This document shows positions 1-64,000 of a DNA stretch of 64,000 bases, piece by piece. How positions within the stretch are numbered: the stretch's first letter is position 1; each line of letters opens with the position of its first letter. Under the pieces are notes generated by a model. That model did not search any database. It saw nothing but the letters and a program-made list of their open reading frames with translations, and had not been told where the DNA came from. The translations under genes and the position numbers were made by a program. The DNA is taken from IMG/VR virus record IMGVR_UViG_3300033067_002581, positions 90,908-154,907 of that record. One strand, 5' to 3'. The DNA comes from a virus (lineage: Duplodnaviria; Caudoviricetes).

Positions 1-1323
1 GCCGTTGGCCTGCGTCACGAGGTCGTTCAGGATCTCTCTGTCGATCTCAAGCGCGACCTGCTGTGACAGGATCGATGTCAGCTCGACTTCAGCGTCCATC
101 GAGTGATAGGCGTTGAGGTCCTGAGCCAGCTCCGGTGACCAGCGAGCGCGAAGCTTGCGAGTCGTTGCAGTGATCGGGATAGACTCGATCTTGATGTCGA
201 TCTCAGGGATCGCTGGTGATGGCGACGTGCCAAAGTCGGACTCAAACGACGGGATCGTCAGGGTCGAACCGACAGAGTCACCGGCCTGCAGCGAGTCGGC
301 GATCGCCATGCTGAACCATGATGCCGCTGTGGCGACAGCCGGGACAGCTGAACCAGTCGACAGCTTCACGACGAACTGCACGTGAGAGCCATTGAGGGGG
401 TTCGGCGTGAACGTCGAACCGTTCCAATCACCGCGCTTGTTCAGGCGGCGGAGGTTGAGGATGCCCTTGCCAGACTGATACGCCTCGCCCCAATCACTCG
501 CGCCGTTATTCGTCGCGAACTTCGTGATCGCGATCTGCTCAGGAGACAGGAAGTCGCCGCGCTGGATCAGCGTCTGCATCGCGCTCACTGACATGTGAGC
601 GAAGCAGAAATTCAGCAGGCCTGCGGCCACGTCATTCGTCAACTGGGAGTCAAACGAGATGAAGCGAGCGTTTGAGCCAGTGATGTCAGACTCAGCTCGC
701 ACAGCGCCGCCGACAGTCCACGCATCACCTGTGCCAGTGAAGGCGCCGATATCGAGGCCAGAGCCTGAGAGGCTGTGAGAGCCTGTGTGAACGCGAGTGT
801 AACCGACGTTCACGAGGTCATACATGCCACCTGCGGCAAGAGAGCCGCTCTGCACGCCGCGACCGGCTGGGTTGTTAAAGAGCGACTGACCCGCCTGATA
901 CGTCTCAGCGGTGGAGTTTGGATCGAGGTTCAGACCCGCCTCGCCACCGACGTTTGAACCGTAGGTGTAGTCGAGATAGAAAATCAGGCCCGCCGGCAGC
1001 GACATAGGTTGGATCGAGACGATCTCATTTGCGACGAGAGCGCCGAAGACCCTACGCACCATGGGAAACGCGATGTTCGAGAAACCGTTGATGTTTCCCG
1101 TGCTCGTTCCACTTGCTCCACCGGTGCTGATGCCGTTAGCACCCTCACGAAGGATCTGTGCGGCCTGGTTCTCGAGCAGCTGCGCCATGTTCTCGCGCTG
1201 CGTCTCGTCAAGGCCTTTCAGGAGGCCGGTCCGCGACCACTTCTCAGTCAGGCGGCGCCTCTCCTGCCCGACGTGTTTCTCTCTGATGCCAGAGAGTAGC
1301 TGGTTTACTGTGACAGTTGACAT
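1..1323 (-). CDS. gp23: Major capsid protein, T4 gp23-like (3' end runs off the window)
   Basis: Not in the ORF track; translated by hand from ATG at 1323: MSTVTVNQLLSGIREKHVGQERRRLTEKWSRTGLLKGL...LLENQ...AFPMVRRVFGALVANEIVSIQPMSLPAGLIFYLDYTY...IPEIDIKIESIPITATTRKLRARWSPELAQDLNAYHSMDAEVELTSILSQQVALEIDREIL. These are hallmark gp23 motifs; frame open to base 1. Confidence 0.97.
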   Translation of the reverse strand, partial: MSTVTVNQLLSGIREKHVGQERRRLTEKWSRTGLLKGLDETQRENMAQLLENQAAQILREGANGISTGGASGTSTGNINGFSNIAFPMVRRVFGALVANEIVSIQPMSLPAGLIFYLDYTYGSNVGGEAGLNLDPNSTAETYQAGQSLFNNPAGRGVQSGSLAAGGMYDLVNVGYTRVHTGSHSLSGSGLDIGAFTGTGDAWTVGGAVRAESDITGSNARFISFDSQLTNDVAAGLLNFCFAHMSVSAMQTLIQRGDFLSPEQIAITKFATNNGASDWGEAYQSGKGILNLRRLNKRGDWNGSTFTPNPLNGSHVQFVVKLSTGSAVPAVATAASWFSMAIADSLQAGDSVGSTLTIPSFESDFGTSPSPAIPEIDIKIESIPITATTRKLRARWSPELAQDLNAYHSMDAEVELTSILSQQVALEIDREILNDLVTQANG

Positions 1324-1345
1324 AATGTGTTGTGTATCCTAACCG

Positions 1346-2866
1346 TTAGCGAGCGAGACCAGCGAGAACGCTCCATCGCGCTGCGCTGACGCCCTCATTG
1401 ATCGTTGTTGACGAGCCAGAACCCACGGTCCGCGATGATGCACTCATGCGGCGAGCTCCACGATTCTCGTTTAGCTTCTGCGAACCATTCAGCAAGTCAA
1501 TGACGCTCTCAAAGATCATCTTGACTTCCCTGACGGTCCCTGCCTTTGACAGGCGCTCCATGACCTGGCGCTTCTGCGCCGCGGAGATGTCGTTCCTGAG
1601 AAGCAGTTTGTTCGCATATGCGAGCTGAGCATTTGTCACGTTGGCTTTTGCCAACTCACTCGACTCATTAACTCGAGCCGACTGTGTCACAGCGCCTCGC
1701 GCTGGAATCCTGCGGCCTGGTGCCGCGCTGTTACGAGTGAGGGTCGCGATTCTCGCCTTACACTCGCGGTATGTCTTTAGCTTGCCCTCTCTGAGAGCTC
1801 TCGTCTTCAGGGCGCGCAGCCTCGAGATACTTCTCTCGGTCACGATATCAACGTCAAGCGGATCACCCTCAGCGCGACCATCACCAAAAGCGTCTAGGTG
1901 ACCTGCGCCATGACCCCTGTTATCTGGGCGAGCCTCTGCTTCTCTGACGCTCCTCAGGCGAGCGATCTCAGCCTTGATCTCGGCCTCATCGATCTCGATG
2001 ACGTCATCATCACGCAGCGGCTCTTCAGCCTCGTGCTTGTTGTCATCGTCATCGTCATCGCCGCCATCATCATCATCACCACCGAAATCGAGCTCGTCAC
2101 CCGAATCGGAATCATCCTGATTCGAGTCATCGCCGCCCTCATCATCGTTGGTGTCAGACGATTGCTCGCCGCCATCCTCACCATCTGACTCGATCTCGAC
2201 TCCGACGTCCTGCAGATCGATGTCCTCTGGCATACCAGTAAGCTTCAGGCTGATATCGTTCTCTCTGATTCTCTTCATCCCAATCTCTCCAACAGCTAGC
2301 TGTGCTAGGCTGCGCTCCAAGGCTTCACTTAGCCGTCTTGTCGCACTATCGTCAGCGCCGCCAGCGTTGATCTGCGTGTACATATCTGTCATGTGAGCTT
2401 TTAGCTCCTGCAGGCGCTCTGCGTATGCTGGTGATCTTTTTGAGATCCTTGCGCCAAGCATCATCTTCGCCTCAGCGACAGCGCTTGTCACATCATCCTC
2501 CATAGACGCATCATCAACACCATCAAGGATCTCTCCGCTGGAATCGATGACATCGGCAGATGGGATCGACGGTGACGGCGGTGTTGGGATCGTCGGGATG
2601 ACAGGTTGCGGTGTAGGTTCTGGTCTTGCGACCTGCGCGTCAGCCGTGACAGCGGGTGTGACATTTAGTGTGACGTTTCCGGACGCGTCTGGCTCTGTCA
2701 TCTGAACGTCAACGTCGAGGTCATCATCACCCGCTCCTATGACCTCGCTCTCAATGAGACGACGGATGCGTGGTAGAGTCGCGGCGAGCAGCTTCTCTGT
2801 GGCTCGCTCCTCAGCGACCTCAACGTATTTTCGCGCGTCAGTCAGCGCCTGCTCATAGACAGTCAT
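1346..2866 (-). CDS. Prohead core/scaffold protein (gp22-like), acidic and low complexity
   Basis: Directly upstream of the capsid gene; D/E/G-rich tracts, predicted coiled coils, many (L/I/V)xE motifs like T4 gp21 cleavage sites. Confidence 0.7.
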   Translation of the reverse strand: MTVYEQALTDARKYVEVAEERATEKLLAATLPRIRRLIESEVIGAGDDDLDVDVQMTEPDASGNVTLNVTPAVTADAQVARPEPTPQPVIPTIPTPPSPSIPSADVIDSSGEILDGVDDASMEDDVTSAVAEAKMMLGARISKRSPAYAERLQELKAHMTDMYTQINAGGADDSATRRLSEALERSLAQLAVGEIGMKRIRENDISLKLTGMPEDIDLQDVGVEIESDGEDGGEQSSDTNDDEGGDDSNQDDSDSGDELDFGGDDDDGGDDDDDDNKHEAEEPLRDDDVIEIDEAEIKAEIARLRSVREAEARPDNRGHGAGHLDAFGDGRAEGDPLDVDIVTERSISRLRALKTRALREGKLKTYRECKARIATLTRNSAAPGRRIPARGAVTQSARVNESSELAKANVTNAQLAYANKLLLRNDISAAQKRQVMERLSKAGTVREVKMIFESVIDLLNGSQKLNENRGARRMSASSRTVGSGSSTTINEGVSAARWSVLAGLAR

Positions 2867-3375
2867 GTGATGTTATGCTTCCCCAGCTGCAGAGTCTCTC
2901 TCGCGGCATCAAGCCTCAGCGCTCCGATCTCAGGACCCGCCTGAGCAGGGCTGATAGTGCCGTTAGTTCCGATCACAACGTTTGGTCTGACATCTGCTGG
3001 TGTCACACCCGGATCGGCTGCTTTCAATGGATCGTTATTTATCGCGACGTTCTCACCGATAGCACCGGGATCTGCGCCGGGTGAGACCACGTTAGGCGTG
3101 AACGGTGTCATCGGCAGACCTTTAAACGGCTGCGTCGCGCTCGTCACCGCGTCAACAACAGCAGGCGACGCACTAAAATCTAGCGCGACGCGTGGAGACA
3201 GAAGTGGATCTCCAAACTGGACTCGCGGGATCAGCTTCTCGTTTGCTATCGAGACAAGCTTCTCATGAGTCAAGCTTCCATCATTCTGTGGATCAAAAGG
3301 AAAGACCTTCGCAAGCAAGACGTTCTTTTTACGTAGCTTGCTGACGACGGTCCCGTATTTTCCTGTTCCTGGCAT
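2863..3375 (-). CDS. Hypothetical Pro-rich head-cluster protein
   Basis: 170 aa ORF, 4-bp overlap with scaffold gene, co-oriented. Confidence 0.6.
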   Translation of the reverse strand: MPGTGKYGTVVSKLRKKNVLLAKVFPFDPQNDGSLTHEKLVSIANEKLIPRVQFGDPLLSPRVALDFSASPAVVDAVTSATQPFKGLPMTPFTPNVVSPGADPGAIGENVAINNDPLKAADPGVTPADVRPNVVIGTNGTISPAQAGPEIGALRLDAARETLQLGKHNIT

Positions 3376-3411
3376 CTGTTATTTCTGCTATCTGTCAGAT
3401 ACGTATCATGA

Positions 3412-3837
3412 CTACGCGTCTGGTTTTGGAACAACTGACGATCTCGTCGGCAGCGGCGCGCTGAAGGCTAACTTTTCTAACAGATCACCAGCCTGCTCAA
3501 CCACTTGTGGAAGAGCATCACGACGCCTCTCTGCGTGCTCTTGAGCCTGCAGCGTGGTTCGCTGCGTGTCTTGCAGGACGTCCTCAAAGATGTTTGTCGC
3601 AGCCTTCCTTTTAAACGAGATCGTATCAGCGGGCCTTCGCTCGGGACGAGCTTGTGATTCTGTCACGATCGGTCTCTGCTGCGTCGTCGCAGCATTTGCG
3701 ACTCGCGCCTCAGCTATCAGGCTGACAGCCAGCGACCTCATCTTCCTAGAGACGGCTTCATCTATTCGCCGATCTAGCTCCTCAGAGACAAGATCCGCGA
3801 CGATCTCACGAAGATCATCCATGTTTAACTTCATCAC
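3412..3837 (-). CDS. Hypothetical protein, possible internal head protein
   Basis: LREIVADLVSEE / LIAEA / IVTES motifs; located in head cluster. Confidence 0.55.
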   Translation of the reverse strand: MMKLNMDDLREIVADLVSEELDRRIDEAVSRKMRSLAVSLIAEARVANAATTQQRPIVTESQARPERRPADTISFKRKAATNIFEDVLQDTQRTTLQAQEHAERRRDALPQVVEQAGDLLEKLAFSAPLPTRSSVVPKPDA

Positions 3838-4217
3838 ACACCCTCGAGGGTCCCAGCGGACCCGCTGTATTTCGGATACTCTTTTGCCTTGATCAACGTG
3901 AGGCCGATCAGCAGCTCATATGACGCCGTTCCACCGAGCGCCCCGACGACGACAGTTTTGGTGCGAACTGACATGTCTATCGAGCTTCCTGGCGCGACGC
4001 TGACGCGGTGCGTACCGGCGACGCCTGCAGGCGTAAAACCCACGAGCAACGCTCCAGCAGAGCTAGAGAGGCACCTAGCGTGGATGCTAGAGCACACGTT
4101 TGGAAGCTCGTGTTCTTTCGTCGCAGCGGGCGCGATCGTGGATGATGTCACCCACGGCACACCTGGCACGAGATATTCGACTAGCGAGTTCGGTCCTGGT
4201 TTTACGTTATCAAGCAT
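3834..4217 (-). CDS. Hypothetical beta-rich virion protein
   Basis: 127 aa ORF with GGAG upstream, overlaps next gene by 4 bp. Confidence 0.55.
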   Translation of the reverse strand: MLDNVKPGPNSLVEYLVPGVPWVTSSTIAPAATKEHELPNVCSSIHARCLSSSAGALLVGFTPAGVAGTHRVSVAPGSSIDMSVRTKTVVVGALGGTASYELLIGLTLIKAKEYPKYSGSAGTLEGV

Positions 4218-4257
4218 TATATCTCCGCGCGAGCGCGATCCGATCTAAACGTGTTGA

Positions 4258-4854
4258 TCAGCGCAGCGCAAGCGCCTGCGACGCCAGTCTAGCGATCCTG
4301 TCAGAGCGAGAGAACGCTCTCTTAACCTCAGCGACACTGAGCCTTTTACCCTCTGGCAACATGAAAGCGCCTGGCGTAGAAGGCTCTGAGACGTAGTCCC
4401 AGCATATCAGCTGGAAGTCGTCCTGAACGACGTGCCTGTCACCATCTTTTTTCGTCGACCCGACGCCCCTTGACGAGATGCCGATCTTCACTCCAGCCTC
4501 AACGAGGCTGCGAAGGATCTTCCCGCTCGGTGTGTCAAGTATCTCAACCTTACCTCGAACGACGTTTCCATCGAGCTCGGCCTCTAGGATGAGGTGAGAC
4601 ACGTTCTTTAGGTTTACGACGCTGTCATCAGGGTGATCTAGCTCGCCCATCGCGCGTCGCTCGATGATAAACTTTTGATAGTTCCTCACCTCGCGTTCAA
4701 GTATCGCAAGAGGATACACGCGGCCGTTCTGATTTAGCGTCTCAGCCTTCTGTAGGATGCCGCTCATGATGAGGCGGCCCCCGTTTTTAGACGCTGATTC
4801 GCGCACTAACGCGGGATCATATACGAAATCATCATATGTCGTTAAAAGATTCAT
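4258..4854 (-). CDS. gp21: Prohead core protein protease, T4 gp21-like
   Basis: NQNGRVYP, GELDHP (His), VSH, GISSRGVGS (Ser), WDYVSEPSTPGA motifs. Confidence 0.96.
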   Translation of the reverse strand: MNLLTTYDDFVYDPALVRESASKNGGRLIMSGILQKAETLNQNGRVYPLAILEREVRNYQKFIIERRAMGELDHPDDSVVNLKNVSHLILEAELDGNVVRGKVEILDTPSGKILRSLVEAGVKIGISSRGVGSTKKDGDRHVVQDDFQLICWDYVSEPSTPGAFMLPEGKRLSVAEVKRAFSRSDRIARLASQALALR

Positions 4855-5141
4855 GTGAGCTCTAGATCGATCAAGTAATCGATGTAATGCGTAACTTCCG
4901 GATCATCAAGAGAGTCATCATCAGGTATCGCGTCCCAGATGCTAGAGGCCGCAAGAGCATACGCTTGATCACTATCAAGTGAACGAAGATCTTTTCGCAG
5001 CTGTTTCTTTGCTGCCTTGACGGCTCCTACACTCTCAGCTCGCGCAAAGAGTCGCTCAGCTGCGTCTTGTGGCGACTCTTGTGACACGTCCTCTATCGTC
5101 TCTTTTATAAGACGCTTGAACTGTCTGACGGTGATTCTCAT
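4851..5141 (-). CDS. Small hypothetical protein (MRITVRQFKRLIKE-type N-terminus), possible internal head protein
   Basis: 96 aa ORF coupled to both neighbours. Confidence 0.55.
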   Translation of the reverse strand: MRITVRQFKRLIKETIEDVSQESPQDAAERLFARAESVGAVKAAKKQLRKDLRSLDSDQAYALAASSIWDAIPDDDSLDDPEVTHYIDYLIDLELT

Positions 5142-5947
5142 TAATCCCTCTGCGCAAACTCTCGCTCAACGTCAGCGCTTGCCATCATCTGAGCGATAAA
5201 CTTATCATCCAAGACGCTGTCTGATTTCGCAGCGCTTGTCAGTTTTTCTGCGAGCTCTCTCAGCGTCTGCTTCGTCTCAGGCGTCAGGTCCGCCAACGCC
5301 GTCGCCATCACGTTCATGCGTTCCGCGAGGCGCTGGGCTTTGTTAACAAGAGCGACCTTGTTACCCCTGACGGCATCAGCGATGATCTCTTTGTGATCGT
5401 CGCGTAGCCTGTCACCATACGCCTCAGCCATACGAAGCGTCATCATCTTATTCAAGATCTCTGTTGATGCTGAGCCTTGTGTCTGCTGCTCCTGACGCCC
5501 AGCCGGAGCCATCATCTTTTTGATGAGATCACTCTCTAGTGAGGCGATCTTCTCAGGGCTAGAGCCCTTACGCCACGCGGCTATGAGCCGCCCGGCGAGG
5601 ACGTGCTTTGAGAACTCAGAGTGCTCAAGCATGATCTTATCATCACCAAGCGCGGCGCCTATGATCTTTGTGGCCTTGTCTGTCTCCTCTAACACCTGCT
5701 TCATGTCAGCCTTTGACGCTGACTCTCGCACAGATCGTAGCAGCTCGACCGCGGCGTGTTCCGTGAGATTCGCAGACTTTGTCAGCGATAGGTGCAGACG
5801 TAGCTCAGCGTTCAGAGCCTTGCTAGGCGCAAAGAATCGCTTAGACAGACGAAGCATAGACGCTGCTGTCTTCTCTTTGTTTGAGACTATGAGACTCGCC
5901 ACCCTCGTGACAAGCGTCTCATGAAGTATTCCGACGTTATTGATCAT
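5141..5947 (-). CDS. Hypothetical helical protein between portal and protease
   Basis: 268 aa ORF in the slot used by prohead core genes in T4-like phages. Confidence 0.6.
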   Translation of the reverse strand: MINNVGILHETLVTRVASLIVSNKEKTAASMLRLSKRFFAPSKALNAELRLHLSLTKSANLTEHAAVELLRSVRESASKADMKQVLEETDKATKIIGAALGDDKIMLEHSEFSKHVLAGRLIAAWRKGSSPEKIASLESDLIKKMMAPAGRQEQQTQGSASTEILNKMMTLRMAEAYGDRLRDDHKEIIADAVRGNKVALVNKAQRLAERMNVMATALADLTPETKQTLRELAEKLTSAAKSDSVLDDKFIAQMMASADVEREFAQRD

Positions 5948-5960
5948 CTTCGTGTGCTGT

Positions 5961-5966
5961 TAACTA
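5961..5966 (-). promoter_or_regulatory. Candidate late promoter TAnTTA (TAGTTA)
   Basis: Intergenic, 14 bp upstream of start 5947; same hexamer pattern at other intergenic sites. Confidence 0.35.
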
Positions 5967-6019
5967 TCACGCGTGTCGCGGACAAGAGGCGTGTTTGAGT
6001 GACTCGACGAGACTCATAC

Positions 6020-7918
6020 TCACAGGACGCCAGGCGCCTTTGGGATCCGTTGCAAAACCTTCATCATGTCTGGCGTGAGAGGAGAGCGCCTGAAAACGTG
6101 TTCCTCAGCCAGAGTGCTCTTGCCAGCGGTCTTTAGCCAGTGCGAATCAAACGGATCATCATCGACTGAACGGCTGATCATGTCTGACGCATTTGGCATC
6201 GCGAGCGCGGCTGCGCCTGACCTCCTTTTTCTGGAGCTCCTGCGTTTTGCTAGCGCCAGTTGCGCGGGATCATCACCGGATGTCAGAAGCGCGACATCGT
6301 CCTTGTTAAGATCATCGTCGACATCATCACTCGCGTTCACGTCGGCCTCGGGAGGCTCAGCGCCAGGCTCCGGCTCAGAGGCTCCTCCTGCCGCTAGATC
6401 TAATGGACTCTCAGAATCACCCTCGCCACCGCCAGGCGGTTCAGCCGAGCCGCCGAATAGGCTTCCACCACCCCCACCACCGCCTCCAGAGTCACCCTCG
6501 GGCGCCTCACCAGCAGTCTCTATCGCGGCGTCTATCTTACGATCTTGTAAGCGTTCATCGTCGATCTTCGCGATATGTTCATCAGTGAAGTTCAGGACCT
6601 CCTTGCGGATCCACGACCTGTTCACTATGCCCTCTGGGAATGATCCCGCGATCTCGACTCTAGCTCTGAGCAGCTCAAGCTTCTGCTGCTGAGCGACAGT
6701 CGAAGGATTTGAAAGTTTGATAGAGAAGTCCTGTAGCTCCTCCTCTGGAAATCCGAGGCAGAAGAGGTGCATGATCGCGATGCGTTGCAGCTCAGCGAGC
6801 ACCGTCTTCTGTATGACAGACGTCGTGCGAGAGAATCGTATGTCCTCCTGCGCGAGAGTGGCCTTAGAGGAGAGCGCCTCATCATAACCGAGGTACGCCT
6901 TCGGGATCTTGATCGCAGCAAAAAGTTTTTTCTGGATATACTGGACGTCCTCGACGGCGGCGGCGTTCTGACCTCCCTGAAGCGTATCGATCTTCGTGCC
7001 AGACTCGGTCCCGCGAACCGCGATCCAGTAGTCCTCCTCGATGCTAACTGGGTTGTAGCGGAGGTCGGCTCTGCCAGTCTGCCTATCAACGACAGGCGCG
7101 CTGCGAACGTTCCTTTTCGCCTCTTCGACGACGAGTGGCACGTCTTCCGGGGGCGTGTTGCCTACATCAACATAGAAAACTCGACGCTCAGGCGCTCTGA
7201 CGATGCGATACGTCAGCATCGCGTCCTCGATCAGGATCAGCTGGCGCCAGATTCGCCTCGCTGATTCAACGACTGACATCCCATATGGGAGAAACTGATC
7301 GTTTCCAAGCAGACGCATGTGAGTGACCTGCCAGCAGTCAAGGGCGCGATTGCCCAGCGTCACCCACTTGAACCTGTATAAGGTAGGGTCCTGCGGATCA
7401 TATCCCTCCTCACGCTCTATCTCGTTCACCGGGAGCGGCACGACGCGTATCACACCATGCTCTGGGTTTATCTCATTCAGGAGGAAGAAGTCACCGTACT
7501 TGCACAGGTTTCGTACCCACCCACGCAGGTTGAACTCGACATTCATCACATTATAGAACAAGTCCTCTAGCGCTGTCTTGATCGCCTCGTTAGGCGAGAA
7601 GACGTGAAACACCTGTTCCTTTTCATCACACGCGACCGCCTCGTCAGCGTATATGTCAAGAGCTGATGCTAGCTCTGGTGTGTATTCCATCTCCTGGAAG
7701 TCCTGGTAACGCATCAGCCTCTCCGTCAGGTTGTATGCGTTACCAGTCATGTTAGCGAAAGATGGGCTCTGCGATTTTTGCACGATTGACAGCGCGCCTT
7801 GCCTCACAGCAGCGACGCTCGTATCAAACGATTTCGCCGTCTTCCCTTTCAGCTTTGATCGCGGTCCGCTGATAAAAAGGCGAGACAGCTTTTTGAAGAA
7901 GCCCTTTGGTACTGACAT
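6020..7918 (-). CDS. gp20: Portal vertex protein, T4 gp20-like, with long acidic/Gly-rich C-terminal tail
   Basis: ARRIWRQLILIEDAMLTYRIVRAPERRVFYVDVGN, EDYWI, TKIDTLQGG, DVQYIQKKLFAAIKIP, EDIRF motifs. Confidence 0.96.
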   Translation of the reverse strand: MSVPKGFFKKLSRLFISGPRSKLKGKTAKSFDTSVAAVRQGALSIVQKSQSPSFANMTGNAYNLTERLMRYQDFQEMEYTPELASALDIYADEAVACDEKEQVFHVFSPNEAIKTALEDLFYNVMNVEFNLRGWVRNLCKYGDFFLLNEINPEHGVIRVVPLPVNEIEREEGYDPQDPTLYRFKWVTLGNRALDCWQVTHMRLLGNDQFLPYGMSVVESARRIWRQLILIEDAMLTYRIVRAPERRVFYVDVGNTPPEDVPLVVEEAKRNVRSAPVVDRQTGRADLRYNPVSIEEDYWIAVRGTESGTKIDTLQGGQNAAAVEDVQYIQKKLFAAIKIPKAYLGYDEALSSKATLAQEDIRFSRTTSVIQKTVLAELQRIAIMHLFCLGFPEEELQDFSIKLSNPSTVAQQQKLELLRARVEIAGSFPEGIVNRSWIRKEVLNFTDEHIAKIDDERLQDRKIDAAIETAGEAPEGDSGGGGGGGGSLFGGSAEPPGGGEGDSESPLDLAAGGASEPEPGAEPPEADVNASDDVDDDLNKDDVALLTSGDDPAQLALAKRRSSRKRRSGAAALAMPNASDMISRSVDDDPFDSHWLKTAGKSTLAEEHVFRRSPLTPDMMKVLQRIPKAPGVL

Positions 7919-7937
7919 GTTTTGCTCTTAACGAGAG

Positions 7938-8243
7938 TTAGCTCTTATCGACTACGGGAGCGAGCCTGACAGTCTTCTTAACTCGAGCGACGTATGACGC
8001 TGGGTTTGTGACCATGTCATCTAACGTCTGCAGCGCTCCAGCAAGCTGCGTAGACAGCGACCCGACGGCTGTCTCTGGTGCGTCAGCCTGAAACTTCTTG
8101 ATCGCGCTAGCGAGCTTTGACGCTGAGCTGACAACGGCGCTGATCTGCTCGTGATCGACGCTTTCTCTAAGAGCGGAGTTCGTGATCTCTCTTTTCACGA
8201 TTGACGCTAGTTCACTGAGAGGTATGATTCTGTTCTTGTTCAT
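7938..8243 (-). CDS. Hypothetical protein
   Basis: 101 aa ORF between terminase and portal. Confidence 0.55.
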   Translation of the reverse strand: MNKNRIIPLSELASIVKREITNSALRESVDHEQISAVVSSASKLASAIKKFQADAPETAVGSLSTQLAGALQTLDDMVTNPASYVARVKKTVRLAPVVDKS

Positions 8244-8259
8244 CGGTGTTCACCAGTCA

Positions 8260-9825
8260 TCACAGCAGCCATGAGTTCTGCTGCATAAACGATCTTGACA
8301 TCATTGAATTCGGTCTCATCGTCATCGGTACGCCGATGACTGTTGATGGAGTCTTCTGCATCGTCATCGACCGTATCAGCGCAGCTGCCAGGCCAGATGA
8401 CTTTCCTGACGCCGTGCCAAACAGCAGATCAACGACCCACGCCGCGATCGCTAGACTCATGACAAGATCGTCATTCGTTCCGCGCGTCGACTCCGCCCTG
8501 TTACCATTCCACACAAACGTCAGAAACTCTTTATAAAGCCTGTCTGAGAATGTTTTCAGAGCGTCGTTTCGAATGAGCTCCTCTAGCTTCGCCAGCATCT
8601 TGTCTCTCGTGCGAGACGAAGTTATGAACCCAGGCGCCTCGTTCGAGCGAAACGGTTTGTAGTCAAACGCGTTAGATCCAGCTGACTCATAGAACATTCG
8701 TGGATAATCAATGTCTATCAGCTTAGAGCAGACCATGTAACCGATGTTGTTGTTCTCGATCGCTATCAACGCGTTGTTATACTCACGACCGACCCTGTCC
8801 AGGAGCTGAGCGCATTTATCAGGCTTACACTTTCCCTTGAACTCAGCGACGGCCGTGAAGTCAGCGACTGACAACACGTGAAACGCTGAATAATCATTCG
8901 CGTCACCCCTGGCGACGTCGCAACCGATGACATACTTCTTGTTCGGAACTGGTTTCTCCCAATACAAGAGCGCCTGCTCACGTAAATCCCTGGCGATCGG
9001 AGTGACGATCTGCTTCTTCAGCTTCTCAATCACCTCAGCCTGAAGGAACGTATCGCCAGATGACAAAAAGTCACACTCAAGCTCCTGCGCGATGTCTCGT
9101 CTTGACATGCCGCGCGTCTCTTTGTCAAACCACGCTTGGTCCTGCTCAGGGTGAACCTGCCAAGGCAGCTTGATTGTGTGAAAATCGTTCTGCTTCGCCT
9201 CGGCTAGCGTCCATAGCTTGTGATACTGACCACCAGCGCCGTTTGGCGTTGAGAGGACTATCGCGCGACCACCTCTGCTGATCGTGGGATAGAGACCAGT
9301 CCAGATCTCCTCAAAGTTTTTGATGAACGCCGCTTCATCAACTATCAGTAGAGACAGAGCCTCAGACCTACCAGCGTCCTCTGACGTTGGAATCGCTGTG
9401 ATCGTGCTGCCGTTACTGAACCTGATCTCGCGTTGGTTGTGCTGGTATGTTGGCAGCAGCAACCACTTGGGCAGGTACTTCAGAGCGTATTTCACTTTTT
9501 TTGTGAAATTCTGCGCGGTGCCTAGCTTTGTCGCGATGATCAGAACGTTCTTATTCCTGAAAAAGATCGCGAGCCAGAGCACGTATGCAGCGCATAGCGT
9601 TGATAGCCCAAGCTGCCTTGACTTCAGCACGATATTGAAGCGATGCTTCTCAAAAGTCGAGATACACTCATCCTGAAACGTGAATGTATCAAATCTTAGC
9701 TTGCCGCGAGTGGGGTGCTGTATGAAGACGTATTTCTTGATGAAATATAGCGGATCTTTTCCGCAGCGAACTATCTCTTGCAGGTGATCGCTTCGTATGT
9801 TTGTAGGCTCAGACACATCGATCAC
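8260..9825 (-). CDS. gp17: Terminase large subunit, T4 gp17-like
   Basis: Walker A KSRQLGLST, Walker B LIVDEAAF, motif III STPNG, QELECDF, nuclease GCDVARG..DYSAF and DDLVMSLA. Confidence 0.97.
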   Translation of the reverse strand: MIDVSEPTNIRSDHLQEIVRCGKDPLYFIKKYVFIQHPTRGKLRFDTFTFQDECISTFEKHRFNIVLKSRQLGLSTLCAAYVLWLAIFFRNKNVLIIATKLGTAQNFTKKVKYALKYLPKWLLLPTYQHNQREIRFSNGSTITAIPTSEDAGRSEALSLLIVDEAAFIKNFEEIWTGLYPTISRGGRAIVLSTPNGAGGQYHKLWTLAEAKQNDFHTIKLPWQVHPEQDQAWFDKETRGMSRRDIAQELECDFLSSGDTFLQAEVIEKLKKQIVTPIARDLREQALLYWEKPVPNKKYVIGCDVARGDANDYSAFHVLSVADFTAVAEFKGKCKPDKCAQLLDRVGREYNNALIAIENNNIGYMVCSKLIDIDYPRMFYESAGSNAFDYKPFRSNEAPGFITSSRTRDKMLAKLEELIRNDALKTFSDRLYKEFLTFVWNGNRAESTRGTNDDLVMSLAIAAWVVDLLFGTASGKSSGLAAALIRSMTMQKTPSTVIGVPMTMRPNSMMSRSFMQQNSWLL

Positions 9826-10280
9826 CCAAGGTTAAACTTGATGACTCGCTGGATTAGGTAGTCACACAGCACGTCTGATCTGCCGAGAGGGCGTATGATC
9901 GCGTCAGATTCACCATCGGTTGTCATCTTTGCGACAAGCGACGCTTTCACCCTCTCCTTGTATTGCTTCTTTACTGATGAGATCCACGAGGTGATCACGC
10001 CATCGAGCTGATCACACGCGCGTGTACACGCGTCTCGCCTGTCTCTCGGAGACGCTTTCGTAGTCGTCGTTGCTGTGACGGTCAGCGATTGCCCACCATC
10101 AGTGAATCTAGCGGTGACTGAGATTCCGACGACGGGCTGCGCGGTCTTTCCCCACGTCCCGTCTATGATCTCAGCGAGCTCTAGCGCTTCATATTTTGTG
10201 TCGTTCCACTTCACCATCAGTACGTATACGCGCGCACCTACGACACACAATGACATCATCTCTGACGAGAAGTCTGTCAC
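9822..10280 (-). CDS. Hypothetical protein (start may be 10217)
   Basis: ORF overlapping the terminase start by 4 bp. Confidence 0.55.
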   Translation of the reverse strand: MTDFSSEMMSLCVVGARVYVLMVKWNDTKYEALELAEIIDGTWGKTAQPVVGISVTARFTDGGQSLTVTATTTTKASPRDRRDACTRACDQLDGVITSWISSVKKQYKERVKASLVAKMTTDGESDAIIRPLGRSDVLCDYLIQRVIKFNLG

Positions 10281-10339
10281 ACTTTATACAGAACGGATCG
10301 AGTACCATGGCTATCGCGTCTCCAAACAGCAGGAACCTG

Positions 10340-13285
10340 TCATCCTGCAGCTTGTGTGATTCTAGCTCGGATCTTAGATCGTCCAGAAGCATCAGTCGTC
10401 ACCTCTAAAGCGTGATCAGCCACGTCCTTCACGTAATCAACGTGACTCACGACTATGATAAAGCTAAACATGCTCTTCGCCGCTGACAGCAGTTTGCATG
10501 CGCTCTCGAGACCGGCCTCATCAAGAGAACCGAAGCCCTCATCGATGATGAAGAAATCAGCTGATGAAGGTGATAGTTTCGCCATAGCCATGCGAAAAGC
10601 CAGCGCCACGAAAAACTTCTCCATCCCACAAGCTAGCTCTACTGGGACTTTCGTGGGACCGTTCTCTATCTCTATCTGCAGCTCGTCAGCATCGATGATA
10701 GCTCTCGCTGATATCGATGAAGTCTCTAGCAGCTCGCTCACTCTCGCGTTGATGATATCAAGCCGTGACTTCAGAAGCCGTAGCGGCACTCCTCGCTTAG
10801 AGAACGCCTGAGCTAGCTGCTCAGCATCATGCATCGTCGCCAGAAGATCTGATTTTCTTAGAGCGTCACGCTCTAACCTCTCTATCTTGACGGCGACCTG
10901 ATCAGACTCTCGATCAGAGATTAACATCTCGGTCGCGATCGCGCGCATCCTGCTGGTGATGACCGCAGAACGCTTCATAGCGTCAGCGCCATCAAACGTC
11001 AGATCGCTAAGAGACTCAAGTTCTTTCTCAGCTACGAGCATTTTCGCTCGCAACTGGTCCCTGTTTGCTAGTTTTTCAGCGGCGTCATCAGCCGCCTTCA
11101 TCTCTGACCTCAGAGCCTGGATGCTCTGACCGTTATATTCGGTGACGCTCGGTCGCTGCGACTCGAGCGATGCGACTGCGAGTTCGTCAGATGGGATGGA
11201 CGTCGCCGCTGAGGCAGCGTCTCTGATGAACTGACACGTCGAAAACGATCCCCCGCATGGGACGCTTGATAGCACGGCAAGGCTACGCTTCTTCGCACGC
11301 AGATCTGCTTGCGCCCTGCTGAACCTAGACTGAAAATCACTAAGCGCCTGGCGCTCTTCCGCTGCTCGCGACGCGAGCTCGAAATCGTGAGCTATCTGAG
11401 ACCTGTCACGCGTGACATGCACGTCTAGCGCGTTTTTTATAGACTGTATCTCAGACCTCAGGTTTTTCGCGCGAAGAGACGTCGCGGCGTGCGCTTCTAT
11501 CCTCGCCTTGATGACCTCAACCTCTCGCTGGTTCTCAAGCAGTTCCTCTCGCTCATGCGTGAGTTTAGAGATCAGGCGCCTCAGCTGCTCGCGTCGATCT
11601 CGTAATGTTTTAAGTTCTAGCGAGATATCGATGGTCGGAAGGGTCCGAAGCTCAGCCCTCTTCTCTGAGACTCTGTCAACGAGCGTCTTGTAGACGTCAT
11701 CAAAATATGACAGCCCTAGCGTTCTAGCGAGCGCGGCGCGCCGCGCAGTCGGACCATCGTCGATAAACTTGTTAAGGCTTCCTTGCGTCGCGATGCTTGA
11801 CGCCTTACAATCATCAGGATCTCCTATCAGAGATCTGAGTATTTTTTCAGTGTCAGATCGCTGCTCACCACACGCATCGACTGACATGTCTCCGTCTATC
11901 CTGAAGACGTTCAGCTGCGTCTGAGACGCATCAGAACCATCCTTTCTTTGTACGCGAACCGTCTGCCTCTCGACGGCGTATGTCACGCCGTCTACGTCTA
12001 TGATGGCCCGCGCGAAGCAGTGATCGCTGTCCTTGTTTATCAGCATGCTCGTTCGAGCGCGATTCCTGTCAGCCTCGTTCAGAAGAACGTATGTGATAGC
12101 GCCGACGAATGATGACTTGCCAGCCCCGTTCGGAGCGAACAATCCAACGATCCCGTTCAGATCGTCAAACGAGACGAAGTTATCAGCTCCGTACGACAAC
12201 ACGTTATCGAACCTGATCGCTCTAAGAGACCACTTTTTTCTATCTGGTGATCTTGACATAGCGTCTCGCAGCACGCTATCGAGCGTCTCCGCGGCTGACA
12301 CCCTGTCTCTGATGTCAAAACCCATATCGCACGCAGCGTCTATCAGCTGCGGCGCGGACATGTTAGCTGTTACGTCCTCATCCTGTGAAGCGATGACGAT
12401 GTCATCCTCGTACTTCACGATGACATCGTGAACGATGCTAGAAGATTTCAGCTGAGCGATGATGGCGTCAGTCTTCGCTCTTTCGGAACGCCTAGCGACG
12501 ATCCTGTATCTGCCGTTCTCATCAAGCTTAGTCGCGTCCGCGGCGCTTAGCGTTATAAAAGGCTTGGGGTTGCTGAGCCTCCTGAAATCGATGCGGGTCG
12601 GCGCGGATGGCGAGAAATCCCACACCAAATATCCTTTATCAGCATCCTCGCCAAAATTCTGCTGGATCAGGCTGCCTGGGTAGGCACCCCAAGGTGCTCC
12701 AGAGCGCTCAAAGACCTGATGCTTATGGATATCACCTAGCAGCAGAGCCTTGTATCCTGCAAAGCGCTCGATGGGCATCTCGCCGTCGTCTATGTGCCAG
12801 CCTATGTCTGTCATCGCGCCCGCAACGGGACCATGATACGTCGCGATGCTCATCATATCATCTGATGGCGATAGTGATGACCAACCAGGCCTATCAAACA
12901 GGCTGAAGACGTGAAGTGAATAACCTCCCGGTAGGGCGTATGCGCCTGAGTCTCGACAGCATATGATGTTCTTCGCACCGACAGCTGTGACGATAGGTGA
13001 TACAGAGTCTAAGCGAGTCAGGTTTGACAGGTTTCCATCGTGATTTCCGAGCGTTATGAACGTCAGCTCAACATCACGAGATAGCATGCGTAGAAACTCA
13101 GTGAACAGCTCGATGTACTCTGGCGTGAGACCAGAAATTTTTGAGTGAAAGACGTCTCCGGCTATCAGCAGCGCATCAGCATTCTGAGAACGCACATCCT
13201 GAGTGAAACGCTGCAACAAGGCGCGATATTCATCATGACGCGTCAGACCTCGGATGTGAATGTCAGCTGTGTGCGCTATTCTCAC
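10340..13285 (-). CDS. Fused Mre11/SbcD nuclease - Rad50/SbcC ATPase (gp47-gp46 fusion)
   Basis: Phosphoesterase motifs ADIH, AGDVFH, GNHD, YHG, GDIH; Walker A APNGAGKSS; Q-loop TQG; coiled coil with PCGGSFSTC; signature LACGMEK; Walker B IIDEGFGSLD; H-loop VSH. Confidence 0.93.
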   Translation of the reverse strand: MRIAHTADIHIRGLTRHDEYRALLQRFTQDVRSQNADALLIAGDVFHSKISGLTPEYIELFTEFLRMLSRDVELTFITLGNHDGNLSNLTRLDSVSPIVTAVGAKNIICCRDSGAYALPGGYSLHVFSLFDRPGWSSLSPSDDMMSIATYHGPVAGAMTDIGWHIDDGEMPIERFAGYKALLLGDIHKHQVFERSGAPWGAYPGSLIQQNFGEDADKGYLVWDFSPSAPTRIDFRRLSNPKPFITLSAADATKLDENGRYRIVARRSERAKTDAIIAQLKSSSIVHDVIVKYEDDIVIASQDEDVTANMSAPQLIDAACDMGFDIRDRVSAAETLDSVLRDAMSRSPDRKKWSLRAIRFDNVLSYGADNFVSFDDLNGIVGLFAPNGAGKSSFVGAITYVLLNEADRNRARTSMLINKDSDHCFARAIIDVDGVTYAVERQTVRVQRKDGSDASQTQLNVFRIDGDMSVDACGEQRSDTEKILRSLIGDPDDCKASSIATQGSLNKFIDDGPTARRAALARTLGLSYFDDVYKTLVDRVSEKRAELRTLPTIDISLELKTLRDRREQLRRLISKLTHEREELLENQREVEVIKARIEAHAATSLRAKNLRSEIQSIKNALDVHVTRDRSQIAHDFELASRAAEERQALSDFQSRFSRAQADLRAKKRSLAVLSSVPCGGSFSTCQFIRDAASAATSIPSDELAVASLESQRPSVTEYNGQSIQALRSEMKAADDAAEKLANRDQLRAKMLVAEKELESLSDLTFDGADAMKRSAVITSRMRAIATEMLISDRESDQVAVKIERLERDALRKSDLLATMHDAEQLAQAFSKRGVPLRLLKSRLDIINARVSELLETSSISARAIIDADELQIEIENGPTKVPVELACGMEKFFVALAFRMAMAKLSPSSADFFIIDEGFGSLDEAGLESACKLLSAAKSMFSFIIVVSHVDYVKDVADHALEVTTDASGRSKIRARITQAAG

Positions 13286-13868
13286 AGAGAGACCTCACTC
13301 TCTCACGCTTTGAGAGCGTGCTTAACTCCGCTGACTTACACATCTGCTTGATAAACGCAGCCGCGCTCGCTAGTTCCTTGTCGTCGTCTGATTCAAACTC
13401 GATCTCATAGAACGTCGCGCCGGTATGCGTGACGCATTCATCAACGTCAAAATGACCAACGATCCCATCGACAGCAAGCAGCGTACGAGTGAACGTCACG
13501 CTATCAGATCTTCTCAGAACAAAATCTTTCGATCCCAACAGATCTGCTACTGCGTCTGAGATCTCTCGACTCATATCAGCGTAACACAGTGACTGCGTCA
13601 TAGGATCTAGCGTTGTAGCGGGAGCGTATATCTCCTGACACACGCGAGACCTAGAGTCCCATGACGACAACGTCTTGAGCTCATCTAACAGAACGTTTCC
13701 CTTCAGCCTCCTACGAAAGGTGGCGCGCGAGGTGGCTAATACGCCTGATTCATCATCGTAATACGATATGAATTTCTGACCGCTAGAGACGCGCGCGCCA
13801 GCAGTTAAGAACTTCTCTATGTCCTCTTTGCTAACAACAAATTTTACTTCTGACTCTTGATTGATCAC
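13263..13868 (-). CDS. CYTH / triphosphate tunnel metalloenzyme family protein
   Basis: N-terminal ExExK (ESEVK), YYD, FRRR..ELK, YEIEFE and C-terminal SKRER. Confidence 0.8.
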   Translation of the reverse strand: MINQESEVKFVVSKEDIEKFLTAGARVSSGQKFISYYDDESGVLATSRATFRRRLKGNVLLDELKTLSSWDSRSRVCQEIYAPATTLDPMTQSLCYADMSREISDAVADLLGSKDFVLRRSDSVTFTRTLLAVDGIVGHFDVDECVTHTGATFYEIEFESDDDKELASAAAFIKQMCKSAELSTLSKRERVRSLCENSAHS

Positions 13869-14827
13869 GTTAGAGCGATCTCCATCTTAGATTTTAGCAT
13901 CGATTCCCACGTAAAGAGCGTGGCATTATTCACAGCGTCCTGACACTCCTGGTGTGTCATGGCACCAGGATCAGGTGATGATCTCGCGATCTTCACCGTG
14001 ACATCATAACTTGAAAGCAGGCTCGCTATCTTCAGCGCTTTTCTCTGAGCATCACTATCTAACATAAGCGTGACAACACTGTCATTCTTAACGATCGTGT
14101 CAAACAGAGCGTGACTCTCATCCAGCGACGAACCAAGAAGCGGAACGGCCCTGTCACCACATTTCACTGCGTCAAAGGGTCCCTCGCATATGATGATATC
14201 ACCTCTAAAATCAACATCTATCTCTCCGAAGATGATATCGTTTGCTGGGATGTTGGGATTCACATACTTTGGTCTCCACTCACCAGCCACTCTCGCGACC
14301 CAAAAGCTCAGAGATCCATCTGATGAGAAAGATGGGAATAGCACCCTGTCACGAAACTCTCCGTCAGAGATCCACATGAGTCGCCATCGCCAGACATCTC
14401 TCTCAGAGAGACCTCTTAACTTAATATACTTCACGGCTCTGTGATATGATGGTAACTGCGCGATGCTCGTGCAGCTGACTGGCAGCGTGACACTGTCAAT
14501 CCTTTCTACGTGTTCCTCATCGTAGAGGGGAGAGCTGTGAGACAGCAGATACTCCTGCTCGAGGTGTTTCGCAAATTTCCTTACTAATGGAAGCAGAGTC
14601 TTAGATTTCCACCCACACACCCAGCAATGGTTGAAAAAATCAGACACCCTTATCGCTAGCTTTAGCTTTTTTGGATCTCTTCTCGATTGGCAGGATGGTA
14701 ACGGACAGCGTGCAGCCGCTTCCCTTCCAGATCTTGACACAACGATCTTTCCCAACGCTTTCTCTAGGAACGTCAGACGAGACGAGACTGTTGATACCTG
14801 TGTCATCAACACGTGACTGTAAGCCAC
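13865..14827 (-). CDS. DnaG-like DNA primase (Zn finger + TOPRIM)
   Basis: CPLPSC...HCWVC Zn finger, YIKLRG, RVLFP, KYVNP, CEGPFDA, LDSD. Confidence 0.9.
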   Translation of the reverse strand: MAYSHVLMTQVSTVSSRLTFLEKALGKIVVSRSGREAAARCPLPSCQSRRDPKKLKLAIRVSDFFNHCWVCGWKSKTLLPLVRKFAKHLEQEYLLSHSSPLYDEEHVERIDSVTLPVSCTSIAQLPSYHRAVKYIKLRGLSERDVWRWRLMWISDGEFRDRVLFPSFSSDGSLSFWVARVAGEWRPKYVNPNIPANDIIFGEIDVDFRGDIIICEGPFDAVKCGDRAVPLLGSSLDESHALFDTIVKNDSVVTLMLDSDAQRKALKIASLLSSYDVTVKIARSSPDPGAMTHQECQDAVNNATLFTWESMLKSKMEIALT

Positions 14828-15362
14828 GCTTCAAGTCTGGTATCAGACGCTCTCCCGCAAGAGCGATCACGAGTGAATCGGCGGCGTCCTTGACCTGCTC
14901 AGCCATCTCATCTTTTTTTGGCTTTAGCGGCACTGACCACGTCGACAGTTTGTTTAGCAACACCCACTCTAGCGCCTGCTCCTTTGCGCTTTTATCTGAT
15001 CCTCTGATAATCTTGATACCACACAGTCGCCTGGCGGTCTGAGCTGAGACGTACGTTATCGGTGCTTTTAAAACACTGCCAGCGAGCAGTGACACGATGC
15101 CATTCATCTTTGCAAGCGAACAGATCGTGTTCGCTGATGAGAATCCTGGACGAAATGCCTGTAGTGATTCCTCGATCAGGACGTTATCCACGGTGAACGC
15201 GTTTGCGACATGCTCATACAAAGCAGATGCGACCGCGCTAGCTTTTAGCGTGATTGAATCAATGTGATCCGTCCTCACAGCTCCGACAAGAAGTGGCTGC
15301 CCATTCTCAATCACGGAAACGCCCGTGCATGACGTTGAAACGTCTAGACCGACAGTGATCAT
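14640..15362 (-). CDS. RuvC-like Holliday junction resolvase
   Basis: GLDVSTSCTG, VLIEE, KEQ, DAADSLVIA RNase H-fold acidic residues; C-terminal extension overlaps primase. Confidence 0.82.
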   Translation of the reverse strand: MITVGLDVSTSCTGVSVIENGQPLLVGAVRTDHIDSITLKASAVASALYEHVANAFTVDNVLIEESLQAFRPGFSSANTICSLAKMNGIVSLLAGSVLKAPITYVSAQTARRLCGIKIIRGSDKSAKEQALEWVLLNKLSTWSVPLKPKKDEMAEQVKDAADSLVIALAGERLIPDLKRGLQSRVDDTGINSLVSSDVPRESVGKDRCVKIWKGSGCTLSVTILPIEKRSKKAKASDKGV

Positions 15363-15721
15363 ATGCAGACACCGATAGTTTTTAACTCGATCTCCGTCAT
15401 GATAGAGAACATGACGTCTATCTCGTGAGCGATCTCCGCCGCAGCCTCAGCCTTTTTGATCACCTTGCGATTTATACGGCGCAGTGGTTTGATCTCAACG
15501 AGCTCACGAGTGCCATCTTTCCACGCGATCAAAAAATCAGGCGTGTATCTTCTGATCTTTGACGAGCTCTCAGACGCGACATAATGAACGTCAAGTGGCT
15601 CATACCTCCACGTCTCAACGTCGTCATTCGCATCTAACCAACGCATCATCGCTAGCTCCCATCCGCTACGATACCGCACGCGCGACCCATCTCTAGAGTC
15701 ATAAAAGCCCTTCTTACTCAT
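15359..15721 (-). CDS. TnsA-like PD-(D/E)XK endonuclease / T4 gp4 head-completion nuclease-like
   Basis: YRSGWELAMM..LD, W.YEP, RRYTPDF, LVEIKP, IMTE motifs. Confidence 0.85.
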   Translation of the reverse strand: MSKKGFYDSRDGSRVRYRSGWELAMMRWLDANDDVETWRYEPLDVHYVASESSSKIRRYTPDFLIAWKDGTRELVEIKPLRRINRKVIKKAEAAAEIAHEIDVMFSIMTEIELKTIGVCI

Positions 15722-18087
15722 CAGTAATCTATCCTGTGTCTGATCGTGACGGTCGAACCTGCGCGCTTAAGCGCAGGCTGCGCTAGCTTGGCTCTCATCA
15801 CAACGTTCATCTTAGAGTCAAGCCACACCGTGCCAGCGATATAGACGTTCGATTCAGCTGGCTCAGAGCTGTTCTGCGATGGTAACAACTCTTGATACGA
15901 TGAGTTGCTAGATGAGTTCACGGCTTGCGCTGGTGCAAACGCATCATACTTGGCCACGTATATCGGGCGCTCTCCTTGCCATGATGCATAAAACTGTTTC
16001 TGACCGAAGCGCCAGAGGTGTGGGCTCTTTATGACAGCGAGGCCTTCATCGTAGAAGACATGACCACACGATGACCACGAAGCGTGTGACCCAGTGGAAT
16101 CGCACCTAAACAGGTTTCCGTTTCCATCATCACGAAGCGTGACTGAAAAGGCACCATCAGAGCCAGAGATATTCGCATCTGACAAGCACAGCGTACCAGG
16201 TGAGATTCGACTGCCATACAACACTCTGCTGAACTCAAAAAACGTCAGCCTCTGCGAATCACCGTCACGTAAGCGCTGGTACAGCGTAAGAGGGGGAGCC
16301 GTCAGGTCGCCGTTCACAAAACCATTCAACGCAGAACCGGTGATCGCGTTTGGCGACTCTGGGCTTGGCCCTATGGCGCCAGCGATCACGTCTTTTGTGC
16401 TGCCCGAAGCCTCCTGCGCAAAATCAAAGATGAGCGATGCGCTGGAGATGAGATCTGTCAGCCTGATCTGCGACTGCGCAGCTCGCCCAGACTCATCCTG
16501 AAACATGGACTGATCCATCTCAGATAGCATCGAATATGATGGCACGAATGAGCCGTCATCACATGGCATGATCAGAAGGTTCGCAAACCTGAGATACTGC
16601 GTGTCCAAAAATTGATCGGCTGTCTTCACAACAGTGGTGTCGTTGATCGCTGATGCCGTCAGTCGATACAAGCGTGGATGTCTCTTTTTGGCGATATCAT
16701 AAACAAAGTTCTGAAGGTTTATGACATGACCGTCAACACCAAGCGCTAGCTCTGCGTTAAGCGGTGACGATGTTGTGCCATCAAACTCCTGAAACGGCGT
16801 CAGCAGCACACCTCCGTGGTCACCAGCTGTCGCTCTAAACGGTGACTCTCTAGTGAAGAATGGCGCCAAGTAAAGGTAGCAATCTGCTGGCACGACACTG
16901 TGCCCATACGTCGCAGATGATGTTATTTCTGCGTCTGTCAGCCACCTTTCATAATACGCCAGGTCGTGTACCTCTCCGTTCATCGGGTGTGAGAACCTGC
17001 TTGACGCAGGTTCTTCAATGCCTCCCACGTCGCTTGACAGGTTAACCAACCCATCTCTTGTAGACGTGTCTGTTGAGAAAAAATACGCCTGACTTGATGA
17101 ACCGCTGTTTGAGCCCTCGTAGTAGTTTCCGACACACATGACGTATGGCTGTGGAGTCGCGCTCGATGGCGCTACAGATGAGGACGCGAGCGCAAACGAA
17201 AAGCTACCAGATCCGACAATCGCAGAGCCGGTCATCTTTGACGCCGCGGCGCCCCATCGTATAATAACTCGATTCCAGACATCTCTGGGAAGAGAATTGT
17301 CCTGTGACAGGTACGTCAGCTGAGGTAGTGAAGACAGATTCACATCTGAAGGCCTGATATTCGCGCTGCTGCTAAGCTGCAACATCAACCTATATGCACC
17401 TATCGACCCGTTCTCATCTCTCAACGAGCCAGAGACTATTGACACAGCGAAGCATGAAGACAGGTGCAGCAACGTCGCGGCACGAAAGGAATTCGACACC
17501 AGTCGTCTGGGTTTTACGCGAAAATCTATCGTGAACGCGCCAGTCGGAACAAGATCACCGCGCATCAGCGCGCCGTTATCCCTATCAATGGACGGGTACA
17601 TGATGACTGACGACGTGGAGACGTTAGATGAAGAGAAAAAATTCAAACAGTGATAATTCGTGTACGACAGCCCGGCGTTGCTGTTCCATGGACGAGCAAA
17701 CGAGCCACATAGCTTCACAGCGTCCTTAAGACCAGTGTTCCTGCTATACTGCGCAGATGGCGTGAATCGTCTGACATTAACGATCGCGGAGTTTTTTCTT
17801 GATATAGCTAACGCCTCAGCACCAGTGACATACGCTCTCACGGCAGAGAGGATGTCACTGTTACCCGATCTCTTAGCGTTAGTCAGAGCTGCTGTCAGCT
17901 GCTCGGGCGTCGTATCATTATGTGCATCAGAGAAGCTAACGTTTGTCTCGCGTTCACGACGACTCCTCCTAGCAAACGCGCTGACTGAACCGCTTACTCC
18001 GAGTGATGACGAATAGAAGCACGCTGCTGGACGTGTAATCATCGCATAGCAGCTGACGTTACCATTTCGCGCGCTGAAGATAGACAC
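15721..18087 (-). CDS. Large Ser-rich virion protein with LamG/ConA-like domain
   Basis: FTIDFRVKP, WNRVIIRW, MNGEVHDLAYYERWLTDAEI LamG-like pattern; C-terminal domain shared with 18313-19533. Confidence 0.6.
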   Translation of the reverse strand: MSIFSARNGNVSCYAMITRPAACFYSSSLGVSGSVSAFARRSRRERETNVSFSDAHNDTTPEQLTAALTNAKRSGNSDILSAVRAYVTGAEALAISRKNSAIVNVRRFTPSAQYSRNTGLKDAVKLCGSFARPWNSNAGLSYTNYHCLNFFSSSNVSTSSVIMYPSIDRDNGALMRGDLVPTGAFTIDFRVKPRRLVSNSFRAATLLHLSSCFAVSIVSGSLRDENGSIGAYRLMLQLSSSANIRPSDVNLSSLPQLTYLSQDNSLPRDVWNRVIIRWGAAASKMTGSAIVGSGSFSFALASSSVAPSSATPQPYVMCVGNYYEGSNSGSSSQAYFFSTDTSTRDGLVNLSSDVGGIEEPASSRFSHPMNGEVHDLAYYERWLTDAEITSSATYGHSVVPADCYLYLAPFFTRESPFRATAGDHGGVLLTPFQEFDGTTSSPLNAELALGVDGHVINLQNFVYDIAKKRHPRLYRLTASAINDTTVVKTADQFLDTQYLRFANLLIMPCDDGSFVPSYSMLSEMDQSMFQDESGRAAQSQIRLTDLISSASLIFDFAQEASGSTKDVIAGAIGPSPESPNAITGSALNGFVNGDLTAPPLTLYQRLRDGDSQRLTFFEFSRVLYGSRISPGTLCLSDANISGSDGAFSVTLRDDGNGNLFRCDSTGSHASWSSCGHVFYDEGLAVIKSPHLWRFGQKQFYASWQGERPIYVAKYDAFAPAQAVNSSSNSSYQELLPSQNSSEPAESNVYIAGTVWLDSKMNVVMRAKLAQPALKRAGSTVTIRHRIDY

Positions 18088-18094
18088 TTTGTAC

Positions 18095-18313
18095 TCACAC
18101 TATAGAGATGACGCGAGCCTCTATGTCATTCGGTATCAACGCCACTGGCACTTTAAGCGTTGACTGCAAGAACAGACCCAGACGCTGCAGTTCCTCGACG
18201 CACATTGTTTTATCATGTGACAGGACAAGCGCCTGACCGTCGCTGACGATTATCTCTGATAATTTACATCTCATCAGAGAATGCAGAATTTTCTTTGCTA
18301 CTCGAGCCTTCAT
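18095..18313 (-). CDS. Small hypothetical protein
   Basis: 72 aa ORF filling the gap, 1-bp overlap with upstream stop. Confidence 0.45.
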   Translation of the reverse strand: MKARVAKKILHSLMRCKLSEIIVSDGQALVLSHDKTMCVEELQRLGLFLQSTLKVPVALIPNDIEARVISIV

Positions 18314-19533
18314 CAGAAGTCAAGTCTGAGTCGTAGCGTCGTCTGTCTCTCGTTATTCTTCTCGATGGGTCGCGACAGCTTACCGACGGCGAGCATTGTC
18401 CCGTTCGCATCATACAGGCCAACACCAGTGATGTATGTAAACGACCTCTGGTTATCCTCCTGACCCGGGTCAATGACAACTATCCTGCTAGCCGAGTCCT
18501 TGTATGATGGATTTGACGAGTAGTTGAACTCATCAGCTCCAGCGTTGCAGAAGACAAGCATCGAGCTGATGTTAGTAGTGTTCTGAAACGTAGCAGCTGT
18601 GAGCGATCCAGATTGGAACCTCGTGCCGCATATGTGATCTATCACGTTATCGATCGAACCAGAGACAAGAAGATCTGGTGAGAATGCTGCTTTTTTAGCT
18701 GTCTCTGTACCGGCGGCGCCGATGACAGTCCTGCCTGTCGAGGTCATAGCATCGATCGTCCCACTGATAAACTGCGACGCGGACGTGATCTTTAACAGGT
18801 CAAGAACAACAACACCGCTATCATAAAACATCAGTCCAACGCTTCTAGCTGTGTTTGAAGCGTCTACTATCTGACCAAACTGGCCGCCTGGAGCGACCAG
18901 CTTGTTTCCCGACGAACCAACATCAGTATAGAATGACGAACCCGAGACCGATGTCACATCGATGTTCGAACCAGTCAGGTATGACGTCGCTGCTTCGGGC
19001 GTAGCGATCAGCGACGCCGTCTGATAGAAACGTAGGACGAACGTCTCTCTCTTTATCTGATCACGTGAAAAGAGTCTCTTAAATGAGATGAAAAGCGCCG
19101 CGTTGATAGCATCACCTGCGACTGCGCTACCCGGAGGTGACACAAACTGCTGGTCCTGCGCGCCAAGCAACGTCTGAGCGAACTGTCTGTATATGTCCAT
19201 CTTCTCGCGCATCATAAGCGATGATGACGGAAACAGCTCTTTTCCGACTGAATCCTGTCCGACTTTAGACGATGACACGATCGAGCTGTTTGGATACAGC
19301 CCAAACGTGATATCAAAGATAGGATTAGACGCCTGCAGCGTGAAATCCTGATCATAGACCGTCTGAAACAGTGAAGACGTGACGCCAGGTCCCACACCGC
19401 CAGTCACAAAATGCTGATACTTCTTACGACTGACAGAGCCACTGACGTCCTCTTGTAGGACGTCAATCAGCTGGTTCAGCGAGCTTCTCGTGCTCTTAAA
19501 ATCTGTTGGTGACAGTTCTTTATAGATCGCCAT
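18313..19533 (-). CDS. Virion structural protein (tail/baseplate-associated)
   Basis: Ser/Thr/Gly-rich; C-terminal EFNYSSNPSY...TYITGVGLYD..G.MLAVGKLSRP domain. Confidence 0.65.
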   Translation of the reverse strand: MAIYKELSPTDFKSTRSSLNQLIDVLQEDVSGSVSRKKYQHFVTGGVGPGVTSSLFQTVYDQDFTLQASNPIFDITFGLYPNSSIVSSSKVGQDSVGKELFPSSSLMMREKMDIYRQFAQTLLGAQDQQFVSPPGSAVAGDAINAALFISFKRLFSRDQIKRETFVLRFYQTASLIATPEAATSYLTGSNIDVTSVSGSSFYTDVGSSGNKLVAPGGQFGQIVDASNTARSVGLMFYDSGVVVLDLLKITSASQFISGTIDAMTSTGRTVIGAAGTETAKKAAFSPDLLVSGSIDNVIDHICGTRFQSGSLTAATFQNTTNISSMLVFCNAGADEFNYSSNPSYKDSASRIVVIDPGQEDNQRSFTYITGVGLYDANGTMLAVGKLSRPIEKNNERQTTLRLRLDF

Positions 19534-19553
19534 GTATTTGTCTCGCCTAACGC

Positions 19554-20270
19554 TTAGAGCACCTTGCTGATAGAAACTTTGAACTCAGTCACGGAACCAG
19601 ACTGGACGCCTGTCACTCTGACGTACGTGTCGATGACGTTCTTGTTTGCTACGCTTCCAAACACTGAGAACGTTGCGTCCGTCAGCGCTTTCACGGCTAT
19701 CGTGAACTGCGCAGTAGATCCACCGACAGCGTTTGCATTCTGTGAACGTAAAACCGAGTATGTCGCGCGGCGCTGAGCATCAACTGACTCAGGCACTGAT
19801 TTTGGGATCTGCAGAAACAAATCGTTCATCTCAACGATGAACACCTGATCTCGCAGCTCGACATCGATCGACGTCTCGTTCTGAATAGTCTGTTCTATGA
19901 CTATCAGCGATGATTTCTGCGAATTCCTGCCCAGCGTTACAACACCACCAGCGCTGTCAACACTAGAGTCTCCAGATAAACTAAGTGTTGGTAGGCGAAC
20001 TAGGTTCGGGTTTGACACGCTGACAAGCTTAAATTTCTGCGCGTATTGCGCTGATGTCAGCGCCTCAAACACAGGTGTGTTTTTCTCAATCTTCTCACGA
20101 CCTGCAGAGCGGCCGTATTTAGCGATGATCGCATAATTCACTTCATCATCGCTAAGAGCGAATTTAACGATAGAGAAAGAACCATCATTCTTTGCTAGCG
20201 CGGCGCGACCCTGATCTGTCAAGACTGCGTCTAGCTGGATGTTGTTTGTAGAGGAATCTAAGATACCCAT
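19554..20270 (-). CDS. Virion structural protein (MGILD...DAVLTDQGR family)
   Basis: N-terminus paralogous to 27025-27897; beta-rich. Confidence 0.6.
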   Translation of the reverse strand: MGILDSSTNNIQLDAVLTDQGRAALAKNDGSFSIVKFALSDDEVNYAIIAKYGRSAGREKIEKNTPVFEALTSAQYAQKFKLVSVSNPNLVRLPTLSLSGDSSVDSAGGVVTLGRNSQKSSLIVIEQTIQNETSIDVELRDQVFIVEMNDLFLQIPKSVPESVDAQRRATYSVLRSQNANAVGGSTAQFTIAVKALTDATFSVFGSVANKNVIDTYVRVTGVQSGSVTEFKVSISKVL

Positions 20271-20286
20271 GTGCTCTCTTGTCGAT

Positions 20287-20292
20287 TAATTA
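20287..20292 (-). promoter_or_regulatory. Candidate late promoter TAnTTA (TAATTA)
   Basis: 17 bp upstream of structural gene start 20270; overlaps upstream stop codon. Confidence 0.3.
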
Positions 20293-21870
20293 TGCTCTTG
20301 CGTCCCGCACGCTGATCTTGACTGATTTCGCTTTAAGCGCATCTACGCTAACGATCTGCAAAGAATAGAAGCCCTCAAGAGACGTTGTAACGATCCTCTG
20401 GCTCTTTCCAGACCTCGTCGTCACATTGATGCACTGAGGCGTAAAATACACTGACATCTTTGACTTTCCTGACTCAAAGATAACGTCTGGAAACGGATCA
20501 GACGTATAAAAGAGATTTGGGTATGCTTTCGGGCACCCTTGTGGCACCAATCGCGTGAGTCTACTGTTAGAACCATTCACAGACAGGCGTAACTGCGCAG
20601 AATAACCTGACGACATACCGTGAGCGTCTATGCTAGCTAACGCATAGATGTCATTGCTGACAAACGTCACGTCAGAAAAATGATTCTGTGGATCCGTGGA
20701 TCTGATCGTTCGCTCTGGTGTCTCAGCTGAGACAACTGGCGAGCTGCTAAAATCCAGCTCAACTAACAATCTAAAAGGCTCATACAGCGAGGCTCTCTTG
20801 TAGACCTGAAACTTCATGATATCTCGCTGTTTGTTAACAGGCATTGACCACGTCAGAAGCGCTGCTTTGTCACGAAGCGAGACAACAAAATCAGCGGGAG
20901 GTGGTGGAAAATCTGTCTCAACACAGCTAACGTCGCAGATCGTACCCGATGACGCGCACGACACTGTCACGACACCCATCTGGTTGCCATCTAACGCTGG
21001 TATGCGAACGTCCGCGATCACCTTCACCACAAATCGATACGTAGCGCCATATTTGACGGCGGGTTCCGCATACACGATCGAGCGCTGCGCCGGGACATAT
21101 CTCTTCGTTAGGAATTTTGCGCCACCAGAAACACCTATCTGATATTTCTCAATGAGAAAACCCCTGATAGAGATTGGTGACACTGTAGCCGTGGTGTCCG
21201 TCGGTGAAAACGCTCCGACGCTAAGCGCTGGCGGATCCTGTATCCATCCACTAGCGATTGACGATGATTGCGTCTGTTTCACTGTATCAGCGGTCGCGGC
21301 AGCCGAGCCAGCTGTTGGAGTCATCACGCTTTCAGCCATCTTAGCGATCAGATCTCCAACGATTTTAGAGTTCAGTCTGGCGATGATCGACGCTCTGTCG
21401 GCTGCTTTGAATTCATCATACGTCTGTGGTGATGACTGGATCAGCTGGTTCATAGCGCCGCCGAGCGCAGACGTGGTGACATTCGCTGGTGTCGCTGCGT
21501 CAAGTGACGCAGCGATCTGTTTTCTTGAGACACCAGCGACTTCACCTGCAGTGCTAAGAAGCAACGTAGAACCAGAGACGGCTGACACGAAAGCGTCAGA
21601 CACACGAGAGCCGTCGATCTTCACAAGTGAAAAATCGCCGTTTAAAAAATCGCACTCAGATACTGTGACGCTTGGCTCGTCTCCCGGAGAGATGTTATGT
21701 CCGGGTGACATGATTCGCAGCTCAACGTACCTCAAAGGATCTACGCTATCGATCTCGTCTGGCTCTGTCGAGCTTTCGTCTGGTGCGTACCGACCATACA
21801 CAAACCTTCCAGAGACGCTTGGCTCACCGATATCGAGTACCATCAATTCGCGAGAAAACGAGCTTCTCAT
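20290..21870 (-). CDS. Virion protein with fibronectin type III-like domain
   Basis: PPPPADFVVS..LLTWSMP..FQVYKR..FSD..IYALASIDAHGMSS FN3-like pattern. Confidence 0.6.
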   Translation of the reverse strand: MRSSFSRELMVLDIGEPSVSGRFVYGRYAPDESSTEPDEIDSVDPLRYVELRIMSPGHNISPGDEPSVTVSECDFLNGDFSLVKIDGSRVSDAFVSAVSGSTLLLSTAGEVAGVSRKQIAASLDAATPANVTTSALGGAMNQLIQSSPQTYDEFKAADRASIIARLNSKIVGDLIAKMAESVMTPTAGSAAATADTVKQTQSSSIASGWIQDPPALSVGAFSPTDTTATVSPISIRGFLIEKYQIGVSGGAKFLTKRYVPAQRSIVYAEPAVKYGATYRFVVKVIADVRIPALDGNQMGVVTVSCASSGTICDVSCVETDFPPPPADFVVSLRDKAALLTWSMPVNKQRDIMKFQVYKRASLYEPFRLLVELDFSSSPVVSAETPERTIRSTDPQNHFSDVTFVSNDIYALASIDAHGMSSGYSAQLRLSVNGSNSRLTRLVPQGCPKAYPNLFYTSDPFPDVIFESGKSKMSVYFTPQCINVTTRSGKSQRIVTTSLEGFYSLQIVSVDALKAKSVKISVRDARA

Positions 21871-24800
21871 TTCAACGTCTCTATACTGACTAGAAATGAC
21901 GTCAGTTCATCAGAGGTACCGTCACTCGCGTTCTCTATCTCTTCTAGAGACGCACCCGCAAGCTGCGAGGCCTGCGTATCAACCTTCATAGATCGCTTGT
22001 CGATCGGTAGTATAAACACGCGATCAAATTTTCGCGCGGCAACAACTCGCTGTGCAATGGTCAGCGGATCCGTAAGCTTCGACGTTATGATCCCGGCTGA
22101 CGCTATGATAGAGTTTGATGCCGCCGCGACGTTTGACTGTTTTTCCGTCAGCACAACAGACGTACCTGGAAAGGGTGGCGCTTTCTGAATCGCTGCCTGT
22201 GAAGCGCCAACGACCAAAGGTGCCACTGAACTACTTGATCTTGCTGGCGGCGCCTGCACCGTTGCGCCACGTAACACGCGCGTCTCAAAAAGAACATTCA
22301 CAAGCTCAGTATCAAACTGCGTCGCCTGTGGCAGAAGCAACCAGCGCGTCTCATCTAAATCTAGACCAAACGTAACCCTTAGCATAGTTTCCAAGCAATA
22401 CGAAACAGCGTGATTTTTAGCGATGTCTCGCTTCTGTCGCAGAGTCAACCAACTATAATCATCACCTGACATCGCTAGCGTCCCAAGCTGCGCAGCCTCT
22501 GCAGCGAATTCGATGCCAGATGACGCGTCAGATGCGTGTCGCCTCGTTGGAATCAACGACCAAGAATTGACAGGCGTAAACATCGCATGCTTCGCCTGAT
22601 CTCTGACAGTAAATCGCAACAGATCAAACGTGTATGATACAGGTTGAAAGATGACTCGCGAGCGAAGCATATCTCTTTTTGAGATGATGACGTTGATTAT
22701 ATCGCTGTTTGGTTGTGAGACAAAGACCTGATCATCAGCGACTCGCTTCCCAAATGATGACATGAAACCATATGGTAAGCCAACCGCTATCACCGAGCCG
22801 CTGGCGTTCTGACAAACGTCAGAGACTATCTGAGCTGTGTTCTGAGTCAGAAACTGTCCATCAGTGACATATTTGTCAGACGCTTTCGTCGATGAGATCG
22901 CGTCTGTTAGCACGCTATCGATGATAGCGATCTGCTCTGGTGTCATGATGTATCTCGCTGAGTCTCCAGCAGCTCTTTTGACTAATTGCAAATTCTGCTG
23001 ACTAGCCTGTGATGACAAGAGATCGATAATAGATTTCGCTGCGCTCGAGACTAGAGACAGAAACGAATGCAGCGAGACATTAAGCTCCAGTAGAGAATTT
23101 TCAGCACTAAGCACTTGCGCGCTTGTCAACGCTGAACGCGTCGGGATCATCGTCATAGCATACACATCAGTAAGCGTACTTGAGACTATGACGCTTGTCA
23201 CCGTCTGGTTTGACGCGATCACGACGATCGAATAAAAGAACAGAAGAACGCATAGATCAGACACGCTGGAATATAGTGTCTTTGAATCGCGCTGCACGTA
23301 CCTGAAAGCGTTCAGCACATCAGCAAAAAACTGCGAGATCGACCAGAACAGCCCTGTTCGACTTTGCAGCGCCGCTGCAAGATCGTTTCTGGTGAACGAA
23401 TAATCAAAAGCGGGAGGGAGCGCTCCGGTACCTTGAAAGATGCGTTTTGTCAGCGCATCTAAAGCAGCTAGTGAGAGCGGCGTGATCTGAGCAGGATCTC
23501 TGGCACTGACAAATGTCGTTCCGTCATCATAATAGAGTGACATTCGAGAAATCACATAGCAGAACAGCGCAGACGATAGCTCAAAATCCGTTGATGCTAA
23601 CCGCAATATCATCGCAAATGGATCTGGCGACGTCGATTGAGCGCTCGTCAGTTTTGATAAGACGATCTGCGACAGATCGTCTGCGTGTTTTAGGTGCTCA
23701 TACAGTGACGCTGAATCAGTGCGAGGTGGCTCTCTGACGACGTCTATCCAATGCGCCAGTACTCGCGCTGTTTTGTTCGTCATCATATACAGATCTGTCA
23801 TCGCATTTAACGAAAACACGTTGTCGCTAGTACCAAGCAGCGTCTCAAAGTACGCTCGCTGGCCTGGGATGCTATCGCCTATGTACGCGTCCTCATAGAC
23901 GAGGACGCGCTTATCACCAATGACAGACGCGGCTGTGCTCATACACGAGCCAGTCACCTGCGTAGACAGGACAGATCTTCCTAATGAACCATATAACGCT
24001 TCTGATATCGCCTGAAAGTTTTGCGTTGGGCGCTGTCTCTCAAGAGAAGAGAGAACGCGGTCAAACGAGTTAACGGACGCAGCGGCAGAGAGCCTGTACT
24101 CTCTTGACAATGTGACGAGTAGCGTTGAGAGGCTGTTGCTTTTTTTGACTATAGAATCCAGCAGCCTAACACCAGACAGCGTCTTGCTGAGCAGCTGTGT
24201 GATCTTGTCAGCGGGTGTGTTTATGGCATCGCTAAGAGAAAGATCATTAAAGATCGTCAACGCTGAGCTTGTCTCGCTCGTGGCTGAGAATGAAGCGGCC
24301 GCTTCATTCTCAGCCACGAGCGATATCTTCTCTAAAAGAGCCGTTGGCAACGCTGCTCGACGAGCGGCCTCGCACAGCAGCATAAACGCCTTAGTGGCTG
24401 TGCAATGTTCAATGAACACGTCTTCGCTAACATGTCCAGATGATTGCAACGCCTTTGCAGGAGTCTGCTGTGGCATCGCGCTCGAGCTTGTAAAGAGATC
24501 AGCTGACGCATCAAGATAAGCACTCGTCAGCCTGTTCTCGCTAGACCGTGGATCTAAAGCACGACGCAGTGACTCAAAATTCGCAGAGATCGAGATCAGA
24601 AACTGCTGAACGGCTTTGATTGCGTCGCTTGAACCGTCGATGTCACGACTGTTTATCAGGTCTCTGACGGACGTTTCAACCTCGGCAGCTGCGGCGAGTT
24701 CTCTCTCTATGTGAGAGAGCCTGAGAGCGTCAGTCTGAACTCGAAGGTTGAAACAAGACGCGATCGAACCACCAGCGATCGATCCAGAGAATTGACCATA

Positions 24801-25076
24801 ATCAGCCAGACACAGGAGCTCTGGAACGTCTGGCGCGAAACCAGTCAACTTCTCTATCTCCGCTTTTCCAAGCTGATCAATCGTAGATCTTGCCTGGCGC
24901 TCGATCGTCACAACGGAGACGTTATTAATGACCGCTGGCGCTGGTTTTGGTTGCGTCGGTGGCTGAGGCGCTGGCGCAGGAGCTGGCGTCGCGGAGGGGA
25001 GCGTTTGAACCTGCTTCACTCTTGGTGGAGGGGCGGGAAACGTTGCACCCGATGACGTTGGCGTCAGAGTTATCAT
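21867..25076 (-). CDS. Large hypothetical protein (1069 aa) with Pro-rich N-terminus, probably virion-associated
   Basis: Long ORF coupled to neighbours in the structural operon; PAPAPAPQPP linker. Confidence 0.55.
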   Translation of the reverse strand: MITLTPTSSGATFPAPPPRVKQVQTLPSATPAPAPAPQPPTQPKPAPAVINNVSVVTIERQARSTIDQLGKAEIEKLTGFAPDVPELLCLADYGQFSGSIAGGSIASCFNLRVQTDALRLSHIERELAAAAEVETSVRDLINSRDIDGSSDAIKAVQQFLISISANFESLRRALDPRSSENRLTSAYLDASADLFTSSSAMPQQTPAKALQSSGHVSEDVFIEHCTATKAFMLLCEAARRAALPTALLEKISLVAENEAAASFSATSETSSALTIFNDLSLSDAINTPADKITQLLSKTLSGVRLLDSIVKKSNSLSTLLVTLSREYRLSAAASVNSFDRVLSSLERQRPTQNFQAISEALYGSLGRSVLSTQVTGSCMSTAASVIGDKRVLVYEDAYIGDSIPGQRAYFETLLGTSDNVFSLNAMTDLYMMTNKTARVLAHWIDVVREPPRTDSASLYEHLKHADDLSQIVLSKLTSAQSTSPDPFAMILRLASTDFELSSALFCYVISRMSLYYDDGTTFVSARDPAQITPLSLAALDALTKRIFQGTGALPPAFDYSFTRNDLAAALQSRTGLFWSISQFFADVLNAFRYVQRDSKTLYSSVSDLCVLLFFYSIVVIASNQTVTSVIVSSTLTDVYAMTMIPTRSALTSAQVLSAENSLLELNVSLHSFLSLVSSAAKSIIDLLSSQASQQNLQLVKRAAGDSARYIMTPEQIAIIDSVLTDAISSTKASDKYVTDGQFLTQNTAQIVSDVCQNASGSVIAVGLPYGFMSSFGKRVADDQVFVSQPNSDIINVIISKRDMLRSRVIFQPVSYTFDLLRFTVRDQAKHAMFTPVNSWSLIPTRRHASDASSGIEFAAEAAQLGTLAMSGDDYSWLTLRQKRDIAKNHAVSYCLETMLRVTFGLDLDETRWLLLPQATQFDTELVNVLFETRVLRGATVQAPPARSSSSVAPLVVGASQAAIQKAPPFPGTSVVLTEKQSNVAAASNSIIASAGIITSKLTDPLTIAQRVVAARKFDRVFILPIDKRSMKVDTQASQLAGASLEEIENASDGTSDELTSFLVSIETLK

Positions 25077-27028
25077 GAGACGTATCCTGTCGGACCTAGC
25101 ACAAAGCCGCTGACGATGAGCTGTAGGTCAAGTATCGCCGCAGCGTAGGTGACGGAGCCGCCTGTTGAGACGCGATGATAGATCTTAGTCGCTGCGTTTC
25201 GTGAATTAACAAATCCCACTAGCTCAAAATCGCCAGCCGTCGTTAACGCGATGATAACGTACCCATCTCTGTCAGAGTGCATCAGATCAGATATCGTGAT
25301 CGCCATCAGATCAGATCTGATCTGCTCTATCGAGAGCGTCACGCTTGAAACATCAGAAGGCTGTACTGTTACGTCAGTCACAGCTATTATCAGAGATGCA
25401 CCAGAAATAGCGTCTTCGATCGAGTGTCTCAGTTGGCGAGAGTTAGACCTAGAGATCAAACCGTCAGTGATCGCATGAGGATGTTTGAACACGTACGGAG
25501 CGTAAACATATGGTTGAACAGCGGAGCCAGACACGAGCTTATCATAATGAAGCAGTGACTCTGGATCTCTAACTGAGAGATACACACTATATCGCAGATC
25601 CGTCAGTGATTCATCATAGGGAATCAGATCAGAAAAACTACCGCTAGAAGAAATGCCAAGCTGCGTCTCTGCACCTGTGACGCGATCACTGCGCGTCACA
25701 GAAAACACGTGCGCTTGATCATACATCTCTCGCTGTGCCATGAGCTCATCATTGAAGAATCCAGCGCTAGGATCAGCGTTGATGATCCTCCTAGACGACG
25801 AGGCATCACCAACCAACGAATCAGCGCTGATGTTAAACGTGACGAGCGTGCCGTCTCTCGATGATGACGTCTTGACATCACTTATCTTTGGTCGCTGCGT
25901 CGTATTCACGCCTGATAACACGACTTTTTGACACGGAAGTTTTACGCAGTTAGACCCAGCGAGTAGCGTAACACTATATTGATGCATGTCTGGTTGCGGT
26001 TCATCTCTGACTGAGACTGCGTCTTTACCTGACGCAGTTATCACGGCAATTTGAGTCTTGACTCCGTTAGTCACTCGCCAAATCATAACGACATCAACGT
26101 CATGTAAATCTGTCACATTGATGTCAAATCCCGTCTCGTTTCGTATGACGCAAAACCTTCCTGAGGCTCTGGAAACCGTAGCATGTGCAGGCACGATCAC
26201 ACGACTGCCGTTTGACAGCTCTGTCAACGATCGATCTGACGCGATTGCTATAAGTTCACATGCGTTTGTAGACGAGCGTGGTACGCTTATATCAGCGCGT
26301 CCAACAAATTGTGCAAGCGTCTCAAATTTTTGAGGCGCCGTCCATCCGATCTCACGTTTCATCAGGATGACGAAACGGTCATTACCGTTCACTGAAGCCG
26401 TTGAAACACCAGCGACGTTCCTTATAGTGATCGTCGGATTGGGAACTATCGCTTTTATCTTCGAGATCTTGTCAAGCAGCGACACCTCAGTTGAGACAGA
26501 ACCAACAGACTCGCCAGAAACACTTGTAGCTATGACAGTTAGCGTTAGTGGTTGTAGCGCATCAGACAAGGCGATCTTTAAAACACAAGAGTGAGAAAAA
26601 TCATCTGCCAGCCTTGGCGTCAAGATCGCAGAGCGCATCTGAGCTTCAAGCTCATACGCCGTCATCTCAGCGATCATCCTGATATCATCACAACCATGCA
26701 CAAGAGCTTTTCTCGGAGCATCCTTCAAGTGTTTTTTTGGTTTGATGACATCTCTCCGCAGAGAATCAAGCTGCGGCATAGCTGGGATGGCTTGCGCGGT
26801 GTCTAGTGGGATGATGGTTTTTGGTAAGATGTCTGAAATATCAGAGACAGCCTGTGATCTCTGGATCCTCACATCTGAGCGATTGTATGCAGACACGCGA
26901 GCGTTGACCGCTGGTTCACTTAGCATTAGCCTTACGCGAACGTATGCATTTTCATCATCGATATTGAGGATCGACGCTGGATCGCGAGCGTACTTTACGC
27001 TTGACTGTCTCTTTTTAAAATTGATCAT
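25073..27028 (-). CDS. Hypothetical beta-rich (Ig-like) structural protein
   Basis: 651 aa ORF, alternating hydrophobic beta pattern, 4-bp overlaps on both sides. Confidence 0.55.
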   Translation of the reverse strand: MINFKKRQSSVKYARDPASILNIDDENAYVRVRLMLSEPAVNARVSAYNRSDVRIQRSQAVSDISDILPKTIIPLDTAQAIPAMPQLDSLRRDVIKPKKHLKDAPRKALVHGCDDIRMIAEMTAYELEAQMRSAILTPRLADDFSHSCVLKIALSDALQPLTLTVIATSVSGESVGSVSTEVSLLDKISKIKAIVPNPTITIRNVAGVSTASVNGNDRFVILMKREIGWTAPQKFETLAQFVGRADISVPRSSTNACELIAIASDRSLTELSNGSRVIVPAHATVSRASGRFCVIRNETGFDINVTDLHDVDVVMIWRVTNGVKTQIAVITASGKDAVSVRDEPQPDMHQYSVTLLAGSNCVKLPCQKVVLSGVNTTQRPKISDVKTSSSRDGTLVTFNISADSLVGDASSSRRIINADPSAGFFNDELMAQREMYDQAHVFSVTRSDRVTGAETQLGISSSGSFSDLIPYDESLTDLRYSVYLSVRDPESLLHYDKLVSGSAVQPYVYAPYVFKHPHAITDGLISRSNSRQLRHSIEDAISGASLIIAVTDVTVQPSDVSSVTLSIEQIRSDLMAITISDLMHSDRDGYVIIALTTAGDFELVGFVNSRNAATKIYHRVSTGGSVTYAAAILDLQLIVSGFVLGPTGYVS

Positions 27029-27897
27029 CTGTGTATCAGCAACGTGAACAGCCTAAGAAAAACAAGCGCGTTATTTGAATTACGCATGACCCTGCCATAG
27101 AACACGACTCTGCTAGAGCCAGCATACCCACAATCAACGGCGTGAAGCTTAGCGATCTTTCCTGACGACAGCTGAAACAGTTGAACCGCAATTCTGTTCT
27201 CTAACGGACGAGGCGCCATGAAAACATCAATCTTGTTCGTATCACGCAAAGCTCTAACATGTTCAGTCGCCGTCACAGGCGTCACGGGACCTATCGGCTC
27301 GTACCCTCCTTGCGCTTTACCATTAGCGACTGGCGGTAGATACGCAAAATTGAGAATATGCGAAAGGAGAGGATCCGCATAAAGCGGATCGCTATCGTTT
27401 ATCTCTTGCGTCTGCTCTCTACGTGAGAGCGGATCGCTATCACTAAGCGTAAACTCTACTGACGCTGGTGCTACGTCAAACTCGTTGTCTTCAAATGAAT
27501 CAACTGTCTGAAGCAGCGATTGAAATCGCAGTGCGTCTGTGGGATCTATGCTAACGACGATATCATCGTGATCATCTTGCGTTGCAGGAGTAAGCGTTGA
27601 ACCGCTAGCTATAAACGCGTTGCCGCCAGATATCACGAGACTGCTAGCGATCGAAGCCAGCAACGCACCAGATTCATCTGACGGAGCGGTGATTGTGTCC
27701 TGCTGCTTTTGTGTTGCCTCACACGCAAATTTTTCTGACGCATCAGCTAATGATAGATCGCTAGCTTTGTCATAGATCACGTCTGAATCTTCAAACGCAT
27801 AAAACGCTATGTCGATACCGCCACCTGATAGCTGACGGCGACCCTCAGTCGTCAGGATGGCGTCTACGATCCTCGTGTTATGATCAAGAATCCCCAC
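27025..27897 (-). CDS. Virion structural protein (MGILD...DAILTTEGR family)
   Basis: Paralogous N-terminus with 19554-20270. Confidence 0.6.
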   Translation of the reverse strand: MGILDHNTRIVDAILTTEGRRQLSGGGIDIAFYAFEDSDVIYDKASDLSLADASEKFACEATQKQQDTITAPSDESGALLASIASSLVISGGNAFIASGSTLTPATQDDHDDIVVSIDPTDALRFQSLLQTVDSFEDNEFDVAPASVEFTLSDSDPLSRREQTQEINDSDPLYADPLLSHILNFAYLPPVANGKAQGGYEPIGPVTPVTATEHVRALRDTNKIDVFMAPRPLENRIAVQLFQLSSGKIAKLHAVDCGYAGSSRVVFYGRVMRNSNNALVFLRLFTLLIHR

Positions 27898-28447
27898 TTA
27901 CTCTCTCTGTCTGCTCGTCAGCATAGTGCAGCTCTTCATGCTTCTTTGCCTTTCGCTGCTTCGCGCGTTTACCCTGATCGGAATTCATCTCGATCGTTTG
28001 TTCAGGAGCCACCTGAACGCTAGAGCGCGTATCATCCTGATTTTCGATCACCTGCGGTGTCACGTCACGTTCATCATTGATAGCACTCTCTCGCTGAGGC
28101 TGCGCCTTAAGCTGAGATGAGGTGTATGGCTTGGTGTGTGACAGACCCATCTTTTCGATCGCTGAGAGCGTGGCTCTTGATGCTGGCATATTTTTGTGTT
28201 TCCTTGACTCTCGCAGAGAGTCGTTGTATTGCTTAGATAGCTTGATTGCTTGGCGCAACGCCGCGAGAGAGTGTCTCATCAGGCGGCGCGCTCGAAGCCC
28301 GCTAGATTCAGCTAGCGTCTGCTGCTCGCGCGCCATCTCATCTTCAGCTAGCTTGAACGCGTCTCGAGCGTCGCACCAGACAGAGAGCAACTCAGCCTTG
28401 ATTCTCGTCGTCTCTTCCAACACGAGCAGTATCACCAAAGACGTCAC
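27884..28447 (-). CDS. Basic hypothetical protein, possibly Hc1/histone H1-like N-terminal part
   Basis: SGLRARRLMRHSLAALRQAIKLS resembles the Hc1-type G.RARK motif; Lys-rich tail; start uncertain. Confidence 0.4.
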   Translation of the reverse strand: MTSLVILLVLEETTRIKAELLSVWCDARDAFKLAEDEMAREQQTLAESSGLRARRLMRHSLAALRQAIKLSKQYNDSLRESRKHKNMPASRATLSAIEKMGLSHTKPYTSSQLKAQPQRESAINDERDVTPQVIENQDDTRSSVQVAPEQTIEMNSDQGKRAKQRKAKKHEELHYADEQTERVSGDS

Positions 28448-28628
28448 GTAGAGCCGAGCTTGTCGCGATCACTAGCTCGTGGTTCTCAAAAGATCTGCAT
28501 AGATCAGTGATAAGAACCTGTCGCTGATCATCCGTCAGACCAAACTCTTCAATCTTTCTAGCAAGCTTGTGAACGAACTCACGTTTCAATAACGTCGCGC
28601 TCGTGATATCAGACAGTAGATTTTGCAT
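28392..28628 (-). CDS. Small hypothetical protein
   Basis: 78 aa ORF in operon context. Confidence 0.5.
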   Translation of the reverse strand: MQNLLSDITSATLLKREFVHKLARKIEEFGLTDDQRQVLITDLCRSFENHELVIATSSALRDVFGDTARVGRDDENQG

Positions 28629-29070
28629 ATGTTGTCTCGATCTTAAAAAGCGTTGAACTGAAGATACGAAGAAATTTCACAACCTCTTCAGATCCAACTC
28701 TTTCTCTTTTTAGAATCACGAAGCCACCCCACAGCTCATGATCTATGATGTTACGCGCGTGCTGCCAGGTAGAGACATCTAACTCATACCCGCTTAGCAG
28801 CGTCACGAGTCTCTCTGGCATCGAGAGTTTGATCTCTTCGATCGTCTGCATCGCGCCTGTCAGCTCTGATCTTGGGATGATCTCCGATTTGCATATGTCT
28901 GTTACGCGATGAGTTATGCCACAGTTTGGACACTCGGCATATGAGACATCAACAACTCCATCTCTCAAAAGAGAGCAGACCAAAAACATAAATGTTTTTG
29001 GTGATTTACTGCTCTTGTTTTGTGAGAGAATGCACCGACATGACACCGCGTGTCGCTGGCTGGTTATCAT
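28609..29070 (-). CDS. Hypothetical protein with putative Zn-binding cysteines
   Basis: CRC...CPNCG..H...C. Confidence 0.6.
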   Translation of the reverse strand: MITSQRHAVSCRCILSQNKSSKSPKTFMFLVCSLLRDGVVDVSYAECPNCGITHRVTDICKSEIIPRSELTGAMQTIEEIKLSMPERLVTLLSGYELDVSTWQHARNIIDHELWGGFVILKRERVGSEEVVKFLRIFSSTLFKIETTYAKSTV

Positions 29071-29312
29071 TTCTTTAGCGTTGACACGAGCGTCTTTGTC
29101 GCGCCTGGCGCAGCTGATTCAGCCGCCGATCTAACGATCATGATGATCGTCTGAACATCTCTGTCAGAGATTGTTAGCTTTTTATCACGCTGAGCGGCGA
29201 CGACAGAGTTACTGATCTGATCAGCGATAGCGCCAGACAGATTCCAAACATATTTTTCGATCGCTTTCTGATCAATTTCTTTTGCGACGGGCTTTTGTTT
29301 CAAAGTTCTCAT
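29067..29312 (-). CDS. Small hypothetical protein (MRTLKQKP...)
   Basis: 3' part of track ORF 29067-29588; the upstream part is the antisense shadow of 29401-30216. Confidence 0.5.
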   Translation of the reverse strand: MRTLKQKPVAKEIDQKAIEKYVWNLSGAIADQISNSVVAAQRDKKLTISDRDVQTIIMIVRSAAESAAPGATKTLVSTLKK

Positions 29313-29332
29313 GTGAGAAGAATCTACCGTCA

Positions 29333-29338
29333 TAAATA
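29333..29338 (-). promoter_or_regulatory. Candidate late promoter TAnTTA (TATTTA); plus strand reads CATAAATA
   Basis: Divergent intergenic region heading the long leftward operon. Confidence 0.35.
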
Positions 29339-29400
29339 GAAATTGCAACATACGTTGCCAACAAAGAGCAGCGCAAAGACGACGCGCAAGGCAATACACT

Positions 29401-30216
29401 TTGCAGAACAATGACACAGTGAGACTCCCTCTGCTTGAGGCTATCGATGCCGAGCAGATGAATAGAGCGCTCAAAGCGCTCTCATTTATGAGAAAAATCG
29501 ATTTCTCAGCGATACCAGCGATTAGTGATGCGATCAAGTCGTCTGTTGACGATCTAAACAACAGCCTGACAAAAGATAGCGGAATCATAAAAAACGCTTC
29601 TGACGTCGTAAGTCGAGCTTTTCAAGCGCTTAAGGCTCGATCAACAGCGCCTCTGAAGACGCCGATAGGCCGCGCGATCGACATAGCGACAACGATCTCA
29701 AACGGGTTTGGCGCCATGCCAGGCATCATCGACGCAAACGTGCAGGATCCCGGCGCCGCAGCTGATAAAACGCTGACTGACGCCGTCACAGGTCGAGCTG
29801 ACGCAGTACAAAGCTTGATAAAAAAAGCGTTTTCTGGTGAGAACGTAAATAGCGAACGTGTCGCTGATGATATGATGCATATCAAGCTAAGCGTGATCGC
29901 TGATCTGACAAAGAAGATAAGGGCTGGCTCTGGAGCTAGAGACGCATTGGGTCTGATCGATAAGGCTCTCAAAGCTAAACAGACGGGTGCATCAAAACCT
30001 GAAGAGCCAAAGCACACCACGCCAAGCAAGCAGACAACGCCGACAAAACCAACGACTGGTGCGACGACGTCAAAAACTGTTCGTGATGAAAATCTCGCTG
30101 CGTTAAAACGTATACAGAGATCATCTGGTCTTGATCAGGCAACGTTCTCTAAAGCGTTAAAAGCGATCATTGACGGTGGTTACTCTCTATCAAAGAAACC
30201 AGCCGCTAGATCGTAG
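29401..30216 (+). CDS. Hypothetical Ala/Lys/Thr-rich protein in inverted orientation
   Basis: 271 aa ORF with TTPSK/TTPTK linker; only plus-strand gene in this block. Confidence 0.6.
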   Translation: MQNNDTVRLPLLEAIDAEQMNRALKALSFMRKIDFSAIPAISDAIKSSVDDLNNSLTKDSGIIKNASDVVSRAFQALKARSTAPLKTPIGRAIDIATTISNGFGAMPGIIDANVQDPGAAADKTLTDAVTGRADAVQSLIKKAFSGENVNSERVADDMMHIKLSVIADLTKKIRAGSGARDALGLIDKALKAKQTGASKPEEPKHTTPSKQTTPTKPTTGATTSKTVRDENLAALKRIQRSSGLDQATFSKALKAIIDGGYSLSKKPAARS

Positions 30217-31229
30217 GCCCCCGCTGGGTGTAACTCGCCGTCTGACGTCTCAACTACTCCATGTCGCGCAGCATCATCAAGCGTAATAAGAACTCTCTCT
30301 GTTTCACGCATTCTTAGGTGCGAAAACGCCGATGTGCGAAAGCGAACGTGTACTACGCCACCGAGCGACGTCGCTCGATCTTCAGCGATGATCGAGTTTA
30401 TGTGATCAGCGCTATCACGAAGCTGCGAGGCTGCGCGATCTCGACGCTGTAACGCGACATCGCTAACGCTCTGTATCGTGACGATCCTGTCGCTAACCGT
30501 TACTTTCCGCGCTGACACGTCTGCGTACATCACTGATGCGATTGTCATATTATCACTGATACCGATCCCGAGCATCGCGGCAACGTCTCCAAGAGAGTTC
30601 ACTGTCTCAAGATCTAAGTGAAATTCCAATACGCTAACGTTGATCTTGTGAAGATCGCAGTTTTTCTGAAGAGTTGTGCGAACGTCATCTGTGAGACCAC
30701 GACACATTATGAGTGTCGGGACCTGATCGAGCGCCGTCGTCAGCAGGCGATCTATCTCTGATATCGTCTCAATCGTCCCATCGATCGCGACGGCTCTCAC
30801 AGGATTCATCTCACGCACACCACATGAGCTCGACGCCTTTACCGACCCGCCAGATATGAATTCAATGCTCTGCATGTCACTATCAGATTCAGACAAGATG
30901 ATCCTCGCGCCTCGCATGTATGATGCAGAAAAACATAGCAGCGCTATCGATCTGATCACGTCAGTTTCTGGAATCATTGAGATCAGTCTGAACGCAAGAG
31001 ACCGCGTGAGACTGTGATGCTGTTTAACGTAATGACCCGCTCTAAGCGAGCGAAGAGCGTGAGCGTAGCTGGGGTTATCAGTTGCTAGCAAATCAGCTAG
31101 TTGGTACTGTGTCCATCCGCGAGAAGTTCTGACACGTAGTTGTAGATCGCTCTTGCGATCAGACCCAAAAAGCTTCCCGAAAACGTCACGCCGATCCAGC
31201 TCAGTATTTTCGAGACATTCGCTTGCCAT
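30180..31229 (-). CDS. Truncated GroEL/Cpn60-like protein (intermediate + apical domains); start probably near 31091
   Basis: Collinear with GroEL: AVAIDGTIETISEIDRLL, PTLIMCRGLTDDVRTTLQKN, SLGDVAAMLG, ARKVTVS, EDRATSLGGVVHV, TLDDAARHGVV; no GDGTTT. Confidence 0.72.
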   Translation of the reverse strand: MASECLENTELDRRDVFGKLFGSDRKSDLQLRVRTSRGWTQYQLADLLATDNPSYAHALRSLRAGHYVKQHHSLTRSLAFRLISMIPETDVIRSIALLCFSASYMRGARIILSESDSDMQSIEFISGGSVKASSSCGVREMNPVRAVAIDGTIETISEIDRLLTTALDQVPTLIMCRGLTDDVRTTLQKNCDLHKINVSVLEFHLDLETVNSLGDVAAMLGIGISDNMTIASVMYADVSARKVTVSDRIVTIQSVSDVALQRRDRAASQLRDSADHINSIIAEDRATSLGGVVHVRFRTSAFSHLRMRETERVLITLDDAARHGVVETSDGELHPAGAYDLAAGFFDRE

Positions 31230-31462
31230 TGCTTGATCTCTTCAGTCTGCTTCACAAGCGTGGCAATGTTCTCTCCTTTTTTTGCTGTGTCCGAAACCAC
31301 GTGTTCAAGAGCCTTGTCTATGAACTCCTGTTTCGTGCGTAGCGCGATCAGCGATTTCTCTAATTCTGTTAAAGAGTCATCTGTCTCCTTGACCTCAGCC
31401 TCGATCTTATTGATCTCTATCTCCATAGTGGAGATTCTTTGTCTTGTCTGTGTATCTGGCAT
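31097..31462 (-). CDS. Coiled-coil protein with C-terminal transmembrane helix (XhlA/holin-like)
   Basis: Heptad-rich N-terminus, hydrophobic ILSWIGVTFSGSFLGLIARAIY. Confidence 0.5.
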   Translation of the reverse strand: MPDTQTRQRISTMEIEINKIEAEVKETDDSLTELEKSLIALRTKQEFIDKALEHVVSDTAKKGENIATLVKQTEEIKQWQANVSKILSWIGVTFSGSFLGLIARAIYNYVSELLADGHSTN

Positions 31463-31475
31463 CTTCTATTCTCTA

Positions 31476-31551
31476 GATCTGATCTGTTCTGATCTGTTAA
31501 TACAGCTAAATCAGCTGATCTGATCTAAATGGATCGATCGCGCGACACGCG
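31476..31551. repeat. GATC-dense divergent intergenic element with tandem TCTGATCTGT
   Basis: 7 GATC in 31476-31539, tandem TCTGATCTGT x2 (31478-31497), CTAAAT x2, then CGCGACACGCG. Confidence 0.6.
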
Positions 31552-31626
31552 AGAATCAATTTTGCGATTCTGCATCGTTTGTTCTGTGATAGAATCACAA
31601 ACGCACGCTTAATTCAAGGACACCAA

Positions 31627-33504
31627 ATGCAATCTCCTTTTGAGTCAGCTTCAGTGCCCAAGGCTACAGACGTCATCATCGTTAACGATTTCTTTTGTGA
31701 AGAAATGCTGGGTGGAGCGGAGCTGACAACCGAAGCGATCATAGATGAGCTACGATCGCGAGATCTTAAGATAGCGAAGATCAGATCAGAAACGCTCACA
31801 CCCCAGCTAGTGTATGACAATCGCGGTCCGCTCTGGATCATCTGCAATTTCACCAGAGCTGACGTCAGGGCTCTATCAAGCATCGTCAGACTCGTTCGAT
31901 ACATCGTCATAGAGTATGACTTCAAGTTTTGCTCAGCGAGATCACCTGAAAAACACAAGGCTGAGACTGGAAAAGCCTGCCAGTGTGGTTTAGCCGAACA
32001 TGGCAAGTTTGTCTCTGAGTTGTTCTCGTCGGCGCAGGCAGTCATCTGGATGTCAGAGAGACAGCGCGACATCACTCTCGCTGCGTGTCAAAACATGAGA
32101 CCCAGAAAGCAGATGGTCACATCAAGCGTGTTCACTGATGCGACGCTTGACAACCTAGCGTCGCTAAGGGTGAAAGAGCGTTCAGCAAAGTGGATCGTGT
32201 TGCGATCCGATTCGTGGATCAAGGGAACGAAGCAATCGCTAGCAGTTGCGGTGTCAAAGGGGCTCGACTATGAACTTGTGGGACATGTCTCGTATGATGA
32301 GATGCTTCAGAAGCTTGCGAGCTCGTCGGGTATCGTCTATCACCCACCGGGCGGCGATACGTGCCCTCGGTTAATCATCGAGGCAGCGATCCTCGGCATT
32401 CAGATCGACATCAATGATAACGTCCTTCATGTGCATGAGCCATGGTCTGCGTTGCGTGGCGATGAGCTCATCATCGCGTTAAAGAAGAAAAGAGCCGCCG
32501 CCGCTGATTTCATCTGTAACGAATTAAAAGTTATGATCAGCGGGTACGTGACGACGCTTGACTGCCTATCAAAGGGTTATCCGATCATTGATTGCATCAG
32601 GTCAATGATCGCGTTCTGCAATGAAGTGATCGTGTTTGACGGTGGTTCGACTGATAACACGCTGCATCTGATAAGCGATTCATTCGATCCGAGCAAGGTG
32701 AAGGTGTTCACTCACGTCATCGATATGACCGATCCAGGCTTCGCTCTTGAGGATGGTGAGCAGAAAGCGAGAGCGAGAGCGAAATGCATGGGTGATTTTT
32801 GTTGGCAGCAGGATGCTGACGAGATCGTCGATGAACGTGACGCACTTGACATACAATTGATGGCAGCCAGGATGCCTGCAGACATCAACGTCGTGTGTCT
32901 CCCGGTCATCGAGTTCTGGGGGTCGCTTGATAAGGTTCGCGTCGATGTTACGCCATGGAAATGGCGTCTCAGCAGGAATGACAAGAATATCACACACGGT
33001 GTGCCAAGAATGCTACGATCTCACACACTAGACGGGCGCAGGATCGCATTGCATGGCACTGATGGCTGCGACATGATTTTTAAAGACTCTGGTGAACCAG
33101 TCGATAGCGCGACATTCATGACTCACGACGCTGACAGAGATAGGCAGCTAGCTCTGAATGGCGATACGTCAGCGCTTGAGAGATATGATGCATGGTTTGA
33201 CACAGTGACTACGATGCTTCCAAGCGTCTTTCACGTCAGCTGGCTTGACATCAATCGCAAGCTACATCTCTATAAAGCGTATTGGACTGCGCATTGGGCG
33301 TCACTGTACGGTGAAACACCAAAAAACAATTTCTTTGATAAGGATTGGGATGATGTCTCAGACGCTGAGATTCTCGCTCTATCACAAGATCTAAAAAAGA
33401 TCGGAGGTTGGATCTGGCACAGACCTTGGTCTGGTGCCGTTACACCACACATCAGGTGTCATCGACCTATGCCGAGATCGATAACGATCGGAGTGGCGTC
33501 ATGA
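31627..33504 (+). CDS. Two-domain glycosyltransferase (GT4/GT-B-like + GT2/GT-A)
   Basis: GGAE N-terminal loop and DTCPRLIIEA; second domain IVFDGGSTDNT and QQDADE (DxD); AAGGA before ATG 31627. Confidence 0.85.
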   Translation: MQSPFESASVPKATDVIIVNDFFCEEMLGGAELTTEAIIDELRSRDLKIAKIRSETLTPQLVYDNRGPLWIICNFTRADVRALSSIVRLVRYIVIEYDFKFCSARSPEKHKAETGKACQCGLAEHGKFVSELFSSAQAVIWMSERQRDITLAACQNMRPRKQMVTSSVFTDATLDNLASLRVKERSAKWIVLRSDSWIKGTKQSLAVAVSKGLDYELVGHVSYDEMLQKLASSSGIVYHPPGGDTCPRLIIEAAILGIQIDINDNVLHVHEPWSALRGDELIIALKKKRAAAADFICNELKVMISGYVTTLDCLSKGYPIIDCIRSMIAFCNEVIVFDGGSTDNTLHLISDSFDPSKVKVFTHVIDMTDPGFALEDGEQKARARAKCMGDFCWQQDADEIVDERDALDIQLMAARMPADINVVCLPVIEFWGSLDKVRVDVTPWKWRLSRNDKNITHGVPRMLRSHTLDGRRIALHGTDGCDMIFKDSGEPVDSATFMTHDADRDRQLALNGDTSALERYDAWFDTVTTMLPSVFHVSWLDINRKLHLYKAYWTAHWASLYGETPKNNFFDKDWDDVSDAEILALSQDLKKIGGWIWHRPWSGAVTPHIRCHRPMPRSITIGVAS

Positions 33505-34532
33505 GAGCGATCGTAACTGGAGCGCACGGCCTGATAGGATCGCACGTATCTCACCTTCTGCTGTCGTTGGGTCATCGCGTCTTTGGCATTGACAACGATA
33601 GTAGAGCAGTGTTTTTCGGTCAGACTGCTTCCACGGCTAACGGAGCCGTCAGCCTTCGGTCTCACGCCAATTACACTGATGTACCAACTGATGTCTCTGA
33701 TTGTGAGAGCGTAAATGCTATCGTTGCGCACGCGCGACCAGATCTTGTCATTCATGCCGCCGCGCAGCCGTCTCATGATCGCGCTGCAGAGATCCCGTTC
33801 CTTGACGCGCAAACAAATATCATCGGAACGCTGACGATCCTCGAGGCTATCAGAAGGCGCTCACCTCAAGCGACGTTCATACACCTGTCAACAAACAAGG
33901 TCTACGGCGATCACCCAAACGCGATCCCTCTCATAGAACTAGAGTCAAGGTACGACTACGCTGACGGTCGAGCGGGCATCACTGAGGACACGCCTGTCGT
34001 CTCAGGCGTTCACTCACTGTTTGGTGTTTCAAAGCTCGCCGCCGAGGCTTACGTGACAGAATATGGAAAGAACTTCGGGCTGCGGACCTGCTCACTCAGG
34101 GGAGGTTGCTTGACTGGTCCAGGTCACGCTTCTGTGCAGGCGCACGGGTTCATGTCATACATGATCAACTGCTTTTTAAACCGATCAAGGTATACGGTTT
34201 TTGGTTACAAGGGAAAGCAGGTCAGAGACCAGTTGCACGCAGCCGATGTCGCTGACCTGATCCTCGCGATAATGGATTCACCCTTCGAACCAGGTTCGGT
34301 GTTCAATATCGGTGGTGGTCGAAGCAACAGCGCGTCTGTGATCGAGTGCATCGACATAATCTCACAGATGACAGGTCTGAAACTAGACTGGTCGTACTCT
34401 GACAAACACAGGACTGGTGATCACGTCTGTTATATCACTGACAACTCCGCGATATCAGCGATCACAGGATGGTCGCCGACAAGATCCATTGAAAAGATCG
34501 TCACAGACATAATCCAACAGAAAACTAAATGA
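33501..34532 (+). CDS. NAD-dependent nucleotide-sugar epimerase, CDP-paratose 2-epimerase (RfbE)-like
   Basis: TGAHGLIG, HAAAQPSHD, STNKVYG, FGVSK, GKQVRD, FNIGGG, RTGD. Confidence 0.88.
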   Translation: MRAIVTGAHGLIGSHVSHLLLSLGHRVFGIDNDSRAVFFGQTASTANGAVSLRSHANYTDVPTDVSDCESVNAIVAHARPDLVIHAAAQPSHDRAAEIPFLDAQTNIIGTLTILEAIRRRSPQATFIHLSTNKVYGDHPNAIPLIELESRYDYADGRAGITEDTPVVSGVHSLFGVSKLAAEAYVTEYGKNFGLRTCSLRGGCLTGPGHASVQAHGFMSYMINCFLNRSRYTVFGYKGKQVRDQLHAADVADLILAIMDSPFEPGSVFNIGGGRSNSASVIECIDIISQMTGLKLDWSYSDKHRTGDHVCYITDNSAISAITGWSPTRSIEKIVTDIIQQKTK

Positions 34533-35440
34533 CAAAGATCACGATCGGCATTGTGAATTGCAACAGGCTGTTTTATCTCAAGGCGCAGGTTACATCGCTG
34601 ATAGCGAGCTTAGCGACAGACACGAGAGATGTGCAGCTGATCGTCGTTGATAACGCCTCATCGGAGGAGTCGACTAAAGATTATCTGAAGTATTTGAAAT
34701 CACTGACGTGTTTTGCTGAGACGATCGTGATAGAGCGTGAGTTCCGAGATCCCAGTAACGAATTCGCGATCGCGCTCAACTCTATAGTCTTAGCTGCGAC
34801 AGGCGAGATCATAATCCCGCTCCAGGGCGACGCGCAGTTTATAAGGCGTGAGTGGTTAAGAGATGTCACTGATGCGTGCAATAGAAGAGACTGCGGATGC
34901 GTCATAATCGACGCTCAGCGAGCCATCACGCATCATAAGAACGAGCCGATCAGGATCTCAAATTCACTATTCATTGATTTTGCGCGTCGACCTATCGCTG
35001 GCGCTGGTGATGTAGCGTATCCATCTCGCGTTATAAAGCGTTTAGCGCCATGGCGCGTTCAGAACGAATCACATGAGGGCGGGCACGACTCTGAGACAGA
35101 ATTTCTGAACAGAAATAGCGTACAGATGGTTGGCAAGGAGCTGCTATGTTACGTGCTCGCGGTCCCAGCGATGCTCACGATCCAGACAGATCCGATCGGG
35201 ACTAACGCAAGAGTTCGCGGTGATAAGCGTTATGGAGAGTATTTTCCTGCGCAGAGTAATGATCTGTATTATGAGATGAGTGATGCGCTTCGCTCTGGTG
35301 ACAAGCCCGCAAGCGCCGAGGACGTGATACGAGTCTGTCGCCCGATCGGCTGGCACGTGTCTCTTGGGAGCGACGGATCGTGGCTTAAAAATCCGATCGA
35401 TCCGCTGACGGCAACGCCTGCTCAGTGGGTGACTGTATGA
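34529..35440 (+). CDS. GT2-family glycosyltransferase
   Basis: IGIVNCNR, IVVDNAS, ALN, LQGDAQF. Confidence 0.8.
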   Translation: MTKITIGIVNCNRLFYLKAQVTSLIASLATDTRDVQLIVVDNASSEESTKDYLKYLKSLTCFAETIVIEREFRDPSNEFAIALNSIVLAATGEIIIPLQGDAQFIRREWLRDVTDACNRRDCGCVIIDAQRAITHHKNEPIRISNSLFIDFARRPIAGAGDVAYPSRVIKRLAPWRVQNESHEGGHDSETEFLNRNSVQMVGKELLCYVLAVPAMLTIQTDPIGTNARVRGDKRYGEYFPAQSNDLYYEMSDALRSGDKPASAEDVIRVCRPIGWHVSLGSDGSWLKNPIDPLTATPAQWVTV

Positions 35441-36162
35441 ACAAGTTTCATTTCTTGATACCGATGAGAGAGGCGCATCGCACACTCAAGCAGTGCCTGC
35501 TTTCAATCATGTCTCAGAGTTACACACGCTGGCGCGTCACGATAGTTGATGATGCGTCAAGCCCAGAGTCTAAGAATGAAAGTAAGCGAATAGTGAGAGA
35601 GCTGCAGAAACTATGCAGTGACGAGCAGGTGATCAACCTGATCTGTAGAGACAGCAGATCATGGGAGACATCTAACGTTCTGCTAGCGCTTGATGAATGT
35701 GATGATCGTGAGATAGCGTGCAGGTTAGACGCCGATGATTGGCTGACGGAGAATGATGCGTTACACGCGATAAACGCGGCTTATGAATCAACGAAATGTG
35801 ACGTTCTGTGGACGATGCACAGGTGGGGGTTCACCAGCATGAACATCTCAGCTCCACTTCCAGCAAACGCTGATCCGTATGAGCATCCATGGGTCAGCAG
35901 TCACCTCAAGACATGGCGAGCGTCGCTGTCTAAGCGAATTAACGTCGAGAATTATCGAAACGAGCGTGGTGAGTTCGTGAAGCGAGCTGGAGATCAGGCG
36001 ATCTTCCTACCAGTTCTGAAGATTGCCGCGAACAGAGTATTTCTGCCGATCGTCACGTATCACTACAACATAGAGATGACATCACAAACATTCAACTCAG
36101 ACGACGCTAGATTTCAGAGAGACGAGGCTGAATTTATCAGACGCAGAGGGTTCATCAGATGA
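35437..36162 (+). CDS. GT2-family glycosyltransferase
   Basis: CLLSIMSQSY, IVDDASS, RLDADDWL, AGD. Confidence 0.9.
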   Translation: MNKFHFLIPMREAHRTLKQCLLSIMSQSYTRWRVTIVDDASSPESKNESKRIVRELQKLCSDEQVINLICRDSRSWETSNVLLALDECDDREIACRLDADDWLTENDALHAINAAYESTKCDVLWTMHRWGFTSMNISAPLPANADPYEHPWVSSHLKTWRASLSKRINVENYRNERGEFVKRAGDQAIFLPVLKIAANRVFLPIVTYHYNIEMTSQTFNSDDARFQRDEAEFIRRRGFIR

Positions 36163-37043
36163 AAGTTTTTGTGTCGCGGGCGCCGGTCGCTGGGCCGTGG
36201 GGCGGAGGCAATCGATGGCTACGAGCGTTCTATGATGAGCTGCTAGCGTGCGGTCACACGATCACAGACGCATTAAGTGCTGACGTTCTTGTCGCTGTCG
36301 CTGTGAGTAGGGGTAGTGACGCAGAGCTCAGTGTCGCGGATGTATGTAACATAGCGCGGGCGCGAAACAAGAAGTGCGTCTTCAGGGTCAATGATTGCGA
36401 CGCCAGAAAAGGCACGACTGATGTCGATGCACGTGTCATGAGCGCGATAGCGAAGTATGACGCTACGATATTCGTGTCTGACTGGATCCGTCAGTATTTT
36501 GTAGCTGACCATCAACACACAGTCATCATCAACGGCGTTGATCATGAGGTGTTCACACCGTCAGATCGACATGCTCGTGAGCAGTCTCATACGCTCAAGA
36601 TCGTCACACATCACTGGTCTGATAACCTCATGAAAGGCGCTCACTGGTATGAGGCGATTGATGAGATGTCACAAGAACTCGATGTCGTTTTTACATACAT
36701 TGGCAGACACAGGTGCTCATTCTCAAAACGCACTATCATCGTGCCGCCATGTGATGGCCCTGAGCTCGCGGCGCACCTCAAGACCAACGATCTGTATGTA
36801 AGCGGATCAATATGTGACCCAGGACCGAATCATATCATCGAGGCCGTGATGTGTGGTTTGCCTCTTATAGTCTCGTCTGATGGTGGTGGGTGTGTTGAGT
36901 TCGCCGCTGGCGCGAGCGTCGTCTCAACTATAGAGCAACTTAAGTCAGTGATAAGACTGAGGCGTTTCAAGAGATCAACGATGACCTTTCAGACGTGGAA
37001 AGATTGCGCGAGAGCCTACGTGTCTGTCATAGAGTCGCTCTAA
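36159..37043 (+). CDS. GT4-like glycosyltransferase
   Basis: PWGGGN, IFVSDW, VIINGVD..F, KG, DPGPNHIIEA..CGLP. Confidence 0.88.
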   Translation: MKVFVSRAPVAGPWGGGNRWLRAFYDELLACGHTITDALSADVLVAVAVSRGSDAELSVADVCNIARARNKKCVFRVNDCDARKGTTDVDARVMSAIAKYDATIFVSDWIRQYFVADHQHTVIINGVDHEVFTPSDRHAREQSHTLKIVTHHWSDNLMKGAHWYEAIDEMSQELDVVFTYIGRHRCSFSKRTIIVPPCDGPELAAHLKTNDLYVSGSICDPGPNHIIEAVMCGLPLIVSSDGGGCVEFAAGASVVSTIEQLKSVIRLRRFKRSTMTFQTWKDCARAYVSVIESL

Positions 37044-37060
37044 TAGCGCAGGAGCATGAG

Positions 37061-37414
37061 ATGAAACAGAGATTCGCTATTATCGTAGAGAGCATCGCGC
37101 AGGCGGCGCTAGACTGTTATGTTGAGTCAGCGCTGACGGCCGAGACAGTGTCGGAAATGCAGCGAGACCTTCGTTGCAGGTTTCGCAAGATGATAAAAAA
37201 GATAGGCCAGCCAGTGTCAGAGCGCGCAGCTGATTGGATCGCTGATGAGCACCTGAGGCTCGCCAGACCGAACGGAAAGGAGACTCTAGAAGAGATGAAC
37301 ATGATACGTGATCCCGTGAGAGTCTCTGACCTCAGGTTTGGAGAGATAGAGCTTCTTAAGAAGCTGTTCCCGGCAGATGTCTCCGATCTTTATGATCGGC
37401 TGAATCAATCATGA
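37061..37414 (+). CDS. Hypothetical protein
   Basis: ATG at 37061 after GGAG; overlaps next gene by 4 bp. Confidence 0.5.
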   Translation: MKQRFAIIVESIAQAALDCYVESALTAETVSEMQRDLRCRFRKMIKKIGQPVSERAADWIADEHLRLARPNGKETLEEMNMIRDPVRVSDLRFGEIELLKKLFPADVSDLYDRLNQS

Positions 37415-38337
37415 AGATTGCGTTTCACAACGTTGATTTTCGATCACGCACCGGCCCAAACGCATTCTGCACGCGTCTCGCTAAGCAGCTCGCTCTCATG
37501 GGTCATGAGCTAAGCGATCCAGGATCACGATGTGATGTCGATCTGATAAACATCGAGTCGCACCAGAGACCGAGCGGCAGAGTCCAGATCCAGAGGCTTG
37601 ATGGGATCTGGACAAGAGCGACTGATGACGCGATCAACACGCCGATCAGGCGCTGGTATGATCGCTCGCACACCGTCATCTGGCAATCAGAATATGACAG
37701 ATCGTTAGTTCACAGGCGCTGGGGTGTCAGAACTGGCTATGTGATACACAATGGTTGCTCGCGACTTGGCGCTTTAGATGATAGCATCATGGCACGCGTT
37801 GGTGCGCTATCGCAGGTAGTTTTCTGCTCGATCGCATCATGGCACGCTCAGAAACGTCTCAGAGCTAACGTCGAGTTTATGCGAAGCTATGGACGTGAGC
37901 ATGGCGTGAAAACGTGTCTCATCGTGATCGGTGGATCGGCTGAGGCGTTGCCTGGTCCGGATGTGTTTTACTGTGGCGACGCTGATCCTGATATGTGTGC
38001 ATCAATTTTAAAAGCGTCGCGAGCCATGGTTCATCTCGCCTGGCGCGATCACTGCCCAAACGCGGTGGTTGAGTCTCTGAGCTTGGGAACGCCTGTCATC
38101 TGCGCAACCAGCGGTGGAACGCGAGAATTGCTGACAGATCAATCAGGCGTGATAATCTGTGATCATGATGATAGCGCGATAGACTCAACTACGTTTGACT
38201 TTGACGCGCCTCCAGACATAGACGTATCAGGATACGTGACGATACCAGAGAAAGATTCGTTTCAGAGCGATTTCTCTATTGAACGCGCGGCTCTCATGTA
38301 TGAGAGCGTCATGAAAGAGGCGTTAGATGCATGCTAA
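37411..38337 (+). CDS. GT4-like glycosyltransferase
   Basis: TGP, IWQSEY, VIHNG, QKR, DHCPNAVVESLSLGTPVI. Confidence 0.88.
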   Translation: MKIAFHNVDFRSRTGPNAFCTRLAKQLALMGHELSDPGSRCDVDLINIESHQRPSGRVQIQRLDGIWTRATDDAINTPIRRWYDRSHTVIWQSEYDRSLVHRRWGVRTGYVIHNGCSRLGALDDSIMARVGALSQVVFCSIASWHAQKRLRANVEFMRSYGREHGVKTCLIVIGGSAEALPGPDVFYCGDADPDMCASILKASRAMVHLAWRDHCPNAVVESLSLGTPVICATSGGTRELLTDQSGVIICDHDDSAIDSTTFDFDAPPDIDVSGYVTIPEKDSFQSDFSIERAALMYESVMKEALDAC

Positions 38338-39337
38338 AAAGGGTGTTGCGTTAGTGACAGGTGTGACTGGCCAGGATGGCTCATACCTCGCTGAGAAGCT
38401 GCTGCTTCATGGTTATGACGTCGTTGGTACAAGGCGCGCCGCGCATACAAGCGCAGCGTCACATGAGAACCTCGCGATGGCTCACGTGATCGCCAGTCGA
38501 ACGTGCAGAACACTAGATGTGACAGAGCTCGACCTGACGTGTACCGCTGACGTATCGTCTGTCATCAGAGCCGTCAGACCAGATCTGGTCTTCAACATGG
38601 CTGCGCAAGCTCACGTTGGGCTATCGTTTACAAGACCTGAATACACGCTTAATGTCACTGGTGTTGGCGCCGCGAGGGTTCTTGAGGCGTGCATAGAGAA
38701 CTCGACGAAAACCTGTAGAATCTACCAGGCGTCGACGAGCGAGATGTTTGGTGGGACCGATGGTCAACCTCTCAGTTCTCGCTCTAAGTTTGATCCCAAA
38801 TCACCATACGCTGCGGCGAAGCTGATGGCTCATCAGATCGCGACGATGTATCGAAAGCGTGGCGCGTTCGTGTCATGTGGTATCCTCTTCAATCACGAGA
38901 GCCCGCGTCGCGGGCTCGATTTTGTCACTCGAAAGATCACGACTGCATTCGCAGGGATGAAAGTCGGAAAGGTATCGAGCCTAGCGCTCGGTACGCTGAC
39001 AGCTCGCAGAGACTGGGGGTTCGCTCCAGAATACGTTGACGTCATGATAAGGTCTCTTGAAGCCGACGAACCCGCAGATTTTGTCGTGGGCACTGGTGTC
39101 TCGCACAGCGTGTCAGACATAGTCGTCGCCGCTGGCCGGTGCGCTGGGATGACAGCTGATGAAGCGCTTAGCAAAGTTAGCGTCTCTGACAGTCTGGCAC
39201 GGCCGATAGAGGTCAAAGAGCTGATCGCTGATACCTCTGAGGCGTTAGATCTATTTGGTTGGAAGAGCTCTGTTTCATTTGAGCAGATGATCGCTGATAT
39301 GTTTGACAGCGATCTCAAGATCGCGAGAAAATCATGA
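38327..39337 (+). CDS. gmd: GDP-mannose 4,6-dehydratase
   Basis: TGVTGQDGSYLAE, AAQAHV, QASTSEMFG, SPYAAAK, GILFNHESPRRG, FVTRKIT, RDWG. Confidence 0.96.
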   Translation: MHAKKGVALVTGVTGQDGSYLAEKLLLHGYDVVGTRRAAHTSAASHENLAMAHVIASRTCRTLDVTELDLTCTADVSSVIRAVRPDLVFNMAAQAHVGLSFTRPEYTLNVTGVGAARVLEACIENSTKTCRIYQASTSEMFGGTDGQPLSSRSKFDPKSPYAAAKLMAHQIATMYRKRGAFVSCGILFNHESPRRGLDFVTRKITTAFAGMKVGKVSSLALGTLTARRDWGFAPEYVDVMIRSLEADEPADFVVGTGVSHSVSDIVVAAGRCAGMTADEALSKVSVSDSLARPIEVKELIADTSEALDLFGWKSSVSFEQMIADMFDSDLKIARKS

Positions 39338-40245
39338 AAGTATGGATGCATGCGCCTCGTGAGGCATGGATAGTCGACAGGATCGTTGCTGAGTTTAAGG
39401 TCTCTAACGCAGACATCATTGTAGAGCGCCCAGATGACGCCCAGATGATCTGGGCTCCAGCTGGGTGGTGCGTCGATCAGCTCGTTCATTACAACAAGCC
39501 GATCCTTTCAACCGTTCATCACCTCTTTGCTGAAAAACCAGAGCAAGCTAGGCACGTAGCTGATCATGACAGGTTTGTGACCGCGTATCACGTTCCTAAC
39601 GTAAGAACGATGCACGAGCTTCAGAAGATAACCAGCAAACCGATCTATGTTGTGCCCTACTGGATCAACAGCGAGATGTGGTTTCCGATCACCCCCGGTG
39701 ACCGCGAGATGGCTAGAAGAAGCCTAGGCATTAAGGACTCTGACTTCGTCTTGGGGTCGTTCCAGAGAGACACCGAGGGCTCCTGCGATACGACACCTAA
39801 GCGTGAGAAGGGACCAGATATTTTCTGTGATTATGCTGAAGTTCTGAACAGCAGAAACTCGCACCTGATCGTGCTCCTCTCTGGATACAGGCGACAGTAC
39901 GTCATGAGTCGCCTTCTTTCAAAGAAAATCAAGACGTTGTATGTAGAGATGGCTCCGTCATCATCAATGCGCTGGTTATACAGCGCGCTTGACCTCTACG
40001 CCGTATCATCTAGGTGTGAGGGTGGGCCACAGGCGCTGCTAGAATGCGCTGCGTGTTGCGTCCCAATCATATCAACGCCTGTTGGAATGGCGGAGCAGCT
40101 GCTCGCTCCTGAATCAGTCAGCGAGCGACTGGAGCTTGCTGAAGCTAACATAGATGTCGCTAGAGATAAAAGTCTCGCGCTGCTGACGCCTCATGCGTTT
40201 ATCGCATATCGAGACATGTTCAAACACTTTTTGGAGAATAGATGA
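39334..40245 (+). CDS. GT4-like glycosyltransferase
   Basis: EKG, LYSALDLYAVSSRCEGGPQALLEC..P.ISTPVG (EX7E). Confidence 0.9.
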   Translation: MKVWMHAPREAWIVDRIVAEFKVSNADIIVERPDDAQMIWAPAGWCVDQLVHYNKPILSTVHHLFAEKPEQARHVADHDRFVTAYHVPNVRTMHELQKITSKPIYVVPYWINSEMWFPITPGDREMARRSLGIKDSDFVLGSFQRDTEGSCDTTPKREKGPDIFCDYAEVLNSRNSHLIVLLSGYRRQYVMSRLLSKKIKTLYVEMAPSSSMRWLYSALDLYAVSSRCEGGPQALLECAACCVPIISTPVGMAEQLLAPESVSERLELAEANIDVARDKSLALLTPHAFIAYRDMFKHFLENR

Positions 40246-41870
40246 TCGCTGGAATCTGGTCTGGACATGATGCATCCTTCGCTACGATGCGTGACGATGG
40301 TCAACTCATCACGCACTGTGAGATAGAGAGACACGCTCGTGAGAAGGAGATCGCCGCTGACTCACTAGAATGGCTATCAAGATCAGAGGATCTGAAGCAG
40401 ATAGACGCATACGCGACGTGCTGGTCGACGGCCGCCGTAAAGAAAAGCTACAGATACGCAGAGATAGCGAGCAAGCGGTTGCACGTGATCGGTCATCACG
40501 AGGCCCACGCCTGTGAGGCGCGCTTCAATAGCAAGTTTGATTCCTGCTCAGCGCTGATCATCGATGGTGGCGGGTATGATGATGCAGATGGACACACAAT
40601 CGCGACTAGCATCTGGTCATCGCCTGATGGAAACTCGCTATCGCCAGTTCTCAAGATACCTGAGAACGAGCTAAACATCGGCGGTGTCTGGACGAGAGCC
40701 ACGAGGTATGTTTTCAGGCTTGAAAGCGGATGGCCTCAGGGTCATCAGGCGGGCTCAGTGATGGCCATGGCAGCTATGGGCGATCCACGCAAGTACAAAG
40801 AGAGGTTCGCGTTAGCTTTCACACGTGATCGAGCCAAAGCGCAGCTGACGCCGACTGGTCACATTAAAGGCATGTCAGCGAAGGACCCTCGCTCTCCTAA
40901 GCACCCATATTTCAGTGACCTTGAGGCGCTCGCAGCGTCCTCAACACAGGAGATGTATGACCTCGCGGCTGGATTGCAAGCCGCGACTGAGGATCTAGTC
41001 TTTAAGCTGTTTGAACGCTCTGTGCAGGTGTCGCGAAACGTCTGTTTGGCTGGTGGTGTGGCGCTGAATTCCGTCATGATCGGAAAGCTAGTTGAGAAAT
41101 ATCCACAGGCCGCGATATATGTTTCAGCTGTCCCGTATGACGCTGGATTGTGCATCGGCGCCGCTAAGCATATGATTCATGTAGCTGATCGCGTTCCATG
41201 GGAAAAACCACGTTCGTGGAACGTCCCGTATCGCGGTGGTCAATACACTGATGGCTCTCAGGCGTGTACAGAGAATCTCGTGTCGCTCGCCGCTGAGCTG
41301 GGACTCGCCGTCAAGCAGGCGGGTGATGATGATGTCATAAAAAGACTGATGAACGGAGAGATCGTCGGCGTGTTTGCTGGAAGATCAGAGAGCGGCCGTC
41401 GGGCGCTGGGTCACAGGAGCATCCTCGCGGATCCACGTCAAGCTAGCATGAAGCAGATCGTTAACGATCGCGTCAAGCACCGCCAGGCGTACAGGCCTTT
41501 CGCTCCATCAGTGCTTCGTGAATGCGTCACTGAGTGGTTCACCGTCGACTGTGACTCACCATATATGAGTTTCGTGCTGAGATTCAAACAAGACAAAGTT
41601 AAGATGGTGCCAGCGGTCGTTCACTCAGACGGCACGGCGAGGCTGCAGACGCTGACGGCTGATGACAATGGCTGGTACTATCAATTTGTTCGCAGCTGGC
41701 GCGATGTCTCTGGCGTCCCGATGATACTGAACACGAGCTTCAATGACCGTGAACCGATATGTGAGACACCACGTCACGCTCTGACATGCTTCAAGAACAC
41801 TGACATAGACGCGGTGTATTTTGTAGACCAACAAGTGGTTGTTATCAAACCGGAGAATGCACGTGAATAA
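40242..41870 (+). CDS. O-carbamoyltransferase, NodU/CmcH/TobZ family
   Basis: GHDAS, EIER..R.K, HHEAHA, DGGG, VMAMAAMG, AGGVALNS, GRSESGRRALGHRSILADP, RPFAP, DGTARLQT, LNTSFN..EP. Confidence 0.95.
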   Translation: MIAGIWSGHDASFATMRDDGQLITHCEIERHAREKEIAADSLEWLSRSEDLKQIDAYATCWSTAAVKKSYRYAEIASKRLHVIGHHEAHACEARFNSKFDSCSALIIDGGGYDDADGHTIATSIWSSPDGNSLSPVLKIPENELNIGGVWTRATRYVFRLESGWPQGHQAGSVMAMAAMGDPRKYKERFALAFTRDRAKAQLTPTGHIKGMSAKDPRSPKHPYFSDLEALAASSTQEMYDLAAGLQAATEDLVFKLFERSVQVSRNVCLAGGVALNSVMIGKLVEKYPQAAIYVSAVPYDAGLCIGAAKHMIHVADRVPWEKPRSWNVPYRGGQYTDGSQACTENLVSLAAELGLAVKQAGDDDVIKRLMNGEIVGVFAGRSESGRRALGHRSILADPRQASMKQIVNDRVKHRQAYRPFAPSVLRECVTEWFTVDCDSPYMSFVLRFKQDKVKMVPAVVHSDGTARLQTLTADDNGWYYQFVRSWRDVSGVPMILNTSFNDREPICETPRHALTCFKNTDIDAVYFVDQQVVVIKPENARE

Positions 41871-42843
41871 GAAGAAGATCATAGCTGTGATCGGTCAGGG
41901 GTTCGTTGGTGGGTCGCTGTCTATCGGGATGCAGCACGCGTTTGACGTATATGCATATGATAAGAGTGGCAAGCTCGCTGACGGCGTCTATGATGGGACT
42001 GCGCTGTATGAGATTCGTGGCCCTCGTGAACGTTGGAGCGGTGATAAACACAATCCACACATCGGTAACATTGGTCAGCTTGTCTCTGTTTGCGAGGTCG
42101 GGGCGCCGGAGCGTTTCACAGGCGTCTATTTCATCGCTGTCCCGACGCCAATGACGGCGGAAGGTAGAGCTGATCTCTCGATCGTTGAGAGCGTGTTGCG
42201 TGAGCTCGCGAAGATTGATCGCAATGACGGTTTCACAAACAGGATCGCTGTCATCAAATCGACATGCCCACCAGGTTCCACACAACGCTGGAATGAGATG
42301 TTTGCTGACACGCCGCTACGTGTCGTGTTTAACCCTGAGTTCCTGACTGAGGCGAACGCAATCGATGATTTCAAGAACCAGGATAGGATCGTCCTCGGAG
42401 GTCCGAGACCGTTTATTAACGTAGTCAAGGGCGTGTTCGAGACAGCGTTTCCAAAAGTACCGATCGTCAAAACGTCGTCGACGACGGCTGAGATGGTCAA
42501 GTATGTCACGAACGTATCGCTGGCTGTGAAGGTCGCGCTCGCCAACGAGCTGTCACAGGTATGTGAAGCTCTTGATAGCAGTGGGTTAGACATTGATTAT
42601 GACAAAGTGATCGAATACGCGACGCTTGATAGGCGTCTCGGGACGTCACACTGGAAGGTCCCGGGCCCAGATGGGCACCGCGGGTTTGGAGGGTCCTGCT
42701 TTCCAAAGGATCTAAACGCGCTAGCGGTCGTGGCTCATGATCATGGTGTCAACGCGCATGTGATGCGCGCGGCGTGGAAAAAGAACCTCGAGGTCAGGCC
42801 TGAGCAGGACTGGATGAGCCTCAAAGGAAGAGCGGTCGTCTGA
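41857..42843 (+). CDS. UDP-glucose/GDP-mannose 6-dehydrogenase family, short form without C-terminal domain
   Basis: GQGFVG, VPTP, KSTCPPG, NPEFL, AEMVKY, GFGGSCFPKD (catalytic Cys). Confidence 0.92.
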   Translation: MHVNKKKIIAVIGQGFVGGSLSIGMQHAFDVYAYDKSGKLADGVYDGTALYEIRGPRERWSGDKHNPHIGNIGQLVSVCEVGAPERFTGVYFIAVPTPMTAEGRADLSIVESVLRELAKIDRNDGFTNRIAVIKSTCPPGSTQRWNEMFADTPLRVVFNPEFLTEANAIDDFKNQDRIVLGGPRPFINVVKGVFETAFPKVPIVKTSSTTAEMVKYVTNVSLAVKVALANELSQVCEALDSSGLDIDYDKVIEYATLDRRLGTSHWKVPGPDGHRGFGGSCFPKDLNALAVVAHDHGVNAHVMRAAWKKNLEVRPEQDWMSLKGRAVV

Positions 42844-42846
42844 AAC

Positions 42847-43857
42847 ATGAAAAAAAATAATCATCCGTGGCGAGTTGCGACAGCCAACACACTCTCGATC
42901 AGAGCGAAGGCCGCGCCAGGGCAGCTCATCCCATGGTTGCCGTCAGCCGCGCTCATCAAGAGCGTGCTTGCGCATGATTCTGAGGAAGATCGATATGTGA
43001 ACGATCGCACAGCGACGCTGCTTGACGTGACACCACCAAAGTCATGGTACGGAGATGCATCAGTCGCGCTCTCGGTTGACGTTAAGATCGCGAGCGCGTC
43101 GCTCGTACGTAACGAGTCTGAGTTGTTCAGGATCTCGTCAGCAGATCCAGAGTTGACGACAGCTGTCGCTGAGCGACTTGTCATGACAACAGTCGCACAG
43201 GCGACTGTTCTCGCGCTAGCTGACGCGCGAGAGGGTGTCAGGCGAGTGATGACGCGAGTAGGTGAACCTAACGCCGTTATCGCGTCAGCTGACAGCATTG
43301 TCATGATGTGCAGAACTCCAGAGCAAGAGTTTGCGGCGTCTGTCGTGTTAAATCAGAGACCTACTACAGTACACGGCGCGATGTACGCAAACACATCATT
43401 GGGAAAACGTGTCATATTTGGATCTAGCATCATCGATGCGTCAGAATCTGACATCGCAGCTGCAGCATTGACTCACGGTGAGACGCTGATCTGGCTGTCA
43501 AGAAATGAGCATGATTTCACGTATGTGCTGTCACAGAAGACGTGCGTTCCATGCGTACCAAGAGACAGAGATGTCACTCTAGCAACGAGACACGCTGCTG
43601 GTAGAGGAGACTGCAAGTTGCGAGACTTGAAGTCGAGATATGCGTTCATCTCAAGCAGTCCGTCTGATGCAAAGCAAAGCTTTTCATCGATCGTTAGCGT
43701 TGGGCTATGCCCGATAGAGGCGATAGTTGTGTTAGACTTTGGGTGTCAACCAATGTCCGTCGCGATCACGACCTCCGTCTCTGATGAAACGTTAGTCGGA
43801 CTCGATGACCTTGAGACGCTTGATCACGAGACATCAACGAGGCTACTCCTGTCATGA
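42847..43857 (+). CDS. Hypothetical protein
   Basis: 336 aa ORF coupled to both neighbours; no motif recognised. Confidence 0.55.
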   Translation: MKKNNHPWRVATANTLSIRAKAAPGQLIPWLPSAALIKSVLAHDSEEDRYVNDRTATLLDVTPPKSWYGDASVALSVDVKIASASLVRNESELFRISSADPELTTAVAERLVMTTVAQATVLALADAREGVRRVMTRVGEPNAVIASADSIVMMCRTPEQEFAASVVLNQRPTTVHGAMYANTSLGKRVIFGSSIIDASESDIAAAALTHGETLIWLSRNEHDFTYVLSQKTCVPCVPRDRDVTLATRHAAGRGDCKLRDLKSRYAFISSSPSDAKQSFSSIVSVGLCPIEAIVVLDFGCQPMSVAITTSVSDETLVGLDDLETLDHETSTRLLLS

Positions 43858-44681
43858 CTGACACCATCACTGAAACGATCGCACCGCTTGTTCTTCCTAC
43901 AGGAAAAGCGTATATCTCTTACTCAGAGATATCAGAGTGGGCTCGGTGCAGCTGGAAGCACAAGCTGAAACACGTTGACAAGATCGTGACTGACGATCCG
44001 AGCCCGTACCTCGTGTTTGGCTCAGCTGTTCACGCATGCTGTGAGTCGATCTTGCGAACGCGAGCGTATGATGTCGAGCAGCTTAAGAAATCACTGACGG
44101 ATGGGTGGAAACAGCACGAGGATGTCGAGTCGTTCAAAAAATGGAAGGTCTCAGACGCGACAAAAGAGGCGATCGCTCTGCTCGATGATATCCCGGCGTT
44201 CTTAGATGAAACGTTCCCGAGTTGGACATTAGCTGACGCCGAGGCGAGGCTATTCGAGCCGATAAAAACCCAGCCTGGAGTCAGCTTTAAAGGTTTCATC
44301 GACTGTGTCATAGCCGTGCCGACGTCTAAAGGCGTGACGCTGTGGGTCATAGACTGGAAAACATCCAACCGCGGGTGGTTTCGAGACAAGAAGAGCGATC
44401 CGATCACGCTAGCGCAGGTTGTCCTGTATAGACATCACCTCGCGAACAGAGACGGGTTTCCGGAGATCAACGCTCGATGCGGGTTTATCGTACTGAATCG
44501 CAGCGCAAAACCTGGAATGAAATGTGAGCTAGTGAAGGTGTCAGCGGGACCTGTCACGGTGCAGAGAGCTCTCAAGATGGTTGACAACGCTGTCTCATCG
44601 ATCCGTAAGGGTATCGCTATTAAAAACAAAGGCGACGCCTGCAAGTGGTGCGAATTCAGCAAGACTCCTCGCTGCCCATGA
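43854..44681 (+). CDS. PD-(D/E)XK nuclease, Cas4/RecB-like with putative Fe-S staple
   Basis: ISYSEI...RC, GSAVH, E, GFID, IDWKT, Q..LY, CKWC.....C. Confidence 0.88.
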   Translation: MTDTITETIAPLVLPTGKAYISYSEISEWARCSWKHKLKHVDKIVTDDPSPYLVFGSAVHACCESILRTRAYDVEQLKKSLTDGWKQHEDVESFKKWKVSDATKEAIALLDDIPAFLDETFPSWTLADAEARLFEPIKTQPGVSFKGFIDCVIAVPTSKGVTLWVIDWKTSNRGWFRDKKSDPITLAQVVLYRHHLANRDGFPEINARCGFIVLNRSAKPGMKCELVKVSAGPVTVQRALKMVDNAVSSIRKGIAIKNKGDACKWCEFSKTPRCP

Positions 44682-44727
44682 TGTCATAGCCATCATAAGA
44701 TTCTTGCATATTCGCGTCTAAGAGCGT

Positions 44728-44733
44728 TAGTTA
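44728..44733 (+). promoter_or_regulatory. Candidate late promoter TAnTTA (TAGTTA)
   Basis: In the 89-bp gap before GT4 gene 44771. Confidence 0.35.
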
Positions 44734-44770
44734 TCTTCTTGCATCACCAATTCCACGACAGAGAGAGCAC

Positions 44771-45994
44771 TTGCGTAAAATAAAAGTACTGTTTTTGAGC
44801 GATCACCCAATGTCTCCAACTGGAGTTGGGACTCAGGCGAGGTGGCTGATCGACGGTCTTGTGAAGACGGGACGCTACACGTTCAGGTGTTTTGGTGGAG
44901 CTGTCAAGCATGAGCGATATGATGTCATGCGCGTCAGCGACGATCTCGTTATACGCCCAGTTGACGGGTTCGGTGATCAGAACCTGCTGAGGCAGACGCT
45001 CTCTGCTGAGAAACCGGACGTCATGTTGCTCTTTACAGATCCGAGATTTTTCATATGGATCTGGGAGATGTCAGATGAGGTGCGATCAGTCTGCCCGATA
45101 GCGTATAACCATCTATGGGACTGCGAACCATATCCAGCGTTTAACGATCCTTTCTATCAGGACACTGACCTGATAAACTGTATCAACAAACCCACTTTCG
45201 ACATGCTTAGCGCTCGATTCCCAGATAAGACAAACTTCATCCCTCACGCAGTGCCAGAGGAGCTGTTCTTTCCAGAATCAGATGATCTACGTAAGCGATT
45301 CAGATCACAGCTGCTTGGCGTCGCTCGAGACGATCATTTTGTTGCTCTGTGGATCGCGAGAAACGCTCGTAGAAAACGCCCGAATGATATGTTGGCCGCC
45401 TGGGCGCTTTTTATGAAGGACAGAGCTCCTAAGAGCGCTACGCTGATCATGCATACGAACCCATCAGACTCTGAGGGTCCGAACCTGATCGCGACAGCGT
45501 CAATGCTTGGCATCGAAAATTCTGTAAAATTCTCTGCAGAGATAGTCGGATTTGAACAGATGCGAGCTTTATACGCAGCGTCAGATGTCGTCATAAACAC
45601 GAGTATGAACGAGGGATTTGGCGTCCCAACTCTAGAAGCGATGTATTGTGGCAAGCCGATCATCGCCCCAATGACAGGTGGTCTGACGCACCAGCTAAAA
45701 GACGCTGACGGTGAACCGACAGGTGTTGGCTTAGAGCCTGACGTCAGATCGCTAGTCGGTGGACAGCTTGTCCCGTACATTTATGAGGATTTGGTCAAGA
45801 CAGAGAGGTTTGCTGACGCTCTATGTCAAGTTGAGAGCTGGGGGCCTGTGAGACGCAAAGAGGTCGGCGCACGAGCGCGGAGATACGCAAAAACTGAATT
45901 CTCAATGAAGCGCTTGATTACGTCATGGGATGAGTCGCTCGTCAAGCTAGCTAACTCATGGTCACCGTCTCCAAGAATCGCGGTCATCAGATGA
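44771..45994 (+). CDS. GT4 glycosyltransferase
   Basis: PTGVGTQ, IPHAV, RNARRKR, NEGFGVPTLEAMYCGKPII. Confidence 0.92.
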   Translation: MRKIKVLFLSDHPMSPTGVGTQARWLIDGLVKTGRYTFRCFGGAVKHERYDVMRVSDDLVIRPVDGFGDQNLLRQTLSAEKPDVMLLFTDPRFFIWIWEMSDEVRSVCPIAYNHLWDCEPYPAFNDPFYQDTDLINCINKPTFDMLSARFPDKTNFIPHAVPEELFFPESDDLRKRFRSQLLGVARDDHFVALWIARNARRKRPNDMLAAWALFMKDRAPKSATLIMHTNPSDSEGPNLIATASMLGIENSVKFSAEIVGFEQMRALYAASDVVINTSMNEGFGVPTLEAMYCGKPIIAPMTGGLTHQLKDADGEPTGVGLEPDVRSLVGGQLVPYIYEDLVKTERFADALCQVESWGPVRRKEVGARARRYAKTEFSMKRLITSWDESLVKLANSWSPSPRIAVIR

Positions 45995-47139
45995 AAAAAA
46001 TCCTTCTAAGAGCTCCCGTCTTCACGCAGTCAGGATATGGCGTTCACGCCCGCCAGCTTGCTAAATGGCTCTTACGACGTTTTGGTAAAGAATCATTGAG
46101 GATCCAACCCATGTCATGGGGGATGACCCCGTGGTATCTCTCTGGACCTGATGATGACATAGACACCCTTCGTGATCTTATTGAGACAACTCCTACAAAA
46201 TACGACGTTAGCTTTCAGCTACAACTGCCTACAGAGTGGGATAGAAATCTATCAGATGTCGTTGTTGGAGTGACAGCCGGCGTCGAAACTGACAGAGCGC
46301 ACCGCTCATGGGGTGAGGCGTGTAACTCTGTCGCGCGCGTCATTGTGCCATCAGCTCACGCAGCTAAATCGCTTATCGCGGCGAGTGCAAACGAATCGCT
46401 GATCAGGGTCGTTCCAGAGTCATTTACGAAAGTGAGCGTTGGCAAGCAAACTCCGATAAAGCTAGGACTCAGCGATGACGCTTTCGGCGTGCTGATCGTG
46501 GGTCAGCTGACACACGGAGCGCCAGAGGCTGATAGAAAGAACATCTTTAATACGATTAAGTGGACTAGAGAGTTTTTATCAGCTGACAAAAACGCAGCCA
46601 TAGTCTTAAAGACAAACTGTGGAAGAAACACAGCGATCGATTTCACCGTCATAAAAAACACGTTCACAAAATTCATCTCTGAGACGTGTCCAACAGGCCC
46701 ACCAGTGCACATCCTGCACGGTAATATCTCAGACACAGAGATGACCTCACTGTATCAGAGCAAGAGCATCAAGTGCTTGGTGTCGCTCACGCGTGGTGAA
46801 GGGTTTGGCCTACCACTGCTTGAAGCTGCTGCGTCAGCGCTCCCTGTCATCGCGACTGACTGGTCTGCTCATACAGAATATCTCGGAAGTCGCTGGACTC
46901 GAGTTTCTAAGACGTTAGTCGAGATCCCAAAGTCGCGCGTCGACAACACCATTTTCGTGCCAGGCGCCAAGTGGGCAGAGGCTGACAAAGCCAGTTATGG
47001 TCAACGCCTGCTTAAGACGCGAGACAGCTATCGCGTTCCAAAAGAGTGGGCGATCGAGCTGCAGCGCAGCATTACGCAGACGCACTCTCAGGACGCAATA
47101 GAGCGAGCGTGGGATGCTGCGACGCGTGACATACTATGA
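45991..47139 (+). CDS. GT4 glycosyltransferase
   Basis: SGYGVHAR, DRKN, TRGEGFGLPLLEAAASALPVIATDWSAH. Confidence 0.92.
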   Translation: MKKILLRAPVFTQSGYGVHARQLAKWLLRRFGKESLRIQPMSWGMTPWYLSGPDDDIDTLRDLIETTPTKYDVSFQLQLPTEWDRNLSDVVVGVTAGVETDRAHRSWGEACNSVARVIVPSAHAAKSLIAASANESLIRVVPESFTKVSVGKQTPIKLGLSDDAFGVLIVGQLTHGAPEADRKNIFNTIKWTREFLSADKNAAIVLKTNCGRNTAIDFTVIKNTFTKFISETCPTGPPVHILHGNISDTEMTSLYQSKSIKCLVSLTRGEGFGLPLLEAAASALPVIATDWSAHTEYLGSRWTRVSKTLVEIPKSRVDNTIFVPGAKWAEADKASYGQRLLKTRDSYRVPKEWAIELQRSITQTHSQDAIERAWDAATRDIL

Positions 47140-47450
47140 TGACGCTCCTTTTCATACTATCGCTGATCGCGAACGTGATGTTAGCCACGTGTTTCACAAT
47201 AACGTGGCGTCGCTATTGGATGTTTGTTACTAACATAGATGCGAATGTTTCTCGCCTCAGACAACACTATGCGGCGATAAAAAAACTATCACAGCGAGAG
47301 ATACTATCAAACGATATCACTGTGATGGCGTTTGTCAAACACATCGCCGCCGCGAATGATACACTTAACGTGATCTTCGATAAGATCACAATTGAGACTG
47401 AACCAGATGAAAATGATCAAGAAAAGAGCGAAGAGGAAGCCCAAGTCTGA
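47136..47450 (+). CDS. Small protein with N-terminal transmembrane helix
   Basis: LLFILSLIANVMLATCFTITW followed by helical region and acidic tail. Confidence 0.5.
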   Translation: MMTLLFILSLIANVMLATCFTITWRRYWMFVTNIDANVSRLRQHYAAIKKLSQREILSNDITVMAFVKHIAAANDTLNVIFDKITIETEPDENDQEKSEEEAQV

Positions 47451-48123
47451 CTCTTCGCCACCTGAGAATCGCTATTATTTCACAGCTGATACTCAGGCTG
47501 CAATCGTAGAGTTTCAAAGCGAGCCAGACATCGCAAAGAAAAAAGAACTCTATACGAGCAGGATACAGCCAGCGTTTGTCGCGTTAGCCGACAACCTGAT
47601 TCGCATCAATCATTACGAGGGTCTTTTTAAGAGTCGTGACGAGCTTAAACATGACTGCGTCACGTTTTTATATGAGACGCTGGGTAAGTTTGATAACGCT
47701 CGAGGATCAGCGGCATTCTCATATTTTAACGTCGTCGCTAAAAACTGGCTCACTGTCAGTTCGCGAACGCGCGCGGCGCGATCAAAAAAAGTCGTGTCGA
47801 TTGATACAGATCCTTCTCGCGATGCAGTCAAAAACATGCTAAATCAGCGACTGACTCCATCACCGGATGATGTTTCTGATACACCAGATCTACGAAAGAT
47901 CTTGCGTTCATTACAAGAACAGTGTCATGATTTTTCTGACGCAGAACACAAGTGCTTTTACGCGATCCTCCAGATATGTGACGATCCAGAGATCGTAGCT
48001 GACGCAAAACGTACGCATATAATGGCTGCCCTTAAAGGGTTGACAGGTCAAGGCAGGGATTTCTCTTCAGGCATCAGCAGGCTGAGAGAGAGATACAAGG
48101 CTCTGAGAAAAGCTGATGTCTGA
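47392..48123 (+). CDS. Phage sigma factor, T4 gp55 late-transcription-like
   Basis: YYFT..TQ.AI, LADNLI, ELKHDC...LYETLGKFD, AFSYFNVVAKNWL region-2-like motif; start may be 47408/47414. Confidence 0.72.
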   Translation: MRLNQMKMIKKRAKRKPKSDSSPPENRYYFTADTQAAIVEFQSEPDIAKKKELYTSRIQPAFVALADNLIRINHYEGLFKSRDELKHDCVTFLYETLGKFDNARGSAAFSYFNVVAKNWLTVSSRTRAARSKKVVSIDTDPSRDAVKNMLNQRLTPSPDDVSDTPDLRKILRSLQEQCHDFSDAEHKCFYAILQICDDPEIVADAKRTHIMAALKGLTGQGRDFSSGISRLRERYKALRKADV

Positions 48124-48457
48124 AGAACTCCTTTCACAGAAAGATTTTAGAGACCTTCTCGAGTCTATCTCATCGATGGACGAGAGAAAAAGAAAACTGT
48201 GGATGCTGATCTATACAAACGCGATAGAGGACAGGCAGCGCGCGCTCGAACAATACATAGACCTCAAAGCGATAGTCATCGGTAAGTCAACAGAACACGC
48301 GATCCATGGTAAGACGATAGCTGGATTCATTGAGAGGATGAGCAAAGCGAATGACCAGCTTCTCAAGCTTGCGGATCTGATAGAGTCAGCGGAACAGAAT
48401 AAGGACGAGCCTGATGAGGATGATCTATACCAGCAGATAAATGGTGGTAGAAAATGA
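48116..48457 (+). CDS. Helical hypothetical protein, candidate terminase small subunit
   Basis: HGKTIAGFIERMSKANDQLLKL resembles the central helix of T4 gp16; acidic tail. Confidence 0.35.
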   Translation: MSEELLSQKDFRDLLESISSMDERKRKLWMLIYTNAIEDRQRALEQYIDLKAIVIGKSTEHAIHGKTIAGFIERMSKANDQLLKLADLIESAEQNKDEPDEDDLYQQINGGRK

Positions 48458-49986
48458 TCAGCTCGTTAAATTCGCTTGATAAGCACATCGCTGAGGGGAC
48501 ATCAGAGCATCTGCTCTCGACGACCAGTCGATACAGACCAGATCAGCTGCAAAGATCTCAGCTCCGGCGAATGATCGTGCTTGATGTCATCACCGATCCA
48601 AAATTGCTGAGTGAAGCGTTTATCGCCAAGATGGAACACGAGTTGGGTCTTCGTCAGGCGAGCCTGCTAAGATCAGTTCCACGAGACTCTGTCATAGCGA
48701 TCTCACTTAGGAGCAACGTTGAGCCCGAGTCATCACCACCGATACTGTTGCTTCCGATGCTGAGTCACGTACGAATGCCGATCCGCCCGGGTGAGCATGT
48801 TTTTGCCATGCTCGATGACGTTGAGGATATCGGATCTGTCGGATACTGGTTGTCAAGAGTGCCATCGGTCGATCACGTTGATGACCCGAACATCATGCAT
48901 CATCCGAGAGAGCACGATACGTCATTCGCGCAAGATATAAGAGACCTTGATAAGGTACCACGCTATGACTTCAGCAACAGCGTACTTGATCGTGATGGTA
49001 TTTCTATCGGAGAGACGTCAACGTTGCTTGGAGATGAAACAGCGTATGAATCGCTTGTGACTGGTTCACTAGCTGGCGGGCTTCGAGTGATCGAGCCTAC
49101 ACCGAGGTATTTTCGTAGGGTTGATGATTTAGCGCTTGAAGGAGCGCGTGGCGCGCTCGTTGTCATAGGCTCTGAGCGCTCAGGCGCAGCCTATAAGGCT
49201 GGCGACGTTCCGTCTCGTTTTGATGAGGATCAGCCTGCAAGCGCCGCGATACACCTTTCTGTCGGTCGGGCCCGCGATGATAAAAAGATAAAATCCGTTC
49301 AGAACTCGCTCGGCCTGTTTGAGAACGCCAAGGACAGATCGTCACTTAGCGCCTCTGAGGGAGATCCTGATTTCGTCAGTGATGGTGCGTATATTCACGT
49401 ATCATCGCGCTCGTCAATCGATAGATTGGTGAATCTAGGCGAGCCAGCTGTGAAGCTTGGTACTGGTGTCGCGGCTGTCATCGCGTTGAAGGCTGATGAT
49501 CTGCGTATCTTCTCGCGTCGCAGCGCGCGGATATCTGTGATCGGCTCAAAAAAACGCGATGATGGGACACTGGCCGATGACGAGCGCGATGATACGTTTT
49601 CTGACATCTGCGTGAGCGGAGAGTCAGGAGACGCTAGCGTGTTGATAGCTCGAGACATCGCACTAAAATCAGGTAGAGACGCATCCATGTCATCAAGGCG
49701 CCTTAGCGTAAAGGCGTCAGATTCGATCGCGTTTGATGCAGATAAAATCTCTGTCGGTGGTGACAAACACCCAGCTCCAGCGTTTGATACGTTCTGTTCC
49801 TCGCTCGCTGATATGATAGACGCGTTAACTAAAGCCCTTAGCGCTGGCACGTCTGGATCACCTGCCGCGCAAAAGCTAAATGGTGCCGAGGCGTTCGCGA
49901 TCGCAGCGCAGACATTTATCACAAATCTGCGCTCAGTTTCTAACGCAGCTGGTCCGTTCGCGTCTCAGAAAGTGAAGAACGGATGA
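48454..49986 (+). CDS. Baseplate hub/spike protein, gp5-like
   Basis: P..PGEHV....GYW OB-fold-like segment, DLALEG.RG beta-repeat-like region, SQKV C-terminus; precedes gp25- and gp6-like genes. Confidence 0.6.
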   Translation: MISSLNSLDKHIAEGTSEHLLSTTSRYRPDQLQRSQLRRMIVLDVITDPKLLSEAFIAKMEHELGLRQASLLRSVPRDSVIAISLRSNVEPESSPPILLLPMLSHVRMPIRPGEHVFAMLDDVEDIGSVGYWLSRVPSVDHVDDPNIMHHPREHDTSFAQDIRDLDKVPRYDFSNSVLDRDGISIGETSTLLGDETAYESLVTGSLAGGLRVIEPTPRYFRRVDDLALEGARGALVVIGSERSGAAYKAGDVPSRFDEDQPASAAIHLSVGRARDDKKIKSVQNSLGLFENAKDRSSLSASEGDPDFVSDGAYIHVSSRSSIDRLVNLGEPAVKLGTGVAAVIALKADDLRIFSRRSARISVIGSKKRDDGTLADDERDDTFSDICVSGESGDASVLIARDIALKSGRDASMSSRRLSVKASDSIAFDADKISVGGDKHPAPAFDTFCSSLADMIDALTKALSAGTSGSPAAQKLNGAEAFAIAAQTFITNLRSVSNAAGPFASQKVKNG

Positions 49987-50432
49987 CGATCTCGTTTAAG
50001 AGCGTTGGCAAGACAGTTGACGATCTGCTGTCAGAGCAGCTAGCGGCTGTCAGGACGCCGATCGGCCCAATAACGCCGCTGCGGCTATCTTCTTCTGGCG
50101 TTGATGCATTTGCGATGAATTATTCTATCGCAGATAACATACACGATAACCTGCGAAATCTGCTGCTCACCAATAGAGGTGAGAGGCTAGCGTTGACTGA
50201 TTACGGCGCAAACTTGCTTCCTCTTGCGTCAGAGTATGCTGACGCAGAGGCGTTTGATGCAGAGGTCGTGCAAAGAATAAAGGCAGCGGTGGCGAAATGG
50301 ATGCCGTTCATAGACCTTGACACGTATTCATCTGAGTTCAGAGCCGGAGCTGTGTTTCTATCAATCTCGTATAACGTGCTCGCGATCGGAGTTACCGATC
50401 GCAAACTGCAGATCGAGCTTCGCGTGACATGA
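49983..50432 (+). CDS. gp25: Baseplate wedge subunit, gp25/GPW-like
   Basis: IHDNLRNLLLTNRGERL...YGANL, I..AVAKWMPFI. Confidence 0.9.
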   Translation: MTISFKSVGKTVDDLLSEQLAAVRTPIGPITPLRLSSSGVDAFAMNYSIADNIHDNLRNLLLTNRGERLALTDYGANLLPLASEYADAEAFDAEVVQRIKAAVAKWMPFIDLDTYSSEFRAGAVFLSISYNVLAIGVTDRKLQIELRVT

Positions 50433-50442
50433 CGTGACTCAC

Positions 50443-50448
50443 TACTTA
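50443..50448 (+). promoter_or_regulatory. Candidate late promoter TAnTTA (TACTTA)
   Basis: In the 21-bp gap before the gp6-like gene. Confidence 0.35.
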
Positions 50449-50453
50449 AGAGT

Positions 50454-52274
50454 GTGAACTCGCTACAGCAAGTCGTCCCAAGAAGATACACGTCAAAAGA
50501 CTTTGACGCTTATAGAGCAGAGGCCTTTGAGCACGCTCGCACGTTTTTCGGCAAAAAGATAAAAGATCTGAGCGAATCAGGCCTTGGGGGCTTGATGATA
50601 GACACCTGCGCGATGGTTGGTGATTCGCTGTCGTTTTATCTCGATCATCAGTTTGGTGAGCTAGATCCACAGACTGCCGTAGAAACAAAAAATCTACAGC
50701 GCCTGGCGCGAGCGGCTGGTGTGAAACTCTCTGGCGCGTCGCCATCATACGTGAACGATCAGCGATTTTTCGTCAAGGTGCCAGCGATAAGAGCGGAAGG
50801 CGCATACCAACCAGACTACACGTTGCTTCCTGTCATCAAAGCTGGCGCTGTGATCTCAGATGGAACGACTGATTTCACTCTTTTAGAAGACGTCGATCTG
50901 TCTGTGACTGGTAGTGATGGATCGCTTACGTCTCTGACAAAAATAGCTGACAGAACAGCTGACGGCTCACCAAAATCATTCGTTGTGAGCCAGACTGGCG
51001 TGTGTTCGTCAGGTAGAGAGGTTGATGAACCGTTCTCTGTCGGAGCGACGTTTGTTCCGTTCAGGCAGGTCACGCTATCTCGACAGGATATCACGCAGAT
51101 CACATCAGTCGTAGACAGCGCGGGAAACACGTATTACGAGGTCGGCTCTCTCACTCACGACACCGTGTATCTGTCAAGAGATAATGCGTCTGATGACGTT
51201 CCAGCGACGATCATCCCAACGCCAGCGCCTTACAGGTTTGTGAGTCAGTATGATCCAGCGACGCGCCTCACGACGCTTGTGTTTGGCGGTGGATCGGCGC
51301 TTACGCTCGATTCTGATGCAACGCCAGATCCGTCAACGTTTGCTTTACCATTTCGTGGCAAGCGAGTGTTCGATCGCGTCTCTGTGACGCCAGAGAAGCT
51401 CCTCCAGACAAAGACACTAGGGATAGCAGCGACAAACGTTACGCTGACAGTCTCGTACCGTTGTGGAGGTGGCCTGTCACATAACGCGATCGCCGGCAAG
51501 ATATCAAGCGTCAAGACAGCGAGGCTGATCTTTCCATCATCATCATCTCCTGCGCTCACGGCGGCTGTCAAATCGACGCTCGTCACGAGCAATGATTCCG
51601 CTGCAGGCGGCGGTGAAGATCCACTGACGATTGAGATGATGCGAGCCGTGATATCAGCCGCTCGCGCATCTCAGGACAGGATCGTGACGAAGGAGGACCT
51701 GATCGCCAGGGTATACTCGATGCCATCTCAATTCGGTCGCGTCTTTCGTGTCGGGGTCGGTGATGATTCACTGAACCCAGGCGCATCCCAGCTGTTTGTG
51801 GTGTCAAGAGACAGCGACGCGCTGCTATGTCAGTCACCAGATTCGCTCAAGCAAAACATGGTGAAGTGGTTGAACCCTCATCGCCTCATAGCTGACGCGA
51901 TCGAGATACGTGATGCTATCATCATCAACCTGCGAGTCCGGTTCGAGATCACGGTGTCAGCGGGTCTGAACAAGTCAGTGATCGTGAACAGAGCCGCCGC
52001 GGCGTTAGCTGAGGCGATGTCAAGTGATGCAAGCAACATAAATCAGACAATCTCGATCGACGCGTTAAAGAGCACGCTTTTTAGCGTCACAGGTGTCGCA
52101 GCCGTGTCGTCGTTATCACTAGCGTCTGTGTCAGGTGACGTTAGCGGCCGAACGTATCCCGGACAGCTATTTGACGTCATCGCTCAGACAAGAAAAGGCG
52201 TGCTGATCCCACCTCTTGGTGGGATTTTTGAACTACGATACCCAGACGTTGACGTGATCGGAAGGGCAACATAA
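50454..52274 (+). CDS. gp6: Baseplate wedge subunit, T4 gp6/baseplate J-like
   Basis: YTSKDFD, GDSLSFYLD, FGGG, SYR.GGG, AGGGEDP, SQDRIVTKED, IFELRYP. Confidence 0.88.
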   Translation: MNSLQQVVPRRYTSKDFDAYRAEAFEHARTFFGKKIKDLSESGLGGLMIDTCAMVGDSLSFYLDHQFGELDPQTAVETKNLQRLARAAGVKLSGASPSYVNDQRFFVKVPAIRAEGAYQPDYTLLPVIKAGAVISDGTTDFTLLEDVDLSVTGSDGSLTSLTKIADRTADGSPKSFVVSQTGVCSSGREVDEPFSVGATFVPFRQVTLSRQDITQITSVVDSAGNTYYEVGSLTHDTVYLSRDNASDDVPATIIPTPAPYRFVSQYDPATRLTTLVFGGGSALTLDSDATPDPSTFALPFRGKRVFDRVSVTPEKLLQTKTLGIAATNVTLTVSYRCGGGLSHNAIAGKISSVKTARLIFPSSSSPALTAAVKSTLVTSNDSAAGGGEDPLTIEMMRAVISAARASQDRIVTKEDLIARVYSMPSQFGRVFRVGVGDDSLNPGASQLFVVSRDSDALLCQSPDSLKQNMVKWLNPHRLIADAIEIRDAIIINLRVRFEITVSAGLNKSVIVNRAAAALAEAMSSDASNINQTISIDALKSTLFSVTGVAAVSSLSLASVSGDVSGRTYPGQLFDVIAQTRKGVLIPPLGGIFELRYPDVDVIGRAT

Positions 52275-52275
52275 C

Positions 52276-53763
52276 GTGATCAGGCACATAACATGCTCAG
52301 CTGACGCATACATCTCAACGAGAGTGATCGATGGTGCGACCGTGATGACAGGAAACACGGGACAGGCCGGCTCGCTAGACTTATACAAGCTGTATGGGCA
52401 GTCGCGCACGATCGTGTCAGGTTCCAGTCAGCCGAACGTAGAGCTGACGCGATTGCTGACGTCATTTGATGCATCATGGCTCTTGACGGCCTCGGCCGCG
52501 GGCAAGATCGATGTGAATCATGAATCGTTCAAGGCTACGCTAGTCATGCGTGACGCCTACGGTGGGCAGCCTTCACCGGATAACCTCGTGATAAGCGTCG
52601 CGCCGCTGTCGCGATCATTCACGGAAGGATATGGTAGGGACATAGTCTTCCTCAGCGACAATGATGCAGCGAACTGGCTGTCATCATCAGCTGGCATGGC
52701 GTGGCACGTTACGGGATGCGGTCTGATGGGCTTCGCACCAGCGAGCTGTGACTACTACACAGGGTCAGTCGATGGTTCACTCGTGTTCAACCAGACGCTA
52801 CGTGACGGCACTAGCGACCTATGTGTCGACATCACTCGAGCAGTTCGAGGAGTCTTAGTCGGAACATTACCAGAGCTGTCGTTTCGAGTGTCTCTGTCAG
52901 ACGCTGAGGAGGCTGATAACCTCAGCTATTTTGTAAAGAGATTCTCATCAAGGCACGCGTATGATGCGTCAAAGCGACCGCACGTTAGGATCGAATGGAA
53001 CTCGGCGACAACAGACGATACGCTGCTCGCGATCACAGACGCACCAGTTACATTATCAACAGCGTTTTATCACGGCGGAACTTTAACGAATGTGTCATCT
53101 GGTTCAGTCGTGATATCTGGGTCATCATGCATGCTGCTAACGCTATACAGCGGGTCATGGTCATCATCATACGCTGCGTCTCAGGTGTCTGGTGCCTCTG
53201 GTCGTGTGGTCGGGACATATGGCGCTACTGTGACTTTGTCATCAGACGATCCTATCATCGCGGCGCACCTTGTATCATCTGGCTCGTTCATCACGTCACT
53301 TCGGTGGTCATCACTTGGAGGTAGGACGCTTAGAGACACTGAGACAGTCACGTTCAAAACGGCTGATGATGGTGAGTCTCTGTCGATTGGCAGGCTGTCA
53401 GTGTCGTTCTTGAACTTGCGATCGAGATATCGCGATTGTGATCTGATCAGCGTGAAGCTTACGACGTTTGATCCTGTCAAAGTGTCAGCCTCGTTCGTTA
53501 AGAGACCCATAAAGGCTCCAAACACGCCTGTATCGAACTTGCATGTGGGTGTCATAGATGCGCTGACGAGTCGCGTCGTGGTGCGTCCACAGGCGTCAAC
53601 GCTCTCGACGCTTACGTCACTAACATCCACCGGTCACGAGTGGGAGATCCACGCGTCATGCATGGCGCCAGGAGGCAGTTACAGGCTGCAGTCATACGTC
53701 GTTGACGGCGACAACATCACACCAATAGGCGATCCGTCTGCGCCTTTCGCGGTTGACGCATGA
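52276..53763 (+). CDS. Ser/Gly-rich baseplate/virion protein
   Basis: DAYI...TRLLTSFD, FSSR...P...W pattern; many SGS motifs. Confidence 0.55.
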   Translation: MIRHITCSADAYISTRVIDGATVMTGNTGQAGSLDLYKLYGQSRTIVSGSSQPNVELTRLLTSFDASWLLTASAAGKIDVNHESFKATLVMRDAYGGQPSPDNLVISVAPLSRSFTEGYGRDIVFLSDNDAANWLSSSAGMAWHVTGCGLMGFAPASCDYYTGSVDGSLVFNQTLRDGTSDLCVDITRAVRGVLVGTLPELSFRVSLSDAEEADNLSYFVKRFSSRHAYDASKRPHVRIEWNSATTDDTLLAITDAPVTLSTAFYHGGTLTNVSSGSVVISGSSCMLLTLYSGSWSSSYAASQVSGASGRVVGTYGATVTLSSDDPIIAAHLVSSGSFITSLRWSSLGGRTLRDTETVTFKTADDGESLSIGRLSVSFLNLRSRYRDCDLISVKLTTFDPVKVSASFVKRPIKAPNTPVSNLHVGVIDALTSRVVVRPQASTLSTLTSLTSTGHEWEIHASCMAPGGSYRLQSYVVDGDNITPIGDPSAPFAVDA

Positions 53764-56700
53764 TCAATTCACGGAATCAAGACAGGTCTCGAGCGGCATA
53801 CGTCGATCCGAATCACGCGAGTGAGACGTTTTATTATGACGCTGACTCGTCAGGCGTCAGCTCGACGCAGCAGTTTCGCGTCGACTGGTCTGATTTTAAG
53901 AATCACGTCTTTTTCGGGTCAGCCACGGCTAACGTCAACGTCGCATTTGATAAGGCTATCAACGGGTATCCATATGATGGCACAAGAGAACAGGTCAAAA
54001 CGTTCGTATCAAAGCTGACTGGCTTCGAGCGTTGGATGCTATCAAGCATGCCTTCATGGGTCGGTCACATAAACCTGTCATCATCATACGCTGTCGTACA
54101 GGATTCATCTGGGATGGAGTTTGGCGGTAACGCTAGTGACGCCGAGACAGGTGCGCCGAAACTTTCACCGTCTACGGGATCGCTTAGCATAGAGTTCCTA
54201 TTGAACCCAGCGTCGCAGGCGAATCAGATAGTCGCTACGTCATCGGGATCCTCGTGCAGGTGGACTGTGTTTATCAGCGGCGCAGCCAGCCCTGCATCAT
54301 GCTCAGTTGGGTTCGCTGTCACGACTCAGAACGCGAACATGAGCACTGCGTGTCAGATCTCTCTCGGAACGTTCTCAAGCGTCTGTTGCGTATATGACAC
54401 GACTGACACGCTGACTCGGTTGCGTATCATCACGAATGGTACGCTCGCAGCGGTCTCTAGCGGATCGCTACTATCGTCTCTTGACACAACAGGTCAGTTA
54501 CTGATAGGATCTGGCTCGGCGTTTGCAGCCGCGACCTACGGTCAGATCACACCATCGCGAACGCTAACTGGTTCGATCGATGAGTTTAGACTGTGGAGAT
54601 ACGCGAGAGACGCAAGCTCCGTGAGAGCTGACATGACTCGCAACATCTTTGCTCAAGACGGTCTTGTCCTGTATTACAGGTTCAATGAGCCACCACCGCC
54701 ACTCATCAGCGGGTCCACGTCGTCTAGCATCGATTCGATACTTCTTGACAGCTCTGGAAACGCGCTGCATGGAACCGTCGTAAACTTCCTATCAAGCTGC
54801 AGAGCGACATCGTCGCAGGATAGCGGCACCATTGTTGGTGAACGCATAGCGTCATCACCCGTCCTGTTCCCGGAATATCCAGATTCGGTTTCATTCAGAG
54901 AGGCGTTGCTCTCGAGCGCATCGCTATACGACTCTCAGAACCCAAACAACATCCTGCGTCTGATACCAAGGCACTTTCTTGAAGAGGCTAGGGCGTACGA
55001 TGGCGCTTCTGATGCTGGCTCGCTTCACTTCGATTACTCGGGAGGCAGCGTCCCAGGCTCCAGCGTTCTTGGCTCGACGCAGCTGATGGTCTCGCTCATG
55101 TACACTATGGGCAGGTTCTTTGACGAACTGAAGATCGGCGTCGACCAGTTTTCTAGTGTGAATGATGCGTTTTATGATGAACCTGACACCGTGCCGGATT
55201 CGTTCATCTCTGACGCTATCTCGAAGCGTGGTTTTGATTCAATACCAGCGCTGTTCTCAGACGCGACTCTATCACAGTATGTCAGCGGAGATGACATCAG
55301 TTCAACAGCGCAGACGCCTGCTAGAGACGTCAGAAACACGCTCCTTCGCAGGTTTCTATCAAACGCTCCAGATATCATCGCGTCAAAAGGTACGATACAC
55401 AGCGTTGAGGCTTTGCTGCGAACGCTAGGCGTGAACCCAGGAGCGTCAGTCAGACTGAAAGAGCGATCGTCATATGGATCCGGTGAGCTTGAATCATCAT
55501 ATACGACTGACTCAGCAGTTGCTGGCATGATCGCCGTTCAGGACTCTGTCGTCTTGAGATCACTGCCACTTAGCGGTTCTCGCGTAGAGACTGGGTGGCC
55601 AGATCCTCAGGGATCGATGATCAAGAAATCAGCGTTCCCACCACACGGTATCTCATCATCACCATCTGATGGGTTGTATACGTCCGGTTCTTGGACGGCT
55701 GGCGCCACTGTGTGCTGGCCTTCTGGTTCTCTGCTGCTCAGCCAGAGTCTCTTTCGGCTGATGACTACCGGCTCTGACGGTCGGGCGTGCCTTGTGAACG
55801 TTATAGCGACAAGAGACGTATCAACTGATCATAGTGGTGCTGTGACGCTGTATGCATCATCAAACATAACCAGCGCGTCAGCGATCGGAAGCGTTTCAAT
55901 CTCTGGTGTGTCATTATTTGACGGTGCTACGAAACGAGTCGAAGTCTCATACGTTCGTCCAGATCGCGCGACAGCATCACATGTCTCATCATCGTACTCG
56001 CTTCGAGTGATCGCTGGCGAGTCACGCATGACGACACAGTCATTCTTCTTAGACGATCAGGTGTCAGCGTACCGCGTTGTCACATCATCATATAACGCAA
56101 GCGGCGCGTTTATCGAGATCGGAAACTCACCACTACCTGTGTTACCTGCGTTTGTTAACGCTGGACCACGCGAGGCGATCGTCACCAGCGCATCATTTTA
56201 CGTAGGTCATATCCAGTTTTGGTCAAAAGCGTCAGAGATGTCTGAGACGATCGCCAGAGCGACCAACTTCACCTCGTTCGCATCTACCGTTCCAGCGACA
56301 AATAGCGGAGCTCCAACGGCGGCGACTGGGTCGTATGAAAGGCTGAGGTTAGACGTCGCGTCAATGATGAATCAGAGTGAGAGGATCGCTGACTCGTCTG
56401 GATCGCTGCAACTGCTTGATGCTTCTGTTAGCGGACGCCACGTATATGTGACGGGTTTGACGTCTGGATCGGACGCGGGCAGAGCGATCGTGACCGACCG
56501 TGAGCGCGTCAGCACGTCATATGATGAATCTGTATCTACACAAAAGATCACGATCGCGTCTAGCGCATCACGAACACGCACCGGACTGCCTCGAGACACT
56601 CGATTCTCGATCGAGCTATCACTTGTTGAGGCACTCAGTCAGGCGATGCTCGATATGCTATCGAGCCCACAGGCGCTAGCTGATGCTATTGGAGGCGTTC

Positions 56701-57017
56701 CGGAGCAGATGTCTCCAGATTACCCGAAGCTTGACGCCTTAAGTGATGCATTTTTTACAAGGTTAAGCGCAAAGCTAGACTTCAGATCATACACGATAAC
56801 GTACAGGTGGTTAGAGAGTCTTGTCGGTTCGCTAGCTCGTCAGCTTATACCACGCCACGCTGTTTTCGGTGGAGCGACGTTTGTGATGGAGCCTCATGCT
56901 TTTGAGCGTGGTAAGGTCGAATATCGCGGTTCAGATCGCTTTCTAAGCATCGCGCCAGCGGATATCACGCGAGATTCACTATATCTTCAGCAGATCGTTG
57001 GAAGTGTTTCAAGATGA
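53760..57017 (+). CDS. Large baseplate protein (gp7/P2 gpI-like KGT motif) with LamG-like domains
   Basis: LTGSIDEFRLWRYAR, LVLYYRFNE, DSSGNALHG LamG motifs; SKGTIHSVEALLRTLG. Confidence 0.7.
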   Translation: MINSRNQDRSRAAYVDPNHASETFYYDADSSGVSSTQQFRVDWSDFKNHVFFGSATANVNVAFDKAINGYPYDGTREQVKTFVSKLTGFERWMLSSMPSWVGHINLSSSYAVVQDSSGMEFGGNASDAETGAPKLSPSTGSLSIEFLLNPASQANQIVATSSGSSCRWTVFISGAASPASCSVGFAVTTQNANMSTACQISLGTFSSVCCVYDTTDTLTRLRIITNGTLAAVSSGSLLSSLDTTGQLLIGSGSAFAAATYGQITPSRTLTGSIDEFRLWRYARDASSVRADMTRNIFAQDGLVLYYRFNEPPPPLISGSTSSSIDSILLDSSGNALHGTVVNFLSSCRATSSQDSGTIVGERIASSPVLFPEYPDSVSFREALLSSASLYDSQNPNNILRLIPRHFLEEARAYDGASDAGSLHFDYSGGSVPGSSVLGSTQLMVSLMYTMGRFFDELKIGVDQFSSVNDAFYDEPDTVPDSFISDAISKRGFDSIPALFSDATLSQYVSGDDISSTAQTPARDVRNTLLRRFLSNAPDIIASKGTIHSVEALLRTLGVNPGASVRLKERSSYGSGELESSYTTDSAVAGMIAVQDSVVLRSLPLSGSRVETGWPDPQGSMIKKSAFPPHGISSSPSDGLYTSGSWTAGATVCWPSGSLLLSQSLFRLMTTGSDGRACLVNVIATRDVSTDHSGAVTLYASSNITSASAIGSVSISGVSLFDGATKRVEVSYVRPDRATASHVSSSYSLRVIAGESRMTTQSFFLDDQVSAYRVVTSSYNASGAFIEIGNSPLPVLPAFVNAGPREAIVTSASFYVGHIQFWSKASEMSETIARATNFTSFASTVPATNSGAPTAATGSYERLRLDVASMMNQSERIADSSGSLQLLDASVSGRHVYVTGLTSGSDAGRAIVTDRERVSTSYDESVSTQKITIASSASRTRTGLPRDTRFSIELSLVEALSQAMLDMLSSPQALADAIGGVPEQMSPDYPKLDALSDAFFTRLSAKLDFRSYTITYRWLESLVGSLARQLIPRHAVFGGATFVMEPHAFERGKVEYRGSDRFLSIAPADITRDSLYLQQIVGSVSR

Positions 57018-57835
57018 AAACACAAAACTTTTTTACGCAGGACGACAAACCAGTCACATTTGATGACTCACTTCTTTTAAAGAATGAGTCATTGCTTAAA
57101 GCAAGTGATACGGCAGACAGTGATCCGCGACGACAGGGAGTGGAGATACGTACGCAATCACATTACGTTGCTGGTAATGTAAAGATCCTGTCTGGTGAGC
57201 GTGGCCACGCTGTCTCTGCACAAGCGTTCGGACAGGGCAACAGTGATAACAACGTTGTCTTCACACCATGGGCCGATGCTGGGCGCGTCGATCCGGTCTC
57301 ATACGTGAGGTTGTCTGGATGGCAGACTCCGTTTAGCGTGACAGACGGTGTAATGACGAGGCACGCTATCGATGGGTGCATTGATGTCACAGGCACCAGG
57401 CACTCAACTTCAACTATTGAAATCGTTGAGCGTCAGTATCGTGGTTTTCGCGGCACGCTTTCCGATGGCAATGAAACGCACGATCTTGACTCAGACGCTG
57501 TGAAAACGGTGGATGAATTCGGAGCTAAAAACGCGAGCGTTGCGTTTTATGATGGTGACGATCGCGACACGACTGTCAAAAAGAGCGTAAACAAGAGTGA
57601 GACGAGTTCATACTTTGATTCAGATGATGTCTCGTACGCTCTCTTTAATAAGGAATTCTGGCCGTCTGAGGCGCCTGTGTCGATAGACGTATCAGTCGTG
57701 ACGATCATCAAAAAGAATTCTATAAGAAGTGATACGTATGTGCAGTCATGGCAGCGTAGTGCCTGCGCAGGGTTTCAATACAGCTCACCTCAAGGGACCG
57801 ATTCAGTAGCGTTCGGTGAGATGACATATAGGTGA
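57014..57835 (+). CDS. Hypothetical virion-associated protein
   Basis: 273 aa ORF in tail operon, ends GTDSVAFGEM. Confidence 0.55.
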   Translation: MKTQNFFTQDDKPVTFDDSLLLKNESLLKASDTADSDPRRQGVEIRTQSHYVAGNVKILSGERGHAVSAQAFGQGNSDNNVVFTPWADAGRVDPVSYVRLSGWQTPFSVTDGVMTRHAIDGCIDVTGTRHSTSTIEIVERQYRGFRGTLSDGNETHDLDSDAVKTVDEFGAKNASVAFYDGDDRDTTVKKSVNKSETSSYFDSDDVSYALFNKEFWPSEAPVSIDVSVVTIIKKNSIRSDTYVQSWQRSACAGFQYSSPQGTDSVAFGEMTYR

Positions 57836-57839
57836 ACGT

Positions 57840-60800
57840 TTGGCTTCACAAGTCTATGAAAATTATCTGTTAGACAGAGACGAGCTGTCGGTGAGAGCCG
57901 GTTTGCTACCTGTGCCACGTAGCATGATGACGACGATCATCGGCGGGTTTGTGACTGGCAGCTCTCTTAGCGCCTCTGTGTTGATCGGCCTGGGCATAGA
58001 ATTCAGTGGTGAGAACGGCATAAAATACACTCGCGCCGCTGTGTCACACGGTGGAGCTATCGTATTGATCGATCCCGCGGCCCCGACAACGGTGACAGCA
58101 ACGTCCGCGTTCGATGCAGTGTGTTCGAGCCTGTCTAATAACGCATCGATACGCAGCACCTTTCTCAGCTCTAGCCTTCTGCTGTGTCCATGGTGGGACC
58201 CGTCGCAGAGAACCGTTGCCTCTGATGTTTATCAGCTGACGAGATCGTTTAGCGCGACAACGTTTCGCCTGCTCAAGTATGGCGCCATCAGGCCAGAAGA
58301 CGTAGTACCTCCTGGCCGTCTAGACATAGACGGTGGCGTGACATATACAAGCGTGTTTAATTCTGACAGAGGAAAATGCTCTGTGATTCGGTGGTGCACG
58401 CAGGAGTCTCAGTCAGAATCATCACGCGTCATGCGATATGAGGCCGCGCTATATGAGAACGGTCTGATAGAGTTCAGGTATTTGACTCCCGCTCAGACGC
58501 AGCCGAGCGGCGCGCTGCCGCAGACGGGTTCCGCTGTAGTTGGTGCATTCTTTCCGAGCGGCACGCTCAGGTTCCGCGACATGTCTCCTATCGTCACTGA
58601 CAGGTCAGCGTATGAGCTTGGCGGGTTTACATACACGAGCTCATACGCTGACAGGGGAGCTCCTTATTGCGTATCAAACTCCGGACACGCAGGATGGCCT
58701 GGCGCGATAAGATCGGCTACGTATTCATTTCGACCTAGTCAAGCGCTGCGACAGGTCCTTCCACGAAAGGTCGTCAAACACATATCAGACCAAGCGTTCT
58801 CGCCGCTATACTCTGACAGGCGATCGGTTCCTGCCACGGTCGGGATGCTTGACGCGCCAGTAGCGAGTTCATACCTTGATTTTGATGGTGATGGTGCTGA
58901 TCGCAGCGATCTGTTCAGGATACAAGCACACTGCATAAGAAGCAGATCGCTTAGCGACATAGGGTTTTTCGCGCGCCCAACTGCGCCTATCGCTCCGTTT
59001 TGTGATAACATCATTGACGATCCACAGCTGACGCTTGCGTCAGCTTCATCAGTTAATGTCAACGATCCAAATAGCACGACAAGATTAGGCTCTCGACACT
59101 CGCTTGATTATTCGATCAGGATCAGAAGGCAGTCAAAATTCATCCCAGGCGCGTCTTCTGGGATGATATTTGACGCTAGCACAGGTTGCTTCGTTCTTGT
59201 CGGCGTCGATCGCGCTCGATTACCGCCTGATGAGGCGCAACGCGCGGCGGAAGATGGTAACGGTTTTAACGCAGTCGGTCATTTCATGGCATCTGGTGCC
59301 TACCAGATCAGCTCACAATCGCAGTCTACGCTCTCACCTGGTCTGTATTCCTCAAACGGAGCGTCGCAAGCTGATATGCTGTCAGCGTATTATAGCGAGT
59401 CAATCACGCTGTCAGACAGTTATCTGACGTTCAACGGTCTGACGAAGTATGAACCGTTTCGTCCAGCTCTCCGGAGGCCGTTCGTCGTAGAGGCGGTTGA
59501 GATAGAGTTACCCGTTAAAGCGAACAACGCGTGGTTTCAGGACATGACGACAGTCAAGGTCAACACCCCTTCTGCGTCATTCTCAGGATGGAACCTGGGT
59601 GGACCTGGGCTCACTGTCGCGGTGCTGGTCGATCGCGGCTCGACGTTAAGGAGGTTCAGAGACGTCCTAGCGACTGGTTCGATAACTCACATATCGGACG
59701 CAACAACGATCGGCGCGTCAGTCACATCACTGCTGCCAACAAAAGCGTTAGTGGCGCCACTTGGGTTTAGGACATGCGGTGGCACGCCCGCGGGTGTCAT
59801 CAACGCTACGTCTGGCCCGTTCACTGGCAGTGTGAAGCTTTTCATGCCTGCGGCGTCCGCGGTCGGATCGTTCATGGCGCTGACAGGGTCAACGACCACG
59901 ACGACGTTCCTACAGACGCTGCCTGTCAATGATTCATTGTCGCAGCTGACGCAATCATTCGGTTGGTTAAACGCGATCCCAGTGCATCTCACGCCATTTG
60001 GAAGATCACATGATGGTGCGTCGATCTCGGCCCGATCTGTGCTGATGCGTGAGTCAGCAATTGACACAGCTATCAAAAACAGCTTCGTTCTCACAGGATC
60101 CGCGATCGCCGCGCTTTCATCATCTCTAGCAAGTTACGCGACAGTCACATACGTTGGATGCGCAAACAACGTGGCGTCAACTCCATCACCGTACGTCCTT
60201 CTTCCTGGTGACGGTCTGAGGATACAGGTGGCGAGATCAAGAGCCGCGATCACGGGTAGCCTAGCTGTGAACATAACGGCTGATATGGACGCTGAGACAA
60301 AACCTGTGTTTGGTTTTGCCGAGGGAGATATAAAGCTCAGATTGATTGGCAGGTACCTCGTCAGCGGAAAGCTGTCAGAGGTGCATGACGCTGAATCTAT
60401 GGAAGAGATCATAGGTGCAGAGCCAGTCATCGACCAGCTCGACTTTTTTGGACGGCAGGAACTGTTTGGCACCATCTACGACGGCTATGTCACGGGCTCA
60501 TACGTCAACAGGTCAGCTGGATCGGTGACGCTTGGCGCAGAGCGCGGCAGGGTGTTTAGCATAGCGAACGCATCAGCGTCTCAGCAGTTTGACACGTCGC
60601 TGTACTCAGTGGCACTCACAAAATCAAGCTGGCTCGCTGGTTTCAATGGCATCAGTTACGCGACGTGTGAGGGTGAGCGCTACTATGATTCGATGCTACC
60701 TCCGATAGATCAGATCACCAGGCTGAATAGCGGAGCGGTGTTCTATCAGCCTAGCGGGTTCTATATCGTGAATAGGCCGACGGCTGTCATATTCTATGAC

Positions 60801-61592
60801 ATACCGACGCAGCACACAGCATCGATAGCTCCTTACGCTGACAATGCATGGTCAAGGGCGTATCCATTCGAGCCAAGGTACGCCTCGCTGCAGCGCAGGA
60901 CTGACATAACAAAGTATTTCAACTGCGATCTGAAACTGATCAACGGAGCGCTTGGCGACATCCAGTCGCTGACGAATGATGGTGTCGCCGATAACCTGAT
61001 CGTCATCCGGATGCAGTATAAGAACGAGCGATCGACGGCCGGTGTCCCAGTCGATCCGAACCTCTACTATCTCTATGCTCTTGACGCGATCGGCAACAAC
61101 CCACCAAAGGTGATCACAGCTCCTGTCACGAACACGTTTCAGACGAGGTCTGACCTGATAAAGACGCTCTACGGGATCGGGGCTGTCAATAACATCGTGA
61201 TCACCGGATCGTCTGCACCGATGGGAAGCACGTGCGCTCCTGATTACGCAGGATTCAGCTATGACCCACCAAGCTCAAAGCAGTATGGGTTTGGAGCGAA
61301 GCCGATCATACGCGGATGGAAATACGGCCTGGCGTCTGGGTTGCGTTTCACGTCACGAGCGGTGTGGCGCAGGGACAGGTTTGGGCAGCTCAGAGACATG
61401 CTCGAGCAGCGCGTGAACACGAAGTTTGCTTCTGATATTGACGGCTCTATTGGCGAAGCACCAGTGAGAGTCACGTTTATCGATCCTCTCAGTGGTAGGA
61501 TCAGGAGCCCAGAGCTGACGCAGTCATCCAACCTCAGCTATGAGGCAACTTCTTCGCTCCCTTACTTCGACGGTTTGGCGCGAAATCGGTGA
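57840..61592 (+). CDS. Very large Ser/Gly/Thr-rich tail/adhesin-like protein
   Basis: 1250 aa; CPWWD / VIRW / YEAALYENGLIEFRY nidogen-like pattern; last gene of the tail operon. Confidence 0.55.
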   Translation: MASQVYENYLLDRDELSVRAGLLPVPRSMMTTIIGGFVTGSSLSASVLIGLGIEFSGENGIKYTRAAVSHGGAIVLIDPAAPTTVTATSAFDAVCSSLSNNASIRSTFLSSSLLLCPWWDPSQRTVASDVYQLTRSFSATTFRLLKYGAIRPEDVVPPGRLDIDGGVTYTSVFNSDRGKCSVIRWCTQESQSESSRVMRYEAALYENGLIEFRYLTPAQTQPSGALPQTGSAVVGAFFPSGTLRFRDMSPIVTDRSAYELGGFTYTSSYADRGAPYCVSNSGHAGWPGAIRSATYSFRPSQALRQVLPRKVVKHISDQAFSPLYSDRRSVPATVGMLDAPVASSYLDFDGDGADRSDLFRIQAHCIRSRSLSDIGFFARPTAPIAPFCDNIIDDPQLTLASASSVNVNDPNSTTRLGSRHSLDYSIRIRRQSKFIPGASSGMIFDASTGCFVLVGVDRARLPPDEAQRAAEDGNGFNAVGHFMASGAYQISSQSQSTLSPGLYSSNGASQADMLSAYYSESITLSDSYLTFNGLTKYEPFRPALRRPFVVEAVEIELPVKANNAWFQDMTTVKVNTPSASFSGWNLGGPGLTVAVLVDRGSTLRRFRDVLATGSITHISDATTIGASVTSLLPTKALVAPLGFRTCGGTPAGVINATSGPFTGSVKLFMPAASAVGSFMALTGSTTTTTFLQTLPVNDSLSQLTQSFGWLNAIPVHLTPFGRSHDGASISARSVLMRESAIDTAIKNSFVLTGSAIAALSSSLASYATVTYVGCANNVASTPSPYVLLPGDGLRIQVARSRAAITGSLAVNITADMDAETKPVFGFAEGDIKLRLIGRYLVSGKLSEVHDAESMEEIIGAEPVIDQLDFFGRQELFGTIYDGYVTGSYVNRSAGSVTLGAERGRVFSIANASASQQFDTSLYSVALTKSSWLAGFNGISYATCEGERYYDSMLPPIDQITRLNSGAVFYQPSGFYIVNRPTAVIFYDIPTQHTASIAPYADNAWSRAYPFEPRYASLQRRTDITKYFNCDLKLINGALGDIQSLTNDGVADNLIVIRMQYKNERSTAGVPVDPNLYYLYALDAIGNNPPKVITAPVTNTFQTRSDLIKTLYGIGAVNNIVITGSSAPMGSTCAPDYAGFSYDPPSSKQYGFGAKPIIRGWKYGLASGLRFTSRAVWRRDRFGQLRDMLEQRVNTKFASDIDGSIGEAPVRVTFIDPLSGRIRSPELTQSSNLSYEATSSLPYFDGLARNR

Positions 61593-62022
61593 CGTTCAGC
61601 GTGCCGAACGCGTTAGGCTCTATCGTATAGATGACTCGCTTTATTCCATAAGAAGCGATGGCACGCATGCACGCCGCGCACGGCTTTGCCAGCCCGACGC
61701 GCCCGCGCTCTGACTTCAGATGGTTGTCCTTCGTGACCCTAGCGACGAACATCTTGCAACCCCTGAGGTCAGTCTTCCTACGGGCTCGAAATATCGCGTT
61801 GACCTCGGCATGGATGCTCACACACCCAGCGTGCTTGGGTGCGTTCTGCATCGTGTACACGTTCATCTTCGGTATGTTTCTTGACCACGTGATGACGTTA
61901 CCACCCTTCACTATCACAGCGACAAGGTGAGCGTTTAGCTTGTCGGACGTCGTCTCCACGCGACTCACGGCCCACACGAGATGCGGCGGGAAGCCATTCA
62001 CCTGCTCAGATATGGTATCCAC
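61534..62022 (-). CDS. Zinc-dependent cytidine/dCMP deaminase-fold protein
   Basis: SIHAEVNAI and AKPCAAC zinc motifs, YGIKRVIY. Confidence 0.88.
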   Translation of the reverse strand: MDTISEQVNGFPPHLVWAVSRVETTSDKLNAHLVAVIVKGGNVITWSRNIPKMNVYTMQNAPKHAGCVSIHAEVNAIFRARRKTDLRGCKMFVARVTKDNHLKSERGRVGLAKPCAACMRAIASYGIKRVIYTIEPNAFGTLNVTDFAPNRRSKGAKKLPHS

Positions 62023-63160
62023 CAGCGACCTTCAACAATAGGTTCATGAAGCGCTTGCTCACACACGGTGCGGTGATCCTCTGCCTCACCCAGGCAGCCA
62101 CGGTCAGCTTGTGATCGATGATGTAGAACGCTCCGCTGCGGAGAAGCTCACACTTGATATTCGCGATGAATCGCGCTATCTCTCGCCTATCAGGCATGCT
62201 CATGCACGGGCGGAGCGCGTCGTCTGACGCCTGACACCATCGAAGCACGCGAGATCGTAGGTCACTGACCGCGTCCCTGATCCTCGGCGTCAGCATCGGG
62301 CTCGCCAGTATGTCATCTGACGACTCGCTTAGCGCGGCCGTGAGCGCCGTGCGGGGCGACCGATCAAGAAGCTGCTGCGCCGAGCTCGCGACGAAGAACC
62401 CGGGATTCTTGACCTTGACGCGGTTATAGCTGGCGTCGACCAACACGAACCCCTCGGTCTCACACGCGGGAACGTTCGCCATCATCGACAGCAGCGCTTC
62501 AGCGTCTGGCGTCTCGTTGCACGACGCGTGCTTGAAACCCAAGCGCTTCGCCGTGATGCTTGGGTCAGATTCTGCGCCAGTCTGCGTGTCTATGACGCCG
62601 ATCATGATGAGCTCATCGTCCGGGTGCGCTACGACGTGCCTGTTCCTCGGACCGACGATCTCAAAGACGTACGTCTTAGACTTGTCAAGATCCGCGACGT
62701 CTCGATCCGCCCACAAGCGCCAGAAGCACTGCGCATACGTGACACCATCATACCTTGGTATGTCAGCGTCTGGCGTCGATCGCGTCGCGACCATCCACTG
62801 GTCATCAAAGTGATACAGCAGCGACAGCGTCCCATCAAACTTTGTCTGCGTCACCGTCGTGGTCGGGTCTAACGCGGCGGCGCCAGGCTGCCCGAAGTTA
62901 AAGAAGCGCTTGAATGGGCGAGCGATCACCTGAGCGTCACATATGGTTGTCGTCAGAGAGATCTGTCGATGTGACGCGATAATCAGACCTCGACAGACGC
63001 TAGCGATGTCATCCTGTGGATCCGCCTCAAGCTGGTCATACGTGAGCGACATCCTCATCCCGTCACATGACACGCGACAGTAAATCCCGCGACCACGCAG
63101 CGAGTCTGGCGGTGTCGTTCGCAGCAGAAGCAAAAGGTCGTTTACACTATCGTGTCGCAA
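62006..63160 (-). CDS. RNA ligase, T4 Rnl1-like
   Basis: CRGLI, RPFKRFFN, motif I KFDGT, ATRS, FEIVGP, EGFVL, VKVK. Confidence 0.9.
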   Translation of the reverse strand: MRHDSVNDLLLLLRTTPPDSLRGRGIYCRVSCDGMRMSLTYDQLEADPQDDIASVCRGLIIASHRQISLTTTICDAQVIARPFKRFFNFGQPGAAALDPTTTVTQTKFDGTLSLLYHFDDQWMVATRSTPDADIPRYDGVTYAQCFWRLWADRDVADLDKSKTYVFEIVGPRNRHVVAHPDDELIMIGVIDTQTGAESDPSITAKRLGFKHASCNETPDAEALLSMMANVPACETEGFVLVDASYNRVKVKNPGFFVASSAQQLLDRSPRTALTAALSESSDDILASPMLTPRIRDAVSDLRSRVLRWCQASDDALRPCMSMPDRREIARFIANIKCELLRSGAFYIIDHKLTVAAWVRQRITAPCVSKRFMNLLLKVAGGYHI

Positions 63161-63369
63161 TTGATCCTCACTATCTCACCTATCGCTCCGGTGAACGTGA
63201 CGACACCGATGACATCCTGCTCACCGTATATGCACACGCCCAGAGAGTCTCGCTTGAAAAGATAGATGCTATTTTTATTGTTGCTGTCCAATAAAGAGCT
63301 AGAGTTCGCTAGGATCAGTGATCCTGGTTCTGCGTCTCTGATCCTAACACTTTTTCTGTTCTGTTTCAC
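63142..63369 (-). CDS. Small hypothetical protein
   Basis: 75 aa co-oriented ORF. Confidence 0.45.
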   Translation of the reverse strand: MKQNRKSVRIRDAEPGSLILANSSSLLDSNNKNSIYLFKRDSLGVCIYGEQDVIGVVTFTGAIGEIVRINCDTIV

Positions 63370-63375
63370 AGTGCG

Positions 63376-63717
63376 TTATCGCAGCTGGTTTGGTATCTTC
63401 AGGCGCATCGTTTTTCCGACATGATGATAGTTTATCGCGGCCTGCCGACACTCTCTGACGTTATAAAGCCCGACATCACCGTTGCTGCGAACGAACTGAA
63501 CAACGAACTCAGTCGTGTACAGCCAGAAACCGCTCTCAGTGAGAAGCTCTACGATCAGCTTCTCACCTTCTTTTACAAGAAACTCACCTCTAGAGTTGAC
63601 GGCGTCTTTCAGGTGATCGATGCTCGCTCGCTGCTTCTGTCTCTTTGGCTTTATGAGCTCCTCGATCTGCTCTTGTTCCGACAGCTCTTCAGTCTCTTGC
63701 GCGTTCTCGTCTGACAT
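63376..63717 (-). CDS. Hypothetical protein
   Basis: 113 aa ORF with acidic N-terminus. Confidence 0.55.
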   Translation of the reverse strand: MSDENAQETEELSEQEQIEELIKPKRQKQRASIDHLKDAVNSRGEFLVKEGEKLIVELLTESGFWLYTTEFVVQFVRSNGDVGLYNVRECRQAAINYHHVGKTMRLKIPNQLR

Positions 63718-63993
63718 TTAAAACGCTCCTATGCCGCATGATGTCTGTGGGCAGCGTGACATGAAATACTTGCACATCGCTCCATTAAGAGCCTCAGCTA
63801 TGCATGCCTTACATGAATCGGTCGTCGCTGACTGCGAACATGCGTTCGTCGTGATCGAGCACACCGTTGAGACGCATGATAGCGCTGTCACGACGCAGCT
63901 GTCAGCGGTTAACGCTCCGAGCGGAATCTCTGACACAGATTCACAGCTAGATGTCAAAAGCGCAACAGTCAACAAAATAGCTTTAACGTTCAT
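63718..63993 (-). CDS. Cys-rich putative lipoprotein
   Basis: MNVKAILLTVALLTSS-C lipobox-like signal; 10 Cys in 91 aa. Confidence 0.55.
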   Translation of the reverse strand: MNVKAILLTVALLTSSCESVSEIPLGALTADSCVVTALSCVSTVCSITTNACSQSATTDSCKACIAEALNGAMCKYFMSRCPQTSCGIGAF

Positions 63994-64000
63994 AACCTAG

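What the first reader, a model, noticed from the sequence alone, without database searches (positions are those of the whole stretch)
15721..61592. Recurrent (S/T)-G-S motif in virion proteins: candidate sequon for the phage glycosyltransferases
Seen: SGS/TGS recurs across unrelated structural proteins, e.g. VSGSV, IVSGSL, ASGST, ISGSD (15721 gene); VSGSV, LTGSN, VSGSS, QSGSL (18313); IVSGSS, YTGSV, SSGSV, YSGSW (52276); STGSL, SSGSL, LTGSI, ISGST (53760); VTGSS, QTGSA, FTGSV, LTGSA (57840). It also occurs in the capsid insertion (QSGSL, HTGSH, LSGSG, ITGSN). By eye it is scarce in the terminase, primase and GT enzymes. Known: Ser-Gly is an O-glycosylation acceptor motif in proteoglycans. Inference: a shared tripeptide on surface-exposed virion proteins could be the acceptor for the adjacent island, making a sequon-plus-enzyme system.
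Basis: partly seen in the sequence, partly recalled or inferred. Interest (0 to 1): 0.8.

Follow-up and report, generated by a model that had tools for sequence, protein, structure and literature searches.

The report
Ser/Thr-Gly-Ser tag on phage virion proteins
The outer particle proteins of this uncultured large phage carry the tripeptide Ser/Thr-Gly-Ser about four to five times more often than chance. The same excess occurs in distant cultured relatives that share one pair of sugar-transferase genes. It may therefore mark where a phage-made sugar coat attaches, but a purely structural reason is nearly as likely and no chemistry has been done.

Summary
Five large virion ORFs in the window hold 42 [ST]GS against 9.2 expected from their own composition. 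Packaging, replication and sugar-island ORFs hold 3 against 6.5. Genome-wide, SGS is the second most over-represented tripeptide. The signal depends on residue order: in the 1250-aa protein, 9 of 10 T-G are followed by S and 0 of 13 S-G are.

It is not a DNA repeat and not paralogy. It is also not general to tail proteins: T4 has 6 in 5000 aa and S-PM2 shows no order preference.

Flavobacterium phage immuto and Microcystis phage Mel-JY01 show the same excess. They share with this phage only a syntenic nuclease plus GT4 pair at the island's 3' end. That pair was present in all 27 informative relatives, so co-occurrence cannot be separated from common descent.

In an AlphaFold model the motifs sit at hairpin turns and helix caps. 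In three fibre paralogs outside the window the motif ends a known-type structural repeat.

Verdict: a candidate O-glycosylation sequon (about 0.4), with an inherited structural turn motif as close rival (about 0.37). This scan noted the same pattern before on at least 13 other genomes. Those notes gave me the GT-pair lead.

The parts
15721..18087 (-). 788-aa virion protein with 9 [ST]GS
   Evidence: 9 vs 1.60 expected. 9 of 14 [ST]-G-x are followed by S, counted by eye on the A3 row. 4-5 sites are conserved at 40% identity and the rest are lineage-specific. Its C-terminal domain is shared with the 406-aa protein.
18313..19533 (-). 406-aa conserved tail-type protein with 5 [ST]GS
   Evidence: 5 vs 0.91 expected. 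Three sites are conserved in relatives. Two are new in this phage, one by SAS to SGS and one in an indel. The C-terminal domain is found in RM378, Mel-JY01 and immuto.
52276..53763 (+). 495-aa chain of beta-sandwich domains downstream of the baseplate wedge, with 6 [ST]GS
   Evidence: 6 vs 1.37 expected. The AF2 model has pLDDT 83 and places the motifs at hairpin turns, a helix cap, a loop and a short strand. Its folds are Ig/FN3/CBM-like. In 28 homologues, six to eight alignment columns each carry the motif in half to three-quarters of members.
53760..57017 (+). 1085-aa protein with a LamG_3 domain and 13 [ST]GS
   Evidence: 13 vs 3.06 expected. LamG_3 spans residues 125-288. Codons at 10 sites vary, so this is not a DNA repeat.
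57840..61592 (+). 1250-aa fibre-like protein with 9 TGS and no SGS
   Evidence: 9 vs 2.29 expected. T-G is followed by S in 9 of 10 cases and S-G in 0 of 13, counted by eye on the translation.
1..1323 (-). gp23-type major capsid protein (runs off the window start), with 5 [ST]GS
   Evidence: Pfam Gp23 and phrog_138 match. Residues 125-325 are an insertion relative to T4 gp23. QSGSL is invariant in 16 of 16 relatives.
44771..45994 (+). GT4 glycosyltransferase 1 of the conserved pair (candidate initiating enzyme)
   Evidence: Pfam Glycos_transf_1, E 5e-16. It is syntenic in immuto, Mel-JY01 and RM378. It is present at 51-57% identity in 27 of 32 related contigs.
45958..47139 (+). GT4 glycosyltransferase 2 of the pair
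   Evidence: Pfam Glycos_transf_1, E 7e-10. Adjacent homologues occur in immuto and Mel-JY01.
43854..44681 (+). PD-(D/E)XK nuclease upstream of the pair
   Evidence: Pfam PDDEXK_1. The same gene lies just upstream of the pair in immuto, separated by a small ORF. In Mel-JY01 it lies one gene further up, separated by GuaB.
31579..43857 (+). Variable part of the sugar island
   Evidence: Contents: a 641-aa GT2, an epimerase, 2 GT2, 3 GT4-like, GDP-mannose 4,6-dehydratase, a carbamoyltransferase, UDP-glucose dehydrogenase and 2 unknown ORFs. The 641-aa GT2 has no match in any cultured phage.

Best explanation
The motif hydrophobic-[ST]-G-S on outer virion proteins is read by a soluble phage enzyme and O-glycosylated late in infection.

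Inferred mechanism: the conserved GT4 pair (44771-47139) puts the first sugar on a Ser or Thr of the motif. The motif is displayed at tight turns of folded beta-sandwich domains. The lineage-specific upstream genes then supply nucleotide sugars and extend and carbamoylate the glycan, giving the particle a sugar coat.

Shown here: the ordered enrichment, its restriction to outer virion proteins, its recurrence in distant relatives that carry the pair, and its absence in T4 and S-PM2.

Inferred only: that any sugar is attached, which residue accepts it, and which enzyme starts the chain.
For: - Enrichment: 42 vs 9.2 in five proteins with no detectable sequence similarity to one another in the three pairs compared.
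- Order dependence: SGS is the second-ranked tripeptide genome-wide while the SG and GS dipeptides are unremarkable. In the 1250-aa protein, T-G-S occurs in 9 of 10 T-G and S-G-S in 0 of 13 S-G.
- Negative classes: Ser-rich internal-type proteins hold 1 vs 5.15. Packaging, replication and island ORFs hold 3 vs 6.5.
- Codons vary at the motif sites.
- Relatives keep 4-6 motifs per roughly 500 aa, with gains and losses of individual sites.
- Phages without the pair: T4 has 6 in 5000 aa. S-PM2 has 8 in 1911 aa, with SGT as common as SGS.
- Phages with the pair: immuto has 8 in 1496 aa and Mel-JY01 has 17 in 2290 aa, against about 1.2 and 2.3 expected.
- These phages share the syntenic nuclease plus GT4 pair, each followed by different sugar genes.
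- GT4 number 1 is more conserved (51-57% identity) than the neighbouring structural protein (33-38%).
- No flippase, oligosaccharyltransferase or lipid-carrier transferase family was detected in the island.
Against: - No chemistry exists.
- All motif-rich phages belong to one superclade with homologous tail modules, and every informative member has the pair (27 of 27). Co-occurrence therefore counts as one evolutionary event.
- In the AF2 model the motifs are at two-residue hairpin turns, a helix C-cap and a loop, and at a helix N-cap in the capsid insertion. All of these have structural rationales.
- Conservation differs by site. G is nearly invariant at one site and the third Ser at another.
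- The fibre-paralog motifs end a 25-aa structural repeat that is also seen as AGT or AGS in other proteins.
- One TGS is part of the canonical LamG motif.
- The pair sits next to a nuclease in the three cultured lineages examined and in this phage, which could point to a DNA-related role.
- GT4 number 1-like genes in actinophages phiPsal1 and TJE1 come without the motif.
- Expectations for the other phages are rough estimates made by eye.
Confidence: 0.4

Rival explanations
1. The motif is an inherited structural turn. [ST]-G-S is a favoured strand-turn-strand or helix-cap solution in the beta-sandwich-rich, Ser-rich virion proteins of this superclade. It was kept by descent and by convergent loop design. 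The sugar island does something else, such as DNA or host-surface glycosylation.
For: - Motifs lie at hairpin turns and helix caps.
- Many sites are fixed alignment columns across proteins of 30-56% identity.
- The fibre repeat GRVTSGS is a family-level structural unit.
- The LamG-type G-x-I-D-E context is present (and the sequence).
- All positive phages are related.
- The GT pair is linked to a nuclease.
Against: - Unrelated folds (capsid insertion, neck, sheath, baseplate, fibres) share the motif, yet T4 and S-PM2 counterparts do not.
- The three-residue coupling is strong while the dipeptides are at expectation.
- N-G and D-G, the usual tight-turn pairs, are not what is enriched.
- The middle residue alternates among G, A and S at some columns, which is not expected where a positive phi angle is required.
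- Lineage-specific gains alone exceed the chance expectation.
Confidence: 0.37
2. The motif is read by a different trans-acting factor. This could be another modification enzyme (kinase, acyl- or methyl-transferase) or an assembly chaperone such as the GroEL-apical-like protein at 30180-31229.
For: An order-dependent, virion-restricted motif implies a reader.
Against: No such candidate gene was found to be shared with immuto and Mel-JY01 in the searches run. The only shared non-structural genes detected were the GT4 pair and the nuclease.
Confidence: 0.12
3. The excess is a composition or low-complexity artefact. Ser- and Gly-rich stretches inflate SGS without any selection on the tripeptide.
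For: GGG is the top tripeptide, and the fibre paralogs have Gly-rich tails containing some SGS.
Against: - Expectations already use each protein's own composition.
- Most contexts are not low-complexity.
- SSG, GSS and SSS are not among the top 25 tripeptides.
- The 9 of 10 T-G-S against 0 of 13 S-G-S split cannot come from composition.
Confidence: 0.04

Closest known systems
Virion glycosylation of mycobacteriophages by phage-encoded glycosyltransferases (Freeman et al. 2023, Cell Host Microbe; read only as cited in PMC12619734, since the paper itself is not held)
   Same: Phage-encoded soluble glycosyltransferases, with genes among the virion genes, decorate capsid and tail proteins.
   Different: - There the glycans are reported at the C-termini of capsid and tail-tube subunits, and I know of no tripeptide sequon.
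- Here the candidate sites are dispersed turn motifs on many proteins of a T4-related myovirus.
- GT4 number 1 finds no mycobacteriophage even at E 1e-3.
- The actinophages it does hit (phiPsal1, TJE1) lack the motif.
Bacterial autotransporter heptosyltransferases (AAH/TibC) acting on AIDA-I and TibA (from my own knowledge, not checked here)
   Same: A cytoplasmic O-glycosyltransferase is described as recognising a short strand-loop-strand element that bears Ser next to Gly, rather than a long linear sequon.
   Different: Those enzymes are GT9-type heptosyltransferases acting on beta-helix repeats. No GT9 family was detected in the island.
Bacteroidetes general O-glycosylation sequon D-(S/T)-(A/I/L/V/M/T) (from my own knowledge)
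   Same: A three-residue O-glycosylation sequon is spread over many unrelated surface proteins.
   Different: That system is periplasmic, uses a lipid-linked glycan and a flippase, and has a different motif. No such machinery was detected here.
Proteoglycan xylosylation at Ser-Gly
   Same: A Ser next to Gly serves as acceptor.
   Different: The eukaryotic motif has acidic flanks and a GT14 enzyme. Here the flanks are V, I, L or T and only GT2 and GT4 families were found.

Membership tests
Phage virion glycosylation system (mycobacteriophage type) | Phage-encoded glycosyltransferases located with late or virion genes | tested here: met
   The island lies between two virion gene blocks. GT2 and GT4 domains were detected.
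Phage virion glycosylation system (mycobacteriophage type) | Glycan demonstrated on virion proteins | not testable with these tools
   This needs mass spectrometry or glycan staining of virions.
Phage virion glycosylation system (mycobacteriophage type) | Sequence relationship of the transferases to the characterised ones | tested here: not met
   A tblastn search with GT4 number 1 at E 1e-3 hits 18 phage records, none of them a mycobacteriophage.
Protein glycosylation sequon (a motif read by a transferase) | Enrichment beyond composition, dependent on residue order | tested here: met
Protein glycosylation sequon (a motif read by a transferase) | Motif excess appears and disappears with the enzyme across independent lineages | tested here: inconclusive
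   Present with the pair in this clade, immuto and Mel-JY01. Absent in T4 and S-PM2, which lack the pair. All positives are one superclade, and 27 of 27 informative relatives keep the pair.
Protein glycosylation sequon (a motif read by a transferase) | Sites are solvent-exposed on the assembled particle | tested here: inconclusive
   Motifs are at turns and caps of a monomer model. Exposure in the virion was not computed.
Lipid-carrier dependent (Wzx/Wzy or PglL-type) glycosylation | Flippase, initiating phosphoglycosyl transferase and oligosaccharyltransferase present | tested here: not met
   None were detected by Pfam or NCBIfam among the island ORFs. Transmembrane segments were not examined.

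The most novel reading that the evidence does not exclude
Hydrophobic-[ST]-G-S is the acceptor sequon of a cytoplasmic O-glycosylation system that is a core feature of an abundant superclade of large aquatic phages (at least 575 relatives in IMG/VR). A strictly conserved GT4 pair starts the glycan. Lineage-specific islands build different glycans on it, so these virions wear a variable sugar coat.
Probability: 0.35. Interest if true: 0.85.

Novelty: new variant of a known kind. Interest (0 to 1): 0.65.

Why it matters
Phage virion glycosylation has so far been shown only in mycobacteriophages, and I know of no defined sequon there.

If this tripeptide is a sequon, glycosylated virion proteins could be predicted from sequence across hundreds of environmental phages. 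It would also explain why large aquatic phages carry big sugar islands with no membrane machinery.

The idea is testable in two cultured phages: Flavobacterium phage vB_FspM_immuto and Microcystis phage Mel-JY01.

If it is instead a structural turn motif, it remains an unusual lineage-wide sequence signature worth mapping on a cryo-EM structure.

Tried and rejected
**Explanations ruled out**
- A DNA-level repeat. Codons at ten sites differ.
- Paralogy among the window proteins. BLASTP gave E above 0.2 for the three pairs tested.
- A generic property of tail and fibre proteins, rejected by the T4 and S-PM2 counts.

**Tests that could not discriminate**
- Co-occurrence with the whole island. All sufficiently long relatives have GT2 and GT4 genes.
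- A search for a lineage that lost the pair. There was none among 32 contigs, and the five negatives are cut less than 5 kb upstream of the expected position.

**Leads that went nowhere**
- The 641-aa GT2 as the shared enzyme. It has no match in cultured phages, and its GmaR hit is weak (E 0.018).
- GT4 number 1-like genes in actinophages as an independent test. phiPsal1 and TJE1 lack the motif.
- The fibre repeat searched against cultured phages gave no match, probably because of low-complexity masking.
- Direct IMG/VR searches with the 1085-aa protein found nothing.
- The capsid AF2 model was too poor outside residues 181-340 (pLDDT 44).
- Literature searches found no paper describing such a motif.

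**Not done**
- Shuffle statistics and codon-usage tests, because the script machine was lost.
Full report
**What the window is.** The window is the last 64 kb of a 154,907-bp single-contig virus record.
- It encodes a gp23-type major capsid protein, portal, large terminase, SbcCD-type nuclease, primase, a baseplate wedge protein and an RNA-ligase/fibre-attachment protein.
- Upstream in the genome lie two sheath paralogs, a neck adaptor and three fibre paralogs.
- By capsid similarity it has 208 relatives in IMG/VR at 63-84% identity. One is a complete 369-kb genome with terminal repeats, so the clade is one of jumbo phages and this record is probably a fragment.
- No cultured phage matches at the DNA level.

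- All quoted peptides are present.
The capsid protein holds 5 vs 1.06.
- Outside the window, the fibre paralogs hold 37 vs 11.0, the sheaths 9 vs 3.0 and the neck protein 5 vs 0.42.
- Sixteen packaging, replication and head-interior ORFs plus the fifteen island ORFs hold 3 vs 6.5.
- Four large internal-type proteins that are also Ser-rich hold 1 vs 5.15.
- Over all ORFs, SGS is the second most over-represented tripeptide after GGG, and TGS is also in the top twenty. No dipeptide containing G and S is in the top fifteen.
- The residues before the motif are mostly V, I, L or T.

**The signal depends on residue order.** These counts were made by eye on printed translations.
- In the 1250-aa protein, ten T-G dipeptides are followed by S nine times. 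Thirteen S-G dipeptides are never followed by S.
- In the 788-aa protein, 9 of 14 [ST]-G are followed by S. In the 495-aa protein the figure is 6 of 12.
- Composition or Ser-rich loops cannot produce such coupling.
- Ten motif sites in 53760-57017 use four Gly codons and both Ser codon families at the first position, so there is no DNA repeat.
- The window proteins show no pairwise sequence similarity in the three pairs compared.

**Structure.**
- An AlphaFold2 model of the 495-aa protein built on 28 homologues is confident (pLDDT 83, pTM 0.84).
- It resembles chains of Ig, FN3 and carbohydrate-binding beta-sandwiches.
- Motif positions in the model:
  - S48-G49 and G293-S294 are the two loop residues of tight hairpins.
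  - G276-S277 is another turn.
  - S281-S283 is a loop before a strand.
  - S335-G336-S337 is a helix C-cap followed by a strand start.
  - T162-S164 lies in a short strand.
- In the usable part of the capsid model, T215-G216 is a loop and S217 caps a helix.
- In the three fibre paralogs the motif is the end of a roughly 25-aa repeat, G-t-Y-x-x-V-t-v-D-x-y-G-R-V-t-S-G-S. Homologues from other sources share the repeat with AGT or AGS variants. A Gly_rich_2 domain follows it.
- So the motif sits where a structural reason is available. The same places are also what a turn-recognising enzyme would see.

**Relatives.**
- In the capsid protein, QSGSL is invariant in 16 of 16 relatives. A second site is [ST]-G-[ST]-N throughout.
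- In the 406-, 788- and 495-aa families about half the sites are conserved. The others are gained or lost, and each relative still carries 4-6 motifs per roughly 500 aa.
- At some columns the middle residue alternates among G, A and S. At one column G is nearly invariant, and at another the third Ser is.

**Controls.** Expectations here are rough.

| Phage | GT4 pair | Proteins examined | [ST]GS observed / aa | Expected |
|---|---|---|---|---|
| T4 | no | gp34, gp37, gp10, gp12, gp18, gp23, Hoc | 6 / about 5000 | about 4.7 |
| S-PM2 | no hit | fibre part and sheath | 8 / 1911 | about 3.5 |
| immuto | yes | 2 tail proteins | 8 / 1496 | about 1.2 |
| Mel-JY01 | yes | 2 tail proteins | 17 / 2290 | about 2.3 |
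| RM378 | GT4 number 1 plus an unassigned ORF | 2 proteins | 3 / 1077 | about 1.0 |

- In S-PM2 most motifs lie in GSGSG runs, and SGT is as common as SGS.
- In Mel-JY01, 11 of 16 [ST]-G in one protein are followed by S.
- RM378 is weak.

**Link to the sugar genes.**
- The island (31579-47139) holds a 641-aa GT2, an epimerase/dehydratase, two GT2 and three GT4-like genes. It also holds GDP-mannose 4,6-dehydratase, a carbamoyltransferase, UDP-glucose dehydrogenase and a PD-(D/E)XK nuclease, and it ends in a pair of GT4 genes.
- Earlier notes of this scan on other genomes reported that the excess travels with a conserved pair of transferase genes. I tested that lead.
- The pair at 44771-47139 has adjacent homologues in immuto and Mel-JY01. 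In both, a PD-(D/E)XK nuclease lies upstream and different sugar genes follow.
- RM378 has a 5'-3' exonuclease, a GT4 and an unassigned 425-aa ORF at the same place.
- The 641-aa GT2 has no match in any cultured phage. Its best solved match, the flagellin O-GlcNAc transferase GmaR, is not significant (E 0.018).
- Among 32 IMG/VR contigs carrying the 495-aa homologue, 27 have GT4 number 1 at 51-57% identity. The five without it end less than 5 kb upstream of where it would lie.
- The pair is therefore a core gene set of the superclade, and no natural loss is available. The co-occurrence is real but counts as one event.
- GT4 number 1-like genes in the actinophages phiPsal1 (next to the capsid gene, with a methyltransferase and a GT2) and TJE1 come without the motif.

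**Reading.**
- The motif is selected as a tripeptide, in many unrelated outer virion proteins, in a lineage-specific way. That pattern favours a trans-acting reader.
- The only shared candidate found is the GT4 pair. Soluble transferases without lipid-carrier machinery fit direct protein glycosylation.
- Against this, the structural placement, the heterogeneous site constraints, the nuclease linkage of the pair and the complete phylogenetic confounding keep the structural explanation nearly as likely.
- My estimates are about 0.40 for the sequon, 0.37 for inherited structure, 0.12 for another reader and 0.04 for artefact.
- No paper in the held library describes such a motif. The scan itself has noted the pattern on at least 13 other genomes.

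Noticed in passing
window 43854-47139; L121:8009-11928; L126:5376-10303; L124:3213-6894: A nuclease (PD-(D/E)XK, or a 5'-3' exonuclease in RM378) followed by two GT4 genes is syntenic in this phage, Flavobacterium phage immuto, Microcystis phage Mel-JY01 and probably Rhodothermus phage RM378. Each is followed by different sugar genes. Both GT4 genes give weak hits to the Pfam 'GT4-conflict' family.
   Followed up: partly
window 18313-19533 and 15721-18087: The 406-aa and 788-aa proteins share a C-terminal domain ending in L-A-V-A-K-L-S-R-P-x-x-K ... R-L-D-F. This domain is conserved as far as RM378, Mel-JY01 and immuto. The two are probably tail-tube or sheath-related paralogs.
   Followed up: partly
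genome 82913-87226 (L005:2913-7226): Three tandem fibre paralogs (54% identical) combine the GRVTSGS repeat with a Gly_rich_2 domain. They account for GGG being the most over-represented tripeptide in the genome.
   Followed up: partly
window 1-1323 and genome 90338-92230: The capsid protein carries a roughly 200-aa insertion where T4 gp23 has about 60 residues. AlphaFold models only this insertion with confidence.
   Followed up: partly
window 54174-55775: At all ten motif sites read, the third-position Ser uses a TCN codon and never AGY. Three sites contain GGATC. The sample is too small, and codon usage could not be computed.
   Followed up: no
L126:7442-8933 (Mel-JY01 83441-84932): The GT4 number 1 homologue of Mel-JY01 is annotated as two adjacent CDS, and tblastn joins it from two pieces. 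This may be a frameshift or a sequencing or annotation split.
   Followed up: no
window 31579-33504: The 641-aa GT2 has a roughly 330-aa N-terminal region with no family match. It is conserved in length (641-672 aa) across the clade but absent from cultured phages.
   Followed up: partly

Follow-up and report, generated by a model that had tools for sequence, protein, structure and literature searches.

To our knowledge, all chaperonins characterised to date, whether from cells or from viruses, are ring-forming ATPases of full length, and apical fragments that act without ATP are known to us only as laboratory constructs. In GroEL, helix A and a stem-loop hairpin provide ring contacts, while a hydrophobic groove grips unfolded chains promiscuously. 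Isolated GroEL apical fragments comprising residues 191–345 and 191–376 were reportedly found by Zahn et al. in 1996 to be chaperone-active without ATP, and the activity of such minichaperones depends on the hydrophobic binding groove. T4-type phages depend on host GroEL for capsid folding, and T4 gp23 already needs the enlarged cage of gp31.

Several phages encode GroEL homologs of their own. The viral GroELs analysed by Marine et al. 2017 were full-length only (PMC5649160), and EL gp146, OBP gp246 and AR9 gp228 (phrog_5725) are ring-forming ATPases of 511–609 aa, from phages without a co-chaperonin gene (PMC7185714, PMC9598537). In a non-exhaustive check of the literature, no account of a truncated family of viral GroELs came to light. 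A precedent for an apical and intermediate module that serves as an interaction surface without an ATPase equatorial domain is the CCT-like domain of PIKfyve/Fab1, which is group II-derived, lies inside a large eukaryotic kinase and has an independent origin.

Here we describe a GroEL-like gene in a 64,000-nucleotide stretch (hereafter the window) of a 155-kb viral record, IMGVR_UViG_3300033067_002581. An earlier note on this DNA had read the gene as a natural mini-chaperonin lacking the ATPase equatorial domain, and had offered an ATP-independent holdase, a modulator of host GroEL/GroES or a co-opted virion protein as its product.

Homology to GroEL and predicted fold

The product of the open reading frame (ORF) at 30180–31229 on the minus strand, which reads as 349 aa in the window sequence, is confirmed as a genuine GroEL homolog. 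Its homology to Cpn60 is visible at profile level only. Single-sequence searches with the protein gave no significant Pfam, PHROG or PDB match, leaving the resemblance to GroEL invisible to routine annotation. PF00118 (Cpn60_TCP1) gave no match even at E ≤ 10, and none of 59 relatives matched it at E ≤ 0.01; unlike GroEL, these proteins fall below any Pfam threshold. A profile of the 59 sequences (A1), by comparison, matched GroEL structures with an E-value of 9.4e-33 over GroEL residues ~50–430, and the best 60 of its 68 PDB matches were chaperonins in 60 of 60 cases. The profile of the close subfamily (A2, six sequences) matched GroEL with an E-value of 4.6e-7, and chaperonins made up 31 of its 31 matches. 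The window's ORF matches A1 with an E-value of 5.6e-69, being itself among the sequences that built it. Aligning E. coli GroEL to the family with hmmalign reproduced all seven motif pairs that the earlier note had listed as following GroEL in order (given as GroEL-like/GroEL): GARIILSES/GVITVEDG, QSIEFISG/ELDVVEG, IDGTIETISEIDRLL/ADKKISNIREMLPVL, PTLIMCRG../PLLIIAED.., SLGDVAAMLG/MLQDIATLTG, EDRATSLGGVVHV/QERVAKLAGGVAVI and DAARHGVV/AAVEEGVV. Together, these comparisons show the protein to be homologous to group I chaperonins.

The AF2 model of the protein has a pLDDT of 87.3 and a pTM of 0.81, with pLDDT below 50 at residues 1–10 and 24–34. Foldseek with this model returned GroEL/Hsp60 chains only (E ~4e-15), bearing out the apical-domain likeness that the note had proposed. 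By VIA-align, full-length chaperonins scored Z 12.8–16.5, with phage EL gp146 the top structural match at Z 16.5. The isolated GroEL apical domain 1kid followed closely at Z 15.7 (rmsd 3.1 Å over 173 residues), with model residues 100–292 superposed onto GroEL 184–375, and a second minichaperone structure, 1jon, also ranks among the best matches. A typical family member, P0010 (404 aa), was modelled with a pLDDT of 94 and reached Z 23.0 against 1kid. Like the engineered minichaperones, then, the protein is a free-standing apical domain without ATPase; it differs from them in being natural and in having an intermediate domain added.

The protein is shown to cover ~GroEL 129–430 with a GroEL-like fold, made up of the intermediate and apical domains with small equatorial remnants. 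The N-terminal half of the intermediate domain (helices F and G) lies at 30933–31037 on the minus strand, where residues ~65–99 correspond to GroEL ~129–183 by hmmalign; the AF2 helices of this half are at 76–84 and 90–106. It is followed by the apical domain, including the helix H/I equivalents, at 30354–30932 (minus strand; residues ~100–292, GroEL 184–375 by VIA-align), and by the C-terminal half of the intermediate domain, with the helix M equivalent and a short terminal helix, at 30183–30353 (minus strand; residues 293–349, GroEL ~376–430 by hmmalign). The protein stops where the C-terminal equatorial half of GroEL would start. A complete equatorial domain (GroEL 6–133 plus 409–523) is absent from it, and its intermediate domain is preceded by just two short helices. 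Typical members of ~400 aa, such as P0010, retain an N-terminal equatorial segment with helix A, the hairpin and an AExxxPGxF motif. In the window's subfamily, the motif has degenerated to NPSY with ~20 residues ahead of it, and helix A and the stem-loop hairpin are gone; reduction to apical and intermediate domains is limited to this subfamily. As it lacks these ring-contact elements, a GroEL-type ring is unlikely for the window's protein.

Gene extent and family of relatives

The ORF itself stands as the note had given it; its first 44 codons do not. Codons 1–44 (31098–31229) lie over the 3′ end of an upstream gene on the same strand, listed at 31097–31462, which encodes 121 aa with a coiled coil and a C-terminal hydrophobic helix. 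When the window and relative L005 were compared over the 133-nt overlap, 42 differences were seen, 28 of them at third codon positions of the upstream frame (first positions of the GroEL-like frame); third positions of the GroEL-like frame differ at only 0.07. Because this third-position bias belongs to the upstream frame, translation of codons 1–44 in the GroEL-like frame is improbable. The upstream gene is also 121 aa in L005, with 31 of 44 residues identical in its C-terminal stretch and the same third-position substitution bias. We propose TTG at 31091 (codon 47) as the likely start codon of the GroEL-like gene. It lies 5 nt past the stop codon of the upstream gene, and it is the sole ATG, GTG or TTG from codon 45 to the conserved NP(G/S)(F/Y)..AL motif at residues 51–59. 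The most likely true coding sequence is thus 30180–31091 on the minus strand (~303 aa, residues 47–349 of the mechanical ORF), with its stop codon at 30182–30180, and the segment at 31092–31229 forms the out-of-frame 5′ part; ATG codons at 30977 and 30917 are further candidate starts. The two genes are apparently translationally coupled. Downstream of the start, helices F and G (residues 73–103) are conserved throughout the subfamily, and residues 106–349 compared with L005 carry a coding signature, position 2 differing at 0.32–0.44 and position 3 at 0.69–0.71.

The note had suggested a search for relatives with the same truncation, and hundreds were found. A phmmer search against 1.84 billion representatives recovered 347 relatives at E ≤ 1e-3, the nearest with E-values of 1e-49 to 1e-10, so that the family comprises at least 347 clusters at 50% sequence identity. 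The ORF measures 349–503 aa in all 56 loci examined. With one exception, members are labelled 'hypothetical protein' in their sources. PHROG profile phrog_5725, that of the full-length phage chaperonins, is matched by 49 of 59 members over positions ~97–432 of 540 only, and not by the window's protein. By tblastn, neither the window's protein nor a typical member had a match among 50,697 deposited phages, and the family was not found in the cultured-phage collection or BFVD. A word-indexed homolog search returned a single match, a 97% identical fragment; P0002 is a 97% identical relative. One candidate member, P0016 (1192 aa, 11 matched stretches), was rejected as a false positive, since it is built from tandem repeats of 54 aa and contains Big_2 domains. 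Among uncultured large phages of the T4 type, the gene is shown to be fixed and syntenic across a large clade and to be under purifying selection.

The ATP site and the apical groove

To relate the family to GroEL residue by residue, 108 family sequences were aligned to GroEL positions. At the GDGTTT site (86–89) the family carries P-G-S/G-F and the window's protein NPSY. D52 is replaced by T or S across the 108 sequences, D398 by Y or R (R in the window's protein), and the glycines of GGG 414–416 by other residues (T-S-D in the window's protein). The alignment holds nothing past ~GroEL residue 430, and the C-terminal equatorial half is missing from the family as a whole. The note had pointed out the absence of GDGTTT and of an equatorial ATPase domain; D398, the GGG loop and the C-terminal equatorial half can now be added to that list. 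With the phosphate loop, the catalytic Asp398, the GGG loop and this half all missing, the protein cannot run a GroEL-type ATPase cycle and, judging from these residues, cannot bind or hydrolyse ATP in the manner of GroEL. The equivalents of GroEL D224, N265, D291, R368 and G410 show little or no variation in the same 108 sequences, and the window's protein carries all five, as D150, N190, D215, R285 and G324.

The helix H/I groove has largely been replaced. At positions 234, 237, 259, 263 and 264, where GroEL has L, L, L, V and V, the window's protein has D, L, R, Q and K. Among the 108 sequences, position 234 is H, N or D and position 263 is K, R or A; L237 is retained in 99 and V264 in 69. 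The close subfamily has D or N at 234 and R, K or Q at 259. Of the 108 sequences, 92 have lost the Y199 loop, the window's protein among them. The hydrophobic groove for substrate and GroES (Y199, Y203, F204, L234, L237, L259, V263 and V264) is therefore not conserved in the window's protein, and a generic minichaperone holdase or GroES binder, as the note had envisaged, is for this reason unlikely. Typical members, which keep L237 and V264 and about half of which are hydrophobic at 259, may show some general binding of non-native protein. The conserved apical surface carries mainly polar or charged residues, and the remodelled groove suggests binding that is specific rather than promiscuous.

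Genomic setting and possible roles

The GroEL-like gene is core-like, with synteny conserved in 53 of 56 loci. A convergent 271-aa gene at 29401–30216 on the plus strand overlaps its 3′ end by 37 nt and occurs in the same place and orientation in at least 18 loci; this gene has no Pfam match, a best PDB profile E-value of 0.02 and no chaperonin similarity. About 2.2 kb downstream of the GroEL-like gene, at 28609–29070 on the minus strand, lies a gene for a Zn-ribbon-type protein of 153 aa. It is the most constant neighbour, present in 53 of 56 loci, and H7, C11, C13, C47, C50 and H54 are invariant in its (157-aa) family, whose profile likewise has no similarity to chaperonins. A small same-strand gene directly upstream recurs in 27 loci. 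The shared arrangement consists of a divergent GT-like gene upstream, the convergent gene downstream and then the Zn-ribbon gene; the window has a 644-aa GT-like gene together with the other two. In most relatives, the GroEL-like gene sits among ClpP-like, helicase, sigma (region 4) and PhoH genes. Neighbouring genes of the minus-strand block had no Pfam or PHROG match, and the T4 late promoter motif TATAAATA does not occur in the window. The synteny may be due to shared ancestry instead of functional linkage.

A six-frame search of the whole 155-kb record for PF00118 or Cpn60 found nothing. A split gene with its equatorial half supplied in trans is rejected at the level of sequence, there being no Cpn60 fragment in the record; the profiles of both conserved neighbours, which lack chaperonin similarity, also count against it. 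Full-length chaperonins were found in three of ten records searched, namely G001 (99% complete), G002 (100%) and G003 (56%), and not in the window's record, itself an estimated 42% complete; the remaining records without a match are 27–53% complete. In the two complete genomes of relatives, of 340 kb and 305 kb, a full-length Cpn60 is encoded by a separate gene in addition to the GroEL-like one, which makes the GroEL-like protein a paralog of a full chaperonin present alongside it; neither GroES nor gp31 was detected in these two genomes. GDGTTT and GGG are kept in two of the three full-length proteins (L056 and L058), and the ATP-loop region of the third is broken by an intein-like insertion; of the two complete genomes, one has the GDGTTT loop intact and the other the insertion. 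A recent duplication of the resident chaperonin is unsupported, the family profile scoring 73–79 bits on resident chaperonins and 102 bits on E. coli GroEL, with identities of 12–17% that are too low for a reliable tree. Neither Cpn10/GroES nor a T4 gp31-type gene (phrog_931) was detected in the window's record or in four relatives, and in having no co-chaperonin gene these phages resemble EL, OBP and AR9. A T4-type (Gp23-type) capsid protein is encoded in the window's genome and in four of five relatives; in this clade it measures 635–652 aa, with an insertion, and is larger than T4 gp23.

We consider it somewhat better than an even bet that the protein is a pseudo-chaperonin, a GroEL derivative that has retained the apical and intermediate domains without the ATPase machinery and would take part in the folding or assembly of phage proteins as a binding module without enzymatic activity. 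Its remodelled apical surface would recognise a specific partner, with a client protein of the phage or its resident chaperonin as the likeliest candidates. A holdase that acts alone and without ATP, binding exposed hydrophobic segments of unfolded proteins and suppressing aggregation like the engineered minichaperones, is unlikely: the apical fold is well preserved (Z 15.7 for the window's protein and 23.0 for the typical member against 1kid), L237 and V264 persist in 99 and 69 of 108 sequences, and isolated GroEL apical fragments are said to work without ATP, but the D, L, R, Q, K groove, the D/N at 234 and R/K/Q at 259 of the close subfamily, and the deletion of the Y199 loop in 92 of 108 sequences speak against it, nor would a general-purpose holdase have any need of a polar surface that is conserved. 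We also think it unlikely that the protein assists the phage's GroES-less full-length chaperonin as a cofactor or adaptor, delivering or holding the ~640-aa Gp23-type capsid protein or regulating the ring. Such a role fits the co-occurrence of Cpn60 in both complete genomes, the absence of detectable Cpn10 or gp31 and a capsid protein of 635–652 aa that exceeds T4 gp23; against it, the two genes are far apart on G001 (about 16–34 kb versus about 182 kb), the family profile is no nearer to resident chaperonins than to E. coli GroEL, and the chaperonins of EL, OBP and AR9 need no cofactor (PMC7185714, PMC9598537). A stricter version, in which the protein is an obligate second component (a client adaptor or lid-like partner) that lets the clade fold a ~640-aa capsid protein too large for a closed GroEL–GroES or GroEL–gp31 cage, we hold to be quite doubtful. 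From context, any such role would liken the protein to T4 gp31 and GroES, as a phage-encoded accessory in chaperonin-assisted folding of a Gp23-type capsid protein, with an unrelated fold.

An exapted scaffold with a role outside protein folding would have its analogue in PIKfyve/Fab1, whose chaperonin-like domain (7k2v) is a weak structural match (Z 6.7 and 7.4) and demonstrates that such exaptation occurs; the replication and transcription genes beside the gene in most relatives would suit it. Even so, no data point to a specific alternative function, and a folding or assembly role is more economical given the co-occurring chaperonin and T4-type capsid protein, so that we rate the scaffold as rather improbable. 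Very improbable, in our estimate, is a modulator or decoy of host GroEL/GroES that sequesters host GroES or diverts clients, despite the reliance of T4-type phages on host GroEL for capsid folding and the GroES-binding function of the apical domain in GroEL. Of the residues contacted by the GroES mobile loop (L234, L237, V264, N265 and neighbours), only some persist, with D in place of L234; a protein without an equatorial domain could not join the host ring; and related phages carry a chaperonin of their own. The presence of full-length Cpn60 in both complete related genomes and in G003 also argues against a stand-alone chaperonin substitute. For the co-opted virion protein of the earlier note we found nothing in support, the neighbours in most relatives being the ClpP-like, helicase, sigma and PhoH genes. 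Finally, being shorter than GroEL and without a Pfam match, the gene could be taken for a decaying fragment of a full-length phage GroEL. This reading is effectively refuted, since the truncation is common to 347 relatives and to 56 of 56 loci, the substitution pattern against L005 is that of a coding gene, AF2 gives confident models (pLDDT 87 and 94), and core residues are invariant and synteny conserved.

The protein belongs to a natural family in which the ATP site and at least half of the equatorial domain have been lost, and this family amounts to a natural experiment on apical and intermediate domains working alone. It gives a concrete annotation to a widespread orphan phage gene and is a candidate accessory factor for GroES-less phage chaperonins. 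Identifying the partner of the groove would reveal how this clade folds its oversized capsid protein.

Homology to GroEL and domain content

The GroEL-like ORF (30180–31229, minus strand) encodes 349 amino acids, as the earlier note described. The protein alone gave no match in Pfam, PHROGs or the PDB sequence set, and a word-indexed search returned a 97% identical fragment as its sole match. By exhaustive phmmer search of 1.84 billion representatives, we found 347 relatives at E ≤ 1e-3, the closest of them 334–356 aa long and 31–39% identical, and most others 370–480 aa. A profile of the 59-sequence family alignment (A1) matched GroEL structures with E 9.4e-33, covering GroEL residues ~50–430, and all 60 of the listed matches (the best 60 of 68) were chaperonins. 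The profile of a six-sequence close-subfamily alignment (A2) by itself matched GroEL with E 4.6e-7, and its 31 matches were likewise all chaperonins.

The structural match to the GroEL apical domain that the earlier note anticipated was borne out. An AlphaFold2 model built with A1 (pLDDT 87.3, pTM 0.81) retrieved exclusively GroEL/Hsp60 chains in Foldseek (E ~4e-15). In an independent VIA-align search, phage EL gp146 ranked first (Z 16.5), with 1kid, the apical domain of GroEL in isolation, next (Z 15.7, rmsd 3.1 Å, model residues 100–292 on GroEL 184–375), followed by chloroplast, Plasmodium, OBP-phage and group II chaperonins, with unrelated folds from below Z 6.7. Each of the seven proposed motif pairings was also recovered on aligning E. 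coli GroEL to the family HMM. Together, the profile, model, structure-search and motif-alignment results confirm a resemblance to GroEL far beyond chance.

When aligned through the HMM, residue 65 of the protein falls at GroEL ~129 and residue 107 at G173, and the chain ends near GroEL 430. Its four successive parts are therefore helices F and G, which make up the N-terminal half of the intermediate domain; the apical domain; helix M, as the intermediate domain's C-terminal half; and one more C-terminal helix. Ahead of these lie two short helices bearing NPSY, a degenerate version of the family motif AExxxPGxF, which sits where GroEL has the phosphate loop AGDGTTT. The alignment thus upholds the proposal of apical and intermediate domains with no equatorial domain. 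A typical 404-aa family member, P0010 (model pLDDT 94.1), is predicted to keep the entire N-terminal equatorial segment, with a long helix, a β-hairpin and three further helices. Its apical domain superposes on 1kid with Z 23.0 and rmsd 2.4 Å, and its chain also terminates soon past helix M. The comparison indicates that the whole family is without the C-terminal equatorial half, and that the window's subfamily has also lost most of the N-terminal half. The homology and architecture of the protein are solid.

ATP site, apical groove and gene start

For 108 family sequences, we compiled the residues found at functionally characterised GroEL positions. ATP-site positions 86–89 read P-G-S/G-F, D52 is T or S, the catalytic D398 is replaced by Y/R or other residues, G414–G416 are non-glycine, and GroEL residues 479–495 have no counterpart in the family. 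Judged from sequence, ATP binding and hydrolysis in the manner of GroEL are ruled out for the family. The structural core is kept, with D224, N265 and D291 in all 108 sequences, R368 in 107 and G410 in 97. The substrate/GroES groove is retained in part only: L237 is L or F in 108/108 and V264 is V in 69/108; L234 becomes H (61), N (25) or D (17), V263 becomes K, R or A, and the loop bearing Y199 is deleted in 92/108. The five groove positions of the GroEL-like protein read D, L, R, Q and K, and the close subfamily is alike. Such a groove speaks against a protein that binds hydrophobic segments promiscuously, as minichaperones do, or that docks the GroES mobile loop, and so against the minichaperone-like holdase or GroES-directed role suggested earlier. 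We infer from the conserved polar pattern a specific ligand.

An upstream ORF of 121 aa (31097–31462), with a coiled coil and a hydrophobic C-terminal helix, overlaps codons 1–44 of the 349-aa ORF. The window and L005, the locus of a relative, differ at 42 sites over the 133-nt overlap; 28 of these are third codon positions in the upstream frame and 3 are third positions in the GroEL-like frame, which indicates that the overlap encodes the upstream protein. Subfamily conservation begins at an NP(G/S)(F/Y)..AL motif (residues 51–59) and covers helices F and G as well. Codon 47, a TTG (31091), is the only canonical start from codon 45 to this motif and lies five bases past the upstream gene's stop codon, a spacing that suggests translational coupling of the two genes. 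A product of about 303 aa is likely made from this TTG; ATG codons at 30977 or 30917 may be alternative starts.

Conservation and genomic setting

An intact family ORF of 349–503 aa is present in 56/56 loci (49 IMG/VR contigs, six metagenome loci and the window) and is full length in none, so that the same truncation recurs in related phages. Between the window and L005, residues 106–349 show a coding substitution pattern. The gene is a fixed gene of the phage clade and not the decaying pseudogene that the earlier note had weighed, a reading now barely credible. One apparent relative, the 1192-aa P0016, is a false positive to be left out of family counts; it carries 54-aa tandem repeats and C-terminal Big_2 domains, and its score against the query (E 2.7e-10) arises from 11 weak repeat matches. 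In the sources, family members are unnamed or called 'hypothetical protein', apart from one JGI entry labelled 'chaperonin GroEL'. The closest clusters in the ESM Atlas consist of 396-aa viral hypothetical proteins, significant BFVD matches are full-length viral chaperonins only, and no deposited phage matches the family. We found no description of a truncated GroEL-like phage family in the literature searched; the main viral-chaperonin survey took only sequences spanning GroEL 8–514 (PMC5649160).

The source record is a 154.9-kb IMG/VR virus with an estimated completeness of 42%. Its major capsid protein is of the T4 Gp23 type (E 5e-60; window 1–1323, minus strand, extending upstream of the window), which identifies the phage as T4-type. 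The clade's capsid protein, at 635–652 aa, is made much bigger than T4 gp23 by a large insertion that lies between positions ~80 and ~120 of Pfam Gp23, in the window and in four phage records carrying the family (G001, G002, G004 and G005); such proteins, of 638–652 aa with the internal insertion, occur in four of the five relatives searched. The T4 late-promoter consensus TATAAATA has zero occurrences across the 64-kb window despite the T4-type character of the phage, so late transcription signals must differ from those of T4.

On one side of the GroEL-like gene is a minus-strand block encoding large proteins without annotation, and on the other a plus-strand glycosyltransferase/sugar-nucleotide island. 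Its most constant neighbour, ~2.2 kb downstream on the same strand in 53/56 loci, encodes a 157-aa Zn-ribbon protein with invariant H, CxC, CxxC and H (H7, C11, C13, C47, C50 and H54 in the 153-aa window copy, 28609–29070, minus strand), for which no Pfam or PDB relative was found; an 82-aa gene comes next in 48 loci. A convergent gene (29401–30216, plus strand), 270–375 aa among loci and present in at least 18, overlaps the 3′ end of the GroEL-like gene by 37 nt, is the sole plus-strand gene within the minus-strand block and contains a low-complexity T/P/K-rich stretch. Upstream, a small gene recurs in 27 loci and a divergent GT-like gene of ~644 aa in 35. Between these two in the window (31463–31578), three to four copies of CAGATCAG lie within ~60 nt and may form a regulatory site.

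Full-length chaperonins and possible roles

PHROG 5725 ('chaperonin groEL', 540 positions) is matched by 49 of the 59 family members, over ~100–430 only, and is not matched by the GroEL-like protein. With the Pfam Cpn60 model as query, we searched records containing a family gene and found a separate full-length chaperonin in G001 (340 kb, 99% complete; E 1.2e-75; open frame 554 aa, or 551 aa from the first start codon), in G002 (305 kb, terminal repeats, 100% complete) and in G003 (56% complete); two of the three retain GDGTTT and GGG. The 881-aa G002 protein (plus strand of its locus, L057:211–2856) has a LAGLIDADG/Hom_end homing-endonuclease segment (residues ~306–385) between Cpn60 profile positions 62 and 63, adjoining the GDGTTT ATP loop, an arrangement resembling an intein within a phage GroEL. 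No full-length chaperonin gene was found in G004 (53% complete), five fragments (27–38% complete) or the window's record (42% complete); these records being incomplete, the absences are uninformative. Neither Cpn10 nor a T4 gp31-type gene (phrog_931, assigned via T4 gp31) was detected in the window's record or G001–G004. The two complete genomes of the clade thus carry a full-length ATPase chaperonin alongside the truncated gene, with no detectable co-chaperonin.

The A1 profile scores 102 bits on E. coli GroEL and 73–79 bits on the resident phage chaperonins, which points to an old lineage and away from a recent local duplicate of the resident gene. From sequence comparison, we rejected supply of the missing half in trans: the profiles built for the two most constant neighbours have no chaperonin similarity, the convergent-gene profile matched nothing, and a six-frame search of the whole record yielded no Cpn60 fragment.

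What the phage maintains under selection is a chaperonin-derived two-domain protein without an ATP site, fixed in a T4-type clade. Compared with GroEL, it lacks the equatorial domain, ATP motifs and hydrophobic groove and falls short of the Pfam threshold, yet homology is clear; it is neither a member of the full-length phage chaperonins nor equivalent to engineered minichaperones. It could act as a cofactor or adaptor of the phage chaperonin encoded in the same complete genomes, though we consider this rather unlikely. We would put no higher a generic holdase of the minichaperone type, which the retained apical fold recalls and the groove data weaken. A scaffold with no folding role, comparable to the chaperonin-like domain of PIKfyve, seems a little less probable again, and a modulator of host GroEL/GroES, given the altered groove, improbable. 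We lean, with modest confidence, towards a binding module without enzymatic activity that would serve in phage protein folding or assembly, possibly as a holdase dedicated to one client, its remodelled, conserved and largely polar apical surface recognising a particular partner.

Follow-up and report, generated by a model that had tools for sequence, protein, structure and literature searches.

A positionally fixed, hypervariable island of soluble sugar enzymes in uncultured phages of about 300 kb

We find that a block of sugar-active genes in an uncultured phage is one version of an island that is fixed in position, hypervariable in gene content, and made up of soluble enzymes. The phage, which is T4-like and probably virulent, was studied in a window of 64,000 nt (record IMGVR_UViG_3300033067_002581, positions 90,908 to 154,907), and coordinates are counted from the start of that window. 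As the island encodes Gmd, a carbamoyltransferase, and nine glycosyltransferase (GT) domains, it is fair to predict from these families a multi-sugar, carbamoylated product that includes a 6-deoxyhexose. The best reading of where that product goes, which we hold tentatively, is an acceptor made by the phage, with virion proteins the most likely.

Layout of the island and its neighbors

The island runs from 31627 to 47139 on the + strand as a single, tightly coupled operon of ~15.5 kb (Table 1). Adjacent genes overlap at 13 of 15 junctions, mostly as ATGA, and the other two are separated by 3 and 89 nt, which bears out the translational coupling reported by the initial annotation. Pfam and NCBIfam profiles and an AlphaFold model located eight GT genes with nine GT domains (six GT4-like and three GT2) where that annotation had placed them, and profile and PDB matches did the same for Gmd, the RfbE-like epimerase, and the NodU/TobZ carbamoyltransferase. 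A Cas4-like nuclease and two orphan ORFs inside the island had not been listed. No compositional anomaly of the island was seen, and searches for TATAAATA and for an enriched promoter motif found neither.

Table 1. Features of the island and flanking genes, in window coordinates
Coordinates	Strand	Assignment	Evidence
30180..31229	-	divergent left neighbor gene	homologue beside first GT gene in 51/80 related loci
31627..33504	+	left bracket, bifunctional GT: N-terminal GT-B (GT4-like), C-terminal GT-A (GT2)	weak Pfam GT2 match, AF2 model
33501..34532	+	SDR nucleotide-sugar epimerase, CDP-tyvelose 2-epimerase-like ("RfbE-like")	Pfam Epimerase E 6e-46
34529..35440	+	GT2 glycosyltransferase	PF00535 E 4.4e-08
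35425..36162	+	GT2 glycosyltransferase, DxD motif (LDADD)	PF00535 E 7.9e-11
36159..37043	+	GT4-like glycosyltransferase, weak	PF00534 E 4e-05, under cut-off; homologue in 43/80 loci
36995..37414	+	139-aa ORF	no Pfam or NCBIfam match; homologue in 6/80 loci
37411..38337	+	GT4-like glycosyltransferase	PF13692 E 7e-08, PF00534 E 9e-08; homologue in 50/80 loci
38327..39337	+	Gmd (GDP-mannose 4,6-dehydratase)-like	PF16363 E 3.8e-92
39334..40245	+	GT4 glycosyltransferase, EX7E motif	PF13692 E 2.8e-08
40242..41870	+	NodU/TobZ/GdmN-family O-carbamoyltransferase	Carbam_trans_C E 1e-58, Carbam_trans_N E 6e-19
41857..42843	+	NDP-sugar dehydrogenase (Ugd family) without C-terminal UDP-binding domain	PF03721 and PF00984 only
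42847..43857	+	orphan 336-aa ORF, in frame with dehydrogenase after one stop and one codon	no family match
43854..44681	+	PD-(D/E)XK Cas4/RecB-type nuclease, C-terminal Cys cluster (CKWC...C)	PF12705 E 3e-20
44771..45994	+	right-bracket GT4, EX7E intact	PF00534 E 5e-16; MshA 3c4q E 1.4e-10
45991..47139 (also given as 45958-47139)	+	right-bracket second GT4, EX7E intact, ATGA overlap with upstream gene	PF00534 E 7e-10
47136..47450	+	small protein, one N-terminal hydrophobic helix	KD 2.35 at residues 4-22; no family match
47407..48123	+	sigma-factor-like protein, fold level only, weak	AF2 pLDDT 66, Foldseek
49983..50432	+	gp25-type baseplate wedge protein, first of recognizable baseplate block	PF04965 E 3.4e-07
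50454..52274	+	baseplate wedge protein	PHROG baseplate wedge family match

The island is bounded on the left by a conserved bifunctional GT and on the right by a nuclease-GT4-GT4 set. In the left protein, residues 338-444 gave the weak Pfam GT2 match, and residues 12-302 adopt a GT-B fold in the AlphaFold model (pLDDT 93.3) and constitute the ninth GT domain (VIA Z 20.1 to 6kih, 18.8 to BshA, and 18.5 to PglA). The best fold matches of the GT-A half are SunS/ThuS, K4CP, and TarS. Full-length homologues of the protein number more than 1234, at 40-60% identity, and none of them is among 50,697 GenBank phage records. The divergent gene to its left matched no Pfam or PHROG profile. On the right, the nuclease opens the bracket and adjoins the GT4 pair in related loci L002-L011 and in phages immuto and Mel-JY01. 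The first GT4 shares 50% identity with its counterparts in L006-L008 and 31% with the GTs of immuto and Mel-JY01, and the second stays beside it in relatives.

The genes in between are more varied. The ATG of the SDR epimerase at 33501 overlaps the stop of the upstream gene, and its PDB matches include 9rl0 (E 2.3e-36) and CDP-tyvelose 2-epimerase 1orr (E 1.4e-34). The GT2 at 35425 is semi-conserved in the lineage, with homologues at 60 of the 80 related loci. The Gmd-like protein matches TIGR01472 at E 5e-85 and 285.7 bits, under the 415-bit cut-off. The carbamoyltransferase matches 7xb6 (E 8e-49) as well as GdmN and TobZ, shares 27-35% identity with the protein named "Nol-like carbamoyltransferase" in cyanophages and HTVC008M, and lies within the island in each relative that carries one. 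The UDP-Glc/GDP-Man dehydrogenase of the initial annotation is a real gene but a truncated one, spanning TIGR03026 positions 3-295 of 413. A dehydrogenase truncated in the same way is present in 10 of 80 loci and in L008, where it ends at the same point (59% identity), and its adjacency to the carbamoyltransferase recurs in L007, L008, and HTVC008M. The orphan ORF that follows has no homologue in related loci and an Atlas model pLDDT of 0.27.

The island had been described as lying between virion gene blocks and running into sigma and baseplate genes. The downstream half of that description stands, as gp25 and baseplate wedge genes follow, but the nearest identified virion genes upstream (terminase, portal, and head protein) lie only at 1-9825, and the genes at 15721-29588 are without assignment. 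The sigma label is backed by weak fold matches: sigma factors make up nearly all of the top 50 Foldseek rows for the 47407 protein, with a best E of 0.013, and Pfam, PHROG, NCBIfam, and PDB sequence searches gave no match. The protein carries a conserved "KAFSYFNVVAKN" motif.

Variability and membrane genes among relatives

A homologue search with the first gene found the island on no fewer than 370 IMG/VR contigs, from uncultured phages of ~300 kb. Two cultured phages, immuto (of a Flavobacterium) and Mel-JY01 (of a Microcystis), also have the right-hand core. In five near-complete genomes (G013, which has terminal repeats, G008, G012, G014, and G015), all above-cut-off GT1/GT2 matches fall in one region of 14-30 kb with the homologue of the first gene at one end and the GT4 pair at the other. 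Gene content differs among relatives at 40-50% identity, and the collective repertoire, all of it soluble, includes methyltransferases, aminotransferases, a PseB-like dehydratase, a GT11 fucosyltransferase, nucleotidyltransferases, and a Galf mutase. The island adjoins baseplate genes in the studied phage and in L006-L008, and in P-SSM2 a carbamoyltransferase cluster sits between two tail-fiber genes. In immuto and Mel-JY01, however, the core does not adjoin virion genes.

Membrane assembly genes were absent from everything searched. A Kyte-Doolittle scan revealed no convincing transmembrane segment in any island enzyme, in agreement with the initial annotation. That annotation had also reported no Wzx/Wzy, exporter, priming transferase, or ligase, and the claim extends beyond the island. 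In the 155-kb record, neither a polytopic membrane protein nor a Bac_transf match turned up, and just 2 of 1785 ORFs in 80 related islands (1.55 Mb) have three or more hydrophobic segments. Moreover, searches of ten large relatives, half of which are at least 93% complete, detected the controls but no Wzx, Wzy/ligase, ABC-2 permease, WbaP-type, or WecA-type gene.

Candidate acceptors of the glycan

As to sugar identities, step order, and acceptor, we infer the following route. By family membership, Gmd would make GDP-4-keto-6-deoxymannose, the tyvelose-epimerase-like SDR would reshape a nucleotide sugar, and the truncated dehydrogenase may provide a uronic acid. The nine GT domains would build an oligosaccharide in the cytoplasm, with the bracket enzymes (the left GT-B/GT-A protein and the right GT4 pair) joining inner sugars to a lineage-conserved acceptor and the interchangeable inner genes varying the outer sugars. 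The NodU/TobZ-type enzyme would O-carbamoylate a sugar hydroxyl. Of the deoxyhexose- and uronic acid-containing carbamoylated glycan first proposed, the multi-sugar, carbamoyl, and 6-deoxyhexose parts are fairly predicted, but the uronic acid is uncertain because the dehydrogenase lacks the UDP-binding domain. The acceptor cannot be read from the GT4 and GT2 folds. The solved structures that they match (MshA, BshA, and sucrose-phosphate synthase) are the best matches of proven DNA arabinosyltransferases too (PMC13326640).

Perhaps the soluble GTs of the phage add sugars, on the inner side of the membrane, to a host intermediate linked to undecaprenyl phosphate, and a host flippase or ABC exporter and a ligase display the altered O-antigen or capsule. 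If so, superinfection would be blocked or progeny kept from sticking to debris. We consider this rather unlikely. GTs of O-antigen pathways are as a rule soluble or peripheral proteins that act on host lipid-linked acceptors, and thus the missing transmembrane segments do not argue against host remodeling. Moreover, the closest named relatives of the island enzymes are LPS, EPS, and teichuronic-acid GTs. GT-rich islands like this one have been published for pelagimyophages and cyanomyophages, and host remodeling is the published reading of the pelagimyophage islands and the cyanophage "LPS clusters" (PMC7029224, PMC3037559, PMC12801897). Against it, neither the ten large genomes nor the 80 islands encode a priming transferase, flippase, polymerase, ligase, or exporter, and a hypervariable product would still need passage through host export systems. 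Known O-antigen conversion, moreover, is a trait of temperate phages with membrane Gtr proteins, whereas the studied phage is T4-like and probably virulent. Finally, the bracket GTs are conserved even though cultured relatives infect Bacteroidota and Cyanobacteria, which a phage-made acceptor would fit better than host-specific lipid intermediates.

DNA is an improbable acceptor. In this reading the carbamoyltransferase and at least some of the GTs would modify 5-hydroxymethylcytosine or another hydroxylated base, and the glycan or carbamate would block restriction. The idea, raised by the initial annotation, gains from two enzymes found in the genome and is weakened by comparative genomics. 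A genome search turned up a thymidylate synthase (TS) homologue of the dCMP-hydroxymethylase type (best PDB matches MilA, E 9e-26, and T4 dCH, E 4e-22), which has Asp at the N177 position and retains D169. In most relatives its gene has an SDR epimerase gene as its partner. The second enzyme is a strong 5-hmdU DNA kinase (E 2.5e-101). GT1/GT2 genes are found nowhere outside the island in 155 kb or in complete relatives, and the conserved core also contains a nuclease gene. Moreover, GT4-like enzymes yield mono- to triglycosylated cytosines (PMC13326640; bioRxiv 2023.12.21.572611), and a NodU/TobZ-family enzyme carbamoylates 5hmC (PMC8670742). However, in G015 (93% complete), which lacks a TS homologue, the island holds nearly the same set of families as in the studied phage. 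G014 and the complete Mel-JY01 have none either, and immuto encodes a canonical ThyA with D169 and N177. None of the GT families is restricted to genomes with TS, and the carbamoyltransferase does not track TS (both present in 5, TS only in 6, carbamoyltransferase only in 1, neither in 2). To our knowledge, no DNA glycan needs as many as nine GT domains. The TS gene and the island are 116 kb apart, whereas GTs known to modify DNA are clustered with the enzyme that modifies the base (PMC8670742; bioRxiv 2023.12.21.572611), and GT group 1 genes flank carbamoyltransferases on unmodified contigs (PMC8670742). We disfavor DNA because near-complete relatives without the dCMP-hydroxymethylase-type enzyme keep nearly the same island.

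Quite improbable, too, is another soluble product that serves infection, such as a cytoplasmic polysaccharide, a glycolipid, or an aminoglycoside- or Nod factor-like glycosylated small molecule. The fused GT-B/GT-A enzyme resembles alternating polymerases (K4CP and heparosan synthase), the closest solved relatives of the carbamoyltransferase tailor natural products (GdmN, TobZ, and novobiocin), and MshA/BshA-type GT4s use small soluble acceptors. The fold matches are generic for GT-A and GT-B, however, no exporter is present, and profile searches of the window found no gene that would form a scaffold (cyclitol synthase, NRPS/PKS, or chitin-oligomer synthase). That the island is nonfunctional, host-derived polysaccharide DNA carried as filler, a possibility proposed for cyanophage LPS clusters (PMC3037559), is hardly credible despite the truncated dehydrogenase and the orphan ORF, given open frames, intact EX7E and DxD motifs, ATGA coupling, unremarkable composition, the many full-length homologues of the first gene, a position fixed in hundreds of contigs, and conservation of the truncated dehydrogenase form itself.

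We therefore return to an acceptor made by the phage, which is most likely because the phages carry no carrier, flippase, polymerase, or exporter of their own and because the brackets persist in phages whose relatives infect very different hosts. Exposed virion proteins (fibers, baseplate, sheath, or head decoration) would be the most plausible, and the fixed position beside baseplate genes supports them indirectly. Virion glycosylation has precedents in mycobacteriophages, chloroviruses, and mimiviruses. In mycobacteriophages, phage GTs glycosylate virions, according to the part of PMC12619734 that cites Freeman 2023. We note that [ST]GS tripeptides number 123 against 54 expected and are concentrated in ~10 large virion-region proteins (z 4-7), an excess that could stem simply from fiber-type repeats. 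Counting against virion proteins, no glycoprotein, sequon, or acceptor-binding domain was identified, and the island is co-oriented with the sigma-like gene, whose product would need to be present ahead of the late genes. If virion proteins are indeed the acceptor, related phages would carry different glycan "serotypes."

Enzymes of the island

The island is a run of 15 open frames on the + strand (window positions 31627-47139), and its base composition is that of its flanks. The initial annotation counted eight glycosyltransferase (GT) genes with nine GT domains, and family searches recovered all eight genes as GT2 or GT4-like (see table). The ninth domain appeared in a structure model, as the AlphaFold model of the first protein (41 homologues; pLDDT 93.3) predicts a GT-B fold at residues 12-302 (VIA Z 20.1 for sucrose-phosphate synthase 6kih, 18.8 for BshA, and 18.5 for PglA) and places the GT-A domain C-terminal to it. 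The proposed translational coupling was also found: with the best start codons chosen, there are overlaps, mostly ATGA, at 13 of the 15 junctions. A Cas4-like PD-(D/E)XK nuclease, absent from the initial annotation, also lies inside the block.

Positions of the island genes and of related features (window positions unless a contig or locus is named; G000:C1, contig of the source record)
Feature	Position	Strand	Basis
Terminase, portal, and head protein	1-9825		
SbcD-like/SbcC-like ORF, 981 aa	10340-13285	-	
Genes between head genes and island	15721-31229		no match in Pfam and PHROGs
[ST]GS-rich protein	15721-18087		tripeptide count
[ST]GS-rich protein	18313-19533		tripeptide count
Divergent intergenic region, GroEL-like gene/island	31463-31540		
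GT2 domain of first protein	C-terminal half of 31627-33504	+	family search
GT2	34529-35440	+	family search
GT2	35425-36162	+	family search
GT4-like, weak	36159-37043	+	family search
ORF without family assignment	36995-37414	+	family searches
GT4-like	37411-38337	+	family search
GT4-like	39334-40245	+	family search
Dehydrogenase and in-frame orphan ORF	41857-43857	+	
Orphan ORF, 336 aa	42847-43857	+	family searches
GT4-like	44771-45994	+	family search
GT4-like	45958-47139	+	family search
Sigma-like protein, 238 aa	47407-48123		predicted fold, weak likeness
[ST]GS-rich protein	53760-57017		tripeptide count
[ST]GS-rich protein	57840-61592		tripeptide count
[ST]GS-rich protein	G000:C1:80964-87226		tripeptide count
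TS homologue-epimerase pair (L013)	G000:C1:15146-17034		
5-hmdU DNA kinase	G000:C1:32074-33081 (L014:12074-13081)		PF18723
Interrupted dehydrogenase of a related locus	L007:6893-9108		

Two closer assignments for the GTs were considered and rejected. Foldseek placed the glycocin S-glycosyltransferases SunS/ThuS on top for the GT-A half of the first protein (E 5e-09), followed by chondroitin polymerase and TarS. We do not count the match as evidence for a peptide acceptor, because TM scores were low (0.25-0.44) and the polysaccharide and teichoic acid GTs were close behind. A GtfA/GtfB-type pair was considered for the two core GT4 proteins, compared by sequence alone, but the EX7E motif is intact in both and thus neither resembles the inactive chaperone partner. 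GtfA (4pqg) matched the N-terminal domain of the first protein structurally, at rank 39 (Z 16.8) and not above other GT4 enzymes.

The sugar-nucleotide enzymes were largely as first described. The putative Gmd matches PF16363 over its full length (E 3.8e-92) and scores 285.7 bits against the Gmd equivalog model TIGR01472, below the trusted cut-off of 415 bits. The RfbE-like epimerase is an SDR protein, and among solved structures it is most closely related to CDP-tyvelose 2-epimerase (1orr, E 1.4e-34). The O-carbamoyltransferase (CT) is of the NodU/TobZ/GdmN type by family searches, aligns full-length with 7xb6, GdmN, and TobZ, and has a predicted two-domain layout with a Kae1-like N-terminal domain (PF02543, E 6e-19) and a YrdC-like C-terminal domain (PF16861, E 1e-58). 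The enzyme shares 27-35% identity with the "Nol-like carbamoyltransferase" found in cyanomyophages and in Pelagibacter phage HTVC008M. Its gene adjoins or is near a Ugd gene in HTVC008M and in two related loci (L007 and L008), as in the source phage, and in P-SSM2 the CT gene is located between two tail-fibre genes.

The UDP-Glc/GDP-Man dehydrogenase belongs to the Ugd family as claimed, but it is not the complete enzyme with NAD-binding, central, and UDP-binding domains. The protein matches only PF03721 and PF00984, with the model covered to position 295 of 413, and PF03720, the C-terminal UDP-binding domain, had no match in the dehydrogenase or in the next ORF. The two-domain form is conserved in relatives, and the L008 protein is 59% identical and has the same end. 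The gene ends in TGA and is followed, one codon on, by an in-frame 336-aa orphan ORF. That ORF has no family match and no homologue in relatives, is unlike both the missing dehydrogenase domain and neighbouring genes in relatives, and gave a very poor predicted structure. In L007, which is near-colinear with the source phage, the dehydrogenase gene is interrupted, and a 258-aa ORF lies between the gene body and a 96-aa piece holding the last ~48 dehydrogenase residues. The interruption resembles the insertion of a mobile element, for instance an intron or a homing-endonuclease cassette.

A variable core between fixed brackets

The source record is 154,907 bp long, with the window as its final 64 kb, and CheckV completeness is 42%. 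IMG/VR labels the record a provirus, while its genes are those expected of a large, lytic, T4-like phage; the label may owe something to the sugar island, which is host-like. The first island gene has more than 1,234 full-length homologues in metagenomes and 370 in IMG/VR, and no homologue was found among 50,697 GenBank phage records. Related contigs reach 290-340 kb, one with terminal repeats. Thus, the homologue counts and contig sizes indicate an abundant uncultured T4-like lineage with genomes of about 300 kb.

The architecture of the island recurs across the lineage. In five near-complete relatives, all GT1 and GT2 matches above the family cut-off fall within one 14-30 kb region that starts with a homologue of the first gene and ends with two GT4 genes. 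All 80 related loci have the first gene, and 51 have its GroEL-like left neighbour. The inner genes vary: the GT2 gene starting at 35425 was found in 60 loci, the GT4 gene starting at 37411 in 50, and Gmd, CT, and dehydrogenase in 24, 18, and 10, respectively. Among the wide range of soluble functions found in the variable part are FkbM and other methyltransferases, DegT aminotransferases, a PseB-like dehydratase, GT11 fucosyltransferase, nucleotidyl- and cytidylyltransferases, HAD phosphatases, UDP-galactopyranose mutase, and UDP-GlcNAc 2-epimerase. The nuclease-GT4-GT4 set that closes the island also occurs in the cultured Flavobacterium phage vB_FspM_immuto and Microcystis phage Mel-JY01, where other GTs and sugar-tailoring genes come after it.

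The island is flanked on the left by a GroEL-like gene and on the right by a sigma-like gene, with gp25 after it. The closest upstream virion genes identified encode terminase, portal, and head protein, and the genes between 15721 and 31229 had no match in Pfam or PHROGs. An SbcD-like nuclease (first third) and an SbcC-like ATPase (the rest) share one 981-aa ORF on the opposite strand, apparently a fusion of gp47- and gp46-type recombination nuclease subunits. Downstream, the predicted baseplate genes were confirmed as gp25 and a baseplate wedge protein. The sigma gene claimed ahead of them stood as a likeness at the level of predicted fold, and a weak one (best Foldseek E 0.013), with sigma factors filling almost all of the top 50 rows. 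The encoded helical protein carries a conserved motif, KAFSYFNVVAKN, and in immuto and Mel-JY01 the genes of its homologues immediately precede those of the baseplate. Possibly, the product is a late sigma factor missed by every family model. The promoter word used as a late-promoter check, TATAAATA, does not occur in the window, and no motif emerged from k-mer enrichment in 35 upstream regions. In the divergent intergenic region at the left edge, words resembling GATCTGATCT recur several times and TCTAAAT occurs twice.

Proposed surface acceptors: host envelope or virion

The initial annotation held that the island is independent of membrane components, and this extends well beyond the window, to the whole record, the 80 loci, and ten large relatives. 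In the 155-kb record, 42% complete, a hydropathy scan of 176 ORFs found no polytopic protein, and Bac_transf (PF02397) had no match. Among the 1,785 ORFs of the 80 loci (1.55 Mb), two had at least three hydrophobic segments, and neither came from a recurrent family. A 284-aa ORF family from 21 loci, the coordinates of which coincide with those of one hydrophobic ORF, is no membrane protein. In the ten large relatives, five of them at least 93% complete, no match was found to Polysacc_synt (Wzx, PF01943), Wzy_C (PF04932), ABC2_membrane (PF01061), Bac_transf (WbaP/PglC type), or Glycos_transf_4 (PF00953; WecA type), while control genomes gave matches.

The alternative that fares best is that the island remodels the host surface, which we consider rather unlikely. 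Soluble O-antigen GTs act on lipid-linked acceptors, and the island, like an undecaprenyl phosphate-dependent locus, places soluble GTs and nucleotide-sugar genes in one operon. Moreover, it resembles bacterial O-antigen and capsule loci in its conserved flanks, variable centre, nucleotide-sugar genes, and soluble GT2 and GT4 enzymes. Remodelling of the host is also the published reading of pelagimyophage and cyanophage islands (PMC7029224, PMC3037559, PMC12801897). The bacterial loci differ, however, in having a priming transferase, a Wzx/Wzy system or ABC-2 exporter, and a ligase, all absent from the phage lineage; the search of record and relatives found neither the priming enzyme nor flippase, polymerase, and ligase nor an ABC-2 permease. 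On this reading, a hypervariable product would need passage through the host export machinery, for which no phage of the lineage supplies a component.

The closest phage counterparts are the host recognition clusters (HRCs) of pelagimyophages and cyanomyophages, hypervariable, non-syntenic islands rich in GT and LPS-type genes in the structural region of T4-like phages, with tail-fibre genes inside and a position between VrlC and gp14 (PMC7029224), and the "LPS gene clusters" of cyanophages P-SSM2, S-SSM7, S-SM2, and S-SCSM2R (PMC7029224, PMC3037559, PMC12801897). Like these, the island is hypervariable, is rich in GTs and nucleotide-sugar enzymes, lies inside or next to the structural genes in a T4-like aquatic phage, and has a UDP-glucose dehydrogenase and a homologous CT, the two being close together in HTVC008M as well. 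Unlike an HRC, it belongs to an uncultured ~300-kb lineage, has fixed brackets on both sides and flanks other than VrlC and gp14, and contains no fibre-like gene between 31627 and 47139. The HRC authors favoured modification of the host O-chain; we favour a phage-made acceptor because membrane parts are lacking lineage-wide and the brackets are so widely conserved.

Decoration of the virion, as first proposed, is retained as the best explanation, although it stops a little short of being probable. Cultured relatives of the bracket-bearing lineage infect Bacteroidota and Cyanobacteria, and the island keeps its place beside the baseplate genes. A phage-encoded acceptor fits the conservation of brackets across hosts, this fixed position, and the precedents of mycobacteriophages and giant viruses. 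In the phage proteins, [ST]GS tripeptides number 123, against 54 expected from shuffles, and fall mostly in about ten large virion-region proteins at 2-10 times the composition expectation (z 4-7). The excess would be consistent with Ser/Thr-rich acceptor stretches in virion proteins and is suggestive at most, because fibre repeats could produce the same.

In mycobacteriophages Che8, Corndog, and Myrna, virions are glycosylated by phage GTs (Freeman et al. 2023, cited in PMC12619734), and as described there the systems resemble the island in having several soluble, cytoplasmic GTs, with or without methyltransferases, and no membrane machinery. The island likewise combines soluble phage GTs with a lack of membrane machinery, and the mycobacteriophage outcome in that account, capsid and tail proteins coated with glycan, is what we propose here. 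The likeness is one of description: the systems cited are from actinobacteriophages, have 2-6 GTs and no known hypervariable bracket architecture, and their glycans are proven by mass spectrometry, whereas the island is known from its genes. The moraphage lineage was considered as a possible identity for the source lineage because it has four core GT groups (PMC12619734). Giant viruses provide a second precedent, as they resemble the source phage in encoding their own nucleotide-sugar synthesis, including GDP-mannose dehydratase, with soluble GTs in clade-variable clusters. Chlorovirus PBCV-1 has its own GMD and Megavirinae have clade-specific clusters, both for capsid or fibril glycosylation, and the targets are experimentally known. 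Sequence matches of a core GT4 enzyme include the chlorovirus GT B736L (3oy2, E 1.3e-07). Giant viruses differ in having eukaryotic hosts, and their likeness to an island known from genes alone is at the level of the GT4 family.

DNA as an unlikely acceptor, and significance

That the island as a whole modifies DNA, its GTs and CT acting on a hydroxylated base, is very unlikely, even though the source phage has enzymes for such a pathway. Outside the island, it encodes a thymidylate synthase (TS) homologue; among solved proteins, CMP and dCMP hydroxymethylases match this homologue best. The homologue has the catalytic Cys, D169, and N177D, an Asp at the cytosine-specificity position, and D169 sets it apart from 5-hydroxycytosine synthases (PMC13326640). 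Its gene is accompanied by those for dCMP deaminase, thymidine kinase, and an SDR nucleotide-sugar epimerase, the last overlapping the TS gene. The TS-epimerase pair, with thymidine kinase and dCMP deaminase as neighbours, is conserved in the majority of ten large contigs from relatives (L112-L121). The cytosine-type homologue was found in 10 of 14 large relatives, where the epimerase usually accompanies it. The pair suggests a sugar-linked cytosine modification by a putative GT. The phage also encodes a 5-hmdU DNA kinase (E 2.5e-101), whose gene adjoins UXS-like SDR, Nudix-like, and deoxyribosyltransferase-like genes. A Tet/JBP dioxygenase search gave no signal, and control genomes were equally silent. 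Moreover, every GT1 or GT2 gene that passes the family cut-off is within the island, GT4-like enzymes have been proven to glycosylate DNA (PMC13326640), and a NodU/TobZ-family member carbamoylates 5hmC (PMC8670742).

Comparison across relatives nonetheless separates the island from this pathway. The TS homologue lies 116 kb from the island and is missing from G014 and from G015, a 93% complete relative whose island families are nearly those of the source phage. The complete Mel-JY01 also lacks it, and the immuto homologue is a canonical ThyA. TS-positive genomes have no island GT family to themselves, CT and TS presence are uncorrelated, and the kinase is rare in the lineage, with one further, weak match in G013. 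In addition, CTs with GT group 1 neighbours were on unmodified contigs (PMC8670742). Known systems include the arabinosyl-5hoC of RB69/DLP3, the hexosyl-5hoC of RL38J1, TET/5mYOX-linked GTs, and the 5hmC carbamoyltransferase (PMC13326640, bioRxiv 2023.12.21.572611, PMC8670742). Such pathways share with the source phage GT4-like and GT-A enzymes, partner epimerases, a NodU/TobZ-family CT, and the cytosine-type TS homologue with its epimerase. Their genes cluster with the base-modifying enzyme, however, and add one to three sugars, whereas the island, with its nine GT domains, is kept by relatives that lack any TS homologue. One or two island enzymes may serve the cytosine pathway of TS-positive phages.

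GT-rich hypervariable islands in the structural regions of T4-like aquatic phages have been described (PMC7029224; PMC3037559). What the present island adds is its lineage, a bracket architecture that includes a GT-B/GT-A fusion, a systematic search that excluded membrane components, and the separation from DNA-modification genes. Islands of this class occupy 5-10% of the genome in many large aquatic phages. The present island offers a clean case, in which fixed bracket enzymes frame a variable core, membrane assembly genes are missing lineage-wide, and comparative evidence parts it from the DNA-modification genes of the phage. Moreover, immuto and Mel-JY01 carry the core and HTVC008M the CT-dehydrogenase module, so the class is testable in culture. 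Returning to the virion as target, we tentatively propose that an abundant ~300-kb lineage coats its virions with a self-made cytoplasmic glycan, the brackets fixing the inner part and a swappable cassette varying the outer part between close relatives, in the manner of bacterial O-antigen serotypes. If the virion is the target, glycan coats would bear on host range, on phage decay and grazing in water, and on particle recognition. If this proposal holds, glycan variation would be a general axis of phage surface evolution.
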